Source of the DNA: Elusimicrobia bacterium RIFOXYA12_FULL_51_18 | GTDB taxonomy: Bacteria > Elusimicrobiota > Elusimicrobia > Elusimicrobiales > UBA9959 | Length of the DNA: 64,000 nucleotides | Assembly: GCA_001800245.1 (NCBI GenBank) | Contig: MGVA01000043.1 | Span: forward strand, 29,098-93,097 | Direction: 5' to 3' | In this document: piece by piece, positions 1-64,000 of the stretch | Numbering within the stretch: position 1 is the stretch's first letter | How the letters are laid out: every line of letters begins with the position of its first letter | Notes under the pieces: model-generated | The model's database searches: none | Seen by the model: only the letters and a program-made list of their open reading frames with translations | Told to the model about the DNA's origin: nothing | Made by a program: the position numbers and the translations under genes

Positions 1-290
1 ATCCAGCTCATCAGATAGGCGTTAATATATTCGGCCGCCATTCGGAAGACGAACAAGATCGGCAGCCCGATCAGCACAAGCTTGAGAGTGTGGAGGTTTT
101 TGTCCAGGAAGACGCCTTTTATTAAAGGCCCGGTAATGTAAATTACGCTGCCGCGGATGGCCGCGAGGAAAATCATGGATAGCGCTGCCTGGATGAAGCG
201 GAGCTTGTAGGGCTTGACATAGGCGGCAAGCGCCCTGGCCAGGATCTTGAAACGGTCTTGTTCGGCGGGGGGAGCGGTGTTATCGGACAT
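1..290 (-). CDS. ABC exporter permease/ATPase, MsbA-like; only the first ~96 codons lie in the window
   Basis: Own translation of the minus strand from ATG 290-288 gives MSDNTAPPAEQDRFKILARALAAYVKPYKLRFIQAALSMIFLAAIRGSVIYITGPLIKGVFLD..., the usual N-terminus/TM1 layout of type-I ABC exporters. The ATG overlaps the lpxB stop (TAATG). The position after lpxB fits a lipid A flippase. It is absent from the ORF track because it is truncated. Confidence 0.5.
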   Translation of the reverse strand, partial: MSDNTAPPAEQDRFKILARALAAYVKPYKLRFIQAALSMIFLAAIRGSVIYITGPLIKGVFLDKNLHTLKLVLIGLPILFVFRMAAEYINAYLMSW

Positions 291-1438
291 TATTTTAAAT
301 GGTTCAGGATCTTTTCCGCCGCCCGCTTGGCCGCGCCGGGATTCCCGAGCATACTGCGCAGGCCCAGGAACTCCTTGCGCATAGCGGCCATTTTTGGCGG
401 GGTGTTCAGTAGCGACAGGGCTTCCTGCGCCAGCGCCCCCGGGTTGGCTTTTTCCTGCATCAGCTCTTTGACCACCGATTTTTTAAGGAGGATATTGACC
501 AGGGAAATGTACTGTATTTTCACAATGCGCTTGGCTATGGCGAAGCTAGCTCTCGCCATCTTGTAGGCCACGGCCATAGGCAGGCCCATCAGCGCGTTCT
601 CAAGCGTGGCGGTGCCGGAGCAGGTAAAGGCAAAATCCATGGTGGAGCGGATCCTGTAGTCCTGCTCGCGGACTATTTCTATATCTTTGGACCAGTATTT
701 ATCCACGTTTTCCAGCGCGGGGATCAATTTTTCATCGGGGAACTCGGGCACGGCGAAGATATAGGCCTTGGCATCGGGGTAAACCGACTTTATTTTATAG
801 AAAGCCCGTACGAAGATCGGCAGGTGGCGGGCTATCTCGGATTTGCGGGAGCCGGGCAGGATCCCTATTTTAAAGGCGTGGCCTTCGGGTATATCAGGCT
901 TTACAACGGGCGCGGGCACGCTGTCCAGCAGTGGATGGCCCACGAATGAAACATTGGCCTTGGCTTTCTTATATATCTCCTCTTCAAAAGGGAAGATTAC
1001 CAGCACTTCTTTTACCAGGCGGGCTATCTTTGCGGCGCGGCCGGGCCTGGAGGCCCAGACTTGGGGGCTGATATAATAGAAAGCGGGGATGCTGCGGTGG
1101 GCGGCGAGCCCCAGGACCTGGTGGTTGAATCCATAAAAATCCACGGCTATTACGCAGCCCGGACGCTTTTCTTCCAGATAGCGGCGCACCAGGCGGATCA
1201 GTTTCAGCCAGAGAAAAAAATTCTTGAAAGGTTCGGCGAAACCGACCGCGCCAACCGAGACCAGATTGTAAATGAAGTGAGTTGAAACTTCCTGCATTCG
1301 GACTCCGCCGATGGAGGTGACGGAGAGTTCCGGGTCCTTTTCCTTGAGGGCTTTGATGAGGCCGGCGGCGTGGGTGTCGCCCGAAGGGTCTCCAGCCACT
1401 ACGAGGATGTTTTTGGTTGTGGGTACGATTCTGGCCAT
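290..1438 (-). CDS. lpxB: lipid-A-disaccharide synthase
   Basis: 382-aa ORF. The N-terminal VVAGDPSGDTHAAGLIKALK and the overall length match the LpxB (GT19) layout. It is embedded in the lpx operon. Confidence 0.9.
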   Translation of the reverse strand: MARIVPTTKNILVVAGDPSGDTHAAGLIKALKEKDPELSVTSIGGVRMQEVSTHFIYNLVSVGAVGFAEPFKNFFLWLKLIRLVRRYLEEKRPGCVIAVDFYGFNHQVLGLAAHRSIPAFYYISPQVWASRPGRAAKIARLVKEVLVIFPFEEEIYKKAKANVSFVGHPLLDSVPAPVVKPDIPEGHAFKIGILPGSRKSEIARHLPIFVRAFYKIKSVYPDAKAYIFAVPEFPDEKLIPALENVDKYWSKDIEIVREQDYRIRSTMDFAFTCSGTATLENALMGLPMAVAYKMARASFAIAKRIVKIQYISLVNILLKKSVVKELMQEKANPGALAQEALSLLNTPPKMAAMRKEFLGLRSMLGNPGAAKRAAEKILNHLK

Positions 1439-1459
1439 GTGAATTATTTCTCCGGCGGT

Positions 1460-2542
1460 TTAGGATTTATCTATGCCGGAGTTCTTCAGTCCTTCTTCCA
1501 CCATCATTCGGGTGGCATTCCCGATATCTCCCAGTGACTGGGCGAGAGAGGGTCTGGAATCCGGCATTTTGGCGCCGGAAAGTTCATAACGCTTGAGTGA
1601 GTCCACGATGTCCAGAGCCAGTCGCACGGCCTTGAGGCCCTTTTCTCCGCTGGGGGTCGGTTTCTTGGCGGTTCGTATGCAGTCTATGAAGTGGTAGAGC
1701 TCTTCTTTAATCGGTTCTTTGCGTTCCAGCTTGGGGAAGATGATCTCCACATCCTTAAGCGTCCTGATGACGGGACTTTTTTTCTTGTATATCTTAAGTC
1801 TGGAACTGACGTAATCCACGGAGATGTAGGCGTCTTCCTGGTATATGCGCATGCGGCGCGAAGCTTCCATGCTTACCCGGCTGGCGGTGATGTCCGCTAT
1901 GCAGCCGTTCTTGAACTTGATGCGCACATTGGAGATATCCTCATGGGAGGAAAGGATGCTGGCGCCCACAGCCTCAAAGCTCTCGATGGGGGTGTCCATC
2001 ATGGTAAGAAGGATGTCCAGGTCGTGGATCATCAGGTCCAACGTGACCCCGGTGGCGGCCACGCGCGGGTCGTACGGGCCAAGGCGCTCTATTGTGATGA
2101 ACCTGGGGTTCTTTATGTATTTCAGGGTTTCCACCACCGCCGGGTTGAATCTTTCCGAATGGCCAACTTGCAGCACCAGTTTTTTCCTCTCGGCCAGTTC
2201 CAGCAGCTTGCGCGCGCCTTCTTCTGAATTTGCGAGGGGCTTTTCCATCAGCACATGTATGCCGGCCTCAAGCGCTTTCATACCGATATCGGAGTGATAT
2301 TCCGTGGGCGCGGCCACGACCATGGCGTCCACCTGGCTAAGCAGTTCTTCCACGGTCTTGTATGCCACGCAGTTATGTTTCCAGGCCAGCATCTGGGCCC
2401 GGAGTAGGTTGGGGTCGGAGACTCCAATAAGCTCCGCTTCCGGCATCTTGGAGAGAGTGCGGGTGTGAAAACCGCCGAGTTTGCCGGCGCCTATGACGCC
2501 GAAGCGCATCTTTTTTTTCTTTTCGGGTGTGGTTGAATCCAT
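1460..2542 (-). CDS. Gfo/Idh/MocA-family NAD(P)-dependent oxidoreductase (possible GnnA-type UDP-GlcNAc 3-dehydrogenase)
   Basis: 360-aa ORF with an N-terminal Rossmann motif RFGVIGAGKLGGFHTR and Gfo/Idh/MocA-like organisation. It lies between lpxB and lpxI. The specific substrate cannot be proven from sequence. Confidence 0.8.
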   Translation of the reverse strand: MDSTTPEKKKKMRFGVIGAGKLGGFHTRTLSKMPEAELIGVSDPNLLRAQMLAWKHNCVAYKTVEELLSQVDAMVVAAPTEYHSDIGMKALEAGIHVLMEKPLANSEEGARKLLELAERKKLVLQVGHSERFNPAVVETLKYIKNPRFITIERLGPYDPRVAATGVTLDLMIHDLDILLTMMDTPIESFEAVGASILSSHEDISNVRIKFKNGCIADITASRVSMEASRRMRIYQEDAYISVDYVSSRLKIYKKKSPVIRTLKDVEIIFPKLERKEPIKEELYHFIDCIRTAKKPTPSGEKGLKAVRLALDIVDSLKRYELSGAKMPDSRPSLAQSLGDIGNATRMMVEEGLKNSGIDKS

Positions 2543-3002
2543 AAGGTCCTGGGTGTTCCAGATGTAGGCGCGTTTTAAAGCGCGTTTGATTTCGCGAAGG
2601 ATATAACAATTATTCTACCAAATTTTGACGTGACCATTACGCCCCGCACCGAAGCTGCCCTGGAGGGGAAGGTGATTGCCGGTAGCTTTGTTCTGCCGGT
2701 ATTTATTTACGGGACGAGAGCTGGGAAAGTCTGGAATTTTACGCTATAGCCCGAATCCTGCAATTCAAGCCGGTTTCCATTGGCAAACCGGCGGCACAAA
2801 AAATGCAGTATTCCCCGCAACCGCGGGTCGTGAATTTTCAGCGCTATGCGCGAAAATTCACGAGGGCATATCCGTCTCGAAGCGGCCCCTGAGCACTGCG
2901 AAGGGGAAAAATGCAACTGCATTTTTCAGGATAGCTTCAGACCACGATGGGCCGCCTCCCCTGATCTTCCAATGAAAACCTGCTTAAACTGCGGGATTCG
3001 GG

Positions 3003-3857
3003 TTAAACAATATGCGTTGGGTCCACGGAGATGACGGTGATATCAAGTTCCGCGGCTTTGGCCAGGAAAGCGTCTTTTTCCAGGATAAGGGTTTTTCCGG
3101 CTTCGACGGCTAAAATTGCAGCGCCCGCCTCACGCATGCTTTCAAGGGTTTGTACCCCTATGACAGGCAGGTCGAAGCGCATGTCCTGGCTGGGGCGGGC
3201 GACTTTTACCACGGCCATATCGGAGAGACGTTGCCCCGCGGCGGCGCCGCCGGCGCGCAGGACGGCCCCGGCCCTTTTGATGCAGGCGTCGGTGCCTTCC
3301 ATGGCCTCCACCGCTATGACCAGCATATCGCGCAGCACCACGGTCAGTCCGATGTCCAGGCCGGCCAGGGTTTTGGCGGCTTTCCAGCCGAACTCGATAT
3401 TGCGCATGGCGTTCTTGCCGGGTTTGGAGCCGGCCATAAGGCCCGGAGCGGGCAGGAGGTGTTCAAGGAAAGTGGCGGAATTGATCAGCTCTATGCCGTC
3501 TTTGTGTAATTCGGCCCCCAGGGCGCCCAGGAGGGAGTTTGCCTTTCTGTCCTTGAGGGTTAAAAGAAGTTTGGCGGCCCTTAAGTCCGGCATTATGCCG
3601 CCGAAGATAGAAACATGGGCCACTTTTCCCGCCATCAATACCCTGTTCACTCCGGCTTTCTTGAGAAAATCTATCGGTCCCGAGATCTGCCCCAGTTTGA
3701 AATAGGCGGTGGCGGCCGCGTACCGCTCTATCTCTTTAGGGGTGATGCCGTTAAGCCCAACGACAAAAACCGAATAACCCAGGTTCCTGGCCTCTTTGGC
3801 GAACATGAGCGGGAACGCGCCGCCTCCGGAGATGAGCCCTATCTTTTTCTCTGTCAT
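3003..3857 (-). CDS. lpxI: UDP-2,3-diacylglucosamine hydrolase LpxI (DUF1009 family)
   Basis: ORF 3003-3920 trimmed to ATG 3857, which makes an ATGA overlap with the lpxA stop. MTEKKIGLISGGGAFPLMFAKEARNLGYSVFVVGL... resembles the LpxI N-terminus. No LpxH-like gene is in the window. Confidence 0.8.
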   Translation of the reverse strand: MTEKKIGLISGGGAFPLMFAKEARNLGYSVFVVGLNGITPKEIERYAAATAYFKLGQISGPIDFLKKAGVNRVLMAGKVAHVSIFGGIMPDLRAAKLLLTLKDRKANSLLGALGAELHKDGIELINSATFLEHLLPAPGLMAGSKPGKNAMRNIEFGWKAAKTLAGLDIGLTVVLRDMLVIAVEAMEGTDACIKRAGAVLRAGGAAAGQRLSDMAVVKVARPSQDMRFDLPVIGVQTLESMREAGAAILAVEAGKTLILEKDAFLAKAAELDITVISVDPTHIV

Positions 3858-4657
3858 TCTTCCGCCGCTTGGACCGCGCTGCGCCGCGGACGGGCCACGC
3901 CACGCTTGGACTTCTCGCAAAATTCGACCATATGCATCGCTTCGGGAGAAAGTTTTTCCGTTTTAAGCCGGGCTATGGCTTCGGTCATAAGATAACCGCC
4001 GAAGAAAAGGGTCTTAAAAACGTGCTTTATGGATTTTATGCTCTCAAGGGTGACTCCGTTTCGCTTGAGCCCGATCAGATTCAGGGTTACGGGCTTAGCT
4101 CTGTCGCCCCTTGCCGTGCAATAGGGAACGATGTCCTGGTTGGCCATGGCGCCGCCGGAAAGCATGGCCAGCGTCCCTACCCGCGTGAACTGGTGGATGG
4201 CTACGAGGCCCGAGATAATGGCCTTGTCTTCAATGGTTACGTGGCCGGCCGCCACCGCGGAATTAACCATAATGATGTTGCTGCCGATATGGCCGTCATG
4301 GCCCACGTGGGAATTGCACATGAACATGCAGCCGGAGCCTATGGTGGTGATGCCGGTAAGCGGGGAGCCGCGGTGGAGCGATACGCCTTCGCGCACGATA
4401 TTGGAATCGCCCATTACCAGGCGGGTAGGTTCGCCGTGATATTTGTAGTCCTGGGGCGGCATACCGATGAAAGCGTGGCCGGTGAACTGGTTGTTTTTTC
4501 CGATCTCGGAAAACTCGATTATAGAGTGCGGGCCTACGGATGTTCCCGCGCCGATCTTAACATTTTCGCCTATAACTACGTAAGGGCCTATCTCCACGTC
4601 CTTATCCAACTGTGCGGATTCATGGATGATGGCGGTTTTGTGTATTTTGGTTGACAT
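3854..4657 (-). CDS. lpxA: acyl-ACP--UDP-N-acetylglucosamine O-acyltransferase
   Basis: 267 aa with left-handed beta-helix hexapeptide repeats. Blocks such as QDYKYHGEPTRLVMGD, HVGHD, AIHQF and NLIGLKRNG align by eye with E. coli LpxA. Confidence 0.92.
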   Translation of the reverse strand: MSTKIHKTAIIHESAQLDKDVEIGPYVVIGENVKIGAGTSVGPHSIIEFSEIGKNNQFTGHAFIGMPPQDYKYHGEPTRLVMGDSNIVREGVSLHRGSPLTGITTIGSGCMFMCNSHVGHDGHIGSNIIMVNSAVAAGHVTIEDKAIISGLVAIHQFTRVGTLAMLSGGAMANQDIVPYCTARGDRAKPVTLNLIGLKRNGVTLESIKSIKHVFKTLFFGGYLMTEAIARLKTEKLSPEAMHMVEFCEKSKRGVARPRRSAVQAAEE

Positions 4658-4812
4658 AGTTCCTCCAGAAAGTGTTCAGCGCCGGCCATACGCTGAAACC
4701 CCCTCTTTCGGGGTCTTTTGGCCGATTTTTGCGGGGGGACCCTTCCGGGGAACTTTCCGCATCGGGGTTCCACCTGCCCGCCTTTGCGCCGCTCAACCCT
4801 CAACCTGGCGCC

Positions 4813-5274
4813 TTAGTCTATGGCGAAAATCATTTCGGCTTCGGCGGCCTGTTCCTCACCGACAAAAGCGTCCCCATTGACCTTGCAGACCTTGCCTTTA
4901 AAACGCGCTATTTCGACATGCAGTTTGAGCACGTCGCCAGGGACCACCTGTCTGCGGAATTTGGCTCGGTTGACGCCGGCGAAATAGGCGAAGCGGCCTT
5001 TGAGTTCCGGCTGAGACATCATCATTGAAGCCGTTGTCTGCGCCATGGCTTCCAGTATCAGAACTCCGGGCAAAATAGGTTTGGTCGGAAAATGACCGTG
5101 GAAATAAAGTTCGTTGGCTGTCACGCATTTGGTGCCGACGCAAAATTTGTTTTCCTCTACGATCTCAACTTTATCCACCAGCAGGAAAGGATAGCGGTGG
5201 GGAATTATACGTAGGATCTCCTCGCAGGAGATAACCCGGAGGGGGGTGTAAATGCGGGGTTTTGTATCGTTCAT
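4813..5274 (-). CDS. fabZ: 3-hydroxyacyl-ACP dehydratase
   Basis: ORF 4813-5346 trimmed to the internal ATG at 5274 (MNDTKPRIY...). IIPHRYPFLLVDKV and FHGHFPTKPILPGVLILEAMAQ are the canonical FabZ hot-dog motifs. Confidence 0.9.
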   Translation of the reverse strand: MNDTKPRIYTPLRVISCEEILRIIPHRYPFLLVDKVEIVEENKFCVGTKCVTANELYFHGHFPTKPILPGVLILEAMAQTTASMMMSQPELKGRFAYFAGVNRAKFRRQVVPGDVLKLHVEIARFKGKVCKVNGDAFVGEEQAAEAEMIFAID

Positions 5275-5349
5275 GATAACTCCAAGCGAGTGTGCGGGCG
5301 GGTATGCCGGCGCGGAGTCCCAAAACATCCCGTATGGCGCCTGCACTCG

Positions 5350-6192
5350 CTAGTGATTATTATTCATTAATAGTTTAGCAAAAATCACATTGGTCTTGTG
5401 GGCGGTATAGGCCGCCTCAACGCTCACTTTTTCCAGCGCCATGCCGGTAAGCGCCAAGTCCCCGATAAGGTCCAGGAGTTTATGGCGCGCGAATTCGTTT
5501 GGGAAGCGCAGGGCGCCTTCGGAGCTTAAAAACGCGTCCTCGTCTATCACTACGGCGTTTTCAAGCGAACCTCCCAGGGCCAGGCCGGCGGCTTTGAGCC
5601 CGGCTATCTCGCTTTTGAACCCAAAAGTCCGGGCGGGTGCGACTTCTTTTAAGTAGTTTTTCGGAGTCAAGGTCGTCTCAAAGGTCTGTACGCCGATAAG
5701 CGGATGTGGGTGCGCGTAAGTCATTTTGAAGCGCGGCGACGGGGAAGGAGAGGCGCGGTAATAAACTTCCTCGAAAGAATATCCCACGGTCTTTTCCAGG
5801 ATCAGCAGGCTTCTTTCCTGCTCCGGTTTTTCCCGCAGGCCGGCGCTCGCGAGGGCTTTGGCGAAAGGCAGGGCGGAACCGTCGGCGGCCGGCGGTTCTT
5901 CCCCTTCCAGGGCGATGTCCATGTCGTCTATGCCGAGTCCCGCGCAGGCTGAAAGGACGTGCTCCACCGTATAAATTATTCTGGCGCCGTCCGAAAGATT
6001 GGTGCCGCGCACCGTTGTCGCGATGTTTTCGAGGGAGGCCTGTATCGGCCCGGTGAGATCCGGTTTGAAAAATCGGATGCCGGTCGGCCCCGCGGCCGGC
6101 ATAAAAGTTACCACAGACGGGCGTCCCTTGTGGAGCCCGATCCCGGCCATTACCGCGTTATTTGTTAATGTTTTCCGCATAGGCTTAGTCAC
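5350..6192 (-). CDS. lpxC: UDP-3-O-acyl-N-acetylglucosamine deacetylase
   Basis: 280 aa. GIGLHKGRPSVVTFMPA, TVEHVLSA and the C-terminal FARHKLLDLIGDLAL...HKTN match LpxC signatures. Confidence 0.92.
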   Translation of the reverse strand: MTKPMRKTLTNNAVMAGIGLHKGRPSVVTFMPAAGPTGIRFFKPDLTGPIQASLENIATTVRGTNLSDGARIIYTVEHVLSACAGLGIDDMDIALEGEEPPAADGSALPFAKALASAGLREKPEQERSLLILEKTVGYSFEEVYYRASPSPSPRFKMTYAHPHPLIGVQTFETTLTPKNYLKEVAPARTFGFKSEIAGLKAAGLALGGSLENAVVIDEDAFLSSEGALRFPNEFARHKLLDLIGDLALTGMALEKVSVEAAYTAHKTNVIFAKLLMNNNH

Positions 6193-6338
6193 AGGCTGTA
6201 ATTGAAAAACACGGCGTAAAAAATATCAAGGCTGCTTAAAACTTTTCAAAAAATTTATTGTTTTTAATTTACGCCATGTTACGATGAAATCCACCGCCGT
6301 TACGGCGAACGTCCGCTGCGGCAGCGGGCGAATTCCGG

Positions 6339-7364
6339 TTATAGGAATTTTTTCTTAAGTTTGCGTACGGTGGCGTAGAGTTCCGGCAGTTTTGAAAGTA
6401 TGACTTCTATCTTCATTGCTTCCAGGCGGGGGCGGCCCGTGTGGCCGAACACTACCTGGCCCGCGCCGAGGTCCGTTATTATGCCGGTCTTGGCCATGAC
6501 GATGGCGTTGTCGCCGATATTGATATGGTCGGACAGCCCGGCCTGTCCGCCTATGATCGCGTTGTTGCCTATAGCGGTCGAACCGGCTATGCCGGCTTGT
6601 GCCATAATAAGGCAGTTTCTGCCCACGCGCACGTTGTGCGCTATATGAACCATATTGTCCAGCTTGGAGCCGGCGCCGATAACGGTGGCGTCCAGCGCGG
6701 CGCGGTCTATGGCCGAATTGGCGCCTATCTCCACATCATCCTCTATGATAACGCGTCCGACCTGGGGGATCTTGGTGTGTTTGCCGGCGATGTTTATGTA
6801 ACCGTAACCATCGGAACCGATGACTACGCCCGGGTGCAGAATCACATTTTTGCCTATGACGCAGCGCTCGCGCACCGTGACGTTCGGATAGAGCCTGGAA
6901 TTTGCGCCTATGCTGGTCCCCGCGCCCACGTAGCATCCGGCGGAAATGACGGCGTTGTCTCCGATGACTACCGATCCTTCCACCACGGCGTGCGGCCCGA
7001 TGTGGACGCCCGCGCCTAATGTCGAGGTTTTATCCACTACCGCCGAAGGGTGGACGCCCGGCTTGGGCCGCGGGTTTAGTTCGGATTCGAATTTTAAAAG
7101 GACTTTGGCAAAAGCCTGCTTGGGGTCTTTTACATAAATAACGGCTCCGGCGCGGTTCGTCAGCGCGCTTTTAGCCTCTTGCGGGGCGATGATGCAGCCG
7201 GCGGGCCGGTTTACGGTCCAGGGAGCGTTAGCAGCTTTCTCCAGATAGGCCAGGTCGTTGGCTCCCGCGGTCGGAAGAGGGCCGGCGCCGGTTATTAAAG
7301 CGGCCGCCGGGCCCTGCAGTTCTCCGCCGACCAAAGCGGCGATTTCAGCGGGGGTTGTCTTCAT
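6339..7364 (-). CDS. lpxD: UDP-3-O-acylglucosamine N-acyltransferase
   Basis: 341 aa with an N-terminal uridine-binding-type domain ([12 protein letters not shown]...), then long hexapeptide repeats and a C-terminal helix. It holds the canonical position between skp and lpxC/fabZ. Confidence 0.9.
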
Positions 7365-8305
7365 TGTTCTTCTTCCAGTTTTTCAAGCAGTTTCCCGGTG
7401 AGATCCACGGCCGAATGTCCGAAGAGAATATTACGCTTATCCACGATGACGCTTACTTCTTGTTTGACGGCCAGCTCTTTTAACGCGAGATAAATGCGGC
7501 CTAGAAGGATCTCGCTCCTGTGGCTTTCATATTCAAGCAGTTCCTTTTCCACCTGGCGCTGGTAAATTTTAAGGGCCTCTTCCTTCTTTCTTAGGTCGGT
7601 TTCTTTGACTATTATGGCCGCGTCTATTTCAGGGACCGCGGTGGAGACCGAGAACTTGAAATAACTAGCGGGAACCTTTGACACTCCCGGCATGTCAATT
7701 CCGAGGCCGGGCAGGCTGGAAATGGGGATAGCGGGCGGGGCCGGCGGCGCGGCCGCCGGGGATGTCTGGACCTGTGTGGAAGCTGCCGGGATTGAAGTTG
7801 AGACCAACGGAATTGCAGCGGTTGATGCCTGGGCCGTTGTCGGGGCCGGGAGCGAGGTGGAGATCTGCGGCGCGTCCGAAGTCGAGGCCGGGGTTGAAGC
7901 GGAGACCAGCGGCGCGGCTGTGGTTGATGTCTGGACCGGGAGCGGGGTTGCTGCGGCCTGGAGTTTTTCCAAGCTCATCTGTTCCTGAGTGGCGAGGAGC
8001 GACGGCAGAGTGAGAGCGAACTCCCGCTCTTGTTTGAGTTTGGCTATATCGGCTTTGAGAGCGTATATCTCATGTCTGCGCTGGTTGACGGACTCTTCTT
8101 TTTTCTTTATTTCTCCGAGGAACTCCTCGCGGGCGTTTAGAGTGCCGGAATATTCTTTGAAGACCCTGTCGATGTCCACATATCCGACGGTACCGGACTC
8201 GCCTTTATTTTCCTCCAGGGAGAGTTCCAGCGCCGCCGCCGGCGCCGTTAAGACGAATAAAAAACAGAGAATAGAAAATAGAGATTTCGGACTTGTGGCG
8301 GTCAT
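7361..8305 (-). CDS. skp: OmpH/Skp-family periplasmic chaperone with a long Ala/Thr/Ser/Pro-rich insertion
   Basis: The signal peptide is [32 protein letters not shown] and coiled-coil-like Lys/Glu-rich arms are present. It has the canonical bamA-skp-lpxD position and a 4-nt overlap with lpxD. Confidence 0.65.
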
Positions 8306-8328
8306 TCCGTTCCTCCTTTCCCAATACT

Positions 8329-8636
8329 TGCGTAGGTGCCGTCACAAAGCACTGTGTGCCTCAAACGGCCAATACCAGCCAACGGCTGTGCCGTAACTGA
8401 CCTATGGGCGTGCCGCATCAAGAGCTATGCTCATTAAAGCGGCCCAGGACTATGTCCATCAGAAGGCATTGCGTAGGTGCCGTCACAAAGCACACCATCC
8501 TATGGTCATGCCGTAACTGACCTATGGGCGTGCCGCATCAAGAGCTATGCTCATCAACGCGGCCAAGCGCTATGCGCGTCAGATGGCCTGGGCCTATGGC
8601 CAGCAAACGGCCTGTGTGCCTCGAACGCGGCCAATT
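8329..8636. repeat. degenerate tandem/direct repeats in the skp-bamA spacer
   Basis: A 25-nt word ttgcgtaggtgccgtcacaaagcac occurs at 8329-8353 and 8470-8494. An identical 45-nt word gccgtaactgacctatgggcgtgccgcatcaagagctatgctcat occurs at 8391-8435 and 8511-8555. ctgtgtgcctc(a/g)aac(-/gc)ggccaat occurs at 8353-8374 and 8613-8636. Confidence 0.8.
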
Positions 8637-8660
8637 TTCGAATCGCATGATCCTTACGCG

Positions 8661-11171
8661 CTAAAACAAGTTGCCGAGAGTGAAATAAATATCGGACAAC
8701 TGTTCCCCCGGTTTATGGTTGAAGCCATAGCCCCAATCCAGCCGGATCGGGAAAGCCGGGGTTGTGAACCGTATCCCGAATCCCGCGCCCATCTTCAGGT
8801 CGTTCACCCCGGTGCCTGAGCGCAGGCTCACATCGTTGAAATGTTCCCAGGAGTTGCCAATATCCAGGAAGAAGCCCCATTGCACTATGGTGCGCTTTTT
8901 CTCCCTGGCCAGCGGGAAATGAAATTCCAGGTTCAGGATATCGGAGACGTTTCCGCCGTTCAGGGGGCCTATCTGGCCGTTGTTATTATAGCCGCGGATA
9001 GTGTCTGCGCCGCCGAGGAAAAATCTTTCGTAAACCGGCAGTTTGGAAGTTCTGCCGAATCCCGCGCCATAACTGAGCTTGTTAGATACCGCCAGCACGA
9101 AAGGATAGTCCTCTATGGAAAAAAGTTTCAGGTTATAGCTGTGGGCGAAGGTGGGCTTATAGTAATTGACGTCGCCCATGAGGGGGCCGCCGGTCAAGTC
9201 CACGCCGATGGAAGACCTGGACCCCCGGACAGGGTCCCAAACATTATCGCGGGTGTCGCGCGCTAATTCCATGTAGACGGAGGAGGTGACGCTTGTTCCG
9301 GGAGAAAGCTCATTGATGTAGATCGTGTCCACTCCGGAGATCCTCACTTTTTCGCGGGTATATGAAATAGTGAGATGGTACTTATCATCCTCGAAGCGCG
9401 GTCCCACGGTCACCTTGCCGCCCGCGCGCTGTTCGGTATAGGCCGATAACGAATCCCGGTAAGGTTTGAAGCGGCGGGTGTTGAAGATATCCAGCCCCAG
9501 TGTGGTCGGATGGGTCCCGATCCAGGGCATAGACCAGCTTACGTAATAATCCTGCACCCTTTTACCGAAATTCCAGGACAGAGAAGTCCTGTATGCCCGG
9601 CCTAAAAGGTTCAAGTGTTGGAGCGAAAGGGTTCCAACCAGACCGTCACGGGAGGAAATGCCGGCTCCGGCGGTGAGCGAGCCGGGCTTGCCTTCCGTCA
9701 CGTCAAATACCAGGTCCACCTTGTCCGGGTCCGCAGTGGGATTGATGACTATTCCTACGTCGTCCAGGAAATTAAGATTGAATAATTTTTCCTGGCTGCG
9801 CCGGATCTTGCCCGAACTGAAAACCTGGCCCTCTTTTTGCACGATTTCACGCTTGAGCACGTAGGTCTTGGTGACTTTGTTTCCCTCCACGTCTATGTTG
9901 CCGACATAAATGGGGTTGTTTTCCGTGATGTTGAAATTAATGTCCAGTCCGCCGGTCGCCGCGTTCGGGACCTTGTCGGGCTGGAGAAGCGCCTTCAGAT
10001 ATCCCTTGTCCGCGTATTTGTCCTGCAGGGCTTTTATGGTGTCGTCGAATTTTTCCTGGTTAAAGAGTTTCCCCTGCCGGTATTCCACCAGCGCCGTCAG
10101 ATCCCTGGAGGTATAGACGGTGTTGCCGGAGAACGTGGTCGCCCCGAACCTGTGGAGGGGGCCCTCGGTGAGGACCGCTTTTATGAAAACCTTGCTCTTG
10201 TCCTCGTTGAAGGTGACCGAGGAATTTTCAAGCTTAAACTCGCTGTACCCGTTATTTTTATAGAAAGTTTCCAACCCCCTTAAATCGTTGTCCAGGTCCT
10301 GGGGCGAGTAGATCTTGTTGGGCCGGTTCTTCATTTTTTTGACCAGTTTTTTGGTCTTGAAGCCTTTCGCGCCCTCCAGGGTAACTTCCGTGATCTTGGC
10401 TTTTTTACCTTCGACGACGTTGATGGTCAGGTAGCAGGTGTGGGCCGCCGTATCGTAGCGGACCTCGTAGTCGGTTTTAGCCTCAATATAGCCTTTCTCA
10501 TGGTATTTATCGGTGATCTTAATGAGATCCTCGCGGATCTTAAGTTCGTCGAAAAAGTCTTTTTCCTTGAGGGCCATCTCGTCCCTGACCGTGCCTTTCG
10601 AGAGTTGCTTGTGCCCCGTGATCTTCACCTCCCTGATCATAAATTTTTCGGAAACGATATAGGTGACGGTCGCGGCATTTGAGGAGCTTGTTATGTCGCG
10701 GAATTTAGGCGCCACAGGTTTACCGTTCATTTCCTCGATATCAACAGAAACTTTCTCCAGGCTGCCCAGACCTAATACGGCCTCAATATCGGAATTTACG
10801 AAGTCCTGATAGTAAAGTTTGCCCTTTTTGGCGTGCCCCGTCTTGGCGATAACTTTGGTCTTGACGTTAATATTCCCTTTGACCGCCACGGCGCCCACTT
10901 CCCACGGACCTTTTCCAGGGCCGGCGGACGGTTCCGCTTGGCCGGAAGTTTCGCTTATGCCGGGCAGCTTTGCGATATCCGTAGAGGCTGGCACGGCCGG
11001 GGTTATTTTAAAGGTGTCGGTGGAGACCGGTGTCTGAGGCTTCTCGCCAAAGCCGGGCACCTGGCCATTCATCCATTTGGAAGGTTCCGGGAAGCCGCCG
11101 GAGTCGGACTGGCTCATGACCGGGAGAGTAAGGTTGCTGAGAAGAAGCAGTATCAAGGAGGTTATTTTCAT
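8661..11171 (-). CDS. bamA: outer membrane protein assembly factor BamA (Omp85 family)
   Basis: 836 aa with a signal peptide and repeated POTRA-like modules. The C-terminal beta-barrel carries the loop-6 motif GGADTIRGY and ends ...YFTLGNLF with a terminal aromatic residue. Confidence 0.9.
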   Translation of the reverse strand: MKITSLILLLLSNLTLPVMSQSDSGGFPEPSKWMNGQVPGFGEKPQTPVSTDTFKITPAVPASTDIAKLPGISETSGQAEPSAGPGKGPWEVGAVAVKGNINVKTKVIAKTGHAKKGKLYYQDFVNSDIEAVLGLGSLEKVSVDIEEMNGKPVAPKFRDITSSSNAATVTYIVSEKFMIREVKITGHKQLSKGTVRDEMALKEKDFFDELKIREDLIKITDKYHEKGYIEAKTDYEVRYDTAAHTCYLTINVVEGKKAKITEVTLEGAKGFKTKKLVKKMKNRPNKIYSPQDLDNDLRGLETFYKNNGYSEFKLENSSVTFNEDKSKVFIKAVLTEGPLHRFGATTFSGNTVYTSRDLTALVEYRQGKLFNQEKFDDTIKALQDKYADKGYLKALLQPDKVPNAATGGLDINFNITENNPIYVGNIDVEGNKVTKTYVLKREIVQKEGQVFSSGKIRRSQEKLFNLNFLDDVGIVINPTADPDKVDLVFDVTEGKPGSLTAGAGISSRDGLVGTLSLQHLNLLGRAYRTSLSWNFGKRVQDYYVSWSMPWIGTHPTTLGLDIFNTRRFKPYRDSLSAYTEQRAGGKVTVGPRFEDDKYHLTISYTREKVRISGVDTIYINELSPGTSVTSSVYMELARDTRDNVWDPVRGSRSSIGVDLTGGPLMGDVNYYKPTFAHSYNLKLFSIEDYPFVLAVSNKLSYGAGFGRTSKLPVYERFFLGGADTIRGYNNNGQIGPLNGGNVSDILNLEFHFPLAREKKRTIVQWGFFLDIGNSWEHFNDVSLRSGTGVNDLKMGAGFGIRFTTPAFPIRLDWGYGFNHKPGEQLSDIYFTLGNLF

Positions 11172-11251
11172 CGGATTATATACCCGGACATTTGTGCTAT
11201 CTTACCACTTTTGGACGTGGATTTGTAAATTTCTTGGTTCCGGCGGATTTA

Positions 11252-11260
11252 TGCTAGAAT
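11252..11260 (+). promoter_or_regulatory. candidate extended -10 promoter element (TGcTAGAAT) for the PhoH-like gene
   Basis: tgctagaat lies ~90 nt upstream of ATG 11351 in the divergent bamA/phoH spacer. A weak -35-like ttggtt sits at 11234-11239 with only a 15-nt spacer. This rests on a hexamer match only. Confidence 0.25.
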
Positions 11261-11350
11261 AAATCTGCCTTAAATCCGGGAAGCGGCGGTATGCGTCCCA
11301 AAGAGACGTGATCCTGCGGACATTTAAAGAAACAGGAGATTTAACAAGAA

Positions 11351-12652
11351 ATGAAAAAGATTTACATTCTTGACACCAACGTGCTTATCCATGATCCGAT
11401 GTCCTTCACTAAATTCGAGGACAATTCCGTGGTGATCCCGATTTCCGTCATAGAAGAGCTGGATACCTTTAAATCCGTGGCTGATGAACGCGGCAAAGCC
11501 GCCAGGATAGTTTCCAGGAAGCTGGATGATTTCCGCAAATTCGGCAAACTCAATGCCGGCGTGAAAATGGAGAACGGCGGCATGCTCATCGTGGACCTGG
11601 ACCATGAGCAGGTTCTGCCAAAAGAATTCCTGCTTGGGAATATGGATAACCGGATACTGAACAGCGCCCTCTGGTTCAAGAAAAAAAAGAATAACGCCGT
11701 TCTGGTCACCAAGGACATTAACCTCCGCCTAAAAGCCGAGGCCGTAGGCATCAACTCCGAGGATTATGAGGCCGGCAAGGTTAAGGTGGACGAGATCTAT
11801 CCCGGCCTGGTCACCATAGAGAAGACCGCCGATTTTGTGGATAAGTTTTACAAGGAAAAGTCGGCTAAAAACACCGACCCGGACCTGGTAGCCAACGAAT
11901 TCGTCATCTTCAAGGCCAAGGAAGACCCGAAGAAGAGCGCCATGGGCCGCGTGTCACCCTCCGATACGTCGGTGATAAAAATGCTGAGCCCCGAGAGTTC
12001 GCCCTGGGGCATCCGGCCGCTCAATAAGGAGCAGCGCTGCGCCATGGACCTGCTGCTTGACGAGAACGTCAAACTGGTCACCATGATCGGTTCGGCCGGC
12101 ACCGGCAAGACCCTTATGTCGCTGGCGTGCGGGCTGCAGAAAGCTGTGGAGGAAAGCGTTTACCGGCGCCTCATCATCTGCCGCCCCATAGTTCCCGTGG
12201 GCAAGGATATCGGTTTCATTCCCGGCACAAAGGAAGAAAAACTTTCCACCTGGATGGGCGCCATCTACGACAACCTGGAATTTATAATGGATAAGCGCCA
12301 CCAGGACGACGCTATGCAGAAATTCGAGTACCTTCTGCAGAACGGCAAGATAGAGATCGCTTCCGTCACTCACATCCGCGGCCGCTCGCTCCCTAAACAA
12401 TATATGATCGTGGACGACGCGCAAAACCTGACCCCTCATGAGATAAAGACCATCCTTTCACGCGCGGGAGAGGGGACTAAAGTCGTGGTCACGGGAGACC
12501 CCTATCAGATAGACAACCCCTACCTGGATATTGCTTCCAACGGCCTCATGTATATCGTGGACCGGTTCAAGGGGCAGAAACTTTACGGACACCTGACGTT
12601 CACCAAGACCGAGCGCAGCGAACTGGCCGGCCTTGTCGCCGAATTGATGTAG
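11351..12652 (+). CDS. PhoH-like ATPase with N-terminal PIN domain (YlaK-type)
   Basis: 433 aa. The PIN-like start is KIYILDTNVLIHDP. The Walker A is GSAGTGKTLMSLA. DDAQNL and the C-terminal PhoH-like blocks (VVVTGDPYQID) are present. Confidence 0.85.
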   Translation: MKKIYILDTNVLIHDPMSFTKFEDNSVVIPISVIEELDTFKSVADERGKAARIVSRKLDDFRKFGKLNAGVKMENGGMLIVDLDHEQVLPKEFLLGNMDNRILNSALWFKKKKNNAVLVTKDINLRLKAEAVGINSEDYEAGKVKVDEIYPGLVTIEKTADFVDKFYKEKSAKNTDPDLVANEFVIFKAKEDPKKSAMGRVSPSDTSVIKMLSPESSPWGIRPLNKEQRCAMDLLLDENVKLVTMIGSAGTGKTLMSLACGLQKAVEESVYRRLIICRPIVPVGKDIGFIPGTKEEKLSTWMGAIYDNLEFIMDKRHQDDAMQKFEYLLQNGKIEIASVTHIRGRSLPKQYMIVDDAQNLTPHEIKTILSRAGEGTKVVVTGDPYQIDNPYLDIASNGLMYIVDRFKGQKLYGHLTFTKTERSELAGLVAELM

Positions 12653-12922
12653 CCTTGCCCCGGTTCTCATAACCCGTTTCAAAGCGGGACCCCTTCCGGT
12701 GGAATTCTCCTACAGGCGGACACCGCACTGCGGTTTCCCTTACCTATGGCCGTCAGACGGCTGAAGGACACCTGTCGCAAAGCGGCCACTGAACTCTGCG
12801 AAGGAGGGAAATGTAACTTTGTTTTCCAGTTAAGCTAAACGCAAGGCTATATAGTGAGATATACGCTGAAAGAAGTATGCCGCGAACGTTGGAGCCTGCG
12901 CACGGATTGTATATTCAGCGCA

Positions 12923-14665
12923 CTACTTTATCAGATGAGGTCTGCTAAGCAATATTATCTTCCCGGTGAGCAGGCTCAGTCTTAATCGGTCTCCTGTGCG
13001 TATTCTGGAGATATTGTTGGTCTCTACCAGCAGTGGTACACCGAACTCGGCGCAGATGGCGGCGGCGTGGGAGCCTATAGTGCCGCGGCTTATTGCCACT
13101 GCGGCCACCCGCCCTATGCGGCTGAGGAAGCTGGGTTCAAAATCCGCGGCCGCATATATGAATTTGCGCGGACACTGGCGCAGTATGTCTCTATCCGTCA
13201 CTGCCAGGCCATCAATCGTTCTGTTCTCTCGTCGTGTAGGGATACCCTTTATTGCGTAGCCCCCTCCGTGAGCAGGGCGCAGGCTCGCCGCCACTGATCG
13301 TTGTTTGCCGAGTTGCGCCAATTGTGTCAATAGGCCCTTTTCCAAAGCGCGCGCGTAAGCTGTTTTTTTGCCGGCGCGCAGTTTTTTAAAGACGGCCCGC
13401 AGCAGGTCCTTTTCCCGATCCAGCCGTTCGCACATGGCGGCAGCTCCTTCAGGGGTGAGCCTGCGGCGTATATAGGCGGCCTCGCAGCCGGTCATGCTGG
13501 AAAGGACGAATGAGAACGGGACCGTTCCCCTGCCGCCGCCAAGCGTCACCCTCTTCACCCTATTGCCGGGCAAGGCCGCGCGGAAAATAAAAAGCAGGCC
13601 TTGTCTGGCCAATGCGAACAGCGTTTTCTGGGCCTTGGCATTGGATTTCGGGGGGAAGAGAGTCTGATCGCCCAGGTGTCGTACCGTTATCCATTTAAGT
13701 CGCTGCGCCCTCCTTAGACCGGCAGGTCTCAGATTGATAACGAAATGCTCCAAGGTCTCGCTTTCGGGGCGGCTGAGCCGCAGGTAGTTGTAGGCCAGCA
13801 GGGCCGGGATCTCGCTCAGTGCCCATTCCCCGTTGCTGAAACCGAGTCCGCGCATCAGGTCTCGTATGGATGCGAAGATCATATCGAAATCGATCATGCC
13901 GGCTCCGGACACGGTGCCGAAGACCCTGGCCTGCAGTATGACCGGATGTCCGCCGCACAGAGCCATTTCCACGGAAATATTGCTTGAGGGGTACAGTGTG
14001 CGCTGTATTTTTGCCGCCGAAGCGGCGGCGGCCAGTGCGTCCTTCCACGGGAAGTCGGGGACTAAGCGGCCTTGCGGCCTGCCTTCCGGGCTGAAGACCG
14101 CCCTCCAACGCGCTCCGGCGCCTGAAGTTATCGAGGCCGCGCCGCCGCGTGCCAGTTCCACTACCAGTTCCTGTTTATGATAAAGCGTGCATACGGCGCC
14201 AAATTCCGCCTTAATTAACGGCTGTATGAGCAGCGCCATGTCGCCGCACGCCGGACGGGGGCCGCCGAGGCCCTTCCGGGCGAGGGCGTTCCCGTAGGCT
14301 TTCGCCGCCGCACCCCTGGCGGAAGCGGCGCATTGGATTGTGGCCGTAGCCAGCTCCCTGAGGTTCCGCGCCGTTTTGGACAGGTATATCCCCGGTGCGG
14401 CGGCACCCGGCAGGTCTTCGCGGGTCGCCGAACTGCGCACGATTACGGGGAAACTGCTTCCAAGAGTTCTGTCCGCCTCTGTCAGGAAGATGCCGGCGGT
14501 CTTAAGGGCATCCCTGCCGCTGAAAAGCATTTCCACATCGGAGGGGAGAACCACCCAGGAGCTGGGCACGGCGAAGCCGGCGGCATGTAGTGCCCTGATC
14601 CCTTCGGCTTTAGCGCCGGAACCGGTCGGTACCGGATTTTTAAGTATATCGCATAGGTAAGGCAT
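12923..14665 (-). CDS. PEP-utilising-enzyme family protein (PpsA/PPDK-like ATP-grasp N-domain plus swivelling His domain, no obvious TIM-barrel domain)
   Basis: 580 aa. The N-terminal GAKAEGIRALHAAGFAVPSSWVV is typical of the PEP/pyruvate-binding nucleotide domain. The C-terminal AISRGTIGSHAAAICAEFGVPLLV is the mobile phospho-His domain motif. Confidence 0.7.
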   Translation of the reverse strand: MPYLCDILKNPVPTGSGAKAEGIRALHAAGFAVPSSWVVLPSDVEMLFSGRDALKTAGIFLTEADRTLGSSFPVIVRSSATREDLPGAAAPGIYLSKTARNLRELATATIQCAASARGAAAKAYGNALARKGLGGPRPACGDMALLIQPLIKAEFGAVCTLYHKQELVVELARGGAASITSGAGARWRAVFSPEGRPQGRLVPDFPWKDALAAAASAAKIQRTLYPSSNISVEMALCGGHPVILQARVFGTVSGAGMIDFDMIFASIRDLMRGLGFSNGEWALSEIPALLAYNYLRLSRPESETLEHFVINLRPAGLRRAQRLKWITVRHLGDQTLFPPKSNAKAQKTLFALARQGLLFIFRAALPGNRVKRVTLGGGRGTVPFSFVLSSMTGCEAAYIRRRLTPEGAAAMCERLDREKDLLRAVFKKLRAGKKTAYARALEKGLLTQLAQLGKQRSVAASLRPAHGGGYAIKGIPTRRENRTIDGLAVTDRDILRQCPRKFIYAAADFEPSFLSRIGRVAAVAISRGTIGSHAAAICAEFGVPLLVETNNISRIRTGDRLRLSLLTGKIILLSRPHLIK

Positions 14666-15151
14666 ATTGATCCTTAAAAAATGTTCCCGGCTCCAATCCG
14701 ACTTAATGATCCAGGGGCAGGGCGCTCTGGGCGCAAAGGGGGTTCCTTCTCAAGGCATAAGCCATCACGCGAACCGCGCCGGATCTCCCGGCTGCCCCAC
14801 TATCATTTGTGGCAGCGCATAGCGCCTATCGGGATTTTATGCAGGTCCTCTACACCGCCCGCAGGAGCCGTAGGTTTAGTTGAGCCTGGCCGAGCGCAGG
14901 GGGTGGGTTCACCGGATGGTATATCTTTTCAAGGCGCTTGGTCCGGTTGATGATAGAGATTCCCAGCCCGGCTGTACTGATGGCGTTCATGGCTGCAGGC
15001 AATCGGCCATCCACATGAGGCAGACACAAACACTGTATTATAGCGATAGTAGTTTGCTTTTGCAATCTTCATAACCGGAACGATTCCAAATCCCAATGCG
15101 TCAAATCATCGGCCAAAAGGCGCGCCAACATGATCGGCTCGCTCTCGGAAA

Positions 15152-15976
15152 TTACGGGAAAGGCGCGTAAACCAAGCGGTCCACGTTTATCGTTAGCAGG
15201 TCTTTTTCTGAGGCGTAGAATTTGTCGGGGAACTCAAGGAAGATAGTGTTGCCGCGGACCAGCAGTTTTTCCCTTATCGAAGGATGGGTTATCTCAAAGG
15301 AACTGATGAGGCATTCCCGTGCGCAAGTCACCCCGAGTGCCGATCCTTCCGGCGGCACATCGCGCATCCCGACCAGGCATGTGCGCGTGTTGGTCAGGTC
15401 CAGGTATGGGTAGTAAAGGGTTATCTTGAAGGTTCGCCGGTTGAACCCGTAAAACCTGCCACTGGCAAAATTAACCTTGGGGAAGATCCCGATAGTCGAT
15501 AATTCATAGCGTGTTATCCCGAGTTTGCTAAAAAATTCCAGAACCCTTCCATTGTGTACTTTAAAGCCATCCACGGCATCGTCAAAAACATTATTGCGGA
15601 GCAGCCGCCCGGCATTCAGCTTGAATGGCAGCCGGTTCCGTTTCGCCAGCTCAATGGCACCGAAGTCGTTTACGGTGATTTCGAGCCCCGCCGGATCTAT
15701 CTTTCCGCCCTTCACCAGCTTTAAAAGTCTTTTAAAAAGAGAGTTCAGCAATCTCGCGCCTTTTTCGCTCAGCAGCGGAGTCAGCAGGCAGATCTTTTTG
15801 CCTTGTCCCTGCAGCCAAGCGATTTCCGCGCAGACTGAGCCGTCAAGCAGGTTTTCGCAGAATTCAGGGCCCAGGTAAAATCGGGTAAATCCCCGCATCG
15901 CGGCTTCCAGCCCGCCGGATTTTTTGAGATCTGCGAGTGTCATCGTCCCGAGCCGTATTCCTTTTTCTATAGCCAT
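15152..15976 (-). CDS. U32-family protein, UbiV-like small subunit
   Basis: 274 aa. FYLGPEFCENLL, ICLLTPLLSE and VNDFGAIELAK parallel the YLGEAVC / VLSTLAL / SDLGVV blocks of E. coli UbiV as I remember them. It is paralogous to 48063-48881 and 49773-50660. Confidence 0.55.
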   Translation of the reverse strand: MAIEKGIRLGTMTLADLKKSGGLEAAMRGFTRFYLGPEFCENLLDGSVCAEIAWLQGQGKKICLLTPLLSEKGARLLNSLFKRLLKLVKGGKIDPAGLEITVNDFGAIELAKRNRLPFKLNAGRLLRNNVFDDAVDGFKVHNGRVLEFFSKLGITRYELSTIGIFPKVNFASGRFYGFNRRTFKITLYYPYLDLTNTRTCLVGMRDVPPEGSALGVTCARECLISSFEITHPSIREKLLVRGNTIFLEFPDKFYASEKDLLTINVDRLVYAPFP

Positions 15977-15978
15977 GG

Positions 15979-16926
15979 TTAAAAGCCGTCCTTGTTCCAG
16001 TGGGCCAGCTCTAGTATAAAAGCCTGGCTGGCTTTTGTCCGTGGCCTTGAGGAGGAAAGCTTTTCCGCCAAGCCTATCATGGCACGCAATTCGCCGACCT
16101 TTTTAACTTTCACTTCCTGTCTGTCGGAGCGCGTGCCATATTTCAGATACTGCACACCCGAAGCAAAGAAATCGAAAAAAGTCGCGGCATTTGAAAGTCT
16201 GGGAGAGCCTCTGCGGGTAAATCTGTTTTCAATTCGATTTATGATGCCGGGGAGTTCTCCAGCGCGGTTTGGTATGTCTAGGTTCCGGAGCTTTATCAGC
16301 CCGCCTGGTTTTGCGTTTATGTGGCAAAGACTGTCGTTGAGCATGGCCGATTTTAAAGTGAAATGGATGGGATGGTGCAGCTGGCAGCGACCGTTAACGT
16401 AGGCGCAGCCGAAAAATCGGTAATCGAAAATCTCGGTTTCAATGCTCCGTGTCCGGCAGAAGTAGAGGATTTTGCGTGCTTCATGCGATGAGATCTGGTT
16501 GGGGAGAATGATTCTGGAGATGTTGAAGCGCTGAAAAAAAGCCGCGCTCAGGCTGTTGAAGACCGGCTGTACCGAACTCAAGTGGAGTTCCGCGCGCAGG
16601 CGCTTCCTACCACCCGAGAATAATTCCAGCAGATATGGGTTTGAAAAAATAAAAGCGTCCACTCCCAGCTTATCCAGATCCCTTATCCGTCCAGTGATAG
16701 CGCCAAGCTGTTTGTCCGTAGCAGTGGCGTGGAGGTCATTGACCGCGAGCGATATTTTTTTCCCAAGCGCCTTGGTTTTTATTATGGCCGCCGCCAGATC
16801 CGTGCTGGGCAGATTTTTACTCCCGAAGGCCGGGAGCTCTCCGACCGCGGTGTAAAACTCATCTGCGCCGGCCTCTGCCAAAGGTTCCAGCTCTTTCAGA
16901 TCGGTAAAACATGAAACTATTTTCAT
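15979..16926 (-). CDS. U32-family protein, UbiU-like large subunit
   Basis: ORF 15979-17130 trimmed to ATG 16926 (MKIVSCFTDLKELEPLAEAGADEFYTAV...). This removes the overlap with the upstream rSAM gene and aligns with the MRITVGVKSLKEADYFLHNGADEI starts of 47222 and 48953. The Cys-rich motif is EIFDYRFFGCAYVNGRCQLHH. Confidence 0.55.
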   Translation of the reverse strand: MKIVSCFTDLKELEPLAEAGADEFYTAVGELPAFGSKNLPSTDLAAAIIKTKALGKKISLAVNDLHATATDKQLGAITGRIRDLDKLGVDAFIFSNPYLLELFSGGRKRLRAELHLSSVQPVFNSLSAAFFQRFNISRIILPNQISSHEARKILYFCRTRSIETEIFDYRFFGCAYVNGRCQLHHPIHFTLKSAMLNDSLCHINAKPGGLIKLRNLDIPNRAGELPGIINRIENRFTRRGSPRLSNAATFFDFFASGVQYLKYGTRSDRQEVKVKKVGELRAMIGLAEKLSSSRPRTKASQAFILELAHWNKDGF

Positions 16927-17012
16927 TGCTTGTGTAAGCTCCGTATCCGTAGCCAGACTCATCAGATGGCTATGTGCTTTTCTTTGGAAAACCGGCCTAT
17001 TGTCCGTGTTCC

Positions 17013-17939
17013 TTAAAATGCTTCGGGCCTTATGCTTCCCAGCTTTTTGCCGGAAGAGATCAATTCTTTGTTCCCGTGGATCTTCAAGTAATCTGTTCTC
17101 GCGCCACAGCATGCCGGTTCTAGTGGGCAACGCCCGCAGGCCGGGTTTTCCGCTTTTTCCATTATGCCGGCTTCCAGGACCTGGTCTCCCCTGCGCCAGC
17201 GCTGGAATTCAAAGGAGAATCCTTCAAAATTACGCAGCCGGCATAAGGGGATGTTTTGTACTACGGCTTTCACGCCTTTAATTTTGAGCTTTGCGAGTGC
17301 TAGCTTCAGGAAAGGCTCCGCATCGCGGTAGCGCGGGACGATGTCTTTGCTGTCGTTGACCCGGCCCGAGTTGCGCACGAAAGTGAAGTTGACAAATGCC
17401 AGTCCCGGATGATTTCTGATTACCCAGTCAGCGAAAAGCGGCAGGCTGCGGTAGTTCCCCTTGAAGATTATGTGGAAGAGTCGAAGTTTATGTTCCGCGC
17501 CCAGTGTTTTCAGGTTTTCAAGCCCTTTCACGGCCGAGGTGAACTTGACGCTGCGTGTGGCCTTCATGTAGGTTTCAGGATCTGTGGCCGGGAAATTGAC
17601 CGTGAAATAATCCACGGCTTTCTCTACCCTGCGGCAAAATTTAGGGTCCGCCAGCGCCACGGCGTTGGTGGACAGCATGAAGTTTCTCACCCCGGCTGTT
17701 TTCAGTGCCGCTATCCAGTCAAAAAAATCTCTGCTGACGGTAGGTTCGCCAGCGCCCTCAAGGCTTACCGCTTTAATGCGCTTTTTCTTTATTGCGGCGG
17801 TGGTTTCCACTTTTGATGCGGGTGCGCCGGTCGGTGGGTTTTGGCAATAGACGCAATAAAGGTTGCAGGTGTGTGCCATCGGTACACACAACTGCTCGTT
17901 TATCCACTTTTGTTCTTTTTTTGCTTCCTCTGGCGCCAT
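17013..17939 (-). CDS. radical SAM protein (short-form family with C-terminal CxxC...C...Y...G tail)
   Basis: 308 aa with CNLYCVYC, a GAGEPT SAM strand, and the C-terminal CGRCPLEPACCGARTDYLKIHG shared with 23567, 25660, 29756 and 43980. Confidence 0.8.
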   Translation of the reverse strand: MAPEEAKKEQKWINEQLCVPMAHTCNLYCVYCQNPPTGAPASKVETTAAIKKKRIKAVSLEGAGEPTVSRDFFDWIAALKTAGVRNFMLSTNAVALADPKFCRRVEKAVDYFTVNFPATDPETYMKATRSVKFTSAVKGLENLKTLGAEHKLRLFHIIFKGNYRSLPLFADWVIRNHPGLAFVNFTFVRNSGRVNDSKDIVPRYRDAEPFLKLALAKLKIKGVKAVVQNIPLCRLRNFEGFSFEFQRWRRGDQVLEAGIMEKAENPACGRCPLEPACCGARTDYLKIHGNKELISSGKKLGSIRPEAF

Positions 17940-18145
17940 GGATCTATATTATCATTTTTCCCCTGTGCCGCTACCCGAATTGGGTGTTGGATGCGCGGGG
18001 TAAACGCTGATCGGCTAACGTGTTGTTGCGCCTATGAATCTGAATAGATCTTCGGGCCCAGGGTTATCTGGGCTTAAAGGCCTTGCCTTATGCTCTCTTA
18101 TAATCTTAAAATATTAAGTCACAAAATGCATGCCATGAATCAAGG

Positions 18146-18718
18146 ATGGAACTAATGTCTAAAGCAAAAGCGATGTTGTTGAACGCCATAATGGTTCTCT
18201 CGTTCGTTAATTTTGCGACCGCCGCCGGCCTTGGAAACAATCTGAAAACTGGTACCCCCGCCGCTGAACTGCTTGCGTCTCTGATGCCCTCCCTGGATTT
18301 CCTGGAAACTATTACGGTTCGGAAAGTGGAAGCCGCTCCGGCCATCTTTAAAAGTGACAAACTTATCGCGCCCGGCCGCGATCTCGCGCCGAAAGTAGAA
18401 GATCCCCTCCGCGTAAAAGCCATTCTTAAGCTGGTTGGAGATATTTATAACAGTGTTCATCTGCCCTATGCGCAGGATGGGGCAACTTTTAAGAATAAGG
18501 AGCGTAAGTTGCCCGTTCAGCCGATCGGTTTTTATAAAGAATACACGCTCCTCACAGGCGGCGCTCCTCATACGGTGGTTATTGACGGACAAACTTACCA
18601 GGTGGCTCCGGATCTGAGCGCCCGCGGTTCCGAGCGCTGTATTATAGGCGGCGGGACTAAATTGTATTACACCCCGGACCATTACGCGCATTTCATTGAA
18701 TTGACCGTGGTGCGGTGA
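18146..18718 (+). CDS. secreted guanyl-specific ribonuclease, barnase/RNase Sa (N1/T1) family
   Basis: 190 aa. The signal peptide is MLLNAIMVLSFVNFATAAG. The C-terminal catalytic domain is FYKEYTLL...RGSERCIIGGGTKLYYTPDHYAHF, which fits the YxEY...RG..R...YYT.DHY pattern of the family. Confidence 0.8.
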   Translation: MELMSKAKAMLLNAIMVLSFVNFATAAGLGNNLKTGTPAAELLASLMPSLDFLETITVRKVEAAPAIFKSDKLIAPGRDLAPKVEDPLRVKAILKLVGDIYNSVHLPYAQDGATFKNKERKLPVQPIGFYKEYTLLTGGAPHTVVIDGQTYQVAPDLSARGSERCIIGGGTKLYYTPDHYAHFIELTVVR

Positions 18719-19122
18719 TGCGGTCTCTGTCTGGATTTCTTGACAGTAAGGAAGTTTTCCTGAAATCGGATATAACGGATATGAATGCGGAGGAAATAGA
18801 AAAGCTATTTCCTCCGCTTGGTTTTTTTGCATTCCGTCTGGACGGAGCCGGCGTTAAAAGCAAGGGGGAACTGCTGGGTGTGCTTGCCGCCGGCCTTAAA
18901 TTCCCCGCCTATTTCGGTTACAATTGGGACGCCCTGCTGGACTGCCTGCGGTCCTTGCCCGATTTTATCCAGGCCCGCGGCTACGTCCTGATAATAGAGC
19001 GGTTCGACCTCTTTATGAAAGATTCTCCGGCCGACCTTGAGGATTTTAGGGATATCGCTGAGACAGCCGCCGGATTCCTTGCGGAAAAATACAAGCTCCC
19101 GTTTAAGATAATAACGCTATGA
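18715..19122 (+). CDS. barstar-family ribonuclease inhibitor
   Basis: 135 aa with a 4-nt overlap onto the RNase gene. FPAYFGYNWDALLDCLRSL matches the barstar motif (P.YYG.N.DALWDCL). Confidence 0.75.
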   Translation: MMRSLSGFLDSKEVFLKSDITDMNAEEIEKLFPPLGFFAFRLDGAGVKSKGELLGVLAAGLKFPAYFGYNWDALLDCLRSLPDFIQARGYVLIIERFDLFMKDSPADLEDFRDIAETAAGFLAEKYKLPFKIITL

Positions 19123-19904
19123 AGCTGATGAAACTCGCTCTCTTAGCGTTTTTTGTATTTTCATTCTGCGTGCCTGCCTCCGCCGGCGGTCTGTCTGTGG
19201 ATAATCCGCGCATTAAAATTGCCCGGCGGGCAGGCAAGCCGGTCCGGTTTAAGACTTCGGATGGCTGCGCTTTGGAAGCTTTTTATCAGCCCGCTTCTTC
19301 AGGCTCATATGTGTTTGTGAATGTTCATGGCCTGGGCTCCAGCGGCGGTGAGTGGACGGTTTTGGAAGCCGGATTAAGAAAAAGAGGTTATGGCTATCTT
19401 TCTATCGATCTCCGAGGGCATGGAAAGAGCCTGGAGTGCGGGGGTAAACCGGTTAATTATAAAACTTTTTCCGCAGTTCAATGGGTCGGGCTTTCCGCGG
19501 ATATACTGGCCGCGGCGGAATTCCTTAAAGGCAGAAAGGTTCCATCCAGTCGTCTGGTGCTGTGCGGCGCCAGCATCGGGGCCAATCTCTCCCTTAAGAC
19601 CGTAGCGGAGGGGTTGCGTCCCGCAGGCATTGTTCTCCTGTCCCCGGGCATGTCATACGCCGGAATAGAGCCTGGTTTTTTTTTAGACGAACTGGTCGCC
19701 ATCCCGTTGCTGCTGGCCGCGTCGAAGGACGATCCTTATGCCTGGGATAGCGCCGGCGCTTTGGCTGCGCGTGCGAAGTTCAAAAATATCCCGGTCATTT
19801 TCAGAGCTGGTCCCGGCGGCCACGGCGCAAACATGCTTTCTGAAACCCGGGCAGAACTTCTTAATGATATTCTTAACTGGGCGGATAAGCTCCGCGTAAA
19901 ATAA
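19119..19904 (+). CDS. secreted alpha/beta-fold hydrolase
   Basis: 261 aa with a signal peptide (LALLAFFVFSFCVPASA), HGLGSSGGEW, DLRGHGKS, the nucleophile elbow GASIG, and a C-terminal GGHG. Confidence 0.7.
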   Translation: MKLMKLALLAFFVFSFCVPASAGGLSVDNPRIKIARRAGKPVRFKTSDGCALEAFYQPASSGSYVFVNVHGLGSSGGEWTVLEAGLRKRGYGYLSIDLRGHGKSLECGGKPVNYKTFSAVQWVGLSADILAAAEFLKGRKVPSSRLVLCGASIGANLSLKTVAEGLRPAGIVLLSPGMSYAGIEPGFFLDELVAIPLLLAASKDDPYAWDSAGALAARAKFKNIPVIFRAGPGGHGANMLSETRAELLNDILNWADKLRVK

Positions 19905-19930
19905 AAACCCCGCTTGAAGCGGGGGTTTTG
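19905..19930 (+). terminator. rho-independent terminator after the hydrolase gene
   Basis: Immediately after stop 19902-19904 comes aaaaCCCCGCttgaaGCGGGGgtttt, a GC stem (19908-19913 / 19919-24) with a 5-nt loop and a T-run. Confidence 0.6.
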
Positions 19931-20486
19931 CGGGGGAACCTTATCCGATTCATTTCCGTGCGCCGGCTTTATGTTTCGGTAAGACAAGCCTTAGTTTCCC
20001 GTTCCTCCTTCCTGGTCCCCGCCGCCATCAATAACCCGTTCTTAACGCTTACCTTGAGGATTTTTCTCAAACCCCGGGTTCTTTAACGACGATCTCAAGG
20101 GCCGAGCCTTTGTCTGCCGTCGTAATTCCGGCAGTTTTTAGATTCCACCCGATGGAAAGACGGTGAAGAAAGCATCATCATACGATATCACCAGGCTGGT
20201 TGCCGGGTCCCTGATAATACATCACATATAATTGGCAATCAGAAGTTAGGATTGCTTATCATGGATTTGTTTATACTCTAGACCTTCATTATGACATTGA
20301 AAAACACGCTTTTATGTATTAGACTATAACTGCTGAGTTCCAGAATACATGGTCTGGCAATTATGGTTTTTCAAAAAATGACCTATTGGGCATCAAGGTC
20401 GGGGAACCCTTAGGATTGTGTCCGCCTGGCTAGATCCTGCTAAAGGGGCGCCGATTCCCTGTAAGGGGTGCCGCCAAGGGGGTTTT

Positions 20487-21200
20487 ATGGATAACGAGAA
20501 TATAGTAACCCTGCAGCTACAATTTACCAGGAGGAAAGCATTCCTCCTTTTGACGTTTTTTTTCATCTGTTGGCATCCCGGCTTCCTGGGGTCTGAAACC
20601 TTAACCTTAACCACGTATTATCCGGCGCCCTACGGTGGCTACGCCAGTCTTCTTACCACCGGTCAGACCCTTCTAGCCAGGGATGGAGGCAACGTCGGAA
20701 TCGGGACTCCCAGCCCCGGATACAAGCTTACCGTGCGGGGCGGCATAGGCGGCAATTACGGTCTCACTCCGAATTATACTACTTGGGCTAGTTATTCAGT
20801 AGGTGACGGAGGCGCCGCTGTCTATAATGATGCCAACGCGTATAAAACCTTAATGTTAGTGGGGAACAATTCGGCCGGCGGAGTTCGCAAGGTAGGGGTT
20901 TGGGATGATTTCACCGTTAACGGCAATTCATATGTTTCAGGAAGTATGACCGTTAACGGCAACCTGAGCGTTAACGGTGTGATCACAGGCATGTGCCAGT
21001 TACGCCCCTATGCCCAAACCGGCACGACCTCTTGTCTCAGGGCGGATGAAAGGGTTATCACATGGTATGGAGACGGGAACCCGGATTCCGGCATGCTTCT
21101 TCGCGCGGTGGGGCTTGATATAACAAATGCTCAGGCGTGGAGGATGGTGGGGTTGGCCGCCGACCGCGCCGGGAATATGTTGTGCTGCAGGATACAATAG
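20487..21200 (+). CDS. hypothetical membrane-anchored Gly/Thr-rich protein
   Basis: ORF 20418-21200 trimmed to ATG 20487, preceded by an AAGGGGG RBS. It has an N-terminal hydrophobic helix AFLLLTFFFICW, then TLTTYYPAPYGGY...GNVGIGTPSPGYKLTV, Gly/Asn-rich repeats and a C-terminal Cys cluster. I recognise no family. Confidence 0.5.
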   Translation: MDNENIVTLQLQFTRRKAFLLLTFFFICWHPGFLGSETLTLTTYYPAPYGGYASLLTTGQTLLARDGGNVGIGTPSPGYKLTVRGGIGGNYGLTPNYTTWASYSVGDGGAAVYNDANAYKTLMLVGNNSAGGVRKVGVWDDFTVNGNSYVSGSMTVNGNLSVNGVITGMCQLRPYAQTGTTSCLRADERVITWYGDGNPDSGMLLRAVGLDITNAQAWRMVGLAADRAGNMLCCRIQ

Positions 21201-21284
21201 GGCCCTCCTGCAATACTTGCGGGAATTCCGTATTAAGGACAGCGGCTTTATCTCCCGGAAGGGAGCCGCCTAAAGGAGAGGAAC

Positions 21285-21767
21285 TTGAAAAAGCAGGAAA
21301 ATAAAACGATCGCTGTCAGGGCCAGCCTTAAGGATCAGAACCTTGATGTGGTCCGTTATGCCGCGTACGCCGTGAGCGACGCGGCGTATGTTTTTATAAA
21401 ACCGGCCGGCAAGCGCGCTGTGGCGCTTGAGTTTACTCCAAAAAGTGCCGCCGCGGCAAAAGACCTGCTCCGGCGCTTTAAGGAGGAGCTGGCGGATGAA
21501 CAAAAGCGCGCAGCCATTTTTGCCTCGAACCGTGACTTGAGGGAATTCATGATCCTGAAAGCGCTCGCGTACGAAGAAATTCCTCCCTCAGGACAGCGGG
21601 AAGATTCCGGCCTCACGCCGGAACAGGAGCGCGAACTGGACGCTTTGATAGCGCAGGTTGAAAGCGAGATAAAGAAGGAATCATTCGGGAAAAAGGTTAA
21701 AGACCCGCTTGGCATTACCAGGACATGGGAAGAAAAATATGGCGCAAAAACAGGCCGCAAAAAATAA
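21285..21767 (+). CDS. HxsD-like small protein with acidic C-terminal extension
   Basis: TTG start preceded by a strong RBS aaaggagag. 160 aa. It is paralogous by eye to 23193-23483 (VRYAAYAVSDAAYVFI vs VKLAAFVFSDKADIRI; ...ELADEQKR...ILKAL vs ...EVLNQQCR...VTKAL). It sits directly upstream of an HxsB-like gene. Confidence 0.4.
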   Translation: MKKQENKTIAVRASLKDQNLDVVRYAAYAVSDAAYVFIKPAGKRAVALEFTPKSAAAAKDLLRRFKEELADEQKRAAIFASNRDLREFMILKALAYEEIPPSGQREDSGLTPEQERELDALIAQVESEIKKESFGKKVKDPLGITRTWEEKYGAKTGRKK

Positions 21768-23193
21768 TAAATCTCAGCTTCTGTTGCCGCAGGCGCTGTG
21801 GCAAAAGATAGGAGCGAATTACCTGCTCACGAATGATTCCGGCCATTATGCGTGGCTTAAGGAAAAAGATTTCGCTCTGGTAACAGCCGGTAAAATGGCG
21901 GAAAAAGATCCGCTTTTCGCGGAGTTGGCGGCCAAGGGTTTTATCAGGAACCGGTTGGATTTTAACGACCTGGCCGCCAAGTGGAAAAAGAAGAACGCAT
22001 ATTTATATTATGGTCCGGGCCTGCATATCCTTGTGATGACGCTCAGGTGCGGCAATAAATGTCTTTATTGCCAATCAGCCGCCGCCGGATTGGGAGCCAA
22101 GCACACCGACATGCCCCTGGCTGTGGCGCGCAAAAGCGTGGATCTCGCTTTTAATTCTCCGAATCCCGGCATCACTATAGAGTTTCAGGGAGGGGAACCG
22201 CTGCTGAATTGGGAGGTGCTGAAAAACACTGTGCTGTATGCGCGCAAAAAGGCGCGGATCGCCGGCAAGGACTTAAAACTGGCGCTGGTCTCCAACTTCA
22301 GTCTGATGACCGTGGAAAAAGCCGAGTTTCTCCTCAAGCAGGAGGTTTCAATCTGCACCTCGCTGGACGGCCCGAAGGCCTTGCATGACAAGAACCGGGT
22401 CTCTTCCTCCGGCAGTTCTTACGATGACACCATAAAGTGGATAAAATTTTTCCAGGCCCGGCATGATAAACAGGTTCCGGAATACCGGGTGTTTAAGCCA
22501 AGCGCCCTGTTGACCGTCTCACGTTATTCACTCTCAGGCCACAAGGAGATAATAGACGAATATGTCGGGATGGGGCTTGAGGATATCTTCATCAGGCCGC
22601 TTGCGCCCATAGGATATGCCTGGAGGCTCTGGGACAAGATCGGCTATGACGCCAAAGATTTCTCGATTTTTTATTTGAAGAGTCTGGATTATATCCTGAA
22701 ACTCAATCAGCGCGGCGTGGTTATCAGGGAGAAAATGGCTTCTATGATGCTGGATAAGATCGTTAATTTCCGCGACCCCGGCTACCTTGACGCGCGCTGT
22801 CCGTGCGGCGCGGCCATAGGCCAATTGGCTTACAACTATAACGGCGATATTTATACCTGCGACGAGGGCCGTATGGTAGGCTGGGAAGGCAACGATCTTT
22901 TCCGCATCGGCAATGTTTTCACCGACAGCTATAAAAAGGTCATGAACTCCGCGACCACCAAGGTTTGCGTGGTTTCTTCCAACCTTGAGGCCCAGCCGGT
23001 TTGCGCCCGCTGCGCGTATAAGCCCTACTGCGGCGTATGCCCGGTCTATAATTACGAGACCCAGGGATCTTTATGGGGGAATATGCCCGCCAACGACCGT
23101 TGCGGACTTTTTAAAGGAATATTTAAAGCGCTGTTCATGCTTTTAAAAAACCCTGAAAAGGCCGCTATACTTAAAAAATGGGTGGCAAAATAA
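21739..23193 (+). CDS. hxsB: radical SAM/SPASM peptide maturase, HxsB-like (copy 1)
   Basis: ORF 21709-23193. I prefer ATG 21739 by alignment with copy 2. It has CGNKCLYC, FQGGEPLLNW, and a C-terminal SPASM region RCPCGA...YTCDEGRM...CARCAYKPYCGVCPVYNY. The N-terminal YLLTNDSGHYAWL...F module is as I recall for HxsB-type maturases. Confidence 0.7.
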   Translation: MAQKQAAKNNKSQLLLPQALWQKIGANYLLTNDSGHYAWLKEKDFALVTAGKMAEKDPLFAELAAKGFIRNRLDFNDLAAKWKKKNAYLYYGPGLHILVMTLRCGNKCLYCQSAAAGLGAKHTDMPLAVARKSVDLAFNSPNPGITIEFQGGEPLLNWEVLKNTVLYARKKARIAGKDLKLALVSNFSLMTVEKAEFLLKQEVSICTSLDGPKALHDKNRVSSSGSSYDDTIKWIKFFQARHDKQVPEYRVFKPSALLTVSRYSLSGHKEIIDEYVGMGLEDIFIRPLAPIGYAWRLWDKIGYDAKDFSIFYLKSLDYILKLNQRGVVIREKMASMMLDKIVNFRDPGYLDARCPCGAAIGQLAYNYNGDIYTCDEGRMVGWEGNDLFRIGNVFTDSYKKVMNSATTKVCVVSSNLEAQPVCARCAYKPYCGVCPVYNYETQGSLWGNMPANDRCGLFKGIFKALFMLLKNPEKAAILKKWVAK

Positions 23194-23483
23194 TGAAGAC
23201 GAATAAAGGCGCGAAGGAAATATTTCTAGACGCCGGGATTTATTCCGGCGAAGCCGTAAAGCTGGCGGCTTTTGTGTTTTCCGACAAGGCGGATATACGG
23301 ATCGTTCCGGGCAAAAACGTTTTTAAAATCTCGGTACGCGCGGAAAACGCCGAGCGCGCGGCCGGAGAGTTCCTGAACGAGGTTCTGAACCAGCAGTGCA
23401 GGATAGACCTCGCGAAGAAAAATTCCAAAATAGCCGGCATTATAGTAACAAAGGCGCTTTTGTCCGCTGCCGGTGAAAAATAG
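23193..23483 (+). CDS. HxsD-like small protein
   Basis: ORF 23178-23483 trimmed to ATG 23193 (TAATG overlap with the HxsB-like stop). 97 aa. FLNEVLNQQ resembles the LLNDYxLRE motif that names the HxsD family (from memory). Confidence 0.5.
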   Translation: MKTNKGAKEIFLDAGIYSGEAVKLAAFVFSDKADIRIVPGKNVFKISVRAENAERAAGEFLNEVLNQQCRIDLAKKNSKIAGIIVTKALLSAAGEK

Positions 23484-23566
23484 TTCCTTTCCAAAAATCG
23501 TGCTTCCCCGGCGGCCCGTGGCAAAGGTCATCAATGACCGTGATTTTCTGTTAAGCGGGTCATAGC

Positions 23567-24490
23567 GTGTTTTATATCCGATCCGGCTCCTGCTCTATGC
23601 CTGATATAGCGTTCTGGAATAAATGCAATAACAAGTGTGTTATGTGTACTAATGCGCCGGAGTTCGCGGCCCAGGATCCCGCCCAGTACGGCCTTAAACG
23701 TCAGGTTGAGAAGCTGGAGCGGTATCTTAAAGGGCTCGGGCCGATCTATCTGAAGAACGCGGACAAAGCGGATTTTATAAGTCTGACAGGCGGAGAGCCG
23801 ACCCTCCATCCGGATTTTTTCAGGCTGCTGGTTTATTTCAGGAAAAGACTTCCCGGAATAAATATTACGCTGCTTTCCAACGGCCGCAGATTCGCCGATA
23901 AAAATTTTACCCGCCGGTTGTTAAAAGCGGCCAAGTCCCCGTTTACCGCGGCTGTGGCGGTTCATGGCGCTTCGGCCCGGGTCCATGACAAGGTGGCCGG
24001 GGTGAAAGGGGCTTTTAAGGAGACCATAAAAGGATTGAAAAACTTGTCGGACGGATTTGAAAGGCAGGCCGGACAGCTGGAAATAAGGATAGTTCTGCAC
24101 CGGTTGAATGTCGGGGAACTTGAAAAAATACTGGAGTTTCTGCTTAAGCGCTTTCCGGTCGTAGCCCGCTACAGGGTTGTGGTCATGCACTATGAGATAG
24201 AGGGGATGTCTTTTGAAAATCATGACCGCCTAGCGCTTAGTCTTTCCGAATCGGCAAACGCGATCAACGCCGCCGGCCCTTTGATAAAGCGGTTCCCGGA
24301 TCTCAGACTTTACCACTTCCCGCTCTGTCTGGTGGGCAGGGAACTAAGAAGCCGGTGCTGGATAACATTGCCTCCGGAAGACCGGGTTTATTCCGAAAAA
24401 TGCGCCAAGTGCCGCGCCGGGAAAAAGTGCCTGGGGCTTATGCTCGAGTATTACAGAAAATTCGGCGACGGCGAACTTAAACTTTTATGA
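23567..24490 (+). CDS. radical SAM protein in the HxsC position (short-form family)
   Basis: 307 aa with CNNKCVMC, TGGEPTLHP and the C-terminal CAKCRAGKKCLGLMLEYYRKFG tail. It follows the hxsD-B-D-like genes. Confidence 0.75.
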   Translation: MFYIRSGSCSMPDIAFWNKCNNKCVMCTNAPEFAAQDPAQYGLKRQVEKLERYLKGLGPIYLKNADKADFISLTGGEPTLHPDFFRLLVYFRKRLPGINITLLSNGRRFADKNFTRRLLKAAKSPFTAAVAVHGASARVHDKVAGVKGAFKETIKGLKNLSDGFERQAGQLEIRIVLHRLNVGELEKILEFLLKRFPVVARYRVVVMHYEIEGMSFENHDRLALSLSESANAINAAGPLIKRFPDLRLYHFPLCLVGRELRSRCWITLPPEDRVYSEKCAKCRAGKKCLGLMLEYYRKFGDGELKLL

Positions 24491-25644
24491 AATTTTTCGG
24501 GCTCGCGGCCCTCTCCGTCTTCGCCGTCTGGTCTGTGGCCGTGGTGAATATAGATATGGCTGTAAAGAGGATCCCGAACGTCAAGATCGTGCTCGGGGTC
24601 AAACTTCTACTGCTGGCGTTGGGGCTGCTACTGTTGAATTCCTATATGGGAACCCGCGGCGCCGTGTCTAGTTACCTGAACTGGAATTTCTATCTCTTAT
24701 GGTGCGCGCATCTTGCCTGGGCGGTCCTGGCCGGAGTGACGCTATGGTACTCGGAGATCTGGCCGGCCGGCGACGCCAAGTTTTTTATACTGGTCGCGGC
24801 CTGGCTGCCCCTCATAAATCCGTACCTGAAAAATTTCCCGAACTATATTTCCCTAGGCCTGCTGGTGAACATCTTCGTGATGGCCGCGCTGGCGGCGGTC
24901 GGCGGGTTTTTCGCCTCCGGATTTTACCAGGCACGCCCGGCCGATTTTTTTAAGGAGCTGTCCGGCGATATTAAAAAACGTTTTGCGGGTCTGGCCGGCG
25001 GGAGCGAAAATAATAAATGGGCTATTACGGCCTATCTCGCCAATATGACTTTTCTTTTTCTCCTCCAGCAGATCTTCAACACCGAAAGCAGGCATTTCCT
25101 GAGCCGGTTCCTGGCCCGGGCCGATATTATTTATTTTTTTCTCTTCTTTCTGTGGGATAAGATCGGGAACGTGTTTGCCGGCAGAAAGTGGATGATAGCG
25201 ATCACGGCCGGCTATATTATCTATTTCTTCACCGGCTATGTTTATTTCTATGACAGGCTGGCGGCGTTTACCCTGTATTCCCTGGGGAATGTTTTCAGGT
25301 TCAGTATGCTGCTTTTTTTCGGCAGATTTATGCTGGAATTTCTCATGGAGAAAAAAGACACTGTTTACATCGGTCCCGGAGAGCTTCAGGCAGGCATGAT
25401 ACTTTCGGCCAAAACGGCCAGGATCCTGAAGGCCAATACGTCTTTTGAAGGGGCTTTTGACGATTGCTTCAAGGATGGCCTAAGCGAAGAGCAGGTGGGG
25501 TTGCTTAGGGATTGGATGGAAAAATTGCCCTTGCGGGAGCCCAAGATAGAAATGGTAAAGGGCCGTCCGTTCGCTTTATGGATATTCGCTGGAGCCGTGT
25601 TCACGCTCCTGTTCGATAAAAATATTGTAAAGCTGCTCATGTGA
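24487..25644 (+). CDS. polytopic membrane protein with prepilin-peptidase (A24 aspartic protease)-like N-terminal half
   Basis: 385 aa with an ATGA overlap onto the upstream rSAM gene and many hydrophobic helices. NIDMAVKRIPN (Asp23) and WPAGDAKFFILVAAWLP (Asp96) match the two catalytic-Asp motifs D-x4-R-I-P-N and G-D-x-K of CpaA/TadV/PilD-type peptidases. Confidence 0.55.
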   Translation: MKFFGLAALSVFAVWSVAVVNIDMAVKRIPNVKIVLGVKLLLLALGLLLLNSYMGTRGAVSSYLNWNFYLLWCAHLAWAVLAGVTLWYSEIWPAGDAKFFILVAAWLPLINPYLKNFPNYISLGLLVNIFVMAALAAVGGFFASGFYQARPADFFKELSGDIKKRFAGLAGGSENNKWAITAYLANMTFLFLLQQIFNTESRHFLSRFLARADIIYFFLFFLWDKIGNVFAGRKWMIAITAGYIIYFFTGYVYFYDRLAAFTLYSLGNVFRFSMLLFFGRFMLEFLMEKKDTVYIGPGELQAGMILSAKTARILKANTSFEGAFDDCFKDGLSEEQVGLLRDWMEKLPLREPKIEMVKGRPFALWIFAGAVFTLLFDKNIVKLLM

Positions 25645-25659
25645 TAAAAATCAGGGATA

Positions 25660-26586
25660 ATGAAAGAAAAGACTAAAAAGCACAAAATAGTCCTGTTTGC
25701 CGGTTATGCCTGCAGCAACCGCTGCGTGTTCTGCGTGAACGCGGACAAACGCGGCCTGCCGGGAAAGACGACCGGTGAGCTGTTGTCTTCAATTTATGCC
25801 GCCCAAAAAAAAGGCGCGGATGTGCTGGAGATCATAGGCGGCGAAGCCACCATGCGGCCGGATTTTACCGCGTTAGTGCGCGCCGCCAAGGATGTCGGTA
25901 TAGCCGAGGTGGTCTGCGCCACCAACGGCCGGGTGTTCGCCGATATGGCCATGGCCAGAGCCATAGTCGGGGCGGGGATAGACGCGCTTGTCTTTTCCAT
26001 ACATGGGCCGTCCGCCGCGATACACGACGCGCTGACGGCGAGTCCGGGCAGCTTTTCGGAATTGATGAAGGGCCTGGCCAATCTTAAAAAACTGGGGTTT
26101 AAACGCGTGGGAGGCAATACCACGGTGGTTAAAGGCAATATGCGCGCGCTCCCGGCCTTGGCCGGACTCTATGTACGGCTTGGAATCCGGAACGTGGAAT
26201 ATATATTCGTGGACCCGAATTATGGCGGAGCCAGGAACGATTTTTCCGGATTGGTCCCCAAAATATCTTCGGCGGCTCCGTATATGAGGAAGGCTCTTGG
26301 CATAGGCCTTGCCGCAGGATTTGACCAATGGAAGGCGCGATACGTGCCGCTCTGCCATTTCAGGGGTTTTGAGGCGCAGATAAGCGAAATGAACGAGCGG
26401 CGGCTTTTTCACACCGAGCATTGGGCTCCGGATTTTATAAATACCGATGCTATAGTCTCACGCGGAGTTGTGGGGCGCCGTCGCACGGAGGCTTGCAAAG
26501 GCTGCGCGCGGTTCCATGTCTGCGAAGGGCTCTGGGTTGAATACCTTAAGCGTTATGGCGATCATGAATTGAAGGCGATTAAATGA
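25660..26586 (+). CDS. radical SAM protein (short-form family; paralogue of 43980-44903)
   Basis: 308 aa with CSNRCVFC, GGEATMRPD and the C-terminal CKGCARFHVCEGLWVEYLKRYG. Confidence 0.85.
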   Translation: MKEKTKKHKIVLFAGYACSNRCVFCVNADKRGLPGKTTGELLSSIYAAQKKGADVLEIIGGEATMRPDFTALVRAAKDVGIAEVVCATNGRVFADMAMARAIVGAGIDALVFSIHGPSAAIHDALTASPGSFSELMKGLANLKKLGFKRVGGNTTVVKGNMRALPALAGLYVRLGIRNVEYIFVDPNYGGARNDFSGLVPKISSAAPYMRKALGIGLAAGFDQWKARYVPLCHFRGFEAQISEMNERRLFHTEHWAPDFINTDAIVSRGVVGRRRTEACKGCARFHVCEGLWVEYLKRYGDHELKAIK

Positions 26587-27776
26587 CGTCCGAAAAGAAA
26601 AATCTGAAATGCTATGAATTGATACTTAACTACAACTGCAACGCCAAATGCGCTTTTTGTTCGCAAGGGTCGTTCGATAAGACGCTTAATGCGGATTTCG
26701 ACACAATAGCCAGAAACATATATTCGGCATACCGGGCCGGTTACCGCCGGCTGGGATTTACGGGCGGAGAGCCGCTTATAAGACCGGATATTCTGAAAAT
26801 AGTGTCTTTGGGGCGTTCGGTGGGGTTTAAGTTTATCCGCGTACAGACCAACGGTATAAAGCTGGCGGATCCGGACTTATGCGCCGCTTTGGTCAAGGCC
26901 GGACTCACGTTCTGTAAATTTTCTTTTACCACGGATTCAGCGGCCGCGCATGACGGGCTTGTGGGGGTGCCAGGCGCATGGCGCAAGGCCGTGAAAGGCA
27001 TCGCTAATTTGCGGAGACTTAAGATAAGGATCGGGACAAATATACTGGTCAATAAGCGCAATTACCGTCGTCTGCCGGAGATAATAAAGTCATTTTTGGA
27101 GAAGGGGATAACTAATTTTGTCGTCATCTACCCCGTCTATATGGGCAGTATGGCTGCGAACGCCCAAAAAATAGGCGTGAGCCTGCCTGCCTCCGAGAAA
27201 TACTTCGCCGCGTCCGCTGCGGTTATGGAGAAAGCCGGCCTGCCGGAAGAGATCCTGTTCCTGAACACGCCGCCGTGTTTCCTCAAAGGCCGTGAGAACC
27301 TGGCTATAGGGTTGAACCTGTTTAATACCGTGGTCACCGGCCCCGACGGGAAAAGGACGGATCTGGATGCCACCGCCGACGCCGCAAAGGTCTACTCCGT
27401 CGCTTGCGGCACGTGCTCTCTTAAAGGGCGCTGCCGGGGGGTGGACGAAAACTACGCGCGCATATTGGGCTTTAAAGGCTTTAAGCCCGTTAAATACGAC
27501 GGCCTTGCGATTAAAGAAAAAATGTCCGGGGAGCGGGGGTTCTTTTCGGACAATGAACGTTGTCTGGCGGAAATACTGAAGATTAAAAAAGAAGTTTCCA
27601 CCGGCGAAGTTCTGAAGCTCTCAAAAAATATAGTTTTATGCCGGGATTGTTCCGACGGGAACGCGGTAATGAACTCGGCGCAAAAGCTGATGAAGAAGGG
27701 GTATGTGGCAAGCCGCTTTTTAAAAGGCAGGTTCTACTGGAGTCTTATTAAAAATCTGCCGGGACCGGATTTTTGA
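26583..27776 (+). CDS. radical SAM protein with C-terminal winged-helix-like domain (paralogue of 42779-43927)
   Basis: 397 aa with an ATGA overlap. It has CNAKCAFC, TGGEPLIRPD and CGTCSLKGRCRGVDENYARILGFKGFKPV. The C-terminal ~90 aa reads ERCLAEILKIKKEVSTGEVLKLS...LMKKGYVASRFLKGRFYWSL. Confidence 0.85.
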   Translation: MTSEKKNLKCYELILNYNCNAKCAFCSQGSFDKTLNADFDTIARNIYSAYRAGYRRLGFTGGEPLIRPDILKIVSLGRSVGFKFIRVQTNGIKLADPDLCAALVKAGLTFCKFSFTTDSAAAHDGLVGVPGAWRKAVKGIANLRRLKIRIGTNILVNKRNYRRLPEIIKSFLEKGITNFVVIYPVYMGSMAANAQKIGVSLPASEKYFAASAAVMEKAGLPEEILFLNTPPCFLKGRENLAIGLNLFNTVVTGPDGKRTDLDATADAAKVYSVACGTCSLKGRCRGVDENYARILGFKGFKPVKYDGLAIKEKMSGERGFFSDNERCLAEILKIKKEVSTGEVLKLSKNIVLCRDCSDGNAVMNSAQKLMKKGYVASRFLKGRFYWSLIKNLPGPDF

Positions 27777-27809
27777 GAGCCGAGACCGTCTGATTTAAAG
27801 GAGAACAGG

Positions 27810-29741
27810 ATGAATCCCCGTGTGGTTAAGTTTCTAACGGCGGCCGCAAGGTCGTACCGGGAGGGACACACCTGTATCGCTGAAAAACTTTTTAAAAAAA
27901 CCCTCGCGCTTGACCCATCCTGTACCCAAGCATGCCTGTCATTAGGGGATCTGGCGCACGCTAAGGGGGAATTGGATGCGGCCATATCATTTTACCACCG
28001 GGCGCTTAAGTTTGATAAAAAGTGTTATCATGGCTGGGCCAATTTGGCCAGTTGTTATAATGATAAAGAGATGCTTTTACAAGCTAAAAAAGCGGCGATG
28101 CTGGCGGTTGAAATTAATCGCAACGCCGCCCATGGCTGGCAAATACTGGCCGAACTTGAATTGAAAGAACGCAAAATAGGCGAAGCCATCAGCCTGATAA
28201 GTCTGGCCCTGAAACTTGATCCGAATAGTCACATGTTGAACTATACGGCTTCAAAGATTTATCTTAAAGGCAATTTTGACGAAGAAGCAAAAAAAGCGTT
28301 GATGCGGACAGTTGAAATAAAACCGGACTTTTCACAAGCATATTTTGATTTATTGGAACTGGCTGGAAAGTCCGGGGCTTTTGTGAACGTGTTAAATATT
28401 TCCGGTATAGCGTTACGCAATTGCCGGCTCGAATACTGCCGCAAACTGCTCGGCCTGACTGGCGCCATTCTTTTCTTCGGTTCTATTGGCTATTCGCGTG
28501 CAAAAGCCGTCGCCAGGTTTTATAAGGAACTTGGTCCGGTGATATTTTTCAGAAAAATAGAATACCCGGCAAACTTCACCTTTGATATGACCTTGCAGTA
28601 TGTAGAGGAAACTGATTTCCGCGGGCTGGAAACGGCGATGTCGGGCTTTATTGACACTATAAGCCCCGGTCAGAGGGATTCGGTGGATTGTTTCCGGGCT
28701 TATTTCTGTCTTGGGAAATATAAGATGGCTTTTGAGGTCGTGGAGAAGCTTTTGTTGAAAAAAGAGATTGATCTTCTGGAATTATGCAATCCGTGGCCCA
28801 ACAATCGTCAGGCCCCGAAGATTAATAAGTTCTGGAAAATATATGCTTCCCGTCTGTCCGCGGCAGTGCTTCCCGGCAGGCTCAATGTCTGGAAGATTTT
28901 TTATCTAGAAATTTTGGGGTGCCTTATAAAGGGGAAGGGGGGATACTTCGACACGATTCATCCGGATTTTACCGGACGTTACGCGTGGATGCGGTTCTAT
29001 CCGGCCTGCCGCAGGCTTAACTTGTGTGATTTTAAATCGGCTCTTGTGGAATTCAGGCGTGTTGTAAATTGTTTACCGCGCGATCCAATGGCGCGTTGTA
29101 AATATGGCGAAGCTTTGATCTGTGCCGGGAAGAAATCCCGCGGTTTTAAGGAATTTGAGACGGCATGTTCATTGGAAAAATGGCGGGATCAGAGTTTGGC
29201 ATGGAAAGGGGAGATGCTGCTTATGGCCGGGAATTACCGGGAGGCGGTGAAAACTCTTGAAAGTACGCGCGGGGGATTTGCCGGAGGCTGGCTGGGCGCG
29301 GCCTACCTCAAGAGCGGGCGAATTTGCAGTGCCGTGCGTATGCTGGAGGAGGAAGTTAGAAAGAACGATCTCCTGGATGACGAGTCCAGGGTCTGGCTTG
29401 CCGAGGCCTATAGAGTTTCGGGTAATTTCCGCAAGGCGCTGTCTTTGCTCAATGGCGTGCTGAAACGGGAACCTGGGTACGATTTCGCCCGGATCAATAG
29501 GGCGCTGGTCTATTTGAGCCTTGGCAGGCCGGCCGGCATGCGTGAGGATTTTCTCAGGTTCGATACGGCTTTGCGGGACGAAGCGGCGAAAAAGCCGGGT
29601 ATCCCCGCGCAGCGGAGTTGTTCCGACAGAGAAATGAAAGCCATACTCAAAAACTGCCTTTCCCTTGCCGCCGGGAACAGGCGGATGGAAAGATACTTTA
29701 TGAATATTAAGTTTCCTGGGCTGGCGGCATCCAGGCGTTAA
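27810..29741 (+). CDS. TPR-repeat protein
   Basis: 643 aa with the RBS aaggaga. There are multiple 34-residue TPR-like units at both ends, for example AISFYHRALKFDKKCYHGWANLASCY and WLAEAYRVSGNFRKALSLLNGVLKREP. Confidence 0.8.
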   Translation: MNPRVVKFLTAAARSYREGHTCIAEKLFKKTLALDPSCTQACLSLGDLAHAKGELDAAISFYHRALKFDKKCYHGWANLASCYNDKEMLLQAKKAAMLAVEINRNAAHGWQILAELELKERKIGEAISLISLALKLDPNSHMLNYTASKIYLKGNFDEEAKKALMRTVEIKPDFSQAYFDLLELAGKSGAFVNVLNISGIALRNCRLEYCRKLLGLTGAILFFGSIGYSRAKAVARFYKELGPVIFFRKIEYPANFTFDMTLQYVEETDFRGLETAMSGFIDTISPGQRDSVDCFRAYFCLGKYKMAFEVVEKLLLKKEIDLLELCNPWPNNRQAPKINKFWKIYASRLSAAVLPGRLNVWKIFYLEILGCLIKGKGGYFDTIHPDFTGRYAWMRFYPACRRLNLCDFKSALVEFRRVVNCLPRDPMARCKYGEALICAGKKSRGFKEFETACSLEKWRDQSLAWKGEMLLMAGNYREAVKTLESTRGGFAGGWLGAAYLKSGRICSAVRMLEEEVRKNDLLDDESRVWLAEAYRVSGNFRKALSLLNGVLKREPGYDFARINRALVYLSLGRPAGMREDFLRFDTALRDEAAKKPGIPAQRSCSDREMKAILKNCLSLAAGNRRMERYFMNIKFPGLAASRR

Positions 29742-29755
29742 AAGAGACTCCTATT

Positions 29756-30604
29756 ATGGCGCTGATACATTTATTCGGTCGTTGCAATCAGAAATGCGTA
29801 TTCTGTTCTTATCCATCCGATGCTCGAAGCGGGGAGAGTCCGGATCTCAAATCCTGGCTTAAAGAGATCTCGGAGATGAAGCCCGGGCTGGTGCAGATAT
29901 CCGGCGGGGAACCTTTGCTGGCCGATTTCTACGATCTTATGAAGGTCATAGCCTTTTGCGCCAGGAGCGGCCGGCAGGTAGAGTTGCAGACCAACGGCGC
30001 GCTGTTGGCCACACTGAAACCGGTGAGACTGGAACTTCTGGTAAAAACACTTGATCGGGCTAAAGGTTATTTTAATATTAATTTTTCGGCGTCCCGCGCC
30101 GAGCTTGATTTAAAGATCACCCGTACCCGGGGAGCTTTTACCGCGCGGGTCAAAGCGGTCAGGAATCTGCTGGCGTTGGGGGCAAAAGTCAGGCTGACAT
30201 GCGTGATCTTTTCGCTCAACTATAAGGAGGCGGCAGGGGTTGCCGCCTTCGTCGTTGAAAATTTCAAGGGTCTTTCCTGGCTGCAGTTCAGTTTTATAAA
30301 AGGCATAGGCAGGGCCGAAGGCCCTGGATTCATCCCAAAGTACGCTTCCGCGGCGCCCTACCTTATTAAAGCCCTTGACCTGTGCGGCCGGAAAGGGCTT
30401 AAATGCGAAGTAGACCATATTCCGCCTTGTTTCCTTGGCCGCCATTATGCCAGAAACGTGGATATGAAAAAAATGCGTTTCGGGATCCTGGGGCCGCACC
30501 TGGCGGAGAAGGAAAAAGTGCCGGAATGCGAAGGCTGCGGTTTTTTAAAGTTCTGTCCCGGTCCCAGAAAAGATTATGTTTCGGCTCATGGTCATTTAAA
30601 ATGA
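29756..30604 (+). CDS. radical SAM protein (short-form family)
   Basis: 282 aa with CNQKCVFC, SGGEPLL and the C-terminal CEGCGFLKFCPGPRKDYVSAHG. Confidence 0.8.
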   Translation: MALIHLFGRCNQKCVFCSYPSDARSGESPDLKSWLKEISEMKPGLVQISGGEPLLADFYDLMKVIAFCARSGRQVELQTNGALLATLKPVRLELLVKTLDRAKGYFNINFSASRAELDLKITRTRGAFTARVKAVRNLLALGAKVRLTCVIFSLNYKEAAGVAAFVVENFKGLSWLQFSFIKGIGRAEGPGFIPKYASAAPYLIKALDLCGRKGLKCEVDHIPPCFLGRHYARNVDMKKMRFGILGPHLAEKEKVPECEGCGFLKFCPGPRKDYVSAHGHLK

Positions 30605-31851
30605 AAAAATCACCTCTTCCGTTTACAAAAGAATTTCCTGCGCTTCAAGCGCGAGTGGGCGGCCGCAGGATGATCTATCTGGACAGCGCATGCACCGCGC
30701 TGAAGATGAAATCCGCCGCGGAAGCCCAGAAGGAGTTCCTCCTGGACCTGGGGGGCTGCGGAGGCAGACGCTCTTCTCACGCACTGGCCGGCGCGGTAGA
30801 GGAGAAATACGCCGCGGCCCGCGCGTCCGCGGCGCGGTTTACAGGCGCGGCTTCGCCCGAAGAGATAATATTCACCAGCGGAGCCACCGAGGCCGTTAAT
30901 GTTTTAGCCGGCGCTTTCCCCTTTACCCCGAAAAAGAACGAGGTGATACTTTCCCCGCTGGAGCATAACAGCGTTTTTCTCCCTTTTTATAACCTGGCGA
31001 AAGCGGGAAAAATAAAATTGAGAGTGATGCCGCTTAAAGATTTAAAGCCGGATATGAGGGCGTTGGAGACCATTTTAACCGGGAAGACCGCCCTGGTCTG
31101 CGCCGCGAGGGCGTCCAATTTCTTCGGCGGGGTTACGGACTTTGCGCGCATGGCGAGCATGGCTCATTCGGCCGGCGCGGTCATATTTTTCGATGACGCG
31201 CAGTATGCCGCCACCCATCCGGTCAATGCCGCGGTTTCAGGCGCGGATGCCCTGGCTTTCTCGGGACATAAACTGGGGGCGCCGTTCGGTACCGGGGTTT
31301 TGTGGGTTAAAAAAACGCTGCTTGCCAGGCTTAAACCATTCAAGGTCGGAGGGGGAGTGGTAAAGAGTGTGGAAGCTGCCGGTTCCAAATTTAAAGTGGA
31401 GTATCTCAGGGATTACCAGGGCTTTGAAGCCGGCGTGCAGAATTACGCGGGCGTTTTTGCCATGGCCCAGGCTTTTGAAACGCTTTCGGCGCTCGGTCAT
31501 GAAGCCATAAGGGAGCATATGGCGGAGTTGGTGACTTACGCCTGCGGACGGCTCCGCGGTTTTAAAGAGATAAAAGTGCTGGGCGAGGAGGAAGACCTTA
31601 AAAGAGGGGCGCTGATCTCATTCGTTCCGGCGGGAAGATCTTTCTCTCCGTCGGACCTTAATATTTTCCTGAACACTTACTACAAGGACCGGTTTATAGC
31701 CTTGCGCACCGGCCGCCATTGCGCGGATCTCGCTTCTTTGAATAGCGGCTTGTCAGGGACCGTCAGGCTTTCTTTTTTTATCTACACTTCTAAGCCGGAT
31801 ATGGATGATTTTACCCTGGCGTTGCAAAAGTATCTTTCTTTTTTACGTTAA
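30601..31851 (+). CDS. class V aminotransferase, SufS/CsdA-like cysteine desulfurase
   Basis: ORF 30403-31851 trimmed to ATG 30601 (ATGA overlap with the rSAM stop). IYLDSACTAL is present. The PLP lysine lies in FSGHKLGAPFGTGVLWV. The active-site Cys lies in ALRTGRHCADL. Confidence 0.8.
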   Translation: MKKSPLPFTKEFPALQARVGGRRMIYLDSACTALKMKSAAEAQKEFLLDLGGCGGRRSSHALAGAVEEKYAAARASAARFTGAASPEEIIFTSGATEAVNVLAGAFPFTPKKNEVILSPLEHNSVFLPFYNLAKAGKIKLRVMPLKDLKPDMRALETILTGKTALVCAARASNFFGGVTDFARMASMAHSAGAVIFFDDAQYAATHPVNAAVSGADALAFSGHKLGAPFGTGVLWVKKTLLARLKPFKVGGGVVKSVEAAGSKFKVEYLRDYQGFEAGVQNYAGVFAMAQAFETLSALGHEAIREHMAELVTYACGRLRGFKEIKVLGEEEDLKRGALISFVPAGRSFSPSDLNIFLNTYYKDRFIALRTGRHCADLASLNSGLSGTVRLSFFIYTSKPDMDDFTLALQKYLSFLR

Positions 31852-32156
31852 AGGCTTGTGATCGAATGATATGGATATTTGGAGGCCCATATTTAAACCG
31901 GATGCAAGGCGCGAGATGCGCCGATATAATGGGGGAAAATTTATTCCGGCAGCTTAAAGTAAAAGACCTGCGCGTATCTGCCGGTCTTATAGAACACCGG
32001 ATGACTATTATCCTGCCGCCGCCCGGCTGATGCTGAGTACCGGTTAATCGGCGGACCTGACATGAGAGGGGAGACCCCGTCCGTAAATAAGATTTACAAG
32101 ACCTGCGGTCATTAAATACAATATAAAGTAATCGGCTTTTCAAAACTGGAGGAGCA

Positions 32157-33344
32157 ATGGACCTTAATAAACTCAATACCACCGTATTAAAACATAGAAA
32201 CGAGATGATAACTTTCGCCAGGGATCTCATCCGAATCCCCAGTTTTTCCATGCAGGAAGGCAGGCTTGTGGAACGCATTAAGAAAGAAATGATCAAGGTC
32301 GGTTTTGACAGGATAAAGATAGACGCTATGGGCAACATCATAGGTTTTATCGGTAAGGGTAGAAAAAAGATAATGATAGACGCCCATATCGATACCGTGG
32401 GTATCGGAGATAAAAGCGCATGGAAGATAGATCCTTTCGGAGGCGTTTTTAAAAAAGGGACTATCTACGGGCGCGGCGCCACCGACCAAAAATTGTCCAT
32501 GGTCTCAATGGTCTATGGCGGAAAGATGATAAAAGAACTGGGGCTGACGGGCGATTATACTTACATAGCCGTGGGTTCCGTAATGGAAGAAGATTGCGAC
32601 GGCCTGCCGCTTATACACATTATTGATAAGGAAAAAATAAAGCCCGATTTCGTGGTGTTGACCGAACCTACCAATCTTTGCGTCTATCGCGGTCACCGCG
32701 GGCGCATGGAAATAAAGGTGGTGACAAAGGGCCGTTCGTGCCACGCCTCCGCCCCGGAGCGCGGGGATAATGCCGTGGTGAAAATGGCCCTCATTATCCG
32801 GCAGATCACGGACCTGAACAAGAATCTTAAAAAAGATAAATTTCTGGGCAAGGGCACCGTGGTCGTCACGTCCGTGGAGTGCAAGACGCCTTCGCTGAAC
32901 GCCGTGCCGGACGAATGCACCATTTATCTGGACCGGCGTCTTACGGCCGGAGAGGGGCTTAGGTCTTCCGTCGCGGAAATAAAGCGCCTGCCGGCGGTCA
33001 AGAAGACCGGGGCGAAAGTGGAGGTGCTTTATTATGACGCCATGTCCTGGACTGGCTTAAAAGTGGGGCAGGAAAAGTATTTCCCGACCTGGGTGCTGCC
33101 GGAAAACCATAAACTGGTTCAGGCGGGCGTGAAGGCTGGGAAAATAGCGCTGGGTAAAACCCCGGTGGTTGACAAGTGGGTGTTCTCAACCAACGGCGTA
33201 GCCACCGCCGGGAGGCTCAAGATCCCGACCATCGGCTTCGGGCCGTCCAACGAGATATACGCGCACACGGTCAAAGAAAACATGCCAGTGTCGGATCTCT
33301 TAAAGGCGGCTGTGTTCTACGCGGCTATACCGCAGTATCTGTAA
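32157..33344 (+). CDS. ygeY: YgeY-family M20 metallohydrolase
   Basis: 395 aa, alignable end to end by eye with E. coli YgeY. Matching blocks include MGNIIGFIG, DAHIDTVGIG, EEDCDG, YRGHRGRMEI, CHASAPERGDNA, VVDKWVFSTNGV, IGFGP and FYAAIP. Confidence 0.88.
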   Translation: MDLNKLNTTVLKHRNEMITFARDLIRIPSFSMQEGRLVERIKKEMIKVGFDRIKIDAMGNIIGFIGKGRKKIMIDAHIDTVGIGDKSAWKIDPFGGVFKKGTIYGRGATDQKLSMVSMVYGGKMIKELGLTGDYTYIAVGSVMEEDCDGLPLIHIIDKEKIKPDFVVLTEPTNLCVYRGHRGRMEIKVVTKGRSCHASAPERGDNAVVKMALIIRQITDLNKNLKKDKFLGKGTVVVTSVECKTPSLNAVPDECTIYLDRRLTAGEGLRSSVAEIKRLPAVKKTGAKVEVLYYDAMSWTGLKVGQEKYFPTWVLPENHKLVQAGVKAGKIALGKTPVVDKWVFSTNGVATAGRLKIPTIGFGPSNEIYAHTVKENMPVSDLLKAAVFYAAIPQYL

Positions 33345-33370
33345 ACTTTAGAAACGCCAGGAGATAAAAA

Positions 33371-34579
33371 ATGCCTATCGATATCGCAAATTCCTTAGAT
33401 ATCCCAAAGTCCTTAAGCGAACTGGAGAAGCTTGGCGCCGGCCTTTACGGCAAGGATTTCCTGCTGACCTGGGAAAAATCCGACGCCGAACTTAAGGAAG
33501 TGTTCCTGATAGCCGAATTGCTCAAGGAAATGCACGCCAAGAACATTCCGGTCGATATGTTCAAGACCGGGCTCGCCGTCTCGAACTTCCGGGACAATTC
33601 GACCAGGACCAGGTTCTCCTTCGCCTCCGCCTGCAACCTGCTGGGGCTCTCCGTGCAAGACCTCGACGAGGGTAAGTCGCAGATAGCCCATGGCGAGACC
33701 GTGCGTGAAACGGCCAACATGATCTCTTTCCTGACCGAAGCGGTCGGGATCAGGGACGATATGTTCATCGGCAAAGGGCATGCCTACATGCGGGAAGTGG
33801 CTGAGGCCCTCGATGACGGCTTCAAGAACGGCGTGCTGAACCAACGCCCGGCCGTGGTAAACCTCCAGTGCGACCTGGACCATCCGACGCAGTCGATGTC
33901 GGACATGTTGTTCATAAAGAACCATTTCGGCGGCTTCGACGGCTTGAAAGGCAAAAAGATAGCCATGACCTGGGCCTATTCGCCCAGCTACGGCAAACCG
34001 CTTTCCGTCCCGCAGGGTGTCATCTGCCTAATGACCCGCTACGGCATGAGCGTGGAACTGGCCCATCCCGAAGGCTATGACCTGCTACCGGAGACCCTAA
34101 AGGTGGCGGAAAAGAACGCCAAGAAGTCAGGCGGCTCCTTTAAGGTCTCCAACAGCATGGAGAGCGCTTTCACGGACGCCGACATCGTCTACCCGAAGAG
34201 TTGGGCCCCGTACAAGGTGATGGAGCGCAGAACGCAGCTCCTCGAAAAGTCCGACCACGCCGGACTGAAGGACCTGGAGAAAGAGTGCCTTGCGCAGAAT
34301 GCCAGGCATACCGGCTGGGAATGCGACGCGGGTAAGATGAAACTTACCAAGGGCGGCGAAGGCCTGTACCTGCACTGCCTGCCCGCCGACATAACCGACG
34401 TGTCCTGCAAACGGGGCGAGGTATCCGCGAAGGTGTTCGAGAAGTACCGCATCGGCACCTACAAGGAAGCCGGCTACAAGCCATTCATTATCGCGGCCAT
34501 GATAACCGCCTGCACGAAGAAGAACCCCTCGAAAGTGCTCGAAGCCCTGTACAAGGCCGGGCAGAAACGGGTCCTGTAG
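33371..34579 (+). CDS. ygeW: knotted carbamoyltransferase YgeW
   Basis: 402 aa with long identical runs to E. coli YgeW as I recall it. These include KDFLLTWE, FRDNSTRTRFS, QDLDEGKSQIAHGETVRETANMISF, VNLQCDLDHPTQSM, KKIAMTWAYSPSYGKPLSVPQG, IVYPKSWAPYKVME and HCLPAD. Confidence 0.92.
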   Translation: MPIDIANSLDIPKSLSELEKLGAGLYGKDFLLTWEKSDAELKEVFLIAELLKEMHAKNIPVDMFKTGLAVSNFRDNSTRTRFSFASACNLLGLSVQDLDEGKSQIAHGETVRETANMISFLTEAVGIRDDMFIGKGHAYMREVAEALDDGFKNGVLNQRPAVVNLQCDLDHPTQSMSDMLFIKNHFGGFDGLKGKKIAMTWAYSPSYGKPLSVPQGVICLMTRYGMSVELAHPEGYDLLPETLKVAEKNAKKSGGSFKVSNSMESAFTDADIVYPKSWAPYKVMERRTQLLEKSDHAGLKDLEKECLAQNARHTGWECDAGKMKLTKGGEGLYLHCLPADITDVSCKRGEVSAKVFEKYRIGTYKEAGYKPFIIAAMITACTKKNPSKVLEALYKAGQKRVL

Positions 34580-34639
34580 ATCCGGAAAAATTCTTCGGAC
34601 CGGCCATGACGCCGGGTTTATTTGCGAAGGTTTCAATAA

Positions 34640-36070
34640 ATGAAAAAAAGAGAAAGGACCTCGAAGTGCCCGCCACAGGTGTGGTGGAAACGCTTGGGCG
34701 GGGAGTATCTGCTCACCAACGACGCCGGAGAGTACATTATGCTTTCCCCCGGAGAGTTTCGGGTTTTTACGGGAACGGGCGCTTTGCCCGCTTCCGGTCG
34801 GAAGCTTCTGGAGATGGAGGAAAAAGGGTTCCTGAGGGAGCGTTTGGATTTTGAGAGCCTTTCCCGCAGATGGAAGGAGTCCAACGCCTATCTGGACCGC
34901 GGACCGGGCCTGCATATTTTCGTCCTAACGCTTCGGTGTAATCATAAATGCCTGTACTGCCAGTCCGGCGCTTTGCGCGAAGATGAAAAACGTTCCGATA
35001 TGGATATTAGGACCGCGCGTAAAATCCTGGATTTCGCTCTTGGCGCTCCGGTTAAAGGTCTGACCATAGAATTCCAGGGCGGAGAGCCGCTGCTGAATTG
35101 GGAGGTTCTGAAAGAAACGGTTCTTTATGGTGAAAAAAAGGCTAAAGCTTCGGGTAAAGAAATAAAGTTCGCCCTGGTTTCCAATTTCAGCCTGATGACA
35201 AAAGAAAAGGCTGACTTCCTCATAAAACATGGGGTAGCGCTCTGCACATCCCTTGACGGTCCCGCTTCCCTGCATGACCGGAACCGGATTTTTGCCGGAG
35301 GCGGCTCCCATGCCTTGGCCGTGAAATGGATAAAATATTTCACCGGGGTTTGCGGCAAAGGTTCAGACTGCGGTCCCAGCGCCTTGCTTACGATCTCAAA
35401 ATATTCGCTGGGCCGGGAGAAAGAAATAGTGGAAGAATATGCCCGCCTGGGACTGGCGTCCATCTTTGTCAGGCCTCTGGTTCCGATAGGTTTTGCAGGC
35501 GACCTTTGGGATAAGATAGGCTGCTCGCCGGAAGAATTCACCGGGTTCTATAAGAACAGCCTCGGTCACGTGCTCAGGCTCAATAAAAAAGGCCTGGACT
35601 TAAAAGAAAAAACGGCCTTTCTGCTGATAAAGAAGGCGATCGGGATGGAAGACAATAAATACGTGGATTTGCGCTGTCCCTGCGGAGCGGGACTAGGCCA
35701 GTTGGCTTATGATTTTAATGGCGATGTTTACACTTGCGATGAGGGCCGTATGCTGGCCTGGCAGGGGGACAGTCTTTTTAAAGCTGGCAATGTTTTTGAG
35801 GACGCCTATCTTGACGTCATCTCGTCCGGAGCGGTTAAAGCTTGCGCCGCGGCTTCCAGCCTGGATTCCCAGCCGATGTGTGCGCGGTGCGTTTGGCGTC
35901 CTTACTGCGGAATCTGTCCGGTTTATAATTACCAGACCCAGGGGAGCCTTTGGGGTGATATGCCGGGTAACGGGCGGTGTCGGATCTTGAAAGGGATTTT
36001 TGAGACGGTCTTCGGCTTCTTAAAGGATACAAAAACGAAGGAAGTATTTCGGAAATGGCTTAATTCCTGA
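34640..36070 (+). CDS. hxsB: radical SAM/SPASM peptide maturase, HxsB-like (copy 2)
   Basis: 476 aa with CNHKCLYC, FQGGEPLLNWEVLKETVLY and the SPASM tail RCPCGA...YTCDEGRM...CARCVWRPYCGICPVYNYQTQGSLWGDMP. It is colinear with 21739-23193. Confidence 0.7.
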   Translation: MKKRERTSKCPPQVWWKRLGGEYLLTNDAGEYIMLSPGEFRVFTGTGALPASGRKLLEMEEKGFLRERLDFESLSRRWKESNAYLDRGPGLHIFVLTLRCNHKCLYCQSGALREDEKRSDMDIRTARKILDFALGAPVKGLTIEFQGGEPLLNWEVLKETVLYGEKKAKASGKEIKFALVSNFSLMTKEKADFLIKHGVALCTSLDGPASLHDRNRIFAGGGSHALAVKWIKYFTGVCGKGSDCGPSALLTISKYSLGREKEIVEEYARLGLASIFVRPLVPIGFAGDLWDKIGCSPEEFTGFYKNSLGHVLRLNKKGLDLKEKTAFLLIKKAIGMEDNKYVDLRCPCGAGLGQLAYDFNGDVYTCDEGRMLAWQGDSLFKAGNVFEDAYLDVISSGAVKACAAASSLDSQPMCARCVWRPYCGICPVYNYQTQGSLWGDMPGNGRCRILKGIFETVFGFLKDTKTKEVFRKWLNS

Positions 36071-36155
36071 CCCGGGATAATTCCAGGCTTTTACCCCCGG
36101 GCCGTATTTGAACCGGCAAAGCCTTCTTCCGTGAGCTTCGGTTTCCGCAAACGAT

Positions 36156-36887
36156 ATGAAGCAAAACAAAACGCTGCTTCTGTGCTCATACGGTCTTAGG
36201 CCGGAGCAAATGACAATTGAGACCATAGCTCAGCTCCGGTCATGCGACATGGTTTTTTCCAATAGTCTGAACCATGCCGACGCGGAACGCTTTAAACCGT
36301 ACTGTCGGGAACTGCGCGCGCTGGAGGGATGCGGATGGGAAGCCTTGACGGGAATGGTCTTTAAAGCTTTTTCGAACAAGAACAAGATCGCTTTTCTTAC
36401 TTACGGGAATCCATTTTTTTTGACTCCAGCCGCAATACTGGCTGAAAAAGCCGCCCGACGCGGCATAGATTTCAAGGTTATGGAGGGAGTATCCTCTTTC
36501 GACGCGATAATCAATCATTTGCGTATGGGCGAATACGCGCCGGATGGTCTGCGGCTTGTTAATCTGGGAGACAGCTTCGTCAATAAGGCACGGAAATGCA
36601 CCCCCTCCATGGACACGCTTTTCTTCAGTCTTTGGCGGGTTAATGTAAAAGGCAATTCGGGCATCAAAAAGAACTTTGTCAAAGAACTTTCCTTGGCTTA
36701 TGACCGGTTGCACCCCGTTTTTATTATCGATCATCCACATTCCGTAAAAACCACCATCGCTCTTTTGGAATGCAGGATAGATAAAGTCTGTCTGACTACC
36801 ACCATATATATTCCGGCAGTGATAAAAAATCGGTATAGGCGTTCAAAACTTTTTTTCGTTCACAAAAAAAGCGGGCCGGGTATATAA
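36156..36887 (+). CDS. tetrapyrrole-methylase-fold (TP_methylase superfamily) SAM-dependent methyltransferase
   Basis: 243 aa. LLLCSYGLRPEQMTIETIAQLRSCDMVFSN, IAFLTYGNPFFL and VMEGVSSFDAIINHL follow the G.G...T......D.V / GDP / PG.SS pattern of this fold. Confidence 0.55.
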   Translation: MKQNKTLLLCSYGLRPEQMTIETIAQLRSCDMVFSNSLNHADAERFKPYCRELRALEGCGWEALTGMVFKAFSNKNKIAFLTYGNPFFLTPAAILAEKAARRGIDFKVMEGVSSFDAIINHLRMGEYAPDGLRLVNLGDSFVNKARKCTPSMDTLFFSLWRVNVKGNSGIKKNFVKELSLAYDRLHPVFIIDHPHSVKTTIALLECRIDKVCLTTTIYIPAVIKNRYRRSKLFFVHKKSGPGI

Positions 36888-37168
36888 AGATTGCCGCTTA
36901 CCGTGGCAGATCCCGAAGTCGGCAATGGAGAGCTTTTCTACCGGCTGGAAAAGCGGAAGCCGTGCCATTGCATCGGCAGCATGCGCGGCAAACGGTATGC
37001 GCCTTTGGTAAATAATAAGCGCGGCCGGCGCCATGGACGGCGGTCAGTCGGCCTTCTGACGGGTATGCCCCATGCTGCGGGGAAAGCGCAGCGGTTAGGC
37101 ATTATACCCTTGAAAACCGGGATTGGATGTGCCATAATTGAATATTGATAAGTATATCTTCGCTTTAC

Positions 37169-37197
37169 TTGAACAGCGGGTGGTAGGGCGCTATATT
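37169..37197 (+). promoter_or_regulatory. candidate sigma70-type promoter for the 37218-38625 (Cys-rich protein + HGS-repeat peptide) unit
   Basis: TTGAAC (37169-37174), a 17-nt spacer, then TATATT (37192-37197), ~20 nt upstream of ATG 37218. This rests on hexamer and spacing match only. Confidence 0.3.
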
Positions 37198-37217
37198 AAT
37201 TAGGGGCGGGTAATCTC

Positions 37218-38300
37218 ATGAAAAAGTGGGGCATACTGTTGTTGGTTGTATTGGGCGGCCTACTTCTGGGCTTGCAGTATTTCATAAACAAGGGCGAAAA
37301 GAAGCTAGTTATGCAGTCTGGGCCGACTTCGACAGGACAGCCGTTGGGCGTGGCTTTGCCTCCCGCGACCACCGGGTATATCGTATCTGAACTTTCCAAT
37401 AATGCGGGAGCGGAAGTCGGAGCCGGAGATTATAACAACCTTGTTCTGCCGAACGTCCCGACCGCATATAAAGGAGCTTGCCCTGGCGGTTCGCTTGCCG
37501 ATATTGTTTCATCGCACGGCAAGATTTGGGGATATTTTGTGCCCAAATCCGTTATAGCTTTCGGATTCAAAGAAAACGAGACTATATATAATTTTATCGG
37601 GGATTATGTTGGATGCGTGGCTGCGGCGCGTTCCGATGTCAGCTTATGCGAGATTTTGCCGGCCGAGGCTGAGGGTCTGATTTTGAATGTTAGTCCCGCT
37701 TTCTATTGTAGATCAAGAAGTACTCCGGTCATGTTTTACGGATATCTTTTGGGGAAGAACAAGGATTATTCCGTATGTCAAGCCTCGCTTTTTGACGTAG
37801 ATCCGGGCAATATGGCGAAGATAGCGATTCCGGATTATTGTCAGGCCGCTTCCAAAGGCATAGTAAGTGTCAGGGAGTATATGACCAAAGTTATGCCGGA
37901 ATACACTAAAGAAATCAAAAGTGCCTATCCGCTTTCAAAGGCGGATTGCTCTGGCGACGGGACATGTCTTTCAGGCTTCATGAGCTATGCTGCGATAAAA
38001 CGTGGCGACGCATCCATATGTCCCCCCGCGCCTGGCGGCGCTTCCTGCGCGGCTTTTATAACCAAGTCCTTGGTCCCTTGCGAACCTGTAGTCAAGGATA
38101 TGTCCAAAGCTTACTGCGGTTACGTTGAGAGGCTCAAAAAGAGAACCGGAGGCTATATCGGTGTGACCAGTGAGGCGATGCAGGCTGATATGGCTCAAAA
38201 AAATATCGAGAAGGAAAGAGCGAATCTTCAGAAAAAGGAAGCTGAAAAAGAAATGTTGGACGTGAATAAGAATGTGAAAAAAATTTTGGGGAAGGAATGA
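37218..38300 (+). CDS. hypothetical exported/membrane-anchored Cys-rich protein with C-terminal coiled coil
   Basis: 360 aa with an N-terminal anchor WGILLLVVLGGLLLGL, 12 Cys spread through the body, and a Lys/Glu-rich tail (NIEKERANLQKKEAEKEML). I recognise no family. It ends 13 nt before the HGS-repeat ORF. Confidence 0.6.
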   Translation: MKKWGILLLVVLGGLLLGLQYFINKGEKKLVMQSGPTSTGQPLGVALPPATTGYIVSELSNNAGAEVGAGDYNNLVLPNVPTAYKGACPGGSLADIVSSHGKIWGYFVPKSVIAFGFKENETIYNFIGDYVGCVAAARSDVSLCEILPAEAEGLILNVSPAFYCRSRSTPVMFYGYLLGKNKDYSVCQASLFDVDPGNMAKIAIPDYCQAASKGIVSVREYMTKVMPEYTKEIKSAYPLSKADCSGDGTCLSGFMSYAAIKRGDASICPPAPGGASCAAFITKSLVPCEPVVKDMSKAYCGYVERLKKRTGGYIGVTSEAMQADMAQKNIEKERANLQKKEAEKEMLDVNKNVKKILGKE

Positions 38301-38313
38301 CTGGGGGAATATT

Positions 38314-38625
38314 GTGAAAAAGAAAACATCCAAAATAAAAAAGAATATCAAACTGTTCTTCTCAAGCGAAGAAGGGAAGATGCTGGACTCCGATATCGTG
38401 AAGACCGGTCTGGCGCTGGGGATTCTCGGTGCGGCTATGGTGGATCAGGCTAATGCGGAGAACATACATTCCAACTACTTTACTTCGACCTCCCATGTCA
38501 GCCACCAGAGCCACGGTTCGCACGGTTCGCACGGTTCGCACGGCTCCCACTCGTCCCACGGTTCGCACGGTTCGCACGGCTCGCACGGTTCGCACGGTTC
38601 GCACGGTTCGCACGGGTCTTATTGA
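38314..38625 (+). CDS. hxsA: His-Xaa-Ser repeat peptide, HxsA-like candidate precursor
   Basis: 103 codons from GTG 38314 (GGGGGA 5-6 nt upstream), with an alternative ATG at 38380. The C-terminus is S-HVS-HQS-(HGS)4-HSS-(HGS)7-Y-stop. The N-terminal part contains KTGLALGILGAAMVDQANA, a signal-like segment. It is surrounded by HxsB/HxsD-like genes. Confidence 0.7.
   Translation: MKKKTSKIKKNIKLFFSSEEGKMLDSDIVKTGLALGILGAAMVDQANAENIHSNYFTSTSHVSHQSHGSHGSHGSHGSHSSHGSHGSHGSHGSHGSHGSHGSY
38494..38619 (+). repeat. 14 x 9-bp in-frame tandem repeat (consensus cacggttcg = His-Gly-Ser)
   Basis: Read directly as cat gtc agc / cac cag agc / cac ggt tcg x3 / cac ggc tcc / cac tcg tcc / cac ggt tcg x2 / cac ggc tcg / cac ggt tcg x3 / cac ggg tct. 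Confidence 0.95.
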
Positions 38626-38658
38626 CCGGCGCGCTTCCGGGGCTGAAAAAGCGAAGCT

Positions 38659-39819
38659 ATGCTTAAAGGTTTGTTCTATCATTTTTCCCCCGGTAAGGAC
38701 ATCGGCCACGGGGTCCATCTTTTTCGTTTGGCCGCCCGCTTAAATACACTGTGTGAGACCGGAGCCGAATTTACTCTGTTGCGGGATTCCGGCTCCTATC
38801 CCCCAAAAAGCCTCTGGACGTACGGCCCGCATATTCCGTTGTGTCGCCCCGCCGCTCGCAATATAACCCGAAGACAAAAAACGATACTATCCGCTTTCCC
38901 GGAACGCGGCCTGGATTTCTTGCTTACCGCTTTCTTCCCTTTCGGAAGGACGGCCTGCGGCCGGGAAATTCTGCCGGCCTTGAAAAAAGCGAAAGTTTCC
39001 GGCGCCGCTATTTACGCGAGTGTTCCCATGCCTTATTTCTCCCATAGCGAAAAGGACCTGGAAAGGCTTTTTTACTTTGCCGGATTTTACGACCGGATAT
39101 TTATACATTGTCCCCCGGGTTTCGACCTTAAATATATGGCGTCGGCCGTGCCCTTTGAGGGTCGGATATCTAGCGCCCGCTTTCTTGAAGTTTTTAAAAA
39201 ACTTAAACAAAAAATCTGTTTTACGGGTTATGTAGTGCCGGGCGTAGAGAAGTCCGCGCCAAAGTCTCAGGGGGGGGGCTTTATATTGGTACATAGGGGG
39301 GGCGGTTCTACCTCGCCCGATATAGTCACCTGCGCCATACTGGCCAAAGAGCGCGTTAAAAGCGGTCTCCCGATTACGGTGGTGGCGGGACCGGCCAGCA
39401 CGGCCGCGGAGATGCGCTCCTGGCGCGGGCTTATGAAAAAGCGGAAAGTAAAAGGTGTCAGGCTTTTGAAAACCGCCGACAATTTTTTTGAGCGTATTGC
39501 CGACTGTGAAATCTGCTCCGGCACTGCCGGAGGAACGGTGTATGAAGCGTTGTATTGGAATAAAAAAATGGTCCTTATCCCCTTTAAAGGCGCACCTAAG
39601 GCCGAGCATTCGGACCAGCTGGCGCGCTCCGCCATGCTTAAAAAGCTGGCCGGCGCCATCGTGCTGGATTATGATACGCTGACGCCTGAAGGGCTGGCCG
39701 GCGCGCTTGATAAAGCGATTTTGGCTCCCCGTCCGGTTTTGGAGCCCGATCCGGACCTTTTCGACGGAGCCTCCGTTTTCGCTAGAACTATTTTGGAGGA
39801 TTTGTGTTCAAGACGGTGA
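38659..39819 (+). CDS. GT-B fold glycosyltransferase (MurG/GT28-like, COG4671-type)
   Basis: 386 aa. The N-terminal FYHFSPGKDIGHGVHLFRLAARL is a G.GH..R..A motif. The Gly-rich loop is VHRGGGSTSPD. The C-terminal half CSGTAGGTVYEALYWNKKMVLIPF...EHSDQLARS is typical of the nucleotide-sugar-binding domain. Confidence 0.55.
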   Translation: MLKGLFYHFSPGKDIGHGVHLFRLAARLNTLCETGAEFTLLRDSGSYPPKSLWTYGPHIPLCRPAARNITRRQKTILSAFPERGLDFLLTAFFPFGRTACGREILPALKKAKVSGAAIYASVPMPYFSHSEKDLERLFYFAGFYDRIFIHCPPGFDLKYMASAVPFEGRISSARFLEVFKKLKQKICFTGYVVPGVEKSAPKSQGGGFILVHRGGGSTSPDIVTCAILAKERVKSGLPITVVAGPASTAAEMRSWRGLMKKRKVKGVRLLKTADNFFERIADCEICSGTAGGTVYEALYWNKKMVLIPFKGAPKAEHSDQLARSAMLKKLAGAIVLDYDTLTPEGLAGALDKAILAPRPVLEPDPDLFDGASVFARTILEDLCSRR

Positions 39820-40772
39820 TGTTGGAGCTCACTTACAGGTGCAACCTCAAGTGCTCCTTCTGCTATCTCCTGCATAAGCGCAGACTCAATAAAGCGCCTT
39901 ACGAACTGACTACCGCCGAGATCTTGAGGCTTGTGGACCGCTTTAAGGCCGGAACCCATTTTTATCTTTCCGGAGGGGAACCGTTCCTCCGTAACGATAT
40001 CTTTGAAATCATGGAGTACATAAAAAAGGCTGGCTTCCGTTTCGGTCTCAATACCAACGGCACTCTCCTGGACGCGGTTAAAATAAAAAAACTGGCCGCC
40101 CTCGCGCCCGGCTACGTAATCTTTTCGCTGCACGGCTCCCGGCCTCTCCATGACCGGCTGACGGGGCTGAAGGGAGCCTGGCGCTCCCTGATGCGGAATA
40201 TGTCGGCCCTTGCCGCAATCTCCGGTTCTGGAACTGAGATCCTGGTCAATTGCGTGGTTAATCGTGAGAACTCCGGGGAACTCCTGAAAGTCTACCGCGC
40301 CGCTTCCAGGGCCGGGGCGCAAAGAGTGGTTTTCGAGCACCTGCAATTCCTGAAACCGCGAGAAGCTTCCGGGATGCCGGCGGTTCTGAAAGCAGGAGGA
40401 ATAATAATCCCCGAACTTGAAAAATACGGCGCGGATGCGGCCCTTATACACCGTCAGTTCGGGGAAATAAGGGGTCTGAAGGACAGGTCCGCCCATTTCG
40501 AGACAAGGCCGCTCATGACGGAACGCTGTCTCGATGATTATTATAACGGAGAGATAAAGCCTTCCGGGTCATGCGCGCGGGTATTAGACGCGCTGAATGT
40601 GGAGCCGGACGGGAAAGTGCGGCTTTGTGTCCTTTACGGCCTTAAAACCGGACACGCGCTTGCGACTCCCCTTAAAGACCTGCTGGCCTTCAAGAAAAAA
40701 TATATCGGTCGCAAATTGCCCTCCGGCTGCGCCCGTTGCTGCCACCGATTCGAGCTCTTTAGATATTTTTAA
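39804..40772 (+). CDS. radical SAM protein with SPASM/twitch-like C-terminus
   Basis: 322 aa with a GTG start overlapping the GT gene by 16 nt. It has CNLKCSFC and SGGEPFLRND. The C-terminal Cys-rich region is GSCARVLDALNVEPDGKVRLC...SGCARCCHRFE. Confidence 0.8.
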   Translation: MFKTVMLELTYRCNLKCSFCYLLHKRRLNKAPYELTTAEILRLVDRFKAGTHFYLSGGEPFLRNDIFEIMEYIKKAGFRFGLNTNGTLLDAVKIKKLAALAPGYVIFSLHGSRPLHDRLTGLKGAWRSLMRNMSALAAISGSGTEILVNCVVNRENSGELLKVYRAASRAGAQRVVFEHLQFLKPREASGMPAVLKAGGIIIPELEKYGADAALIHRQFGEIRGLKDRSAHFETRPLMTERCLDDYYNGEIKPSGSCARVLDALNVEPDGKVRLCVLYGLKTGHALATPLKDLLAFKKKYIGRKLPSGCARCCHRFELFRYF

Positions 40773-41481
40773 GGGAACTTATAAGGGAAAGCTTCACCCA
40801 CCGGAGTTCCTCCAGGCCTTTTAGAAATCCGACGTAGTCCTGAAAGACTCTAAAATTGTGCTTGTCCAATGTGGAATGGTGGAAATACGCGCCCAGGGCC
40901 GGGCCATGTCCGCGGAGCGCGGCCATGGTCTTTCTTTTGAGTCCGGCCAGGTCAAGGGGGCGGGGCTTTAAGTTCATATCGTAATCGTTAATGTTCACTT
41001 TAGCCGGAAGAAAAACAACTCCGCTTTTTTCAAAACCCGCTATCATTTTGCTGGCGGTGAATATTTTCAGGCCGGCCTCCCTCGCGGCTTTTATGGTGTC
41101 CGTGTTGTAGATATGGAAGGGCGGCACGAAAGCCGGTACGGCCCCGCGGCCGAAATTTTTTTTCATCAGGAGCGCCCCTTTGCGCATATCGTCCCGCTGA
41201 AGTTTCAGGCTTCTTGAGGGGCCGAATTCCTGCTTCGTAAAGCGGTTCCCTGAATGGTCGCGGTGGGACAAGCCGTGCTGGACGAATTCGAAAAGCTTTC
41301 CCGCCCCGGCCCGGTTTTTCATGGACGCCGCGAACCCCGGCTCTATACGCGCCGGAATGACGGCGTAGACCGCCGGCACTTTCGCCTGCAGCAGGAAGTT
41401 GAAAGTCTTCAGAAAACGCGCGTCCGTCCGCGTCACGTCATCGTCTCTCAAAAAAACGTATTTCTTTATTTTGGCAGCCAT
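40759..41481 (-). CDS. polysaccharide-deacetylase-like protein (DUF2334/NodB-like)
   Basis: ORF 40759-41544 trimmed to ATG 41481 (MAAKIKKYVFLRDDDVTRTD...). LRDDDV and FVQHGLSHRDH resemble the Asp and His-His metal motifs of this fold. The family call is tentative. Confidence 0.45.
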   Translation of the reverse strand: MAAKIKKYVFLRDDDVTRTDARFLKTFNFLLQAKVPAVYAVIPARIEPGFAASMKNRAGAGKLFEFVQHGLSHRDHSGNRFTKQEFGPSRSLKLQRDDMRKGALLMKKNFGRGAVPAFVPPFHIYNTDTIKAAREAGLKIFTASKMIAGFEKSGVVFLPAKVNINDYDMNLKPRPLDLAGLKRKTMAALRGHGPALGAYFHHSTLDKHNFRVFQDYVGFLKGLEELRWVKLSLISSLKNI

Positions 41482-42794
41482 GGGTCCCCCGCTGAATAAC
41501 CGCCGCCGGCCTCCTTGGCCAGGAACCGGCTGCCGCCAAGGCACTTAAGGAAGTGGGCGCACTTCACGCAGCGCGGAGGCAGATGTCTCGGCGTATTTAT
41601 TTTTTTAAGGATCGGAGAGCCCCAGGCTTTCTTTAACGTCCGGCCGAGGTTTTCGTTTATATAGTAGCTGGGTTTGAAAAAACCGCGCGGGTCATGGACC
41701 ACGCGGGTGTGGCCGTCGTCAAAGGCCGCGCCCAGAAAATGCTTCCTTTCCGCGGCCGGTACCAGGCATAAAGGGACCGGGTTCGCTATGACCACGCGGG
41801 GCGGGCAACGGAGCGGTAAAAGCAGCTTTGAAAGACGCGCCATGTCCGAAGGGATCAGTTTGAAATCCCCATTGTCCGCGAGGGCTCTGGGGGGCATTAT
41901 AGGGCGGTAAAGTTCCCAGATATCGGCTTTCAGTCTTTTGGCGAGCCGGTAATAGGCTGGAAAATCTTTTAGAAATCGTTTTGAGATGACCGTGCCCAAA
42001 CGGAAAGTTTTGATGCCGGCATCTTTTAGAATTTGTATATTGGAAAGTTTCCTAAAAAAAAGCCCCTTGGCGCCGGTGGCTTCCATTTCGCTGGCTTCGT
42101 CATAACCTTGCAGTGAGACAAGGACATTGTCTATATAGCGGGCGGTATTTTTCAAAGTCTCCTTGCCCGCCGCAAGAGCATTGGTGTTGACCAGGGTGTA
42201 AAAGCCCATAGCTTTGGCCTTTTTCAGCAGAGGCGGCAAATTCCCGCTCAGGAACGGCTCGCCCCCGGTGAAGCGGATATTTTTTACGCCCATTTTTTTT
42301 GCCTGGCGCAGGATTCCGCTTAAGGTTTTAAAAGACTGTTCTTCCGGCGCGCGCCCGGAAAAACATGCCCGGCATTTCAGATTGCATTTTTTTGTAAGTT
42401 CAATGACCAATTCGTTCGGCGCCGATAATACCGGCAAAAGCTCTGGCAGGAGATCTTTGTGGAAAACGCTCTTCCTTTCCAGGCCGGGGCAGAGTTCCTT
42501 GAGCCTGCAAGTCCCGCAGCCGGGAACCCTTGCGTAAGCCGCGCCTTTCTTCTTGCGGTATACTATGTGGTCCCAGGCGTCCGGCATAAAGCAGAAAGGC
42601 GGGCCTTTGATGAATACGTTGAAAAAAGTTTCAAGGCCGTTAAGGGCCTTATAGAGTATTTCCCTGGCGATAAGAGGATTCGAGCCGCGGAGCAGGGAAA
42701 GAACCACGGTGTTTTCTTTAGCCCTTACGGACACTCCTAGTCCCCTCCCCCGCAGCTGTCCGATTATATCCGTGCCGGTCATGCGAGCCGCCAT
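41466..42794 (-). CDS. radical SAM protein with ~130-aa N-terminal extension
   Basis: 442 aa with CNLKCRAC and TGGEPFLSGN. The N-terminal domain has a CGTCRLKELCPG motif. The C-terminal region is CVKCAHFLKCLGGSRF. Confidence 0.8.
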   Translation of the reverse strand: MAARMTGTDIIGQLRGRGLGVSVRAKENTVVLSLLRGSNPLIAREILYKALNGLETFFNVFIKGPPFCFMPDAWDHIVYRKKKGAAYARVPGCGTCRLKELCPGLERKSVFHKDLLPELLPVLSAPNELVIELTKKCNLKCRACFSGRAPEEQSFKTLSGILRQAKKMGVKNIRFTGGEPFLSGNLPPLLKKAKAMGFYTLVNTNALAAGKETLKNTARYIDNVLVSLQGYDEASEMEATGAKGLFFRKLSNIQILKDAGIKTFRLGTVISKRFLKDFPAYYRLAKRLKADIWELYRPIMPPRALADNGDFKLIPSDMARLSKLLLPLRCPPRVVIANPVPLCLVPAAERKHFLGAAFDDGHTRVVHDPRGFFKPSYYINENLGRTLKKAWGSPILKKINTPRHLPPRCVKCAHFLKCLGGSRFLAKEAGGGYSAGDPWLPK

Positions 42795-43927
42795 AAATAT
42801 TTTCCCTTTTTAAAATCTCTTTTAATGAGGCCTTTATTTATTAAGACCTCACCCGTAGTCAGCACCCCGGCGCCGTCATCGCAGTCGTGGCATAACGGCA
42901 GGCTTCGTGCGAGCTCCAATACTTTTGAGGTCGGAATGCCGTCTTCTTTTTTCAGGACTTCCACGAAGCATTTCTCCATGCCGCTCAAATATCCCGGAGC
43001 CGGTCTAAGCTTTTTTCTCTTCGCGGGCCCCGCCGCCGGTTTAAATCCCTTCCAGCCGAACAGTGCCAGGTAATTAAAATTCACGCCCCCGCATTTTCTC
43101 CGGAAAAAGCAGCGGGCGCAGACCGGCCCCCGTTCCTTGGCTTCGGAGACGTTTTTGTCAAGGTCCAGGATGGGGCGGCCGGGGGGGGCTACTACGGTGT
43201 TGAATTTATATAGATCCACGGCTTTCCGTTCGTGGCCGGGAAGAAGGCAGGGCGGCATGTTCAGGGCTTTTACGCCGGCTCCGAGGCCGGCGGAGTCGGT
43301 GAAATCCAGCGCTTTGGAAATACCGGCGGAAGCTTCAGGCATGCTGATGCCGAGCGTTTTAAAATTTTCCCGCATTCTGCCCACGTAAATAGGATAGATG
43401 AGTACAAATTCCGACACTCCGCGGTCCATGAAAAATTTCAAAGCCGGTTTGAGTCCGTCGTAATTGTGTCTGGTGATAAGCAGGTTCACTCCGACGGTAA
43501 GTTTCAGGGCGAGCATGTGGTCGAGGCCCGCCAGGCTTTTTCTGAAAGAGCCGCTCGCGCCCGTAAGACGGTCGTGGACCCGGGAAGTATTTCCCAGAAA
43601 AGTGAATTTGCATACAGTAAGGCCGGCTTCCGCAAGACTGAGGCACAGCGCCGGATTGGAAAGTTTCATCCCGTTGGTCTGAAGTCTTATTACTTTAAAA
43701 CCCGCACGGCGCGCCGCCGCGGTCAAAAACGTAAGATCTTCGTGTAAAAGGGCTTCGCCTCCGGAAAAACCGATCCGCTTATAGCCCTGTTTTTTTGCCG
43801 CGCAGATATGGTGCACGGCGTTTCGCAGGCTGCATTTTGCGGCCGGGTCGAAATCGCTCTGGGAGCAGAACCCGCAGGCCAGATCGCAGTTGTGGTTCAG
43901 AATGATTTCGTAACAGTCTTTGGGCAT
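42779..43927 (-). CDS. radical SAM protein with C-terminal winged-helix-like domain (paralogue of 26583-27776)
   Basis: 382 aa with CDLACGFC, SGGEALLHED and CARCFFRRKCGGVNFNYLALFGWKGFKPA. The C-terminal part reads EKCFVEVLKKEDGIPTSKVLELA...LINKGLIKRDFKKGKYLWRL. Confidence 0.85.
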   Translation of the reverse strand: MPKDCYEIILNHNCDLACGFCSQSDFDPAAKCSLRNAVHHICAAKKQGYKRIGFSGGEALLHEDLTFLTAAARRAGFKVIRLQTNGMKLSNPALCLSLAEAGLTVCKFTFLGNTSRVHDRLTGASGSFRKSLAGLDHMLALKLTVGVNLLITRHNYDGLKPALKFFMDRGVSEFVLIYPIYVGRMRENFKTLGISMPEASAGISKALDFTDSAGLGAGVKALNMPPCLLPGHERKAVDLYKFNTVVAPPGRPILDLDKNVSEAKERGPVCARCFFRRKCGGVNFNYLALFGWKGFKPAAGPAKRKKLRPAPGYLSGMEKCFVEVLKKEDGIPTSKVLELARSLPLCHDCDDGAGVLTTGEVLINKGLIKRDFKKGKYLWRLA

Positions 43928-43979
43928 AAAAGAAACGAATATTTTAGGATCAAAAGAATAAAAAAACAGCCTCTAACCG

Positions 43980-44903
43980 TTACTTTGAGCTTGCCGTCCT
44001 GAAAAAGTCCCGGACGGGCGTGAATTCTTTCCACCCGTAGAGAACCGGATATTCACGCCAGGGCCCTTCACAGATATCAAAGTACTTGCAGTCAGGGCAG
44101 AGCGGGCCTTTGGCTTTGCCTTCGGTTTTCCTGTAAACGCCGTAATCTTTTATTGTTCGGTCCGCGTCCACTACCGGCCCGGCCGGTATTATGCGTTCGG
44201 CCACGCAGGCGCTATAGCCTTTCATCAGGCAGAACGGAATAGCTTCGGTATAGCATTGGATGCCTCTGCGGATGCCGAGATCAAGACCTTTTCTGAGATA
44301 AGGCATGACCATGGTTTTCCTGGGGACCATGCGTTTTTTATTCTCGGCCGCGGTGCCGACTATGTGGATAAAGGCGAACTGGTACTGCTTCACCCCGAGT
44401 CTGATGAGGAGGGCCGCTATGGCCGGCAGTTCCCTGTAGTTCAGCGATGTTATGACTGTATTGGTGATCACTGGCAGGCCGGTTTTAACTGCATTTGCGA
44501 TGCCGGACACGCTTTGCGTAAAACTGCCGGCTGAGCCGGTCAGCGCGTCATGGGTTTCGGCCTTGGCTCCATGCAGGCTGGGCCCTAGTTCGGTTGCGCC
44601 GGCCCTTGAAAGTTCCGCGCAGAAACCTGGATAGGCTAAAGTCCGACCATTGGTCTGGAGCTGGATGTTTGCAAAACCGATTTTTTTAGCGATCCTGACA
44701 AGGTCCAAAATTGCGGGATGCAGGCTTGGTTCGCCGCCTGTGAATACTACTCCCCGTACGCCGTCGGCATAGGCTTTTTTTAGTTCCATTGCCACGGTTG
44801 CGGCGCTTTTGTCCGGGTATAGGTCCCGCTTATGCCCTTGGGCGCAAAAACCGCAAAGGTTGTTGCAGCGAAAGCTTATTTTTATATCTATGCGAGTGTA
44901 CAT
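43980..44903 (-). CDS. radical SAM protein (short-form family; paralogue of 25660-26586)
   Basis: 307 aa with CNNLCGFC, TGGEPSLHP and the C-terminal CPDCKYFDICEGPWREYPVLYGWKEF. Confidence 0.85.
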   Translation of the reverse strand: MYTRIDIKISFRCNNLCGFCAQGHKRDLYPDKSAATVAMELKKAYADGVRGVVFTGGEPSLHPAILDLVRIAKKIGFANIQLQTNGRTLAYPGFCAELSRAGATELGPSLHGAKAETHDALTGSAGSFTQSVSGIANAVKTGLPVITNTVITSLNYRELPAIAALLIRLGVKQYQFAFIHIVGTAAENKKRMVPRKTMVMPYLRKGLDLGIRRGIQCYTEAIPFCLMKGYSACVAERIIPAGPVVDADRTIKDYGVYRKTEGKAKGPLCPDCKYFDICEGPWREYPVLYGWKEFTPVRDFFRTASSK

Positions 44904-45109
44904 GAACGGATATTCGTGAACCTTTTTTAATATCGGATCACGCGGTTCCTTTTGGGGAAAATATCGGGATCCCCGCCGGATTATCAGGCCGCCCCTTGTA
45001 GAGCATGGCCGAGGATATTTTACTAATTTGAACGGCTGAAAAATGGCCCATCCGCCGCCGCGCTTGCGTAGCCGGCCGGATCAGAGCATGACCGGTTTGC
45101 GGGCCGGGT

Positions 45110-46876
45110 TTATTTCCCAAGGAATTCCGTGCCCCTGAGCGGCAGAAAGATGCGCGGGTCTTTTTCCTTGCTGAAGCTGGTCCTGAAATCATCCATAAAA
45201 AAGTTCAGGTTATAAGGCTTGAATTTAAGCGTAAGTGCCTTGACCAGTTTCCTGATGAGTTCCTTGTTTTTGTGGCCGAGTTTATCGTAAAGGCAGGTCA
45301 GCAGGTAAACGTGTTCGTTGCCTATGGCCCTGTAGGTCGCAATGGAGTCTATCTTGGCGGCGACAGCTTTAGTGGATTCCACTATCTGAGTGTTTTTCTT
45401 CTTCCACTTCAGGCCGCAGATCTCATCAAATTTCAGCGAATACTGTTCCACTATCCTATAAAGCGGATAGAAAAAATTCATAAACTGCAGCGGGGGGTAG
45501 GGGACCACCTTTAGGCCGAATTTAGTCTGCTCGCGGTAAAATCTGGAATTGGGATAAAGGTAAAAAGGGTTCAGCGTATAAAGGTCCACGAAGTCCTTAA
45601 CGGCGTCTATTAAAGACAGCGTGGCTTTAACGTCCTCGCCGGTTTCCGTGGGAAATCCCGCTATCAGTTCTATATGATTCCAGATGCCTATCTTATCGGC
45701 GTATTCCAGGTACCTGCGGCTTTTTTCAACGGTCATGCCCTTATTCACGTAATTCAACAGCCGCTGGCTGCCGGTTTCCACACCAAAAGTAAGTTTCACG
45801 GCCCCGGCGGCGCGCATTTTATCCAGCAGATGTTCGTCCATCATCCGCAGATTGGCGCAATCGAACCATTTGAGGTTCAGCTTATGCCGGATCATTTTAT
45901 CGCAGAGTTCCTCGGCCAGTTTGTAATGATTATTGAACGATGAGTTGACGAAATAGATCCCGGTGACGCCTTTCCCCTTCAGTTCCGAAAGCTCGTCGAT
46001 GATCCGGTCGGTGGATTTGACGTCGGAGGGGAGCGTGTTGTCGTTTTCGCAAAAGGCGCAGGCGCCGGGACAGGTAAGCTCGAAAACATACGAAGCAACC
46101 AGGTGTCGCTTGTCGTTCTTTATCAGTTTTTTTATGAACGGGAAATCGGAATTGTACCTTGCGAAGATCTCGCTGTCGTAAGCCTTGTATTTTTCAAGGA
46201 TGCGATTGTCGTAATGCGGGTGGGGGGCGTAAGGCCGTCTCTCCTGTCCGCCGCCGTAATTTTTCAGACTGCCGCCCCGGCGCACTATCGTTCCGGTAAA
46301 GGCGGCCTTTTCCCCGGCCAGGTCTTTCATAATCTCCAGCAGTGCTTTTTCCCCCCAGTTGGCATACACGCCGTAATCAAAACATGGGTATTTTCGCATC
46401 AGGTAAAAAAAAGCTTCCTTCGGAACGCCTCTATAGCCGATGACCGTTTTCGCGCCGAACTTTTTTTTAACGGCGAATGATAGGAGCGCGGAAAAATTTA
46501 TTATAAGCGGCTCAGCCCTTATATCAACCAGGGTTATTCCCACGAGATCGGATTTTTCCAGTTTCAGTCCTTTGAGCAGCAGGCCGCATATGCGGTCGTA
46601 TTCGGCGGCGAGTTTAGCGCGTGATCGCCCATTCACGTAGGCCTCGGCCGAATCTTTGTCGTATATCAACGCAGTTTGTCTGCGATTGAACAAGTGTTGT
46701 ACCCTGTCGAACCACGCTTTCTCCGCGTCCAGTTGCGCCGCCTCATAGCCGTTAATTATCAGTGCGTCGGCGAGCACAGCTATTGTCATGTTGGGTGGGG
46801 GGATGGGTTCGGAGATCTTCTGTTCCCCGGGGGGGTAGACCAGCGTCGCTTTAAGCGGCTTCTTAGGAGAATTCAT
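45110..46876 (-). CDS. radical SAM protein with B12-binding-like N-terminal domain
   Basis: 588 aa. The N-terminal Rossmann-like region is ATLVYPPGE...PPPNMTIAVLADALIINGYEAAQLD. The cluster motif is CPGACAFC. A TIM-barrel-type core (GIYFVNSSFN, FGVETGSQRLL) is followed by a long C-terminal extension. Confidence 0.7.
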   Translation of the reverse strand: MNSPKKPLKATLVYPPGEQKISEPIPPPNMTIAVLADALIINGYEAAQLDAEKAWFDRVQHLFNRRQTALIYDKDSAEAYVNGRSRAKLAAEYDRICGLLLKGLKLEKSDLVGITLVDIRAEPLIINFSALLSFAVKKKFGAKTVIGYRGVPKEAFFYLMRKYPCFDYGVYANWGEKALLEIMKDLAGEKAAFTGTIVRRGGSLKNYGGGQERRPYAPHPHYDNRILEKYKAYDSEIFARYNSDFPFIKKLIKNDKRHLVASYVFELTCPGACAFCENDNTLPSDVKSTDRIIDELSELKGKGVTGIYFVNSSFNNHYKLAEELCDKMIRHKLNLKWFDCANLRMMDEHLLDKMRAAGAVKLTFGVETGSQRLLNYVNKGMTVEKSRRYLEYADKIGIWNHIELIAGFPTETGEDVKATLSLIDAVKDFVDLYTLNPFYLYPNSRFYREQTKFGLKVVPYPPLQFMNFFYPLYRIVEQYSLKFDEICGLKWKKKNTQIVESTKAVAAKIDSIATYRAIGNEHVYLLTCLYDKLGHKNKELIRKLVKALTLKFKPYNLNFFMDDFRTSFSKEKDPRIFLPLRGTEFLGK

Positions 46877-47221
46877 ATAAATAAAACCGTCGGATTAAGA
46901 ATAGTCCCGTTTATAATCCTGTTTTCAAAGCGGCTTATTCCGTCCGCAAAAGGCGCAATTCCCAAAAGATAAAGGTTGATAAGGTATTTTCCTTTCTTAA
47001 ATCAGAATATAATATTTCTCCCGCGGCTTCAACACGCACGCATCGTTTCCTCCTTTTAAGTTAAATCTCCTGAGCCGCCGGGTTTTAATGAGCCGGGGGG
47101 GGGTTTTATGTATAATAATATCTGGTATTTCTCCGCATAACGCCGAAATATTTAAACTAAGATATTTAGCAGGCGGCGGAGGCCATCCCTCAATGGTTAT
47201 TTATATAGGGTTTTCCTTACT

Positions 47222-48118
47222 ATGCGTATAACAGTGGGCGTTAAATCCCTGAAAGAAGCCGATTACTTCCTGCATAATGGCGCCGATGAAATCCATTTCA
47301 GCCTGAAAACGGTGCCGGGCCACCGCGCCGCCGCGTTTTCGAACGAAAAAGAGCTCCTGGATTCAGTTAAGCTCGCCATCCGGCTCCGAAAGAAAACCAT
47401 GCTGGGCCTGAATGCGGTCTACCCGCGGGAAAAATATCCGCTCCTGTTAAGACACGCGCGCAAGATGACGGATCACGGTCTGGACGGCATTATCGTGCGT
47501 GATCCGGCGCTTTTGGAGTATTTCAACACTAAGAAGTTTCGTCCATATTTTGTTTCGAGCATCTTGTGCGCCTGCTTTAACTCCCAGGCTATGGAGTTTT
47601 ACCAGGACCTTGGAGTGCGCAGGTTTACCCTTCACAGCCAGATCTTGCCTCAAGACGTCAAAATGATGGTGAGCGCCGCCATGAAAACCGAAACCGTGGT
47701 ATTCGCGCCCTGCATATTCCTGGCCGCCAACCTCGTGCCTTTCTGTCTTTGCCCATATCCGGAATCAAGAGATCCAGGCGGAGCGCGTCTTCCAGACCAC
47801 GCCTGCACGCTGAGATATAAATGCGGCGGCAGTGATTTTCGTATGCTGGATTCAAACCTGTATTTCCAGGCCGATATGTTTTATGATTTCTACGGGATAG
47901 GAGTGCATTGGCTCAAGGTCCCTCGGCAGATGAACACTCCTAAACTCATAGCTGATTTTAAGATAACCCTGTTTCTGAACCAGCTGCTTGAAAAAGGCAT
48001 AGACAGGAAAACTTTTGCGGTAGCGGTAGCGGAGCTGGTAAAGAGAGCGGATATGAACAAATATGGAAAAAGCTATCATTTTAAGCCCTTCCCTGATAAA
48101 CCAGAAAAGCACGCTTGA
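47222..48118 (+). CDS. U32-family protein, UbiU-like large subunit (tandem copy 1)
   Basis: 298 aa. MRITVGVKSLKEADYFLHNGADEIHF, DGIIVRDPALLEYF and the Cys-rich PCIFLAANLVPFCLC...HACTLRYKCGG fit the U32 TIM-barrel plus Cys-cluster pattern. Confidence 0.6.
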   Translation: MRITVGVKSLKEADYFLHNGADEIHFSLKTVPGHRAAAFSNEKELLDSVKLAIRLRKKTMLGLNAVYPREKYPLLLRHARKMTDHGLDGIIVRDPALLEYFNTKKFRPYFVSSILCACFNSQAMEFYQDLGVRRFTLHSQILPQDVKMMVSAAMKTETVVFAPCIFLAANLVPFCLCPYPESRDPGGARLPDHACTLRYKCGGSDFRMLDSNLYFQADMFYDFYGIGVHWLKVPRQMNTPKLIADFKITLFLNQLLEKGIDRKTFAVAVAELVKRADMNKYGKSYHFKPFPDKPEKHA

Positions 48119-48881
48119 ACTCATAAAAGGCGCCATGGTTTATCTCGGCGATGAATTCTGCATTCATAAGCAGCCTTCTTTCGCGGATTTTACCTCCGCC
48201 AGGAAACTGACGGGAGCCACCCCCGTTCTTCTGAGCACGCTTTTGACCGAACCCGCTTTGAAGAGCTATGCCGTGCTGCTGTCGGAATGCGCGAAGAAAG
48301 CGCCGGGAACCGAGGTTGTGGTCAACGATATTGGATTGCTCCATTTTATCGATAAGAATTACCGCGGGCGGTTCAGTATAACGCTGGGGCGCCTGATTAC
48401 TTATTTATTCGACCCTAAGAACACGCGCGTACTAGGCTCAAAATCCGAGCGGGGGCTGGAAGGGAAAAAGATGAAGCTTTGGGAATCCAGTCTTGAGGCG
48501 ACGCCGACGCCATATATTAAAAAATTTCTCAAGCGTTACGCGGTGGAGCGGGTGGAGACGGACAGCGAACGTATCTTTAAAAAATACGCGGATAACATGG
48601 ACGTTAAAATATCCTTTTACTATCCCATGCGGCTCATGGCGATGACCCGCTTCTGCCCGTTCAGGGGCGGAATCTCCCTTGAGTGCAAGGCGCCGTGCGG
48701 CAGCCGTCTTTTAACGCTCCGAACCCGGCACCTGGATTATCCTCTCTTCTCAAAGGGCAACGCCTACTTTGTGAAAAACAGGCTGGTAAAGCACCCTAGG
48801 CTGGACCGCACGGTCAGGTTTCCATTCGTGAAGAGCAATAATTTGAAAATGTACATAAACGAAGGCTCTCTTCGCGGATAA
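48063..48881 (+). CDS. U32-family protein, UbiV-like small subunit (tandem copy 1)
   Basis: 272 aa starting 56 nt inside the preceding ORF. VYLGDEFC, VLLSTLLTEPAL, VVVNDIGLLHF and RFCPFRGGISLECKAPCG follow the UbiV-like block order. Confidence 0.6.
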   Translation: MEKAIILSPSLINQKSTLELIKGAMVYLGDEFCIHKQPSFADFTSARKLTGATPVLLSTLLTEPALKSYAVLLSECAKKAPGTEVVVNDIGLLHFIDKNYRGRFSITLGRLITYLFDPKNTRVLGSKSERGLEGKKMKLWESSLEATPTPYIKKFLKRYAVERVETDSERIFKKYADNMDVKISFYYPMRLMAMTRFCPFRGGISLECKAPCGSRLLTLRTRHLDYPLFSKGNAYFVKNRLVKHPRLDRTVRFPFVKSNNLKMYINEGSLRG

Positions 48882-48952
48882 ACGATTTTTGGCCCGGAAT
48901 ATTTAAATATCCATAAAAGCCAAACTCCGGACGGATATGCCAACCCCTTATT

Positions 48953-49828
48953 ATGCGCATAACAATCGGCATTAAATCCCTGGATGAAGCGGATTATTTC
49001 CTGCATCAAGGCGCGGATGAAATATATTTCGGGCCCGCGGTGCCAAGTCACCGCGCCTCTTTTTCCAAGGAAAAAGAGATCCTTGACTCTATCAGGCTGG
49101 CCAAAAAGCTGCAAAAAAAAACCCTGCTGGCGCTGAATGAAATTTACTCCCGGGAGCAGTACGGCTTCCTCCTTGCCCACGCGCGCCGCCTGACCGGGAA
49201 CGGCCTGGACGGGCTTGTCGTGCGCGATGTGGCGCTTCTGGAATATTTCAACAGCGAGAAATTCCGTCCCAATTTTGTCTCCAGCATAATGAGTTCCTGT
49301 TTTAATTCCCAGGCGATGAAATTTTACATGGACCTCGGAGTGGGCCGTTTTACCCTTCACAGCCAGATCATGCCGGAGGACGCCGTTAAAATGGTTTCCG
49401 CGGCCGAGACGATAATGTTCGTGTCCTGCCTCTTCCTGGAGCCCAATATAGTGCCGTTCTGTTTTTTTACTTATCCGGGAGGGCCCGGCGCTTCAAAACT
49501 TAAAGTCCGCCCCTGCAAGGCCGGGTTTAAATGCGGCCGTCACGATTTCCGCATGCTTGAGTCTAACCTTTACTTCCAGGCCGGCCTGCTCTATGACTTC
49601 CATAAACTGGGAGTGCAATGGTTGAAGATCCCGAGGCAACTTAACACCCGGAAGCTTATAACCGAGTTCAAGATAACCCGTTTTTTGAACCTCTTGCTTG
49701 AAAAAGGGCTGGACAGGGAGAGTTTTGTGAAAGCGGTGACGGAACTAATGACAAGAGCGGACCTGAATAAATATGGATCAAGCTATCTTATTAAGCCCGA
49801 CGTTGATATCCCGGCGCGGCACGCCTGA
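48953..49828 (+). CDS. U32-family protein, UbiU-like large subunit (tandem copy 2)
   Basis: 291 aa, colinear with 47222-48118 (MRITIGIKSLDEADYFLHQGADEIYF..., RFTLHSQIMPED, RMLESNLYFQA). Confidence 0.6.
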   Translation: MRITIGIKSLDEADYFLHQGADEIYFGPAVPSHRASFSKEKEILDSIRLAKKLQKKTLLALNEIYSREQYGFLLAHARRLTGNGLDGLVVRDVALLEYFNSEKFRPNFVSSIMSSCFNSQAMKFYMDLGVGRFTLHSQIMPEDAVKMVSAAETIMFVSCLFLEPNIVPFCFFTYPGGPGASKLKVRPCKAGFKCGRHDFRMLESNLYFQAGLLYDFHKLGVQWLKIPRQLNTRKLITEFKITRFLNLLLEKGLDRESFVKAVTELMTRADLNKYGSSYLIKPDVDIPARHA

Positions 49829-50660
49829 ACTTATAAAGAACTCTACGGTCTATCTCGGAGACGAATTCTGTATCCATAAACAGCCTTCGTACGCCGATTT
49901 TGTCGCCGTGAGTAAGATGACGGGGAAAAGCCCCGTCCTTATGAGCACGCTTCTGACCGACCCGGCCTTGGAAAGTTATGCCGGACTACTGTCGGAATGC
50001 GCAAAGAAAGCGCCGGGGACCGAGGTGGTGGTCAACGACATCGGCCTGCTTCGTTTTATAGATATGAACTATCGCGGGAAGTTCAGGATAATTCTTGGCC
50101 GCCTGATGACTTATTTTTTCGACACGAAACACACGCGCCTTCCGGGCTGCACCAGGCCGATACTATGGACCGGTGATGATTCCGATCCGTCCGGACGGAA
50201 GGTGAGCGGTCGGAAGACCGGCTTAAGGCGGGAAGATAAAACGCGGAAAGCATGGGAAACAAAACTTGACGCCACACCCATCGCTTACATCAGGGATTTT
50301 ATCAAACGATATGCCGTGGAAAGGGTGGAGACGGACAGCGATTATATCTTCAGAAAATACGCCTGCAATACCGACATAAAAATATCCTTCTACTATCCGT
50401 TGCGCCTCATGGCCATGACCAGATTCTGTCCGTTCATGGGTGGCATAGCCCCCAGGTGCAGCGCCCCGTGCGGCACCAATCTTTTAAAACTTAAAACCCG
50501 GCAACTTGATTATCAGCTCTTTTCCAAAGGCAATGCCTATTTTGCGAAGAATAAGCTTGTTAAGCATCCCCGGCTTGATCGCGCGATCAAAATGCCTCTT
50601 ACTCCGTGTTCCGGTTTCAAACCGGTGACGAACAATTACACTTGCCCGGGCAGGCCCTGA
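49773..50660 (+). CDS. U32-family protein, UbiV-like small subunit (tandem copy 2)
   Basis: 295 aa with the same 56-nt overlap geometry as copy 1. It is colinear with 48063-48881 except for a ~25-aa insertion (PILWTGDDSDPSGRKVSGRKTGLRRED...). Confidence 0.6.
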   Translation: MDQAILLSPTLISRRGTPELIKNSTVYLGDEFCIHKQPSYADFVAVSKMTGKSPVLMSTLLTDPALESYAGLLSECAKKAPGTEVVVNDIGLLRFIDMNYRGKFRIILGRLMTYFFDTKHTRLPGCTRPILWTGDDSDPSGRKVSGRKTGLRREDKTRKAWETKLDATPIAYIRDFIKRYAVERVETDSDYIFRKYACNTDIKISFYYPLRLMAMTRFCPFMGGIAPRCSAPCGTNLLKLKTRQLDYQLFSKGNAYFAKNKLVKHPRLDRAIKMPLTPCSGFKPVTNNYTCPGRP

Positions 50661-50757
50661 ATCGGTTGCCGCTCCATTCCCCCCATCAGGGCTGATTTTA
50701 AAAAGATTACATGTGATCGGTATAGTGGTCGGAGCGGAGAAATCCGCTCTGTCCGCG

Positions 50758-51813
50758 TTAAACGCCCTTATTCTCCAGAGTGTGGTACGGCGCCCGGCCG
50801 CAGCGCCGGCAGGCGGGAAGAAACCCGCCCTGCTTCAGCAGCAGTATGCGGAAGGCGGAGTAAGCCGGGCCGTTATACGCGGCCAGCGGCGACGGCAAGC
50901 CCGCGCCGGCGTGTACCGCCAGCGGCTGGCAGGTAAGCAAGCGCCCGTCCGGCGCGAACCAGGTCGCTCGGAACTGGCCAAGACAGAACCCTTTTTTTTT
51001 GAAGGCCGTGCCCGGAGAGTACCAGGCCTTTATTTCAGCCCCCGTGAGCGGCGGGTAGAATTTGACGGCCGGACCGGCTTTCCGCTGTACCGCCGCCACG
51101 CCGGCGGCGAGCTTGGCCGCGTCTATGCCGCGCAACAGGTCGGCTGAGGCTTTAAGCGGCGTGCGCAGGCCTATGCCGGACAGCAGCTTAGCGGTGGCGC
51201 CGGTGTCGGAGGCGGAGACGAATTCCAGGTGGTTGAAGGCGACGCCGTCGGCTCCCAGCGAAGCCAGCGCGCGCCAGGTTTCCGGCAGGCGGGCGTGGTT
51301 GCCCTGGTTCACGGTGCACCAGAGCGTAATGCGGGTACCGGCCGGGCGCCGGGCTTTCATGATTTCAAGGTTGGGGATGGTCGCCGACCAGGTTCCGGCG
51401 CCGGCGATCCGGTCGTGCGCTGCGCGCGGGCCGTGTACCGAAAGCGCTATTTCGTCCGGCCCCGCTGCCGCCAGCTCGGCCGCAGCCTCGGAAGACACTC
51501 GCGCGGCGGTGGTGACCAGAACCGAGTGGCCGGCCGTTTTCAGTTCCCTAACCAAGGCCGGCAGGAAAGGTAGCAATAGCGGCTCTCCGCCGGTGAGATA
51601 AAATTTTTTGCCGCCGGGCCCCAGCGCCCTTATTATTTTCAGCCAGCCTGCCAGCCCCAGTTCGCATCCGCATTCGTCGGACAGGCCGTTTCGCTTTACG
51701 AAACAGAAGGGACAGTTCAGCGCGCACCTGTAGGTGAGGTCTACGGCTATGTAGGAAGGGGACAGTGTTTTAGTTTGTAAAAAAGTCTTTGATGGCATTG
51801 ATGATATATGCAC
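50758..51813 (-). CDS. radical SAM protein with SPASM/twitch-like C-terminus
   Basis: 351 aa with CALNCPFC and TGGEPLLLP. The C-terminal region is GFCLGQFRATWFAPDGRLLTC...LPACRRCGRAPY. The gene is conspicuously GC-rich. Confidence 0.8.
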   Translation of the reverse strand: MHISSMPSKTFLQTKTLSPSYIAVDLTYRCALNCPFCFVKRNGLSDECGCELGLAGWLKIIRALGPGGKKFYLTGGEPLLLPFLPALVRELKTAGHSVLVTTAARVSSEAAAELAAAGPDEIALSVHGPRAAHDRIAGAGTWSATIPNLEIMKARRPAGTRITLWCTVNQGNHARLPETWRALASLGADGVAFNHLEFVSASDTGATAKLLSGIGLRTPLKASADLLRGIDAAKLAAGVAAVQRKAGPAVKFYPPLTGAEIKAWYSPGTAFKKKGFCLGQFRATWFAPDGRLLTCQPLAVHAGAGLPSPLAAYNGPAYSAFRILLLKQGGFLPACRRCGRAPYHTLENKGV

Positions 51814-52765
51814 ACTCGCTTTCGGTCATGGCGGGATATACCGGCAGGTGCAGCGCCTCCCTTAAATACCGGGAAGCCCCGGGGAATTCCGCGTCCCGGC
51901 CTTTGCCGTGCAGCGGGGTGTAAATGCGCTCAAGGGGGATTTTAAGTTTCAGCAGGCGGCGTTTTAGCTCCTCGCGGCGTTTTGTAAGTATGGGGAACTC
52001 CTGGGCCGTTTCTGAAACCGGCGGTATTGTAAGCTCTCCGATGCCGGAGAGACCGCGCCGGTAAAGCCCGTTTATTTTCTTCAGGTCGGAGAACACGGCG
52101 GGTAAGTTCCGGAGCTTGAGCGATAAATAGGAGGCTGTGCGCCCGTCCGGCCTCGTGAATCGTTCCAACCCGCCGCGTATTTTTTTTGTAAGGGCCGGGT
52201 CGTCCCAGGTTATGGCGCCGGCCTTTGCCCACGGAGCCGAGAGGGGTTTGTACGGGGAAAGGGAGAAAATGCCGATCCGTCCGAAGCTCCCGTACTTTTT
52301 TCCTTTGTGGTCCCTGCCGAGTATTTGCGAGGCGTCCTCCACTACCGAGGGAAGGTGTTTTTTGGGGAAACGCTTCACGGGATCCGGGAGGGACGGGTTG
52401 CCGAACATGTGAACGTTTAACAGCGTGTCGAAGGATCCCGCAGCTCTCATCAAAGCTTCTTCCGATATGTTGAGAGTTTTTATGTTTATGTCCAGGAACA
52501 CGGGTTCGGCTTCCGCGTATTTCACCGCTTCAAGCAGCGAAGGATGGGTCACATCCGTTAAGGCCACGCACGCGGGTTTTAAAGCCTTAAGCGCTATCTT
52601 GAGTGCGGCTCCTCCGCCGGCGGTAAGCCTGCAGTATTCACGGCCGGTAAAGGCCGCCAGTTCTCTCTCAAAAATTTCTATCGCGCCGGGTAGGTTATCC
52701 GGCTCCGGCCAGCTTTTTGCAAGAAGCCGGTCTATTCTGTAAGGGTCAAAAATATTTTTCCCCAT
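51770..52765 (-). CDS. DegT/DnrJ/EryC1/StrS-family PLP-dependent aminotransferase
   Basis: 331 aa. FERELAAFTGREYCRLTAGGGAALKIALKAL and FSLSPYKPLSA (candidate PLP Lys) fit the pattern typical of sugar aminotransferases. Confidence 0.7.
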   Translation of the reverse strand: MGKNIFDPYRIDRLLAKSWPEPDNLPGAIEIFERELAAFTGREYCRLTAGGGAALKIALKALKPACVALTDVTHPSLLEAVKYAEAEPVFLDINIKTLNISEEALMRAAGSFDTLLNVHMFGNPSLPDPVKRFPKKHLPSVVEDASQILGRDHKGKKYGSFGRIGIFSLSPYKPLSAPWAKAGAITWDDPALTKKIRGGLERFTRPDGRTASYLSLKLRNLPAVFSDLKKINGLYRRGLSGIGELTIPPVSETAQEFPILTKRREELKRRLLKLKIPLERIYTPLHGKGRDAEFPGASRYLREALHLPVYPAMTESECAYIINAIKDFFTN

Positions 52766-52813
52766 AGCGTACGATTCTCAAAAAGCTTTAGTATAAATTG
52801 TTATCCTATCAAT

Positions 52814-54334
52814 TTAAAAACGTCTAAAAAATTTGAAAGCCAGGAGTTCCCTGAAATAGAAAACATAGATCCTGAAATAATCTGAAATAGTGAGGTAATG
52901 AAAAGGGTTTTTCTTGCCTCTTAAAAGCCTTTTAACCATCCCCGTAATGGCTATAACGGGGAATAAGAGGTTGGATGCGGGGACAAACTTGTCCCAGCCC
53001 CGGTCCAGTATCCTGTCCATCAACGGCGTGGGGATAAAGCCGCTCAAAAGTGCCAGATTTCCCATTTTCGCAATCTGCCTGTTGTAGGTGTTCCCGCCTA
53101 TGGCGTACGGCATGTAGGTTTTGCTTTCGTTTAAGGTTTCGACGTCCTTCTCCGTTAATATCCCCATCTTTTCAGCTGTAGCCACTATCTTGGTTTTGGG
53201 GTAGTACCGTAACCAGTATATTGCCGGCAGGTCTGCTCTGTTGCGGGAACAGAACCTCAGTGTTTTTTTTAGGGTCTGGGCGTTTTCTCCGGGAAGGTTC
53301 AGCATTATATTGGAATAGACGAAAATATTGGAGCGGGAAAGTATGGAGAGGGCTTTTTCTATCTGTTCGTTTGAGCCTTTCCTGTTGAGTATGTTTTTCC
53401 GGACAGCTTCGTCCGCTGTTTGGATGCCGATATTCACTGCGCTAGCGCCTGATTTCTCAAGCAGGGCTACAGTGGTTTCATCTATGTTGTCCGGGTGGAC
53501 GCAACAGAAATACGGGAGTTTTATGGTTTTGGCGTAAAGCGTCAGGAATTCATTCAGCCAGCCACGGTCCGAGGTAAAGACCTCGTCATAGAAGGTCACT
53601 CTCTTTATATTGAATTTTTCTTTTGCCAAGGCAAGTTCCGCTATCACATCGGCGGGGCTTCTGCGCCGGAAGAATTTGCCCGGCGGATAGACCGTGTGTA
53701 TCATGGAGTTCCAGCAGTAGCTGCAGGCGTTGGAACAGCCGCGACTCGCGAGTATCATGTAGCTGCTCTCCACCAGTAACCGGCATTCTTTATGAAAAAG
53801 TTCCTTGTCCGGCAAAGGCAGTGAATCCAGATCCGCTATCAATGGCCTTGGCGCGTTCAGAAAAGGAACGCCGTTCTTGTAGCCGCCGATGTTCGGTATC
53901 GCGGATGGATCCTTGCCTTTTTCCAGCGCTTCCGCGAGGTCCGCGAAGGCCTCTTCGCCTTCTCCGATTATTAGATAGTCGGCTATCTTGTCTCTTAAGA
54001 CATATTCGGGGACGGAGGTCGGATGTACCCCGCCAAAAACTATTACAGCCCCTGTCCTTTTTTTTATTTCAGCGGCCATCTCCAGCGTCCATTTGTAATT
54101 GTCCGATATGACCGAAAAAGCCGCTATGGCCGGTTTTTTGAGCGCTATTTTTTTCAGTATGCGATTCTTGAAATTAAAAAAATTATCGTGGAGAAAATTG
54201 CTGTCGTAGAAAAAGTTATGGAAAAGCGCAGGCTCGAAAAAAAGCTCGGTTGTATGGCCCCGGCTTTTTGCGACGGCGGAAAGGTATTCTATGGCCAGAT
54301 TTTCGTAATGGCTGGTTATAAAGGCGATATGCAT
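52814..54334 (-). CDS. B12-binding-domain radical SAM protein
   Basis: 506 aa. The N-terminal region is IAFITSHYENLAIEYLSAVAKSRGH...VIVFGGVHPTSVPE...YLIIGEGEEAF. The cluster motif is ASRGCSNACSYC. Confidence 0.8.
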   Translation of the reverse strand: MHIAFITSHYENLAIEYLSAVAKSRGHTTELFFEPALFHNFFYDSNFLHDNFFNFKNRILKKIALKKPAIAAFSVISDNYKWTLEMAAEIKKRTGAVIVFGGVHPTSVPEYVLRDKIADYLIIGEGEEAFADLAEALEKGKDPSAIPNIGGYKNGVPFLNAPRPLIADLDSLPLPDKELFHKECRLLVESSYMILASRGCSNACSYCWNSMIHTVYPPGKFFRRRSPADVIAELALAKEKFNIKRVTFYDEVFTSDRGWLNEFLTLYAKTIKLPYFCCVHPDNIDETTVALLEKSGASAVNIGIQTADEAVRKNILNRKGSNEQIEKALSILSRSNIFVYSNIMLNLPGENAQTLKKTLRFCSRNRADLPAIYWLRYYPKTKIVATAEKMGILTEKDVETLNESKTYMPYAIGGNTYNRQIAKMGNLALLSGFIPTPLMDRILDRGWDKFVPASNLLFPVIAITGMVKRLLRGKKNPFHYLTISDYFRIYVFYFRELLAFKFFRRF

Positions 54335-54344
54335 GATGGTGTTG

Positions 54345-55382
54345 TTATTTTATTTCCAGCGGGAATTTACCTTTAACGTTCTCACCCGAGGGGATATGCC
54401 TGTTTCTGAAAGCGGGGTCAATGATGAGGCAGTCCTTGTGAGGGACTTTGAATATAGTATGGCTCCACATTTTGTCGAGCGTAGTGGCAAGAGGCCCCTT
54501 AAGCGCGGAGCCGAAAGTCAGCGGAAGATAAGCGCAGGGCTGGATTTCGCCGTAAGGTGAAACATAAAAAGTACTTCTTTTGAATATGCCGCAATCATCC
54601 GGCGCGGGCAGGCCTTTAAAATAGGTTATGCACGGATCCAGATTTTTTAAAAGCTCTTTTTCCTGTTTCGGATTCAGGGTCTCTGCGGCGTGGCACTGGA
54701 AACTGCCGACCGGCCGCGCCGGCATGACCCGCACGGCCATAACGCCCAGGTCCCTTGCCAGTTTTATGATGGCATGGATGTCGCCTTGAGCGTCGGCGCG
54801 CTTAGAGGTCACGTAGGTGGAAATTAGGCATGGAACGGCGGCTTTTACGCAGTTCTTAAGTCCCTGGATAGCGCTTTTAAAACATCCGGCGTTATTCCTC
54901 AGGGCGTCGTGCTCTTTCGGGTCAGGCACGTCTATGCTTACAGCCACGCAGGAAACCCCGGCTGTCTTTAAATCTAAAAGGGTTCCCTCGGTTAAAAGCA
55001 GCCCGTTAGATTCCAGCACCGTCACAAAATGCCTTGAGGCAAAGCGGATGATGTCGAAAATATCTTTTCTTAGCAGGGCTTCGCCGCCGCTTATATTCAG
55101 TCTCGGTACGCCCACGTCGGATATCGCCCCCAATATGGCCAGCCACTGTGCGGTGGAGAGCTCTTCCGCGGTCTCACGTTTGTAAAGTCCGGCCGAACAG
55201 TGGGAGCACCTAAGCTGGCACATGTAGGTCAGACCTATCACGGCGGAGGAAGGCGAATGGAGCCCCGCGGCATTTTTTATCGCGTTGGCAAACACCCGAT
55301 AATATAAGCGCATCCGCGTGACTTTTAGGAATATGCGAAGCACCAGGACAAAGCTTTTTAATTTATCGGCAAATTTATTCAT
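54345..55382 (-). CDS. radical SAM protein with N-terminal amphipathic/hydrophobic helix and twitch/SPASM-like tail
   Basis: 345 aa with CQLRCSHC and SGGEALLRKD. The C-terminal part reads CGIFKRSTFYVSPYGEIQPC. It is paralogous to 55562-56608. Confidence 0.8.
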   Translation of the reverse strand: MNKFADKLKSFVLVLRIFLKVTRMRLYYRVFANAIKNAAGLHSPSSAVIGLTYMCQLRCSHCSAGLYKRETAEELSTAQWLAILGAISDVGVPRLNISGGEALLRKDIFDIIRFASRHFVTVLESNGLLLTEGTLLDLKTAGVSCVAVSIDVPDPKEHDALRNNAGCFKSAIQGLKNCVKAAVPCLISTYVTSKRADAQGDIHAIIKLARDLGVMAVRVMPARPVGSFQCHAAETLNPKQEKELLKNLDPCITYFKGLPAPDDCGIFKRSTFYVSPYGEIQPCAYLPLTFGSALKGPLATTLDKMWSHTIFKVPHKDCLIIDPAFRNRHIPSGENVKGKFPLEIK

Positions 55383-55561
55383 AGGGGCATAGCGTCCGGA
55401 CCGGAAGGGTTAATTATATAACTTTAATGCGGTACGTGGGATTTCAGCCGGCGGGATCAGGGTAAATGAAAAAGTTTGTAAAGACTCTCTACAGTCTTGT
55501 AAAATACTTTTGCAGGCGATTCGCGAGGAAAGCGGCAATTCATCAAGTGGGATAGATTTTT

Positions 55562-56608
55562 GTGAAAACAGTTTTATCGCAGTTCATATTCGGGATCAAG
55601 GTTTTTTTCCGCGGCCTGAGCATTAAAAATACCACGAAGATAGCCTTTTTTATGATCAAAAGGTATTTTCTGGGCAGGCCGGTGCCATTCTCAGTAGTGC
55701 TGGCGGTAACCTATAAATGCCAGTGCGGATGCGTTCATTGTTCGGTCGCTGATTACGCCCGCGAGGCCCAGGAGCTGACGGCGGAAGAAATAAAAAAAAT
55801 AATCGACTTCGTGGATGACTGGGGACCGGTGAAGGTAACTTTTTTCGGCGGAGAACCGCTTATCCGGCCGGAGATAGCGGATTTTGTGGCTTATGCGTCT
55901 TCCAAAGGTATAAGAACCTCCATAGACACAAACGGCCTGTTGGCTGACGAAGACATGATACTGGGGCTTAAGCGCGCCGGTATTGGGAACATAAACGTGA
56001 GCGTTGACAGCCCCGATTTGGACGCGCATGACAGACTCAGGGCGAGCGCAGGCTGCTTTAATTCCGCCGTGGCCGCTTTAAAGCTCTGTGCCAAGCATGG
56101 GGTAGCCTGCCTGGTTTCCACTTATGCCTCCAAAACATCCATAGCCGACAAGTCGCTTGAGCGGATAATAACGCTTGCCCGAGAACTTGGCGCGGACGGG
56201 GTTAAGATACTGTTCCCCATCCTTTCCGGTAAATGGCGTGAGAGTGAAGCTGAGAGGCTTTCCCCGGAAGAGGAAGCATATTTGATCGGACTGATGGACC
56301 CCTCTTATGTTTATGTAGAGGATGCCCTTGAAATGATAACGAAACGCGGCAAAGGCTGTTCTGCTTTGGATCGCAACCTTGTATATATCTCTCCCTACGG
56401 AGATATTCAGCCCTGTCCGGCCATCCCCGTCTCTTTTGGCAACTTACGGAAGAAAGCGCTGGGTGAGATAATCGCCTACATGGATAATCATCCCTTTTTT
56501 GGAAAATGCGGGTCCTGCGCCATGTGTCTTATGAATGATCCGTCCTTCCGTAAGACGTTCTTTTCCCGGAGCAGGGGGAGGCTGCCGGTGGATGTGGAAG
56601 AATTATAA
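55562..56608 (+). CDS. radical SAM protein with N-terminal amphipathic/hydrophobic helix and twitch/SPASM-like tail
   Basis: 348 aa with a GTG start, CQCGCVHC and FGGEPLIRPE. The C-terminal part reads GCSALDRNLVYISPYGDIQPC...CGSCAMC. Confidence 0.8.
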   Translation: MKTVLSQFIFGIKVFFRGLSIKNTTKIAFFMIKRYFLGRPVPFSVVLAVTYKCQCGCVHCSVADYAREAQELTAEEIKKIIDFVDDWGPVKVTFFGGEPLIRPEIADFVAYASSKGIRTSIDTNGLLADEDMILGLKRAGIGNINVSVDSPDLDAHDRLRASAGCFNSAVAALKLCAKHGVACLVSTYASKTSIADKSLERIITLARELGADGVKILFPILSGKWRESEAERLSPEEEAYLIGLMDPSYVYVEDALEMITKRGKGCSALDRNLVYISPYGDIQPCPAIPVSFGNLRKKALGEIIAYMDNHPFFGKCGSCAMCLMNDPSFRKTFFSRSRGRLPVDVEEL

Positions 56609-56655
56609 AACCCTGTCGTTCGCCTAAATATAAAGCCCAGGTTAACCGGTGATTT

Positions 56656-58104
56656 ATGAATGTAAAACTTGACTTGTTATTAGTGGTGGCGCACCCCCCG
56701 GCGACGGCAAAGTTTTTAACATGGTCGTCGGGAGTCACGCATCCTTTAGGGGCCGCATATATAGCGGGCTATGTTCGGGAAAAAGGTTTTACGGTTGAAA
56801 TCCTTGATAATGCGATAGAGGGATTGAGCCTTAATGCTTTTCGTGACTATGTGAGAGCTAGAATGCCGCGGTGTGTGGGGTTCAGCACTTTTACGAATTC
56901 CATTCGGAATTCATTCCTTTTGGCTGAAGCGGTAAAAGATGTCAATGAGAATATTCTTGTGATCATGGGGGGGGCTCATGCCTCCGCGTTGCCGCATGAT
57001 ACGTTAAAGCGGGCATGCGTGGATATAGTGGTAAAAGGCGAGGGAGAAATTACGACGCATGAATTACTTCAGGCCGTCAAAAACGGAACTGGGTTTGAGG
57101 GGATTTATGGGGTTTGGTATAAAAAAGCGGGACATATCGTTGAAAATCCGGATCGCGAATTGATCCCGGATTTGAACATTCTCCCCATGCCCGCGTATGA
57201 CCTTTTGCCAATGAAGAAGTATTATCTGCCGGCCTCGCGGAGGATGGGGAAAGGATATACGGGGTCTGTTATGACGGGCCGGGGATGCCCGTATCATTGT
57301 ACCTTTTGCAGCCGAAGTGTTTTTGGCGCGAAATTGCGGTTGAGGAAGCCGGAAAAAGTGGTTGAAGAAATGATGCTTTTGGCCGGACAGTATCACGTTG
57401 AGGAATTTCTGATCTGGGATGATGTGTTCACTATCGATAAAGAACGCGCTATCGAAATGTGCCGATTGATGCGCAAAAACAGACTCAATATCGTCTGGAG
57501 CTGCAGCAGCCGCGGCGATTGCGCGTCGGATGATCTGTTCCGGGAGCTTTCCCTGGCCGGTTGCCGTGAAATATTGTTGGGCGCTGAGTCCGGGTCTCAA
57601 AAGATACTGGACCATCTGCGGAAGGATATCACAGTGGCGCAGATCGAGGAAGCCGTGCGCTTATGTAAGAAGAACAATATGCTGGCGTTTTGCACGTTTG
57701 TGCTGGGATCATTCGGTGAGACGGAAGAAACGTTGCGGGAAACACTGAAATTTGTAAAACAGCTTGATCCCAATTATGCGATTTTTTGCGTTCTGGCGCC
57801 ATTGCCCGGTTCGAAATTATTTTCAGAGGCTGTTGCGGACGGGAGGGTCGATCTTGCCGCGGTAAACTGGGATCATTACGTGAGTCTGCTGTCCACTGTC
57901 CCGCCTCCGATAAAAACAAGTGCGATGAGTAAAGAGGAAATTGTTCGGTGGCAGAAAAAAATTTTCAGGGAATTTTATTTGCGGCCCGCTTATATTTTCC
58001 GGCATATCCGGAATCTGCGTTCATGGGGACATGTTTGTGAAACGTTGCGCGGGTTCAGCGCCCTGATGGGGCATCAACTGCATCAGAATTTTAAATCTAA
58101 ATAG
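56656..58104 (+). CDS. B12-binding-domain radical SAM protein (class-B type), tandem array member 1
   Basis: 482 aa with GAAYIAGYVREKGF, GGAHASALP, VVKGEGE, LPMPAYDLLP, GRGCPYHCTFC and LGAESGSQ. Confidence 0.85.
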   Translation: MNVKLDLLLVVAHPPATAKFLTWSSGVTHPLGAAYIAGYVREKGFTVEILDNAIEGLSLNAFRDYVRARMPRCVGFSTFTNSIRNSFLLAEAVKDVNENILVIMGGAHASALPHDTLKRACVDIVVKGEGEITTHELLQAVKNGTGFEGIYGVWYKKAGHIVENPDRELIPDLNILPMPAYDLLPMKKYYLPASRRMGKGYTGSVMTGRGCPYHCTFCSRSVFGAKLRLRKPEKVVEEMMLLAGQYHVEEFLIWDDVFTIDKERAIEMCRLMRKNRLNIVWSCSSRGDCASDDLFRELSLAGCREILLGAESGSQKILDHLRKDITVAQIEEAVRLCKKNNMLAFCTFVLGSFGETEETLRETLKFVKQLDPNYAIFCVLAPLPGSKLFSEAVADGRVDLAAVNWDHYVSLLSTVPPPIKTSAMSKEEIVRWQKKIFREFYLRPAYIFRHIRNLRSWGHVCETLRGFSALMGHQLHQNFKSK

Positions 58105-58117
58105 TAGTGAGTCCGTT

Positions 58118-59581
58118 ATGATGGCCGCATATCAAGAACGCCTCGACGTCTTATTTGTCGTCCCTCGAAATCCATCCACATTCGATATCGTTTCCGGCGC
58201 ATATACTGTGACCGCGCCATTGGGCGTTGCATATGTCGCCGGATATCTGAGAGAGAAAAAATATCGCGTCGCGATTATCGATGATAATATTGAAAGGGCG
58301 ACTAAAGAGGGCTTCAAGGAGTATCTGAAAAAGTGTAAGCCGCGATTCGTCGGATTTAGTGTTCTAACGCCTTCGGTCGACAATGCCGTAGCTTTTGCCG
58401 AGATCGTAAAAGACACCGTTCGCGACACGAAAATCTTTGCCGGGGGAGCGCATGCCTCGGCGTTGCCGGAAGACCTGTTAAAACACCCATGTTTTGATGT
58501 GGTGGTTAAGGGCGAGGGAGAGGTGACGGCGCTGGAATTGATCGAATCGCTTGATGCCGGAGAAAGTTTGGAAAATGTCCGCGGGATCGTGTATCGGAAG
58601 GAAGCGCGGTGCATAGAAAATGCGGATCGCCCATTCATCGCCGATCTCGATGCGTTGCCGATGCCTGCTTATGATTTGCTTCCAATGGAGAAATATTTTG
58701 TTTCATCTACAAGGAAGCTTGCGGCCGGGCGCGCCGGGTCAATCATCACGAGCCGCGGTTGTTCTTATCAATGTAGTTTTTGCAGCCAATCGGTTTTTAG
58801 AAGAGAGGTCCGCTATCGAAGCCCGGGCAGCGTTTTAAAAGAAATACGGTATTTAAGCGATATTTACGGCATTTCCGAATTCGTCATCTGGGACGATACG
58901 TTTACAACAAATGAAAGGCATGCCGTGGAGATCAGCAAGGGGGTTAAAGCGATTAAACGGGATCTGGTCTGGAGTTGCTATTCGCGGGTGGAACAGGCTT
59001 CGGATCGAATGTATCAGGCGTTGTATGATGGTGGGTGCCGTGAATTATCATTCGGCGCGGAATCGGGATCGCAGATGATCCTGGATTCGATCTGTAAAAA
59101 TGTAAAAGTGGAAGATATTGAGAAGGCTGTGCAATGCTGTAAGAGAAATGGTTTAAAGTCGTTCTGTTGTTTTGTATTCGGTTTTCCGGGTGAGACTGCG
59201 GAGACGATACAAAAAACAATTCAGTTCGCAATAACCATAGACCCCGATTTTGTTTCTTTTTGCATATTTACGCCGTTGCCCGGATCTAAATTGTTTTCCG
59301 ATGCGGTTCAAAGGGGGCTGATAAATCTCGATCATGTTGAATGGAGCCGGTTCATGTGCCTGATGTCGACATGTCCGCCGCCGGTAAATATGAGCGGGAT
59401 AAGCAGCGCGGATTTGATTTTATCGCAGAAAAAGGCGTTTATGAAGTTCTATTTCCGTCCAAAATATATTTTCCTGAGGCTTTTCCAGCTAAAGACAAAA
59501 GATTCAATATATCAGCTATGGCGAGGATGCCGAACCATACTGAAGTATCTTAATTACAGGGTAACCACGCAAGATGAATAA
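58118..59581 (+). CDS. B12-binding-domain radical SAM protein, tandem array member 2
   Basis: 487 aa, colinear with member 1 (GGAHASALP, VVKGEGE, LPMPAYDLLP, SRGCSYQCSFC, FGAESGSQ). Confidence 0.85.
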   Translation: MMAAYQERLDVLFVVPRNPSTFDIVSGAYTVTAPLGVAYVAGYLREKKYRVAIIDDNIERATKEGFKEYLKKCKPRFVGFSVLTPSVDNAVAFAEIVKDTVRDTKIFAGGAHASALPEDLLKHPCFDVVVKGEGEVTALELIESLDAGESLENVRGIVYRKEARCIENADRPFIADLDALPMPAYDLLPMEKYFVSSTRKLAAGRAGSIITSRGCSYQCSFCSQSVFRREVRYRSPGSVLKEIRYLSDIYGISEFVIWDDTFTTNERHAVEISKGVKAIKRDLVWSCYSRVEQASDRMYQALYDGGCRELSFGAESGSQMILDSICKNVKVEDIEKAVQCCKRNGLKSFCCFVFGFPGETAETIQKTIQFAITIDPDFVSFCIFTPLPGSKLFSDAVQRGLINLDHVEWSRFMCLMSTCPPPVNMSGISSADLILSQKKAFMKFYFRPKYIFLRLFQLKTKDSIYQLWRGCRTILKYLNYRVTTQDE

Positions 59582-61010
59582 AAGCGATATCCTTTTGGTT
59601 TCTCCCGCCCCGCAATCGGAAGTGGGATTGCTTTACAGGCTTTCCGGTATAGTGCATCCTCTTGGTTTAGGATATCTCGCTAGCTATCTTCGCAAAAACG
59701 AATATATCGTGGACCTTATCGATAATTCTGTCGCGCGCTTGAGTGAGAAGCAATTCGGGGAATATTTAGAAATTTCAAAACCGCGGTATGTCGGTTTTAG
59801 TTTTTATACGGGATGTCTTGCCAACGCCCATGATCTGGCGCGGGTTGTAAAGAAGGTGGATAGCCGGATTATTGTTGTTGCGGGAGGGCCTCATGCTTCT
59901 GCGCTTCCCGGAGATGTTTTCCGAAATGATGCCATTGATGTCGTTGTTCGTGGAGAAGGAGAGGAAACATTGTTGTCGCTTCTCATTGCGATGGACTCGA
60001 AGTCCGGCCTTGAGACTGTTGAAGGAATTAGTTATAGACGGGGTTCGGAAATAATGCACAATCGGCCGCGTGATCTGATAAAGGATATTAATGCCTTGCC
60101 GGTTCCGTCGTACGATCTTTTCGACATTGATAAATATTTTTTGGCGCCTTCCAGAAGATTTACGGGCGGAAAGGCGGGCTCGGTCATTACCAGCCGGGGA
60201 TGCCCTCAACGGTGCGCTTTTTGCAGTCGCGCGGTTTTCGGGCGGAGTATCCGATATCGCACCCCGGAAAACGTTGTTAATGAAATTGAAAACCTGGTTG
60301 GGAAGTACGGCTTCACGGAATTTGAAATCAGAGATGATACATTTACTTTGGATGAAGACCGGGCGATCGCCATATGTGATTTGATCAAGGCGCGGAAGAT
60401 CAGGATTTTATGGAACTGCTGCGGCCGGGTAAATCAGATTTCCGACAAATTATTGAGCTCCCTTTACGCCGCCGGATGCCGCGCGGTGTTTATCGGCGCG
60501 GAATTCGGTTCTCAAAAGATGCTGGATTTAATGAAAAAAGATATTACCCTGGAACAAATTGAGACGGCGATTATGCAGTGTAAAAAACACAAGCTATTAT
60601 CGCTGACCAGCTTTATCATAGGCGCCCCCGGTGAAACGGAGGAAACAGTGCGGGAAACGATTTTGTTCGCGAAAAGAATAGATCCGGACTATGTTTCTTT
60701 TTGCGCCTATACCCCGCTGCCTGGGTCCGAACTGTTCGATGAATTTGTTGCGAAAGGACAAATTGACATCGAAAACATGAATTGGGAAGATTGTGTGCGA
60801 TTATTATTGGTGCCGCCGCCGTATCAAATCGGCAATTTTCCACCCAGGGAGCTTGTTAAATGGCAAAAAAAAGCCCTTAGAGAATTTTACCTGCGGCCTC
60901 GATATATTTTAAAACGACTGGCACGGCTCAGAACAATTCAGGGCGCTCTTTCCGCTTTTGCGGGCCTGCATGTCGTGGTCGGGCATCAATTAAAGCGCTT
61001 TAAATTTTAA
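59574..61010 (+). CDS. B12-binding-domain radical SAM protein, tandem array member 3
   Basis: 478 aa with an 8-nt overlap onto member 2. Blocks are GGPHASALP, VVRGEGE, LPVPSYDLF, SRGCPQRCAFC and IGAEFGSQ. Confidence 0.85.
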   Translation: MNKSDILLVSPAPQSEVGLLYRLSGIVHPLGLGYLASYLRKNEYIVDLIDNSVARLSEKQFGEYLEISKPRYVGFSFYTGCLANAHDLARVVKKVDSRIIVVAGGPHASALPGDVFRNDAIDVVVRGEGEETLLSLLIAMDSKSGLETVEGISYRRGSEIMHNRPRDLIKDINALPVPSYDLFDIDKYFLAPSRRFTGGKAGSVITSRGCPQRCAFCSRAVFGRSIRYRTPENVVNEIENLVGKYGFTEFEIRDDTFTLDEDRAIAICDLIKARKIRILWNCCGRVNQISDKLLSSLYAAGCRAVFIGAEFGSQKMLDLMKKDITLEQIETAIMQCKKHKLLSLTSFIIGAPGETEETVRETILFAKRIDPDYVSFCAYTPLPGSELFDEFVAKGQIDIENMNWEDCVRLLLVPPPYQIGNFPPRELVKWQKKALREFYLRPRYILKRLARLRTIQGALSAFAGLHVVVGHQLKRFKF

Positions 61011-61060
61011 ATGATACAATTTGGGGAAAGAAATGATCGGCAGGTTCTAAAAAAATAACA

Positions 61061-62455
61061 ATGAAAATAGTACTGATTAAACCTCATTCTTCGGCTATAA
61101 GTCCTCAAATTGTTCCTCCTTTGGGACTAATGTATTTGTCCGCGGTGCTGAAAAGAGCAGGGTACAAAGACGTGTCTCTTATTCACATGGATGCCGATGA
61201 CTTAAATGAGGCGGAGATAGCGGCTAAAGTTATTGCACTAAACCCTGATCTTGTTGGCCTTAGTTCAATAACATCAGAATCTTATTGTATGTATGCCCTG
61301 GCCAAGAAAATAAAAAATATCCTCAATAATGTTTGCGTTATTGCGGGTGGGCCGCATCCGACCGCGTATGTTGAAGATTGCTTGAAAAATGATGCTATTG
61401 ATATTGTGGTGAAAGGGGAAGGTGAGGAAACTTTATTGGAAATTGTGCGAACCATCGAAAAAAAAGAGCCGCTTGGCATGATCAAGGGGATAAGTTATAA
61501 AGAGAATGGCGGGATCTTGCATAATCCCCCCCGTGAATATGTTGCTGATATCGATCAACTCCCTTATCCGGATTGGGGCGCTGTTAATATCGATGCATAT
61601 AAACGATTTATCCCTCAATCGCCATTTATGTATCAGCGTAAATATATGACCATTTTTACGTCGCGGGGATGTCCGTTTCATTGCACGTATTGTCATAATG
61701 TCATGGGGAAATCATTCCGGGCTCATTCGGTAAATAGGGTTTTTGATGAAGTATCTTATTTGCATAATAAGTACGGTATTCGCCATGTAGCCATCATTGA
61801 CGACATATTCAATTGGGATAGAACCAGATCGTTGGCAATCATGCAAAGAATAGCGGATAGTGAGATGAAACTCGCTATACATTTTGCTAATGGGATAAAA
61901 GGAGACCTTTTAGATGAAGAACAAATAAAAATCTTTGCTAAAGCCGGGCTTTCTTTTACATGTGTGGCTGTCGAAACCGGGAGCATGCGCTTGCAGAAAA
62001 AGATTAAAAAAGGAATCGATTTCCCAAAGATACGAGAAAATATCGCTCTCCTCTCAAAACACAGGATTTTTGTTAATGGCTATTTTATTATAGGGTTTCC
62101 CGGAGAAACTTTTAAAGAAGTGTTGTTAACGATTTGGTTCGCCTGCACTTCAAAACTGCATACGGCCAGTTTTTTTGTCTATCATGCTTACAAAGGGACC
62201 GAGCTTGGGGATGATTTAAGCGGAGAGATCGTGAGCAAGGTGCAGAATTCCGCGAGCAGTTATACTACGTCGAGTGATTTCGTGAACTGTTCCTCATTAT
62301 CAAAAAGTGCCATTGTATTCCTGCGGCAATTTGCGAATATTTGTTTTTATGGTAATCCTGTCCGCGTATTTAGAATTTTGAGAGATTTGCCTGATTATGG
62401 GGCTTTTTATATCTTACTGAAAAAACTTATCCACCGGACAATATTCTTAAAATAA
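61061..62455 (+). CDS. B12-binding-domain radical SAM protein, tandem array member 4 (second subfamily)
   Basis: 464 aa with PPLGLMYLSAVLKRAGY, GGPHPTAY, VVKGEGE, SRGCPFHCTYC and VAVETGS. The gene is AT-richer than the rest of the island. Confidence 0.8.
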   Translation: MKIVLIKPHSSAISPQIVPPLGLMYLSAVLKRAGYKDVSLIHMDADDLNEAEIAAKVIALNPDLVGLSSITSESYCMYALAKKIKNILNNVCVIAGGPHPTAYVEDCLKNDAIDIVVKGEGEETLLEIVRTIEKKEPLGMIKGISYKENGGILHNPPREYVADIDQLPYPDWGAVNIDAYKRFIPQSPFMYQRKYMTIFTSRGCPFHCTYCHNVMGKSFRAHSVNRVFDEVSYLHNKYGIRHVAIIDDIFNWDRTRSLAIMQRIADSEMKLAIHFANGIKGDLLDEEQIKIFAKAGLSFTCVAVETGSMRLQKKIKKGIDFPKIRENIALLSKHRIFVNGYFIIGFPGETFKEVLLTIWFACTSKLHTASFFVYHAYKGTELGDDLSGEIVSKVQNSASSYTTSSDFVNCSSLSKSAIVFLRQFANICFYGNPVRVFRILRDLPDYGAFYILLKKLIHRTIFLK

Positions 62456-62478
62456 CCGTTTCAAGTAAAGAAAAGAAC

Positions 62479-63870
62479 ATGAGAATTTTATTAGTTAAAC
62501 CCCAATCCACAGTTTTTCATAGCATTGCTGTTCCGCCATTAGGGCTTCAATATCTGTCGGCAGTTGTAAAGGCGGCCGGTTATCAAAATGTGAAAATTGT
62601 TCATATGGATGCGCAAAGGATAGATGCTGACGATTGGGAGAATGAGGTACGGGCATTTCACCCGGATATTGTCGGGTTGAGTGTTATTGTGTCGGAGGCT
62701 GTATCGATGGATGCGGTGGCCGTGCGAACAAAAAAAAATGCGCCTCGATGTCTGGTGGTTGCGGGAGGCGCATACCCCTCGTTATTTCCTGAAAAATGTC
62801 TGAAAAACTCCGCCATTGATCTTGTTGTAAGGGGTGAGGGGGAAAAAACATTTCTTGAAATAGTGAAATGCTTTGAACAAGGGCTGTCGTTTGACGAGAT
62901 TAAAGGGGTGGCTTTTCGAGGCAAGGATGCTGTTTGTTATGCCCCACAACGTGAATTTTGTCATCGTCTTGATGATATTCCTCCCCCGGATTATGAAGGA
63001 CTGGATTTGGATTTGTATAACAATTTAATCCCGCAAAGTCCGCTTTTATTTAAACAGAAGCATGTCCGCGTCCTTACATCAAGAGGGTGCCCATATCAGT
63101 GCGGTTTTTGCTTCCCAACCATGGGACGGGTATTCCGCCCGCATTCTGCCGATCGCGTTATTGGGGAAATATTGAGGCTTTGTGAAAGACGGCAGACTCG
63201 CAATGTGGAAATAATAGATGATGTTTTTAATTTCGATCGTGAACGAGCGATGGAGATAATGCGAAAGATAGTCAAAGCTGACCGGGGCTTGAAAATTTAT
63301 TTTCCAAGCGGGGTGAGAGGGGATCTTTTGGATAGAGAAATGATTGATCTGTTTAAAACGGCGGGGGTGGTGTTTATGCCGGTTGGGATTGAAACGGCCA
63401 GTAAGCGAAAGCAGGTGGAAATTGGAAAAAACATGGATCTTGACCGTCTTCAAATAAATATCGCTTATGCGGTTAAAAAACGAATGTTCATGAATGGGTA
63501 TTTTATTTTAGGGCTTCCCGGAGAAACGATCCGCGAGGTGCTGAGGACTGTTTTTTTTGCATGTGAATTGAAACTGCACACAGCAAGTTTTTTTGCTCTG
63601 CATTGTTATGAGGGATCGGAGTTTGCGAAGGTTGCGGATGCCCGGAAAGTCATAACAGCTCAATCCGCTTACAGCCTGTTTTCCGCCCCGATCCATTTTA
63701 TTAACGCTTCTTCTCTTAATAAAGGTGTTATTGTTTTTCTGCGGCAGCTTGCAAACGTTATGTTCTATTGTAATCCATTTCGGCTGCTTAGAATCATAAA
63801 AGATTTGCCGGAAAAGCGGTGCTTGGTTTTTTTAGCGAAGCAATTTCTCAAACGGGTCGTTTCTTTTTGA
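62479..63870 (+). CDS. B12-binding-domain radical SAM protein, tandem array member 5 (second subfamily)
   Basis: 463 aa, colinear with member 4 (PPLGLQYLSAVVKAAGY, GGAYPSLFP, VVRGEGE, SRGCPYQCGFC, VGIETAS). Confidence 0.8.
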   Translation: MRILLVKPQSTVFHSIAVPPLGLQYLSAVVKAAGYQNVKIVHMDAQRIDADDWENEVRAFHPDIVGLSVIVSEAVSMDAVAVRTKKNAPRCLVVAGGAYPSLFPEKCLKNSAIDLVVRGEGEKTFLEIVKCFEQGLSFDEIKGVAFRGKDAVCYAPQREFCHRLDDIPPPDYEGLDLDLYNNLIPQSPLLFKQKHVRVLTSRGCPYQCGFCFPTMGRVFRPHSADRVIGEILRLCERRQTRNVEIIDDVFNFDRERAMEIMRKIVKADRGLKIYFPSGVRGDLLDREMIDLFKTAGVVFMPVGIETASKRKQVEIGKNMDLDRLQINIAYAVKKRMFMNGYFILGLPGETIREVLRTVFFACELKLHTASFFALHCYEGSEFAKVADARKVITAQSAYSLFSAPIHFINASSLNKGVIVFLRQLANVMFYCNPFRLLRIIKDLPEKRCLVFLAKQFLKRVVSF

Positions 63871-63877
63871 TCGCAAG

Positions 63878-64000
63878 ATGAATAAAAGTATCCTCGAATG
63901 TCCGATTTGTAAATCGGATGATTGCCGGAAAAACCATCTTTGCCGGGATATGGTCATCTATCGATGTGGTTCCTGTGGGATGATGTTCCAGAACCCGTCT
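63878..64000 (+). CDS. 5' end of a gene encoding an N-terminal Cys4 zinc-ribbon (start typical of some class I SAM methyltransferases); runs off the window
   Basis: Own translation from ATG 63878 gives MNKSILECPICKSDDCRKNHLCRDMVIYRCGSCGMMFQNPS, a CPxC...CxxC ribbon. Only 41 codons are visible, so the function is a guess. Confidence 0.35.
   Translation, partial: MNKSILECPICKSDDCRKNHLCRDMVIYRCGSCGMMFQNPS

What the first reader, a model, noticed from the sequence alone, without database searches (positions are those of the whole stretch)
15152..64000. 49-kb radical-SAM super-island: 21 rSAM genes assembled around a His-Gly-Ser repeat peptide
Seen:
- I count 21 ORFs with CxxxCxxC followed by a GGEP-type strand. 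They start at 17013, 21739, 23567, 25660, 26583, 29756, 34640, 39804, 41466, 42779, 43980, 45110, 50758, 52814, 54345, 55562, 56656, 58118, 59574, 61061 and 62479.
- This is nearly half of all genes in the island. They lie in alternating-strand blocks with many ATGA-type overlaps.
- They fall into at least four paralogue groups that expanded in situ: HxsB-like SPASM x2; short-form CxxC-tail x7-8; N-helix twitch x2; B12-domain x7.
- Accessory genes are three U32 pairs, a cysteine desulfurase, a TP-methylase-fold methyltransferase, a GT-B, a deacetylase-like protein, a DegT aminotransferase, an A24-like peptidase and a TPR protein.
- I saw no transporter, regulator or classical leader protease.
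- A further gene starts at 63878, so the island is not fully captured.

Known: the comparative-genomics-defined His-Xaa-Ser system (TIGRFAMs HxsA-D) is a compact cassette with two rSAMs. Characterised RiPP clusters rarely contain more than a handful of rSAM genes.

Inference: this is either one extremely heavily tailored product built on the HGS-repeat peptide, or several fused pathways (peptide plus lipid, cofactor or sugar chemistry). I cannot name a described system with this composition.
Basis: partly seen in the sequence, partly recalled or inferred. Interest (0 to 1): 0.9.

Follow-up and report, generated by a model that had tools for sequence, protein, structure and literature searches.

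The report
Expanded His-Xaa-Ser radical-SAM island
A groundwater Elusimicrobia genome packs 21 radical-SAM enzyme genes (23 counting two just past the window) around a small exported protein made of His-x-Ser repeats. This is a greatly enlarged relative of the four-gene HXS system that was recently shown to block phage DNA entry in E. coli. What the enlarged version makes is still unknown.

Summary
All 21 listed ORFs carry CxxxCxxC and score above Pfam's radical-SAM cut-off, about 47% of the genes. Two more lie just past the window.

The island is not an orphan:
- The repeat peptide (38314-38625) passes NCBIfam's HxsA4 cut-off.
- Two genes pass the HxsB cut-off.
- Eight more radical-SAM genes have HxsC or HxsC4 as their best, sub-threshold, match.
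- Two ORFs resemble HxsD.

The window comes from Elusimicrobia bacterium RIFOXYA12_FULL_51_18. Dozens of Elusimicrobia MAGs carry the same locus beside bamA and phoH, with 1-8 radical-SAM genes per locus of at most 21 kb.

Other genomes place genes from the far end of the island in compact clusters with HxsA4, in different orders. These include GT28, DegT, cobalamin radical-SAMs and an amine oxidase. That favours one peptide-centred system.

However, the core of the cobalamin block also occurs alone in low-GC, Omnitrophota-like contigs, and it has deviant GC3 here. It is probably an acquired accessory module.

Barnase/barstar, a hydrolase and M20/YgeW lie inside the coordinates but are unrelated neighbours. 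In three sister genomes, Group VI nitrogenase-like genes abut the island.

Verdict: a new variant of a known kind. Its product and role are inferred, not shown.

The parts
15152..17939 (-). Block A. It holds a U32 partner ORF (15152-15976), a U32 protein with weak UbiU/TrhP-like matches (15979-17130; the real start is probably later) and an HxsC-like radical-SAM (17013-17939).
   Evidence: PF01136 scores 47.9 bits and PF04055 45.2 bits. The best NCBIfam matches are UbiU and HxsC, both below cut-off. The trio is conserved beside phoH in many Elusimicrobia loci, such as L013, L014, L020, L023 and L031.
20418..21200 (+). A conserved, apparently secreted protein of unknown function. It carries the motif GSEtLtLTTYYPAPYGGY and ends in CC. 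It always lies just upstream of HxsD1.
   Evidence: No Pfam hit. 32 homologues were found in related loci, often as 2-3 tandem copies. Whether it belongs to the system is uncertain.
21285..24490 (+). The Hxs core: HxsD-like 1 (21285-21767), HxsB1 (21709 or 21739 to 23193), HxsD-like 2 (23178-23483) and an HxsC-like gene (23567-24490).
   Evidence: HxsB (TIGR03978) scores 476 bits against a cut-off of 370. HxsD (TIGR03976) scores 38 and 42 bits against 50. HxsC (TIGR03977) scores 171 bits against 268. The order D-B-D-C is conserved in more than 30 loci.
24487..25644 (+). A polytopic membrane protein with a prepilin-peptidase-like (A24, GxGD aspartyl protease) N-terminal half. It is the candidate HxsA4 leader peptidase.
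   Evidence: PF01478 scores 17.3 bits, below its cut-off. The motifs vV..D.A...IpN and WPAGDAKFF are at least 95% conserved in 23 homologues. It is always adjacent to HxsC, even in the shuffled locus L072.
25660..31851 (+). Three HxsC/HxsC4-like radical-SAMs (25660-26586, 26583-27776, 29756-30604), a TPR protein (27810-29741) and a SufS-like cysteine desulfurase (30403-31851; the real start is probably later).
   Evidence: SufS (TIGR01979) scores 282 bits against a cut-off of 475. The order is conserved across Elusimicrobia loci and ends at the M20 gene.
34640..36887 (+). HxsB2 (34640-36070) and a TP_methylase-fold methyltransferase (36156-36887).
   Evidence: HxsB scores 457 bits against a cut-off of 370. 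PF00590 scores 49.7 bits. HxsB2 orthologues at 55-69% identity precede sec360 and HxsA4 in L005, L073, L074 and L075. The methylase is absent from those loci.
37218..38300 (+). sec360: an N-terminal transmembrane helix, a disordered linker and an all-alpha Cys-rich domain. It is a conserved partner encoded immediately upstream of HxsA4.
   Evidence: No Pfam hit. Paired with HxsA4 in about 20 loci. The AlphaFold2 model has pLDDT 82 and pTM 0.73. Ten cysteines are invariant. No PDB fold match reaches E < 1.
38314..38625 (+). HxsA4, the substrate or effector. In order it has a Lys-rich leader with the motif FFSSEEGK, a hydrophobic helix, ANA, and 14 HxS repeats ending in GSY.
   Evidence: NF038313 (HxsA4) scores 68.6 bits against a cut-off of 55. 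It is the only HxS ORF and the only coding tandem repeat in the window. The leader is conserved in 20 or more homologues, including archaeal ones, and repeat number varies from 5 to 27.
38659..40772 (+). A GT28-like (MurG-family) glycosyltransferase (38659-39819) and a radical-SAM (39804-40772).
   Evidence: PF04101 scores 28.3 bits and PF04055 82.9 bits. GT28 has only 53 homologues in 5.8 billion proteins; every hit that carries a taxon name is from Elusimicrobia, and most hits are unnamed. It follows HxsA4 in L005, L029, L070 and L073-L075.
40759..46876 (-). Block D. It holds a DUF2334 deacetylase-like gene (40759-41544), a radical-SAM of 442 aa (41466-42794), HxsC-like genes of 382 aa (42779-43927) and 307 aa (43980-44903), and a 588-aa radical-SAM that is class-B-like but has no detectable B12 domain (45110-46876).
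   Evidence: The order is conserved in L073, L074 and L075. The 588-aa protein is the best conserved, at 73-77% identity.
47222..50660 (+). Two tandem pairs, each a U32 protein plus a partner ORF. By family analogy with UbiU/UbiV, they are inferred to be oxygen-independent hydroxylases.
   Evidence: PF01136 scores 32.5 and 22.1 bits, the second just below the 22.4 cut-off. The best NCBIfam match is UbiU, far below cut-off. The two pairs are 62% identical to each other. Orthologues lie in L073 and L074 and inside the Hxs block of L030.
50758..55382 (-). Block F: a radical-SAM of 351 aa, a DegT aminotransferase, a B12-radical-SAM of 506 aa and a SPASM-like radical-SAM of 345 aa.
   Evidence: The 351-aa radical-SAM and DegT lie next to GT28 and HxsA4 in L076, and follow the U32 genes on the P0127 contig.
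55562..64000 (+). Block G: a SPASM radical-SAM of 348 aa, five tandem B12-radical-SAMs (56656, 58118, 59574, 61061, 62479) and the start of a SAM methyltransferase (63878). The block runs past the window end.
   Evidence: GC3 is only 0.39-0.53 from 56.6 kb onward. All five B12 genes have one-to-one orthologues in L067, at 60-75% identity. Downstream, on L001, lie a roughly 10-TM protein, a B12-radical-SAM, an amine oxidase and a second HxsC that is 50% identical to the gene at 23567.

Best explanation
**What it is**
This is a lineage-specific, greatly enlarged and composite version of the His-Xaa-Ser (HXS) protein-maturation system, of the HxsA4 type. It is a conserved feature of groundwater Elusimicrobia.

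**What is shown**
- One small protein, HxsA4, is the only repeat substrate. It has a leader, a hydrophobic helix and 14 HxS repeats.
- Its neighbours are two bona fide HxsB enzymes, eight HxsC-like radical-SAMs (seven in the window, one downstream), two HxsD-like proteins, an A24-type membrane protease and a membrane-anchored Cys-rich partner, sec360.
- In other genomes these genes and the remaining enzyme families recur together around HxsA4, in varying orders.

**What is inferred**
1. HxsA4 is modified in the cytoplasm by HxsB and by HxsC-HxsD pairs, as in E. coli. There, HxsB, HxsC and HxsD are all needed for N-terminal processing, and the matured protein carries a +8 Da change in an HxS motif.
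2. The extra HxsC paralogues act on further repeats or carry out further steps.
3. Other enzymes add further tailoring:
   - U32 heterodimers hydroxylate without oxygen.
   - Cobalamin radical-SAMs and two methyltransferases methylate.
   - GT28, DegT and the deacetylase build or attach an amino sugar.
   - SufS supplies sulfur for the many Fe-S clusters.
4. The leader is then removed at the membrane by the A24-type protease. The repeat array is displayed outside the cytoplasm, next to sec360.

**Acquired module**
The cobalamin block from about 56.6 kb (window coordinates) to about 66 kb (window-equivalent coordinates on L001) looks horizontally acquired. Its conserved core (rS348-rS345-B12_506-B12_56k, window 52.8-58.1 kb) also occurs without Hxs genes, so it may act on a sugar or lipid-linked donor rather than on the peptide itself.

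**Likely role**
By analogy with HXS, the most likely role is an envelope-level function such as a barrier to phage DNA entry. This is the least certain step.
For: - **Family assignments.** HxsB scores 476 and 457 bits against a cut-off of 370. HxsA4 scores 68.6 against 55. HxsC or HxsC4 is the best match for seven window radical-SAMs. The downstream 299-aa radical-SAM is 50% identical to the HxsC-like gene at 23567.
- **Conserved synteny.** 56 loci were found with HxsB2, mostly from Elusimicrobia MAGs. They share the order bamA, phoH, [U32, U32, radical-SAM], barnase, barstar, unk260, HxsD, HxsB, HxsD, HxsC, A24, C4-like, rS397, rS282, SufS, M20.
- **Blocks C-E.** These are collinear in L073, L074 and L075 at 33-91% identity.
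- **Far-end families in compact HxsA4 clusters with other orders:**
  - L070: HxsA4, GT28, rS322, deAc, rS442, AmOx, rS348, rS345, B12_506, B12_56k.
  - L076: HxsD, HxsB, two HxsA4 copies, GT28, rS351, DegT, B12_588, a membrane protein, several B12 genes and rS348.
  - L072: HxsC and A24 next to AmOx, a B12 gene next to GT28, plus U32 genes.
  - The P0127 contig.
  - L030: a U32 pair inside the Hxs block.
- **Insertion.** L011 has M20, YgeW, AAkin, PGAhyd and PALP contiguous. The 36 kb from HxsB2 to the second HxsC therefore sits here as one insertion.
- **Function of canonical HXS.** PMC13128918.
- **Protease motifs.**
Against: - HxsC and HxsD candidates fall below curated cut-offs.
- HxsA4 has no Pfam or NCBIfam match other than the Hxs repeat models and weak collagen-repeat hits, so the peptidoglycan-binding domain of the canonical effector was not detected. 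Its repeats are HGS rather than rich in basic residues.
- The locus sits at a fixed core-genome position beside lpx and bamA. That position is conserved across the 56 related loci, so the locus does not look like a recently acquired mobile element.
- The rS348-rS345-B12_506-B12_56k core occurs in L067, L069, L077 and L078, all at 35-40% GC. None has an HxS or SEEGK-leader ORF in the roughly 10 kb of flank that was held. L078 abuts GT2, Wzy_C and GT4 glycan genes.
- GC3 of 56.6-66 kb is 0.39-0.53, against 0.51-0.75 for the island's other genes, most of them 0.55-0.66.
- PADLOC 2023 has no matching model.
- No chemistry or expression data exist for any gene here.
Confidence: 0.6

Rival explanations
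1. The island is two or more independent pathways that share a variable chromosomal hot spot. One is an Hxs peptide system, roughly 15-47 kb. The other is a separate, horizontally acquired cobalamin-radical-SAM module, roughly 50.7 kb to about 69.2 kb in window-equivalent coordinates. It would tailor a glycan or lipid, for example a methylated amino sugar or an envelope polysaccharide, with no chemical link to HxsA4.
For: - The core rS348-rS345-B12_506-B12_56k, with extra B12 genes, a methyltransferase and a multi-TM protein, stands alone in L067, L069, L077 and L078. No HxS ORF lies in reach of any of them.
- In L078 the core sits beside GT2, Wzy_C, GT1 and GT4 genes. In L077 it sits beside a PMT-type GT-C, a deacetylase, GDSL proteins and a GT2.
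- GC3 is low for 56.6-66 kb.
- The nearest NCBIfam families are the ladderane-lipid radical-SAM, HpnJ and BchE, none of them peptide enzymes, though all score far below cut-off.
- There is no second precursor peptide.
Against: - The same families are interleaved with HxsA4, HxsB, HxsC and GT28 in L070, L072, L076 and the P0127 contig, in different orders.
- A second HxsC closes the far end of the island.
- The 36 kb behaves as a single insertion relative to L011.
- B12-radical-SAM and amine-oxidase genes also follow HxsA4 in the simpler loci L012, L015, L025, L048 and L049.
Confidence: 0.25
2. The island makes a small-molecule cofactor rather than a modified protein. One version is the tetrapyrrole-type cofactor proposed for the Group VI nitrogenase-like enzymes of Elusimicrobia. 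Another is a peptide-derived cofactor cut out of the HxS repeats, in the manner of mycofactocin or PQQ.
For: - Group VI-type NifH-fusion and NifD/K-like genes lie directly beside HxsB2, sec360 and HxsA4 in L072, L073 and L075.
- Meheust et al. reported up to 13 radical-SAM genes, some with B12 domains, beside these paralogues and proposed a tetrapyrrole cofactor. A 2026 review still lists the function as unknown.
- The window holds a TP_methylase-fold enzyme, radical-SAMs resembling AhbD, NirJ and BchE, an amine oxidase and a glycosyltransferase. From my own knowledge of the mycofactocin cluster, that set parallels MftC, MftD and MftF.
Against: - The window has no nitrogenase-like gene. M20, YgeW and HxsB2 are contiguous.
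- All tetrapyrrole-family scores are far below cut-off, for example AhbD at 130-134 bits against 500.
- The TP_methylase is missing from sister loci.
- Most of these genomes lack uroporphyrinogen synthesis.
- HxsA4 has an export-type hydrophobic segment. In E. coli the HxsA protein itself is the effector.
Confidence: 0.12

Closest known systems
HXS antiphage system (HxsD-HxsB-HxsC-HxsA) of E. coli and Klebsiella; Li et al., Nat Commun 2026, PMC13128918; TIGR03976-03979
   Same: - An HxS-repeat protein with an N-terminal export segment.
- A SPASM radical-SAM, HxsB, that passes the equivalog cut-off.
- An HxsC-like radical-SAM and small HxsD-like partners.
- The local order D-B-(D)-C.
   Different: - Ten Hxs-family radical-SAMs instead of two.
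- HxsA4 is 103 aa with 14 HGS repeats and no detected peptidoglycan-binding domain. It is encoded 14 kb away from HxsC, beside a second HxsB.
- There are more than 30 extra genes: an A24 protease, sec360, U32 pairs, B12-radical-SAMs, a glycosyltransferase, DegT and others.
- It sits at a core-genome position in Elusimicrobia. The paper reports 99.7% of HXS systems in Pseudomonadota.
- HxsC and HxsD score below cut-off.
NCBIfam HxsA4 (NF038313) and 'rare' HxsC4 (NF038332) variant families
   Same: The peptide scores 68.6 bits against a cut-off of 55. The genes at 25660 and 43980 have HxsC4 as their best match.
   Different: The HxsC4 matches reach only 119 and 131 bits against a cut-off of 500. 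The models describe single proteins, not an island of this size. No function is attached to them.
Radical-SAM suite beside Group VI nitrogenase-like (NFL) genes in groundwater Elusimicrobia; Meheust et al. 2020
   Same: The same phylum and habitat, many radical-SAM genes including B12-fused ones, and sister loci (L072, L073, L075) with NifH-fusion and NifD/K-like genes directly beside the HxsB2-HxsA4 block.
   Different: This window has no NFL gene. In the passages I read, that paper proposed a tetrapyrrole cofactor and did not mention an HxS peptide. I infer that the two loci are the same from three sister loci; I did not check it against the paper's own figures.
Peptide-derived cofactor and heavily tailored RiPP clusters: mycofactocin, PQQ, and the polytheonamide proteusins with their B12-radical-SAMs
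   Same: A precursor peptide, a SPASM radical-SAM, a small partner protein, a peptidase, a flavin oxidase, a glycosyltransferase, and methyltransferases or class-B radical-SAMs.
   Different: No family membership was detected; MftC and PqqE scores are far below cut-off. The number of radical-SAM genes is several-fold higher. The precursor is a long tripeptide repeat with an export segment.
UbiU/UbiV, TrhP and RlhA: U32 oxygen-independent hydroxylases
   Same: Two-gene pairs of a U32 protein and a partner. The best NCBIfam matches are UbiU and TrhP.
   Different: Scores are 31-47 bits against cut-offs of 440-534. The partner ORFs have no Pfam hit. The substrate is unknown, and there is no quinone or RNA context.

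Membership tests
HXS (His-Xaa-Ser) system | An HxsA protein carrying tandem His-Xaa-Ser repeats | tested here: met
   There are 14 consecutive HxS units at residues 61-102. NF038313 (HxsA4) scores 68.6 bits against a cut-off of 55, and there is no hit to the canonical HxsA model.
HXS (His-Xaa-Ser) system | The HxsB radical-SAM/SPASM maturase (TIGR03978 equivalog) | tested here: met
   21709-23193 scores 476 bits and 34640-36070 scores 457 bits, against a cut-off of 370.
HXS (His-Xaa-Ser) system | The HxsC radical-SAM maturase (TIGR03977 equivalog) | tested here: inconclusive
   HxsC is the best match for 23567-24490 at 171 bits, below the cut-off of 267.9. Six further window paralogues score 63-96 bits.
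HXS (His-Xaa-Ser) system | The small HxsD partner protein (TIGR03976) | tested here: inconclusive
   21285-21767 scores 38.3 bits and 23178-23483 scores 42.3 bits, against a cut-off of 50. Neither has a Pfam hit. They occupy the expected positions flanking HxsB.
HXS (His-Xaa-Ser) system | A compact four-gene cassette, HxsD-HxsB-HxsC-HxsA (99.6% of systems according to PMC13128918) | tested here: not met
   D-B-D-C lies at 21285-24490, but HxsA4 lies at 38314, beside a second HxsB. More than 40 genes are involved.
HXS (His-Xaa-Ser) system | An HxsA effector with a peptidoglycan-binding domain | tested here: not met
   HxsA4 is 103 aa. Its only Pfam hit is a sub-threshold collagen-repeat match, and its only NCBIfam hits are the HxsA4 and HxsA3 repeat models plus a weak collagen-like adhesin match. 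The adjacent sec360 has no Pfam hit and no PDB fold match.
HXS (His-Xaa-Ser) system | Antiphage activity by blocking DNA entry, and a +8 Da modification of an HxS motif | not testable with these tools
   This needs expression, mass spectrometry and phage assays. The organism is uncultivated.
Prepilin-peptidase family A24 (GxGD aspartyl proteases), for 24487-25644 | Two catalytic aspartates in conserved motifs, the second being GxGD | tested here: inconclusive
   PF01478 scores 17.3 bits, below its cut-off of 26.5. D23 (vV..D.A...IpN) and the AGD in WPAGDAKFF are at least 95% conserved in 23 homologues. Reading these motifs as the catalytic signature rests on my own knowledge of the family.
Class B (cobalamin-dependent) radical-SAM enzymes | An N-terminal B12-binding domain plus a radical-SAM core | tested here: met
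   PF02310 scores 52-86 bits in 52814, 56656, 58118, 59574, 61061 and 62479. It was not detected in 45110. No specific subfamily cut-off is reached.
Housekeeping radical-SAM families (MoaA, BioB, HemN and similar) | A score above the equivalog cut-off | tested here: not met
   Of the 17 window radical-SAMs scanned against NCBIfam, none reaches a housekeeping cut-off; for example, the best MoaA score is about 74 bits against 284-325. The four tandem B12-radical-SAMs at 58118, 59574, 61061 and 62479 were scanned against Pfam only.
Group VI nitrogenase-like (NFL) cluster | NifH-like and NifD/K-like genes in the locus | tested here: not met
   tblastn with the L072 and L073 NFL proteins finds nothing in the window. 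Such genes are present beside the island in L072, L073 and L075.

The most novel reading that the evidence does not exclude
The radical-SAM suite that surrounds the enigmatic Group VI nitrogenase-like enzymes of Elusimicrobia may not be a tetrapyrrole pathway at all. It may instead be this HxsA4 island. On that reading, the His-Gly-Ser repeat protein is converted by about 20 radical-SAM enzymes, anaerobic U32 hydroxylases, cobalamin methylases, a flavin oxidase and glycosylation enzymes into an unprecedented imidazole-rich polymer or a multi-copy peptide-derived cofactor. Where nitrogenase-like enzymes are present, they would then reduce it.
Probability: 0.12. Interest if true: 0.9.

Novelty: new variant of a known kind. 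Interest (0 to 1): 0.7.

Why it matters
- **Scale.** HXS was assigned a function only in 2026, and its chemistry (+8 Da on an HxS motif) is unsolved. This island shows the system has a far larger, phylum-wide relative outside Pseudomonadota. With 10 Hxs-family radical-SAMs and 13 others, it is among the densest radical-SAM loci I know of.
- **Testable parts.** It offers natural "extra-step" paralogues, a candidate dedicated leader protease (A24-type) and a conserved extracytoplasmic partner (sec360). All of these can be tested in heterologous anaerobic expression.
- **A concrete alternative for an open question.** It links an HxS precursor to the radical-SAM suite beside Group VI nitrogenase-like genes. 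A 2026 review still lists the function of those genes as unknown.
- **Evolution.** It shows how peptide-maturation clusters can grow by capturing a portable cobalamin-radical-SAM module shared with Omnitrophota-like genomes.

Tried and rejected
- **Housekeeping explanation.** Rejected. No radical-SAM gene reaches a MoaA, BioB, HemN, PqqE, AhbD or NirJ cut-off.
- **Chimeric assembly.** Rejected. The gene order is the same in JGI contig C687J26609_1000039, in strain-variant contigs at 87-99% protein identity, and in the NCBI MAG.
- **In-situ expansion.** Rejected. Paralogues are 33-62% identical and have separate orthologues elsewhere. For example, all five tandem B12 genes have one-to-one partners in L067.
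- **PADLOC 2023.** Only generic viperin-like radical-SAM similarity.
- **Rfam.** No riboswitch or other RNA family in the window.
- **A second precursor.** No other repeat or small conserved ORF lies in the intergenic gaps.
- **The downstream 10-TM protein as a PMT/GT-C glycosyltransferase.** It has no Pfam hit and no profile similarity to the PMT protein of L077. This remains only a positional analogy.
- **Metagenome scan with the B12 gene at 61061.** It returned eight loci with too little context to be useful.
- **Nitrogenase-like genes in the window.** None.

Full report
**Observation**

Each scores above the gathering cut-off of Pfam's Radical_SAM family, at 35.9-88.3 bits against 29.5. 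I count 45 plausible genes between 15152 and 63870, so radical-SAM genes are 47% of them.

Genes are tightly packed in alternating-strand blocks with many overlaps.

Two details need correcting. Only six proteins have a detectable B12-binding domain, because 45110 has none. The A24 match is below Pfam's cut-off.

The ORF at 63878 is a SAM methyltransferase. On a matching JGI contig (L001) the island continues with a roughly 10-TM protein, a B12-radical-SAM, an amine oxidase and a 299-aa radical-SAM that is 50% identical to the HxsC-like gene at 23567. That makes 23 radical-SAM genes in about 55 kb.

**Source and integrity**

The GT28 and sec360 proteins are identical to entries from Elusimicrobia bacterium RIFOXYA12_FULL_51_18, on a contig of 189,990 bp. 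The same order is seen in JGI contigs from two samples, including a strain variant with 87-99% identical proteins. The island is therefore not an assembly chimera.

Upstream, at 1-12.6 kb, lie lpxB, an lpxI-like gene, lpxA, fabZ, lpxC, lpxD, bamA and a PhoH2-like gene.

**Family assignment**

| Gene | NCBIfam result |
|---|---|
| 21709-23193 | HxsB, 476 bits (cut-off 370) |
| 34640-36070 | HxsB, 457 bits (cut-off 370) |
| 38314-38625 | HxsA4, 68.6 bits (cut-off 55) |
| 23567-24490 | HxsC best match, 171 bits (cut-off 268) |
| 17013, 25660, 26583, 29756, 42779, 43980 | HxsC or the "rare" HxsC4 best match, below cut-off |
| 21285-21767 and 23178-23483 | HxsD-like, 38 and 42 bits (cut-off 50) |

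The remaining radical-SAMs match only generic SPASM/twitch or class-B families, far below any cut-off. None of those scanned against NCBIfam is a housekeeping enzyme.

The window has exactly one HxS ORF and one coding tandem repeat. The peptide carries 14 consecutive HxS units.

**What is known about HXS**

A 2026 paper (PMC13128918) shows that the four-gene HxsD-HxsB-HxsC-HxsA cassette of E. coli is an antiphage system.
[quoted passage not shown] The mature protein carries a +8 Da modification in an HxS motif.
- The mature protein sits in the periplasm, is thought to be anchored to peptidoglycan through its peptidoglycan-binding domain, and blocks phage DNA entry.
- 99.7% of the systems found were in Pseudomonadota, and 99.6% had the compact four-gene order.

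The island here is therefore a relative of a known system, but one that departs from it strongly.

**Comparative genomics of the Hxs part**

A scan of species-representative genomes with HxsB2 returned 56 loci. Nearly all come from Elusimicrobia MAGs. A few come from Schekmanbacteria, Gracilibacteria, Aenigmatarchaeota and Woesearchaeota.

I matched the ORFs of each locus to the window genes. This shows a conserved order: lpxD, skp, bamA, phoH, [U32 partner, U32, radical-SAM], barnase, barstar, unk260, HxsD, HxsB, HxsD, (sec360 and HxsA4, or a C4-like radical-SAM), HxsC, A24 protease, C4-like, rS397, rS282, SufS, M20. Loci of at most 21 kb hold 1-8 radical-SAM genes. Multi-radical-SAM Hxs loci are thus the rule in this phylum, and the window is the extreme case.

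HxsA4 homologues share several features:
- a Lys-rich leader with an invariant FLxSEEGK-type motif, found even in the archaeal copy;
- a hydrophobic helix;
- an AxA site;
- 5-27 HxS repeats.

sec360 precedes HxsA4 in about 20 loci. Its model (pLDDT 82) shows an N-terminal membrane helix and an all-alpha domain with ten invariant cysteines. It has no PDB fold match.

The membrane protein after HxsC keeps both aspartate motifs of GxGD proteases in 23 homologues. It stays next to HxsC even in a shuffled locus. I propose that it is the leader peptidase. This is an inference.

**Is the whole span one system?**

Three lines of evidence say largely yes.

1. L011 has HxsD, HxsB, HxsD, M20, YgeW, a carbamate-kinase-like gene, a PGA hydrolase and a PALP enzyme in one run. 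So the 36 kb from HxsB2 to the second HxsC is a single insertion into a ygeW-type operon.
2. Blocks C-E are collinear in L073, L074 and L075. These blocks run HxsB2, sec360, HxsA4, GT28, rS322, deacetylase, rS442, rS382, C4-like, B12_588 and the U32 pairs.
3. The far-end families occur in compact HxsA4 clusters with different orders:
   - L070: HxsA4, GT28, rS322, deAc, rS442, AmOx, rS348, rS345, B12_506, B12_56k.
   - L076: HxsD, HxsB, two HxsA4 copies, GT28, rS351, DegT, B12_588, a membrane protein, several B12 genes and rS348.
   - L072: HxsC and the A24 protease beside the amine oxidase, and a B12 gene beside GT28.
   - The contig carrying P0127.
   - Sources.

**Evidence for a composite origin**

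- The genes from 56.6 kb to about 66 kb have GC3 of 0.39-0.53. The island's other genes are at 0.51-0.75, most of them 0.55-0.66, and the housekeeping flank is at 0.61-0.72.
- All five tandem B12 genes have one-to-one orthologues, at 60-75% identity, in a 40%-GC contig (L067).
- The core rS348-rS345-B12_506-B12_56k occurs in four low-GC, Omnitrophota-like contigs with no HxS or SEEGK-leader ORF in reach. One of them abuts glycan-synthesis genes.

I therefore regard this block as a portable accessory module that Hxs clusters have captured repeatedly. It may tailor a sugar or lipid-linked donor rather than the peptide itself.

"Expanded in situ" is not supported. Paralogues are 33-62% identical and have separate orthologues.

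**Genes that do not belong**

Barnase, barstar and the alpha/beta hydrolase (18146-19904) are conserved neighbours with no evident link to the system. M20 and YgeW (32157-34579) belong to the interrupted ygeW operon; YgeW scores 674 bits against a cut-off of 453.

**Link to nitrogenase-like genes**

In L072, L073 and L075, a NifH-fusion gene and NifD/K-like genes lie directly beside HxsB2, sec360 and HxsA4.

Meheust et al. described Group VI nitrogenase paralogues in Elusimicrobia with up to 13 adjacent radical-SAM genes, and proposed a tetrapyrrole cofactor. A 2026 review still lists their function as unknown.

The window has no such gene. Even so, the sister loci suggest that the published radical-SAM suite and this Hxs island are the same neighbourhood. 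I found no paper that makes this link.

**Verdict**

- The best explanation is an enlarged, composite HxsA4-type HXS maturation island that yields a heavily modified exported repeat protein (confidence 0.6).
- Independent fused pathways (0.25) and cofactor synthesis (0.12) remain possible.
- It is a new variant of a known kind. Its chemistry and role are inferred only.

Noticed in passing
window 18146-19122: A barnase-like ribonuclease (PF00545) and a barstar inhibitor (PF01337) overlap by 4 bases. The pair is conserved between the U32/radical-SAM trio and the Hxs core in most related Elusimicrobia loci.
   Followed up: partly
window 32157-34579, and L001 18057-21170: A ygeW-type operon is split by about 36 kb of island. 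The operon comprises an M20 peptidase, the knotted carbamoyltransferase YgeW, a carbamate-kinase-like gene, a PGA hydrolase and a PALP enzyme. In L011 the same genes are contiguous.
   Followed up: yes
L072 338-4142; L073 1-3168; L075 1-1322: Nitrogenase-like genes lie directly beside the HxsB2-sec360-HxsA4 block in three sister genomes. They comprise an 841-849 aa NifH-NifD fusion and, in L072 and L073, a NifK-like gene. This suggests that the radical-SAM suite published around Group VI NFL genes is this island.
   Followed up: partly
window 56656-64000, and L001 11400-13824: GC3 drops to 0.39-0.53 across the five tandem B12-radical-SAM genes, the methyltransferase and the 10-TM protein. One-to-one orthologues lie in a 40%-GC contig (L067). 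This points to horizontal acquisition of the whole array.
   Followed up: yes
window 20418-21200: A conserved protein of unknown function carries the motif GSEtLtLTTYYPAPYGGY and a C-terminal CC. It always lies just upstream of HxsD1 and is present as 2-3 tandem copies in some relatives.
   Followed up: partly
L047, L050, L052 and L039: HxsB is also found in an Aenigmatarchaeota, a Woesearchaeota, a Gracilibacteria and a Schekmanbacteria MAG. HxsA4-like peptides with the conserved leader are present in L047 and L039. L039 also has several tandem HxsC4-like radical-SAMs.
   Followed up: no
L076 7221-9006: Two tandem HxsA4 copies are each followed by a paralogous 182-185 aa secreted protein. These take the place of sec360 in this 67%-GC genome.
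   Followed up: no
window 12923-14665: A 580-aa ORF lies on the minus strand between phoH and the island. It has no NCBIfam match at E <= 1e-10, and I did not determine its function.
   Followed up: no
window 45110-46876: This 588-aa radical-SAM is the best-conserved enzyme of the island, at 73-77% identity in L073-L076. Its 260-residue N-terminal part has no Pfam match, so it may hold a degenerate or new cofactor-binding domain.
   Followed up: no

Follow-up and report, generated by a model that had tools for sequence, protein, structure and literature searches.

The 103-aa open reading frame (ORF) at 38314-38625(+) of the 64,000-nt stretch analysed here (the window) is, by profile score, a genuine member of the HxsA4 family. 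We consider it probable that the product of the ORF is a ribosomal substrate for radical-SAM maturation by an Hxs-type system, its leader doubling as the signal peptide for export. The family is already catalogued with its link to HxsB, and the ORF is not a new type of element; what is established here is family membership, association with HxsB, a conserved architecture and a repeat number that varies in frame.

Precursor gene and family assignment

Translation from the GTG start gives VKKKTSKIKKNIKLFFSSEEGKMLDSDIVKTGLALGILGAAMVDQANAENIHSNYFTSTS-HVS-HQS-(HGS)4-HSS-(HGS)7-Y* with 0 Cys, which bears out the preliminary description of a 103-codon, Cys-free ORF ending in 14 His-Xaa-Ser (HxS) triplets. 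The whole of 38494-38619 had also been described as a near-perfect 9-bp repeat; this stands for 12 units but not for the first two triplets, because HVS and HQS (38494-38511) are degenerate copies of the unit. TRF delimits a period-9 array at 38512-38615 (11.6 copies, 88% matches, score 159, consensus CACGGTTCG). Of the nine base differences between repeat units and consensus, seven occupy third codon positions of the HxS frame; synonymous and non-synonymous codon changes number 6/1 in that frame, compared with 1/7 and 0/8 for the two others. This pattern, in which synonymous change is a feature of the HxS frame only, marks it as the selected frame and shows the two ORFs that overlap the precursor, 38429-38743(+) and 38362-38718(-), to be by-products of the repeat, as had been supposed of the other-frame repeat ORFs. 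Homologues carry an ATG at the position matching the GTG and conserved N-terminal residues, which favours the long start over an internal ATG at 38380; a purine-rich GGGGGA sits 6 nt ahead of the GTG. No intrinsic terminator or stable hairpin was found downstream of the precursor, and Rfam and tRNA scans gave no matches.

The precursor scores 68.6 bits (E=6.4e-19) against NF038313 (HxsA4; curated cut-off 55), the alignment joining residues 8-102 to profile positions 5-92 of 93, that is, over the whole length. The sister models of NF038313 are HxsA2 (NF038296), HxsA3 (NF038309), HxsC4 (NF038332) and HxsD_rel (NF038315); against HxsA3 the precursor reaches 37 bits (cut-off 65) and against HxsA2 9.5 bits. 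A search with the canonical HxsA model TIGR03979, as had been proposed, returned no match even at E <= 10. The earlier classification as an HxsA-type repeat protein with an HxsB partner is correct as judged from these profiles, the subtype being A4, and two HxsB genes of the window pass TIGR03978. Searching 5.8 billion protein clusters retrieved 333 homologous clusters, some of them named HxsA4 by NCBI, with such named relatives in Elusimicrobiales and Omnitrophota MAGs; the exact sequence of the window peptide was absent from the protein collection in an exact-sequence look-up. We found no paper describing or testing HxsA4, a family known as a curated model only.

Across the six frames of the 64 kb window, the only run of at least three consecutive H-x-[ST] triplets is that of the 38314-38625 ORF, and a search of the window for a second precursor found neither another HxS run nor another SEEGK-type leader followed by a His-rich core. 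The hunt for further HxS-repeat ORFs suggested in the preliminary description was rewarded elsewhere: scanning one genome per species, 86 related loci were confirmed and 80 kept, yielding 77 extracted precursors. Nearly all of the 80 loci belong to Elusimicrobia, with a minority in Omnitrophota, candidate-phyla-radiation bacteria, DPANN archaea, Myxococcota, Bdellovibrio and Planctomycetes.

Leader, core and repeat number across relatives

From N- to C-terminus the precursors consist of a basic N-terminus, the element F-L-x-S-E-E-G-K, about 8 variable residues, a hydrophobic stretch of 13-16 residues, a small-x-small site, an H-x-N-[YA]-[FL] motif, the repeat array and an aromatic end. An FLxSEEGK-type motif is common to the 77 extracted precursors, the window version being FFSSEEGK, and among 21 homologues E19 and E20 are invariant and F15, L16, S18, G21 and K22 nearly so. 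Such near-invariance exceeds what a signal peptide needs and suggests a leader function. A leader-only search of 1.84 billion representatives returned 23 clusters, the complete ones nearly all with His-rich cores, indicating that leader and core belong together. The hydrophobic stretch and the small-x-small site recur in 74 precursors (ANA followed by E in the window; ASA/Q, AAA/Q, LLA/Q and APA/Q in relatives). Read by eye, the window leader comprises a Lys-rich n-region with FFSSEEGK, an h-region TGLALGILGAAMV and a c-region DQANA, with a putative cut after A48; for a Sec-like pattern, the n-region of about 30 residues is longer than usual. The N-terminus had been described as either a Sec signal or a leader, and it fits both: a conserved leader motif is present, and so are a Sec-like h-region and an AxA site.

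Over the 1207 triplets counted in relatives, His is fixed, position 3 is Ser in 95%, and the middle residue is Gly (74%), Ala (11%) or Ser (6%). The 74 unfused precursors end in a GGWC-type tail (29), in W (23) or in Y (13). Candidate-phyla-radiation genomes encode the repeat in fusion with a domain of 350 aa, for which Pfam gave no match.

The 9-bp repeat had been predicted to expand and contract in frame, and relatives indeed carry 3 to 33 triplets per precursor (77 precursors; median 16 among the 74 unfused), the upper figure coming from looser counting over all 77, with the unfused precursors reaching 32. Unit numbers are 14-16 in the nearest clade and fall to 4 in metagenomic relatives. 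On either side of the repeat one contig (L004) matches the window at 100% identity, but it lacks exactly 81 bp, or 9 units. A JGI assembly has 14 units, as in the window, and a Logan assembly (L003) breaks within the repeat, so the 5-unit allele of L004 may be real or an assembly collapse. Repeat-number variation between species is not in doubt.

Gene neighbourhood and maturation enzymes

The precursor sits in a tightly packed run of plus-strand genes from 34640 to 40772 (Table 1). HxsB2, the copy near the precursor, has no adjacent HxsD, and the ORF at 36891-37148, considered as an HxsD remnant, found no support. A second Hxs module (20418..24490(+)), without a precursor of its own, lies 14 kb upstream of HxsA4. 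Its HxsD-like protein at 21285-21767 carries a NEVLNQQCRIDL motif that aligns to the LLNDYxLRE region, at a score below the TIGR03976 cut-off, which no HxsD candidate in the window reaches. Likewise no gene in the window attains the HxsC thresholds (TIGR03977, 267.9; HxsC4 NF038332, 500), leaving HxsC-like paralogues only. Pfam matched neither the HxsD-like ORFs nor the 260-aa protein of this module, and the latter shows no homology to the 360-aa partner described below.

Table 1. Features of the window that bear on the HxsA4 precursor, in order of position.
Feature	Position	Strand	Evidence or remark
Secreted Gly/Asn-rich 260-aa protein, no family	20418-21200	+	
HxsD-like	21285-21767	+	TIGR03976 38.3 bits (cut-off 50)
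HxsB1	21709-23193	+	TIGR03978 476 bits (cut-off 370); 52% identical to HxsB2
Second HxsD-like	23178-23483	+	TIGR03976 42.3 bits (cut-off 50)
HxsC-like	23567-24490	+	TIGR03977 171 bits (cut-off 267.9)
Polytopic membrane protein	24487-25644	+	
Radical SAM genes	25660-26586, 26583-27776, 29756-30604	+	
TPR protein	27810-29741	+	
HxsB2, radical SAM/SPASM maturase	34640..36070	+	TIGR03978 456.9 bits (cut-off 370); Pfam Radical_SAM and SPASM
TP_methylase-fold protein	36156..36887	+	PF00590 E=5.9e-13; between HxsB2 and partner gene
360-aa partner (N-terminal TM helix, disordered linker, all-alpha domain, 12 conserved Cys)	37218..38300	+	
HxsA4-family precursor/substrate peptide, 103 aa	38314..38625	+	Translation; NF038313; homologues; synonymous-change pattern
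N-terminal leader/Sec-like signal, residues 1-48 (putative)	38314..38457	+	Motif conservation; pattern read by eye
14 His-Xaa-Ser triplets over 9-bp tandem repeat	38494..38619	+	Followed by terminal Tyr codon 38620-38622
GT28-C-type glycosyltransferase	38659..39819	+	PF04101
Small radical SAM enzyme, no SPASM detected	39804..40772	+	PF04055 E=3.9e-23; same position in relatives
Polysaccharide-deacetylase/DUF2334 protein	40759..41544	-	
Radical SAM gene	41466-42794	-	
HxsC-like radical SAM gene	42779-43927	-	
HxsC4-like radical SAM gene	43980-44903	-	130.8 bits (cut-off 500)
B12-binding type radical SAM gene	45110-46876	-	

Among the 80 related loci, HxsB is present in 73, an HxsD-like gene in 51 and a small HxsC-like radical SAM gene in about 50, in agreement with the expectation that the precursor would be conserved beside these enzymes in relatives. 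In about 35 loci HxsB is the nearest upstream gene to the precursor, and in most others a single gene separates the two; the gene just upstream of the precursor is either that of the Cys-rich protein or HxsB. The usual order in relatives is 260-aa protein, HxsD, HxsB, HxsD2, Cys-rich protein, HxsA4 and radical SAM genes; some relatives (L005/L006, L060, L067, L073 and L074) are distant from any radical SAM gene. The four minus-strand radical SAM genes at 41466..46876 keep their order in L004 and in L008-L031. From co-location only, we infer that the genes at 24487..30604 belong to the system, and the SufS-like, YgeY and YgeW genes between the two modules, linked in 4-9 of the 80 loci, are probably unrelated to it. 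The window holds 20 radical SAM genes in all, together with U32-type and M20-type hydrolase-like genes. Proteusins/polytheonamides likewise have one small precursor amid many radical SAM enzymes, including B12-dependent ones. The window precursor resembles them in being surrounded by many radical SAM genes, some of B12 type, whose action on the peptide is putative, and differs in having no nitrile-hydratase-like leader and in a leader that apparently doubles as a Sec-type signal.

A methylase-like gene had been thought a possible decorator of the repeat. The TP_methylase gene was found by tblastn in none of the 80 related loci and is therefore not a core tailoring enzyme; it is present in the near-identical contig L004 and, from this distribution of matches, is a lineage-specific insertion. 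The sugar-modifying genes follow the tail of the precursor. Loci with Tyr-tailed precursors contain the GT28 glycosyltransferase in 10 of 13 cases and the deacetylase in 9 of 13, both being found in 0 of the 64 others, while loci with GGWC-tailed precursors contain HxsD in 25/29 cases, the 260-aa protein in 18/29 and GT28 in none. Tail type thus co-varies with the neighbouring gene set, a relationship confounded by shared genome ancestry.

The host is an uncultured groundwater bacterium, Elusimicrobia bacterium RIFOXYA12_FULL_51_18, and the window was placed on contig MGVG01000006.1 of GCA_001800375.1. A link to the nitrogenase-paralogue/radical-SAM clusters of groundwater Elusimicrobia was considered and rejected, no Nif-like gene being present among the window ORFs scanned; the paper on those clusters makes no mention of peptides (bioRxiv 10.1101/765248).

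Upstream partner protein

The stop codon of the 360-aa partner gene ends 13 nt before the HxsA4 start. Its product matched nothing in Pfam or NCBIfam, and its 13 homologues, none of them named, conserve the 12 Cys. The AF2 model (mean pLDDT 82) predicts a TM helix (residues 4-25) and a disordered stretch (25-70) in addition to an all-alpha domain and a long helix at the C-terminus; Foldseek found no match for this fold in the PDB (best E=1.1). The partner is detectable in 31 of the 80 related loci, and about 35 have an anchored Cys-rich ORF, homologous or analogous, as the gene next upstream of the precursor. In distant loci the proteins encoded there are without exception anchored and Cys-rich, and show weak similarity to the partner (E=0.002 over 108 aa).

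Relation to known systems and alternative explanations

Haft and Basu have reportedly treated HxsABCD systems by comparative genomics. Canonical HxsABCD of Enterobacteria and Pseudomonas is an antiphage system that acts in the periplasm (Li et al., 2026; PMC13128918). Its HxsA has a signal peptide, and HxsB, HxsC and HxsD, which are needed for N-terminal processing, are proposed to be cytoplasmic, HxsA being matured there before it reaches the periplasm (PMC13128918). A single +8 Da (+C/-4H) change was observed in the last SHRSS motif, and the study could not reconstitute the HxsB/HxsC chemistry, which stays unsolved (PMC13128918). The system in the window is like canonical HXS in its HxsB orthologues, which pass TIGR03978, in the presence of HxsD-like and HxsC-like genes, and in a substrate with HxS repeats and a putative signal sequence. 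It is unlike canonical HXS in that the precursor has no TIGR03979 match and comes from another phylum, in its gene order, with the precursor 14 kb from the D-B-D-C module, and in the addition of many radical SAM and sugar-modifying genes and a Cys-rich anchored partner.

The activity of canonical HxsABCD has been shown experimentally and requires every HxS repeat (PMC13128918). The window shares with it maturation genes of the HxsB/HxsD type and an HxS-repeat substrate with a putative signal, and the window peptide could be an antiphage effector of the same kind, matured and periplasmic, that blocks phage DNA entry. We think this unlikely. In the canonical model it is basic repeats that bind DNA, whereas the window repeats are H-G-S without Arg or Lys, and besides the absence of a TIGR03979 match, Pfam detected no peptidoglycan-binding domain. 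Canonical systems are to 99.7% confined to Pseudomonadota, and 2.9 million viral contigs contained 0 relatives of the precursor. The locus is not island-like either, adjoining bamA, skp and lpx genes in a synteny kept in other Elusimicrobia. PADLOC 2.0, which lacks an HXS model and predates the HXS paper, gave generic viperin-type radical SAM matches only. A different comparison is with triceptides, which share with the window a repeated motif of aromatic-x-x form with His at position 1 and a SPASM-domain radical SAM maturase. Three-residue cyclophanes containing His are real, as the preliminary description had stated: HaaB, YhhB and HtkB join His-C2 to C-beta of residue 3 (PMC11499958). On this analogy each H-x-S triplet would receive a His-C2 to Ser-C-beta cyclophane (-2 Da each), and the product would be a poly-cyclophane metal binder. 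However, HxsB falls outside those maturase families, scoring 39-49 bits against cyclophane-synthase models with cut-offs of 310-450 (YhhB NF041707, 43-49; XyeB TIGR04496, 39.5; GrrM TIGR04261, 39.4), and is nearer the thioether-forming maturases PapB, nif11, CcpM and CteB, the last being its closest solved relative (5WGG). The canonical homologous system, moreover, gave +8 Da at one motif and not -2 Da per triplet; these sole experimental data on a related system lend no support to one -2 Da crosslink per triplet, and we regard a triceptide-type RiPP as improbable.

Two further explanations seem to us very improbable. The 14 nearly identical adjacent units, and the 20 radical SAM genes and hydrolase-like genes around them, could point to a multi-copy scaffold that yields, by excision, small molecules derived from His-Gly-Ser (a cofactor or metallophore), PqqA/MftA-like but with many cores. 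Against such excision, the Sec-like signal, the conserved H-x-N-[YA]-[FL] at the mature N-terminus and the conserved aromatic C-terminus speak for the entire peptide as the product, the M20 and YgeY-YgeW-SufS genes are linked in so few loci, and the repeat occurs fused to a larger domain in candidate-phyla-radiation genomes. Poly-His peptides bind metals without any modification, and the ORF also gave weak Pfam Collagen and Scl-type matches, as if it encoded a structural peptide, His-rich or collagen-like (Gly-X-Y), that is secreted unmodified and has radical SAM neighbours by coincidence. The Collagen match (PF01391, 23.5 bits) is below the gathering threshold of 27.2, though, and the linkage to HxsB holds in 73 of the 80 loci and across several phyla. 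A collagen identity proper was rejected, the Gly of the mid-triplet position reaching only 74% in the 1207 triplets with His and Ser fixed, which excludes a Gly-X-Y reading. As for the window peptide, metal binding is pure inference.

Proposed maturation and implications

The reading that we prefer is thus that of a ribosomal Hxs substrate whose leader would also direct export. In this pathway, the K-rich F-[FL]-x-S-E-E-G-K element would dock the unfolded peptide on cytoplasmic HxsB and its HxsD-like and small HxsC-like partners, and the enzymes would covalently modify the C-terminal His-Xaa-Ser array, our leading guess for the modification being a His-to-Ser link with or without added carbon. 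If the sequence pattern and the precedent of canonical HxsA are a guide, a Sec signal would then be provided by the hydrophobic segment with its AxA site, and cleavage would follow A48. A mature peptide of about 55 residues, starting with ENIHSNYF and ending in Tyr, would be freed outside the cytoplasmic membrane, where it may act with the anchored Cys-rich upstream partner; the N-terminal TM helix of the latter was counted toward the export reading. The subtype-specific glycosyltransferase and deacetylase may decorate the peptide.

More tentatively, HxsA4 loci may constitute a class of their own apart from canonical antiphage HXS, whose conservation would extend from Elusimicrobia as far as candidate-phyla-radiation bacteria and DPANN archaea. 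Such loci would produce an exported poly-(His-Gly-Ser) peptide, hypermodified by radical SAM, B12-radical-SAM and sugar-transfer enzymes, with a leader that is also the signal, a 12-Cys partner and a metal-handling, redox or envelope-protecting role. We put this forward as a possibility that is itself rather doubtful.

The discovery in itself is modest, because the family and its HxsB link were already catalogued. The comparative picture does provide testable hypotheses for a family that has so far existed as a database model only, namely that the leader is the signal peptide, that three tail subtypes have their own tailoring genes, and that a conserved Cys-rich partner without known fold accompanies the precursor. 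The 103-aa, soluble-looking window peptide would also be useful for solving the chemistry of HxsB and HxsC, for which it should be a much easier substrate since a mass shift at each site would be multiplied over 14 nearly identical H-G-S triplets.

The partner protein and the HxsA4 repeat

Within the source clade, the gene for the 360-aa Cys-rich partner is invariably found immediately 5' of the HxsA4 precursor gene, and its product gave no match in Pfam, NCBIfam or among PDB folds. Two related loci (L005 and L006) carry at 9208-10330 an HxsA4 gene together with a 272-aa Cys-rich partner, alone amid housekeeping genes. The closest radical SAM gene to this pair is 10 kb away, indicating that peptide and partner are separable as a unit from the maturases. 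In candidate phyla radiation genomes the HxsA4 leader and repeats are joined to a conserved domain of ~350 aa through a Cys-Cys-Pro-Phe junction, the hosts being Nealsonbacteria, Saccharibacteria and one genome binned as Pseudomonadales. No match to this domain was obtained in Pfam.

Comparison of the precursor ORF (38314-38625) with its counterpart in the near-identical contig L004 (10001-10231) identified an exact in-frame deletion of 81 bp (9 units) in the latter, the sequences being otherwise identical. A Logan contig, L003, terminates within the repeat, and short-read assemblies are therefore unreliable at this position.

Gene content surrounding the precursor

A 42-kb part of the window (21709-63870) contains twenty radical SAM genes. 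Among them are two HxsB and seven genes of the B12-binding type, along with approximately nine small HxsC-like or other ones. Five of the seven are tandem paralogues (56656-63870), across which the GC content falls to 0.43-0.49. Runs of seven to eight radical SAM genes were also found at three related HxsA4 loci (L007, L069 and L080).

Features of the HxsA4 neighbourhood and fused HxsA4 forms (window coordinates unless a locus is named)
Feature	Position	Remarks
lpxB, lpxI, lpxC, lpxD, skp, bamA and PIN-PhoH gene	290-12652	Outer-membrane biogenesis block plus PIN-PhoH, upstream of Hxs cluster
Two U32-family (UbiU-like) genes; third U32 gene	47222-50660 and 15979-17130	First two each followed by an unassigned ~270-295-aa gene; third upstream
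260-aa protein	20418-21200	Hydrophobic N-terminal segment, repetitive Gly/Asn-rich body, C-terminal CCRIQ
Polytopic membrane protein	24487-25644	Marginal prepilin-peptidase family A24 match (E=0.0066, below threshold)
SufS-like, YgeY (M20 hydrolase), YgeW (carbamoyltransferase)	30403-34579	Between the two Hxs modules
TP_methylase-fold gene	36156-36887	Between HxsB2 and partner gene
Conserved membrane-anchored partner protein, 360 aa	37218-38300	12 conserved Cys; all-alpha domain modelled with confidence
Fused HxsA4 ORF, L047	9998-11491	
Fused HxsA4 ORF, L069	9995-11569	
Fused HxsA4 ORF, L070	9998-11527	

Several neighbouring genes recur at other loci. BamA and PhoH are placed equally relative to the Hxs cluster at 8-10 other Elusimicrobia loci, and the gene for the 260-aa protein, which has no family match, is the first of the cluster at 27-30 related loci. 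The polytopic membrane protein, kept among radical SAM genes at ~12 related loci, could be a processing protease. YgeW adjoins HxsB also in L011, L019 and L023; the SufS-like/YgeY/YgeW trio is missing at most related loci. The U32 genes and their ~270-295-aa companions are kept near HxsA4 at seven related loci, and a third U32 gene is present upstream in the window. Since some U32 proteins are oxygen-independent hydroxylases, these may be the genes called hydroxylase-like in the preliminary description.

The TP_methylase-fold gene was found in L004 and at none of the 80 related loci. Its product has a weak NCBIfam match (16.5 bits) to the diphthine synthase Dph5, an enzyme that methylates a histidine already modified by a radical SAM enzyme. 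This resemblance gives no more than a lead.

What the first reader, a model, noticed from the sequence alone, without database searches (positions are those of the whole stretch)
47222..50660. Tandemly duplicated UbiU/UbiV-like U32 pairs inside an rSAM island: possible O2-independent hydroxylases
Seen: two consecutive large+small U32-like pairs are colinear with each other. In both copies the small-subunit ORF starts exactly 56 nt inside the large-subunit ORF, a conserved overlap. A ~50-nt stretch (about 48279-48328 vs 49989-50038) differs at only 3 positions, while the rest has diverged. Copy 2 of the small subunit has a ~25-aa basic/acidic insertion. A third pair lies at 15152-16926. Known: E. 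coli UbiU-UbiV form a 4Fe-4S heterodimer needed for O2-independent hydroxylation in ubiquinone synthesis. The U32 members RlhA and TrhP hydroxylate rRNA and tRNA bases. Few if any U32 proteins are true peptidases. No ubiquinone (ubi) genes are in the window. Inference: these pairs hydroxylate the island's product (for example His or Ser carbons, or a lipid or aromatic moiety) anaerobically. The near-identical patch suggests gene conversion or a recent duplication.
Basis: partly seen in the sequence, partly recalled or inferred. Interest (0 to 1): 0.6.

Follow-up and report, generated by a model that had tools for sequence, protein, structure and literature searches.

The report
Tandem U32-like iron-sulfur enzyme pairs
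Two back-to-back copies of a two-gene module, a divergent U32 iron-sulfur enzyme plus a previously unnamed UbiV-like partner, sit inside a giant radical-SAM island built around a His-Gly-Ser repeat peptide, and most likely act as oxygen-independent hydroxylases on that island's product, though this is untested.

Summary
Four ORFs (L1 47222-48118, S1 48063-48881, L2 48953-49828, S2 49773-50660) form two colinear pairs with identical 56-nt overlaps. There is a 50-nt patch with 3 mismatches, a 23-aa insert in S2, and a third pair at 15152-16926.

L proteins are divergent U32 members by Pfam, profile and fold. S proteins match no Pfam or NCBIfam model. They have a TIM-barrel model whose best PDB match is the U32 structure 5D88, and an invariant UbiV-type C…CX9CX3C motif. 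They belong to an unnamed family of about 1500 clusters that lies next to a U32 gene in bacteria and archaea.

The duplication is old, not recent. A short gene-conversion tract is plausible.

The island is an expanded His-Xaa-Ser (HXS) system, with two true HxsB genes and an (HGS)n precursor at 38314-38625. Peptide, six flanking genes and the L-S-L-S unit form a block conserved across Elusimicrobia. An independent contig also places an HxS-repeat protein next to an L+S pair. Elsewhere S is fused to SAM methyltransferases, which fits hydroxylation followed by O-methylation.

However, 0 of 70 other HxS-repeat loci carry L/S. Hydroxylase activity and substrate remain inferred. These are not UbiU/UbiV orthologs.

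The parts
47222..48118 (+). L1: divergent U32-family TIM-barrel protein (298 aa) with a CX10CX19CX5C Cys set
   Evidence: PF01136 at 32.5 bits, cutoff 22.4. AF2 model pLDDT 82, with U32 structure 5D88 as top PDB hit at E=8e-8. Family profile hits TrhP, RlhA and UbiU. Cys positions.
48063..48881 (+). S1: UbiV-like partner (272 aa), member of an unnamed family. Invariant C33, C198, C208, C212
   Evidence: No Pfam or NCBIfam hit. AF2 pLDDT 82, with 5D88 as top PDB hit at E=0.017, probability 0.94. All four Cys invariant in 50 diverse sequences. hhalign to the L family gives probability 74%.
48063..48118 (+). 56-nt dual-coding overlap of L1 and S1. The S1 ATG lies inside L1's conserved NKYG motif
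   Evidence: The same 56 nt is kept in orthologs L008-L012. Both reading frames are conserved.
48953..49828 (+). L2: paralog of L1 (291 aa, 64% identity)
   Evidence: PF01136 at 22.1 bits against a cutoff of 22.4. UbiU NCBIfam model at 30.5 bits. Has its own ortholog clade.
49773..50660 (+). S2: paralog of S1 (295 aa, 66% identity) with a 23-aa charged loop insert at about 50150-50220
   Evidence: The insert is present in all S2-type orthologs, which are 289-316 aa.
49773..49828 (+). 56-nt overlap of L2 and S2
48279..48328 (+). Near-identical patch, partner at 49989-50038. It encodes LSECAKKAPGTEVVVND, which includes invariant E84, N88 and D89. Probable short gene-conversion tract
   Evidence: 3 of 50 mismatches. 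Codon test p=0.07. In 48231-48353, S1 is closer to S2-type genes than to its own orthologs.
15979..16926 (-). L3: third U32-like protein, with canonical CX6C spacing. Groups with the widespread S-partnered U32 type
   Evidence: PF01136 at 47.9 bits. UbiU model at 46.7 bits. Tree and Cys positions.
15152..15976 (-). S3: third S-family partner, with a 4-nt ATGA overlap with L3
   Evidence: Carries the four family Cys.
17013..17939 (-). HxsC-like radical SAM gene immediately upstream of L3-S3
   Evidence: PF04055. TIGR03977 at 62.7 bits, below its cutoff.
38314..38625 (+). HxsA-like precursor: hydrophobic N-terminal segment, then about 13 H-G/S-S repeats, ending in Tyr. The DNA is a 9-nt tandem array
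   Evidence: The same peptide precedes the GT28 gene in L008 and L010. Contig-end fragments of it lie at the same place in L002 and L009.
38659..46876 (.). Conserved companion block: GT28-like glycosyltransferase, rSAM (322 aa), DUF2334/deacetylase, rSAM (442 aa), two HxsC-like rSAMs (382 and 307 aa), B12-type rSAM (588 aa)
   Evidence: Pfam and NCBIfam. The full gene set accompanies L-S-L-S in L002, and most of it does in L008-L010.
21709..23193 (+). HxsB radical SAM/SPASM maturase, copy 1
   Evidence: TIGR03978 at 476 bits, cutoff 370.
34640..36070 (+). HxsB radical SAM/SPASM maturase, copy 2
   Evidence: TIGR03978 at 457 bits, cutoff 370.

Best explanation
Each L+S pair encodes the two subunits of a UbiU/UbiV-style U32 iron-sulfur enzyme. 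L is a minimal, divergent U32 TIM barrel. S is a paralogous barrel that holds a [4Fe-4S] cluster on a UbiV-type Cys set, with one Cys far upstream and three clustered.

The long conserved gene overlap couples their translation, which would favour 1:1 assembly.

The module most likely performs an O2-independent oxidation or hydroxylation step as a tailoring reaction. By analogy with UbiUV, TrhP and RlhA, the oxygen would come from prephenate. The likely target in this anaerobe's expanded His-Xaa-Ser radical-SAM island is an aromatic or heteroaromatic carbon of the (HGS)n peptide, either His imidazole or the C-terminal Tyr. An alternative target is a sugar- or lipid-linked intermediate made by the same block.

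The two tandem pairs and the third pair would then hydroxylate different positions or intermediates.

Shown here: homology, fold, Cys motif, L-S adjacency across phyla, and synteny with the HxS peptide.

Inferred: heterodimer formation, Fe-S binding, hydroxylase chemistry, prephenate as donor, and the substrate.
For: - L belongs to U32: PF01136, L-family profile against E. coli TrhP, RlhA and UbiU, and fold match to 5D88.
- S is U32-like: fold match and hhalign to L, with S C198 aligned to L C175.
- S's 'YLGDEFC' aligns with UbiV's 'YLGEAVC39'.
- The four S Cys are invariant in 50 sequences at 22-36% identity. The arrangement matches the experimentally proven UbiV ligands C39, C180, C193 and C197 (PMC6747719).
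- The S-family profile finds 1503 clusters.
- A U32 gene is directly adjacent to S in 15 of the 17 informative non-Elusimicrobia loci, from 10 or more bacterial and archaeal lineages.
- S is fused to class-I SAM methyltransferases in at least three architectures, and a methyltransferase gene is adjacent in L026. This is the pattern expected for hydroxylation followed by O-methylation.
- The block HxsA-GT28-rSAMs-[L S L S] is conserved down to 36% L identity.
- An independent contig, L028, places an (HAS)n protein 10 nt upstream of, and divergent from, an L3-type L+S pair.
- Other L+S loci are embedded in rSAM, PqqD or DegT clusters.
- All characterised U32 Fe-S enzymes are O2-independent hydroxylases (PMC10990095; PMC11574389).
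Against: - There is no biochemical evidence for any member of either family.
- S similarity to UbiV and U32 is weak at sequence level: 10.8 bits, Foldseek E=0.017.
- In L only two Cys (C175, C195) are invariant. The canonical CX6CX15CX3/4C motif is replaced by CX10CX17-19CX5C in L1 and L2, and L3 has only three candidate Cys.
- 0 of 70 metagenomic H[GAS]S-repeat loci, several of them rSAM-rich, contain L or S within their short flanks. Canonical HXS systems have four genes and no U32 (PMC13128918). L/S is therefore an optional, lineage-specific addition.
- Roughly 60% of non-Elusimicrobia L+S loci showed no rSAM within 10 kb.
- No chorismate mutase or other prephenate-supply gene is in the window.
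Confidence: 0.5

Rival explanations
1. L/S are Fe-S redox or scaffold partners for the neighbouring radical SAM enzymes. They would deliver or accept electrons, or present the substrate, without inserting oxygen.
For: - L/S are embedded among 20 or more rSAM genes.
- L/S recur next to rSAMs in Undinarchaeales, Vulcanimicrobiota, Nanoarchaeota and Omnitrophota loci.
- The role of the U32 clusters is unknown even in UbiUV (PMC11574389).
- The L Cys motif is non-canonical.
Against: - Many L+S loci have no rSAM nearby.
- Fusion to SAM methyltransferases points to a chemical step on a substrate rather than electron transfer.
- The TIM-barrel residues conserved with catalytic U32s are retained.
Confidence: 0.15
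2. L/S are true U32 peptidases that remove the leader, or otherwise process, the HxsA-like precursor.
For: - The family is named for collagenase-type peptidases.
- HxsA maturation in E. coli includes N-terminal processing (PMC13128918).
- No other protease is evident in the conserved block.
Against: - The four-Cys Fe-S-type motif in S is invariant.
- All characterised Cys-motif U32 proteins are hydroxylation factors.
- Canonical HXS processing needs no U32.
- Methyltransferase fusions are not expected for a protease.
Confidence: 0.12
3. L/S are housekeeping RNA-base hydroxylases of the TrhP/RlhA or YrrN/YrrO type that merely happen to lie in the island.
For: - The L profile scores best against TrhP and RlhA.
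- In archaea and Myxococcota, L+S(-MT) lies among housekeeping genes such as ProRS and ribosomal proteins. This resembles ho5U-to-mo5U logic.
Against: - There are three pairs in 64 kb.
- Synteny with the HxS peptide block is strict across divergent Elusimicrobia, and L028 shows the same link.
- NCBIfam TrhP scores are 16-36 bits against a cutoff of 534.
- The C-terminal domains of TrhP and RlhA are absent, since L is only 291-315 aa.
Confidence: 0.1
4. L/S are UbiU/UbiV orthologs for anaerobic quinone biosynthesis.
For: - The best NCBIfam hit of L is the UbiU model.
- The paired-gene layout resembles ubiU-ubiV.
Against: - Scores are 31-47 bits against a cutoff of 440, and S does not hit the UbiV model.
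- No ubiT or other ubi genes were found among the annotated ORFs.
- L is equidistant from UbiU, TrhP and RlhA.
- UbiUVT is restricted to alpha-, beta- and gammaproteobacteria (PMC6747719).
Confidence: 0.03

Closest known systems
E. coli UbiU-UbiV (O2-independent ubiquinone hydroxylase, U32 family)
   Same: - Two adjacent paralogous U32-type genes.
- One partner (S, like UbiV) has its first Cys ligand far upstream of a C-Xn-C-X3-C cluster.
- Predicted TIM barrels.
- Genes are tightly coupled.
   Different: - Not orthologs, since NCBIfam scores are far below cutoff.
- S is not detected by PF01136.
- The spacing is CX9CX3C rather than CX12CX3C.
- L has CX10C…C…C instead of CX6CX16CX38C.
- There is no UbiT and no ubi context.
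- The module is present in three copies inside a radical-SAM/HxS-peptide island in Elusimicrobia.
TrhP (YegQ) and RlhA (YdcP), RNA ho5U/ho5C factors; B. subtilis YrrN/YrrO pair (the latter from my own knowledge)
   Same: L shares the N-terminal U32 barrel (profile residues 3-250) and the LK[IV]..R motif. The link to methyltransferases in some lineages mirrors the ho5U-to-mo5U/cmo5U pathway.
   Different: L lacks the C-terminal domains and the canonical CX6CX15CX3/4C motif. The context is a peptide-maturation island rather than translation genes.
Mk0906 (PDB 5D88), U32 peptidase-domain crystal structure
   Same: It is the best structural match for both the L1 and S1 models.
   Different: Sequence identity is only 10-16% and TM-scores are 0.42-0.52. 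Mk0906 has no assigned function.
HXS antiphage system (HxsD-HxsB-HxsC-HxsA; Li et al. 2026, PMC13128918)
   Same: The island has two bona fide HxsB genes, many HxsC-like rSAMs and an HxS-repeat precursor.
   Different: - Canonical HXS has four genes, five repeats and a peptidoglycan-binding HxsA, and 99.7% of systems are in Pseudomonadota, with no U32.
- This island has more than 20 rSAM genes, about 13 HGS repeats on a roughly 100-aa peptide, a glycosyltransferase, a deacetylase, aminotransferases and three U32-like pairs.
- No antiphage role has been shown for it.

Membership tests
Peptidase U32 / 'U32 oxidase' (PF01136, IPR001539) | Match to PF01136 at or above the gathering score: L proteins | tested here: met
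   L1 scores 32.5 and L3 47.9 bits against a cutoff of 22.4. L2 scores 22.1, marginally below. All 39 L-family clusters carry a precomputed PF01136 hit.
Peptidase U32 / 'U32 oxidase' (PF01136, IPR001539) | Match to PF01136 at or above the gathering score: S proteins | tested here: not met
   S1, S2, S3 and ten diverse S-family members give no PF01136 hit. Only profile-profile similarity to the L family is seen, with probability 74% and E=2.9e-5.
Peptidase U32 / 'U32 oxidase' (PF01136, IPR001539) | [quoted passage not shown] | tested here: met
Peptidase U32 / 'U32 oxidase' (PF01136, IPR001539) | Four conserved Cys, CX6CX15CX3/4C | tested here: inconclusive
   L1 and L2 have CX10CX17-19CX5C, and L3 has CX6CX19C with three Cys. 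Only C175 and C195 are invariant family-wide. S has four invariant Cys, but in the UbiV-type arrangement.
UbiU-UbiV | NCBIfam equivalog models NF047963 and NF047965 above cutoff | tested here: not met
   L scores 30.5-46.7 bits against a cutoff of 440. L2 hits the UbiV model at 17 bits against 275. S gives no hit.
UbiU-UbiV | UbiV-type ligand pattern CXnCX12CX3C with the first Cys outside the core | tested here: met
   S has C33…C198-X9-C208-X3-C212, invariant in 50 sequences. The C33 region aligns with UbiV C39. The middle spacing is 9 rather than 12.
UbiU-UbiV | Heterodimer, each subunit binding a [4Fe-4S] cluster | not testable with these tools
   The evidence is indirect only. L and S are adjacent in 15 of 17 informative non-Elusimicrobia loci, and the gene overlaps are conserved.
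UbiU-UbiV | Co-occurrence with ubiT and the ubi pathway | tested here: not met
   No SCP2/UbiT or ubi genes were found among the annotated window ORFs. The rest of the genome was not available.
TrhP / RlhA | Equivalog model above cutoff, plus the C-terminal domains | tested here: not met
   PRK15452 scores 16-36 bits against a cutoff of 534. L is 291-315 aa and matches only the N-terminal 250-310 residues of TrhP and RlhA.
HXS (His-Xaa-Ser) system, as context | HxsB (TIGR03978) above cutoff | tested here: met
   476 and 457 bits against a cutoff of 370.
HXS (His-Xaa-Ser) system, as context | HxsA with His-Xaa-Ser repeats | tested here: met
   The ORF at 38314-38625 has about 13 H-[GSVQ]-S repeats. 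I did not test it for the peptidoglycan-binding domain reported for E. coli HxsA (PMC13128918).
HXS (His-Xaa-Ser) system, as context | HxsC (TIGR03977) above cutoff; HxsD present | tested here: not met
   The best HxsC-like rSAM, 23567-24490, scores 171 bits against a cutoff of 267.9; the others score 63-96 bits. No HxsD match was found for the small ORFs tested.

The most novel reading that the evidence does not exclude
These would be the first U32 Fe-S oxidases that act on a ribosomally made peptide or protein. They would hydroxylate His imidazole or Tyr carbons of an (HGS)n effector without O2, possibly with prephenate as the oxygen donor, within a giant Elusimicrobia elaboration of the HXS system. 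In addition, the S family would define a previously unrecognised, widespread UbiV-like partner class of about 1500 clusters. That would extend the heterodimeric U32 hydroxylase paradigm to archaea and many bacterial phyla, often coupled to O-methylation.
Probability: 0.2. Interest if true: 0.8.

Novelty: new variant of a known kind. Interest (0 to 1): 0.55.

Why it matters
U32 'oxidases' are a poorly understood class of anaerobic hydroxylases. Only ubiquinone and RNA bases are known substrates, there is no in vitro assay, and the role of the clusters is unclear.

This locus gives three things:
- An unannotated partner family (S) that appears to generalise the UbiU/UbiV two-subunit design far beyond Proteobacteria.
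- Recurrent fusion or adjacency to methyltransferases and to radical-SAM/RiPP-type clusters, which suggests U32 enzymes serve as tailoring hydroxylases in anaerobic natural-product or peptide maturation.
- A defined, genetically linked candidate substrate, the small (HGS)n peptide. This could make U32 chemistry testable by simple mass spectrometry.

It also shows that the recently described HXS defence system has much larger, chemically richer relatives outside Proteobacteria.

Tried and rejected
- **Sequence search of PDB with L1 and S1.** Only chance hits were returned.
- **hhalign of the S alignment against single E. coli UbiV and UbiU sequences.** Probabilities were about 1%, though the C33/C39 register was suggestive.
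- **Locus search with the broad S alignment (A5).** It was too divergent. The close alignment A3 was used instead.
- **PADLOC.** Nothing specific was found for L, S or the block.
- **Promoter and terminator scan of 46700-50900.** Counts were not above shuffled expectation.
- **Programmed frameshift fusing L and S.** Rejected. The A-run at the L1/S1 junction is absent at L2/S2, and S starts with a conserved Met in all homologs.
- **Recent duplication.** Rejected.
- **UbiUV orthology.** Rejected.
- **L/S as a general component of HxS-repeat systems.** Rejected. 0 of 70 metagenomic HxS-repeat loci carry L or S, with the caveat that most flanks are only a few kb.
- **Nitrogenase-paralog rSAM loci of groundwater Elusimicrobia (bioRxiv 10.1101/765248).** That paper describes a different gene set, does not mention U32, and this window contains no Nif-like genes.
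- **An A4-based profile result.** It was discounted because A4 contained a canonical U32 (P0071). The search was repeated with A2.

Full report
**1. The observation**

The four ORFs exist exactly as described: L1 47222-48118, S1 48063-48881, L2 48953-49828 and S2 49773-50660. In both pairs the S start lies 56 nt inside the L ORF. The two L-S units are colinear. They are 68% identical at DNA level in a gapped global alignment, and 64% (L) and 66% (S) identical at protein level. The stretch 48279-48328 differs from 49989-50038 at 3 of 50 positions. S2 carries a 23-aa charged insertion in a loop that is low-confidence in the S1 model. A third pair lies at 15152-16926 on the minus strand, with only a 4-nt ATGA overlap. 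'Large' and 'small' are misnomers, since S2 is longer than L2.

**2. What the proteins are**

*L proteins.* L1 and L3 match PF01136 above the gathering score, at 32.5 and 47.9 bits. L2 is marginal, at 22.1 against 22.4. The best NCBIfam hits are UbiU and TrhP, but at 16-47 bits against cutoffs of 440-534. The L proteins are therefore U32 members but not orthologs of any named enzyme. An L-family profile built without any canonical U32 sequence scores E. coli TrhP 79.5, RlhA 74.5, UbiU 68.7 and UbiV 11.2 bits. An AlphaFold model of L1 (pLDDT 82) has the U32 crystal structure 5D88 as its best PDB match, at E=8e-8.

*S proteins.* S1-S3 match nothing in Pfam or NCBIfam, and all database members are named 'hypothetical protein'. 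The S1 model (pLDDT 82) is a beta/alpha barrel whose top PDB hit is again 5D88, though weakly, at E=0.017 and probability 0.94. Profile-profile comparison aligns S with L over 171 columns, with probability 74% and E=2.9e-5. That alignment puts S C198 on L C175, the 'GRC' cysteine of U32 proteins.

*Cysteine motifs.* Across 50 S-family sequences sharing 22-36% identity with S1, four Cys are invariant: C33, C198, C208 and C212. This C…CX9CX3C arrangement has the first Cys far upstream. It mirrors the proven [4Fe-4S] ligands of UbiV, which are C39, C180, C193 and C197 in a CXnCX12CX3C motif (PMC6747719). HMM alignments place S 'YLGDEFC33' on UbiV 'YLGEAVC39'. In L the motif is non-canonical. L1 and L2 have CX10CX17-19CX5C, and L3 has CX6CX19C. 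Only two Cys are invariant across the whole L family.

**3. The S family is large and travels with U32 genes**

A profile search of 1.84 billion representative proteins found 1503 S-family clusters at E<=1e-3 and 842 at E<=1e-10.

In loci from Thermodesulfobacteriota, Desulfobacterales, Myxococcota, Vulcanimicrobiota, Omnitrophota, Neptunomonas, Altiarchaeota, Methanobacteriota, Undinarchaeales and Nanoarchaeota, an L-type U32 gene lies directly beside S in either order. This holds in 15 of the 17 informative loci. The two exceptions are S genes next to PMT_2 and PilZ genes, and one of those sits at a contig end.

S is fused to a class-I SAM methyltransferase in Nanoarchaeota (MT-S), in Myxococcota (S-MT) and in a further cluster. 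In Omnitrophota a methyltransferase gene precedes U32+S. Such fusions are what one expects if L/S creates a hydroxyl group that is then O-methylated. The ubiquinone and mo5U/cmo5U pathways work this way. This parallel is inference.

**4. Context in the window**

The source is Elusimicrobia bacterium RIFOXYA12_FULL_51_18, by 100% protein matches. Lipid-A and BamA genes occupy 290-11171. Beyond them the window is a radical-SAM island with more than 20 rSAM genes, including seven with a B12-binding domain.

Two of the rSAM genes are bona fide HxsB, with TIGR03978 scores of 476 and 457 bits against a cutoff of 370. Many others are HxsC-like but fall below cutoff.

An HxsA-like precursor lies at 38314-38625. 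It has a hydrophobic N-terminal segment followed by about 13 H-G-S repeats and ends in Tyr. It is encoded by a 9-nt tandem array.

The peptide is followed by GT28, rSAM-322, DUF2334, rSAM-442, rSAM-382, rSAM-307 and rSAM-588. Together with the L-S-L-S unit these form a block whose gene content is largely or fully conserved, though rearranged, in four other contigs. One of them, L002, has L proteins only 36% identical. In GWD2_63_28 an L-S-L unit is instead inserted into the paralogous sub-cluster, at the position where this window has a TPR gene.

The canonical HXS system (HxsD-B-C-A) was recently shown to be an antiphage system. Its HxsA receives a +8 Da rSAM-dependent modification. It has no U32 component, and 99.7% of systems are in Pseudomonadota (PMC13128918).

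**5. Is L/S tied to the HxS peptide?**

*For the link.* The Elusimicrobia synteny described above supports it. So does an independent contig, L028. There an (HAS)n-repeat protein with a Cys-rich tail is divergently transcribed 10 nt from an L3-type U32 plus an S gene that is 24% identical to S1.

*Against a general link.* A metagenome scan for H-[GA]-S-like repeat DNA returned 120 loci. Seventy had true HxS repeats and about 30 had rSAM genes alongside, several with 5-7 rSAMs. None had L or S. The flanks were mostly a few kb, whereas in this window L1 lies 8.6 kb from the peptide.

L/S is therefore an optional, lineage-specific tailoring module. It has been recruited to HxS systems at least in Elusimicrobia and in the L028 lineage, and to other rSAM, PqqD or DegT clusters elsewhere. 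About 60% of non-Elusimicrobia L+S loci showed no rSAM within 10 kb.

**6. Duplication, overlap and the near-identical patch**

*Duplication.* L1 and L2, and likewise S1 and S2, each have their own orthologs in several Elusimicrobia genomes. In a rough neighbour-joining tree they form separate clades. The S2-type insertion is shared by all S2 orthologs. The duplication is therefore old. The two L copies of L002 group together, which indicates either an independent duplication or concerted evolution.

*Overlap.* The 56-nt overlap is retained in both pairs of L009-L012 and in pair 1 of L008. It is 41 nt in pair 2 of L008 and in L013, and 38 and 32 nt in L002. The S ATG sits inside the L motif N-K-Y-G, whose Y281, G282 and S284 are nearly invariant. 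The S frame at that point encodes the conserved first beta-strand, M-E/D-x-A-I-x-L-S-P. The region is thus constrained in two frames and probably couples translation. A frameshift fusion is unlikely because no slippery site is shared between the two junctions.

*Patch.* The patch encodes LSECAKKAPGTEVVVND, which contains invariant E84, N88 and D89. Among identical amino acids, 13 of 17 codons are identical inside the patch against 89 of 162 elsewhere (Fisher p=0.07). In 48231-48353, S1 is closer to the window's S2 (0.78-0.92) and to S2 orthologs (0.74-0.83) than to its own S1 orthologs (0.71-0.77). This is the reverse of the rest of the gene. A short gene-conversion tract superimposed on a strongly selected motif is the best reading, but the statistical support is modest.

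**7. Mechanism**

The best-supported model is a UbiUV-like two-subunit Fe-S enzyme performing an O2-independent hydroxylation or oxidation as a tailoring step for the island's product. Prephenate would be the oxygen donor by analogy (PMC10990095).

All known U32 substrates are aromatic or heteroaromatic sp2 carbons: the UQ ring, C5 of U, and C5 of C. Within the (HGS)n peptide, the His imidazole or the terminal Tyr is therefore a more likely target than Ser. This is inference.

The rivals are an Fe-S redox or scaffold role for the rSAM enzymes, a leader peptidase, a housekeeping RNA hydroxylase, and quinone synthesis. Each is weighed in the rival-explanations section of this report. None is excluded experimentally.

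**8. Novelty and verdict**

The literature held here contains no report linking U32 proteins with RiPP or rSAM clusters. Reviews list only UQ and RNA substrates for U32 oxidases.

The finding is a new variant of a known kind. It comprises a divergent U32 clade and an unnamed UbiV-like partner family, triplicated within a giant HXS-type island.

Interest is moderate to good (0.55). The homology and context results are solid and partly new. Activity and substrate remain untested.

Noticed in passing
window 38314-38625 (+): HxsA-like precursor with about 13 His-Gly-Ser repeats ending in Tyr, encoded by a 9-nt tandem array (CACGGTTCG x 11.6). It is much shorter and more repetitive than the E. coli HxsA effector.
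   Followed up: partly
window 21709-23193 and 34640-36070 (+): Two full-score HxsB paralogs in one island. In the related contig L013, each of the two SPASM rSAMs is followed within about 300 nt by a homolog of the secreted Cys-rich 360-aa protein at window 37218-38300, which has no Pfam match.
   Followed up: partly
window 56656-63870 (+): Five consecutive paralogous B12-binding radical SAM genes of 463-487 aa. Their best NCBIfam similarity is to HpnJ and BchE, far below cutoff. The run continues to the window edge.
   Followed up: no
window 23567-31851 vs 38659-46876: The island contains two paralogous sub-clusters (rSAM-308b pairs with rSAM-307, and rSAM-397 with rSAM-382). In genome GWD2_63_28 (L013:9169-11696) an L-S-L unit without a second S sits in the first sub-cluster, at the position where this window has a 643-aa TPR protein.
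   Followed up: partly
window 18146-18718 and 18715-19122 (+): A secreted barnase-type ribonuclease (PF00545) is followed by a 135-aa ORF. From memory that ORF resembles a barstar-type inhibitor through its 'NWDALLDCL' motif. If so, a toxin/immunity pair lies between the third U32 pair and the HXS island. The second ORF was not searched.
   Followed up: no
window 12923-14665 (-): A 580-aa protein with a PPDK_N ATP-grasp-like domain and a PEP-utilizer mobile His domain lies just downstream of L3-S3. It could be a phosphotransferase acting on the same substrate.
   Followed up: no
L020:9671-11389, L022:9434-11584, L007:10001-11470: S-family domains are fused to class-I SAM methyltransferases. 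The methyltransferase is C-terminal in Myxococcota and N-terminal in Nanoarchaeota, and a U32 gene always lies immediately upstream.
   Followed up: partly
L028:1644-2288 (-): A protein of roughly 200 aa with a signal-like N-terminus, about 19 H-A/S/G-S repeats and an extremely Cys/Tyr-rich tail is divergently adjacent to U32+S. No rSAM is present on the 5.9-kb contig.
   Followed up: partly
L001:48-896 and L006:7023-7862: Stand-alone S-family genes without an adjacent U32 gene, both followed by a PMT_2 glycosyltransferase and a PilZ protein. This may be a different use of the S barrel.
   Followed up: no
L082, L083, L136 (metagenome HxS-repeat loci): Other HxS-repeat peptides are flanked by 4-7 radical SAM genes but have no U32/S genes. 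Expanded HXS-type islands are therefore not unique to this genome.
   Followed up: no
window 30403-36887 (+): Genes for a class-V aminotransferase/cysteine-desulfurase-like protein, an M20 peptidase, an OTCase-like carbamoyltransferase and a truncated tetrapyrrole-methylase-like protein are interleaved with the rSAM genes. Their roles are unexplained.
   Followed up: no
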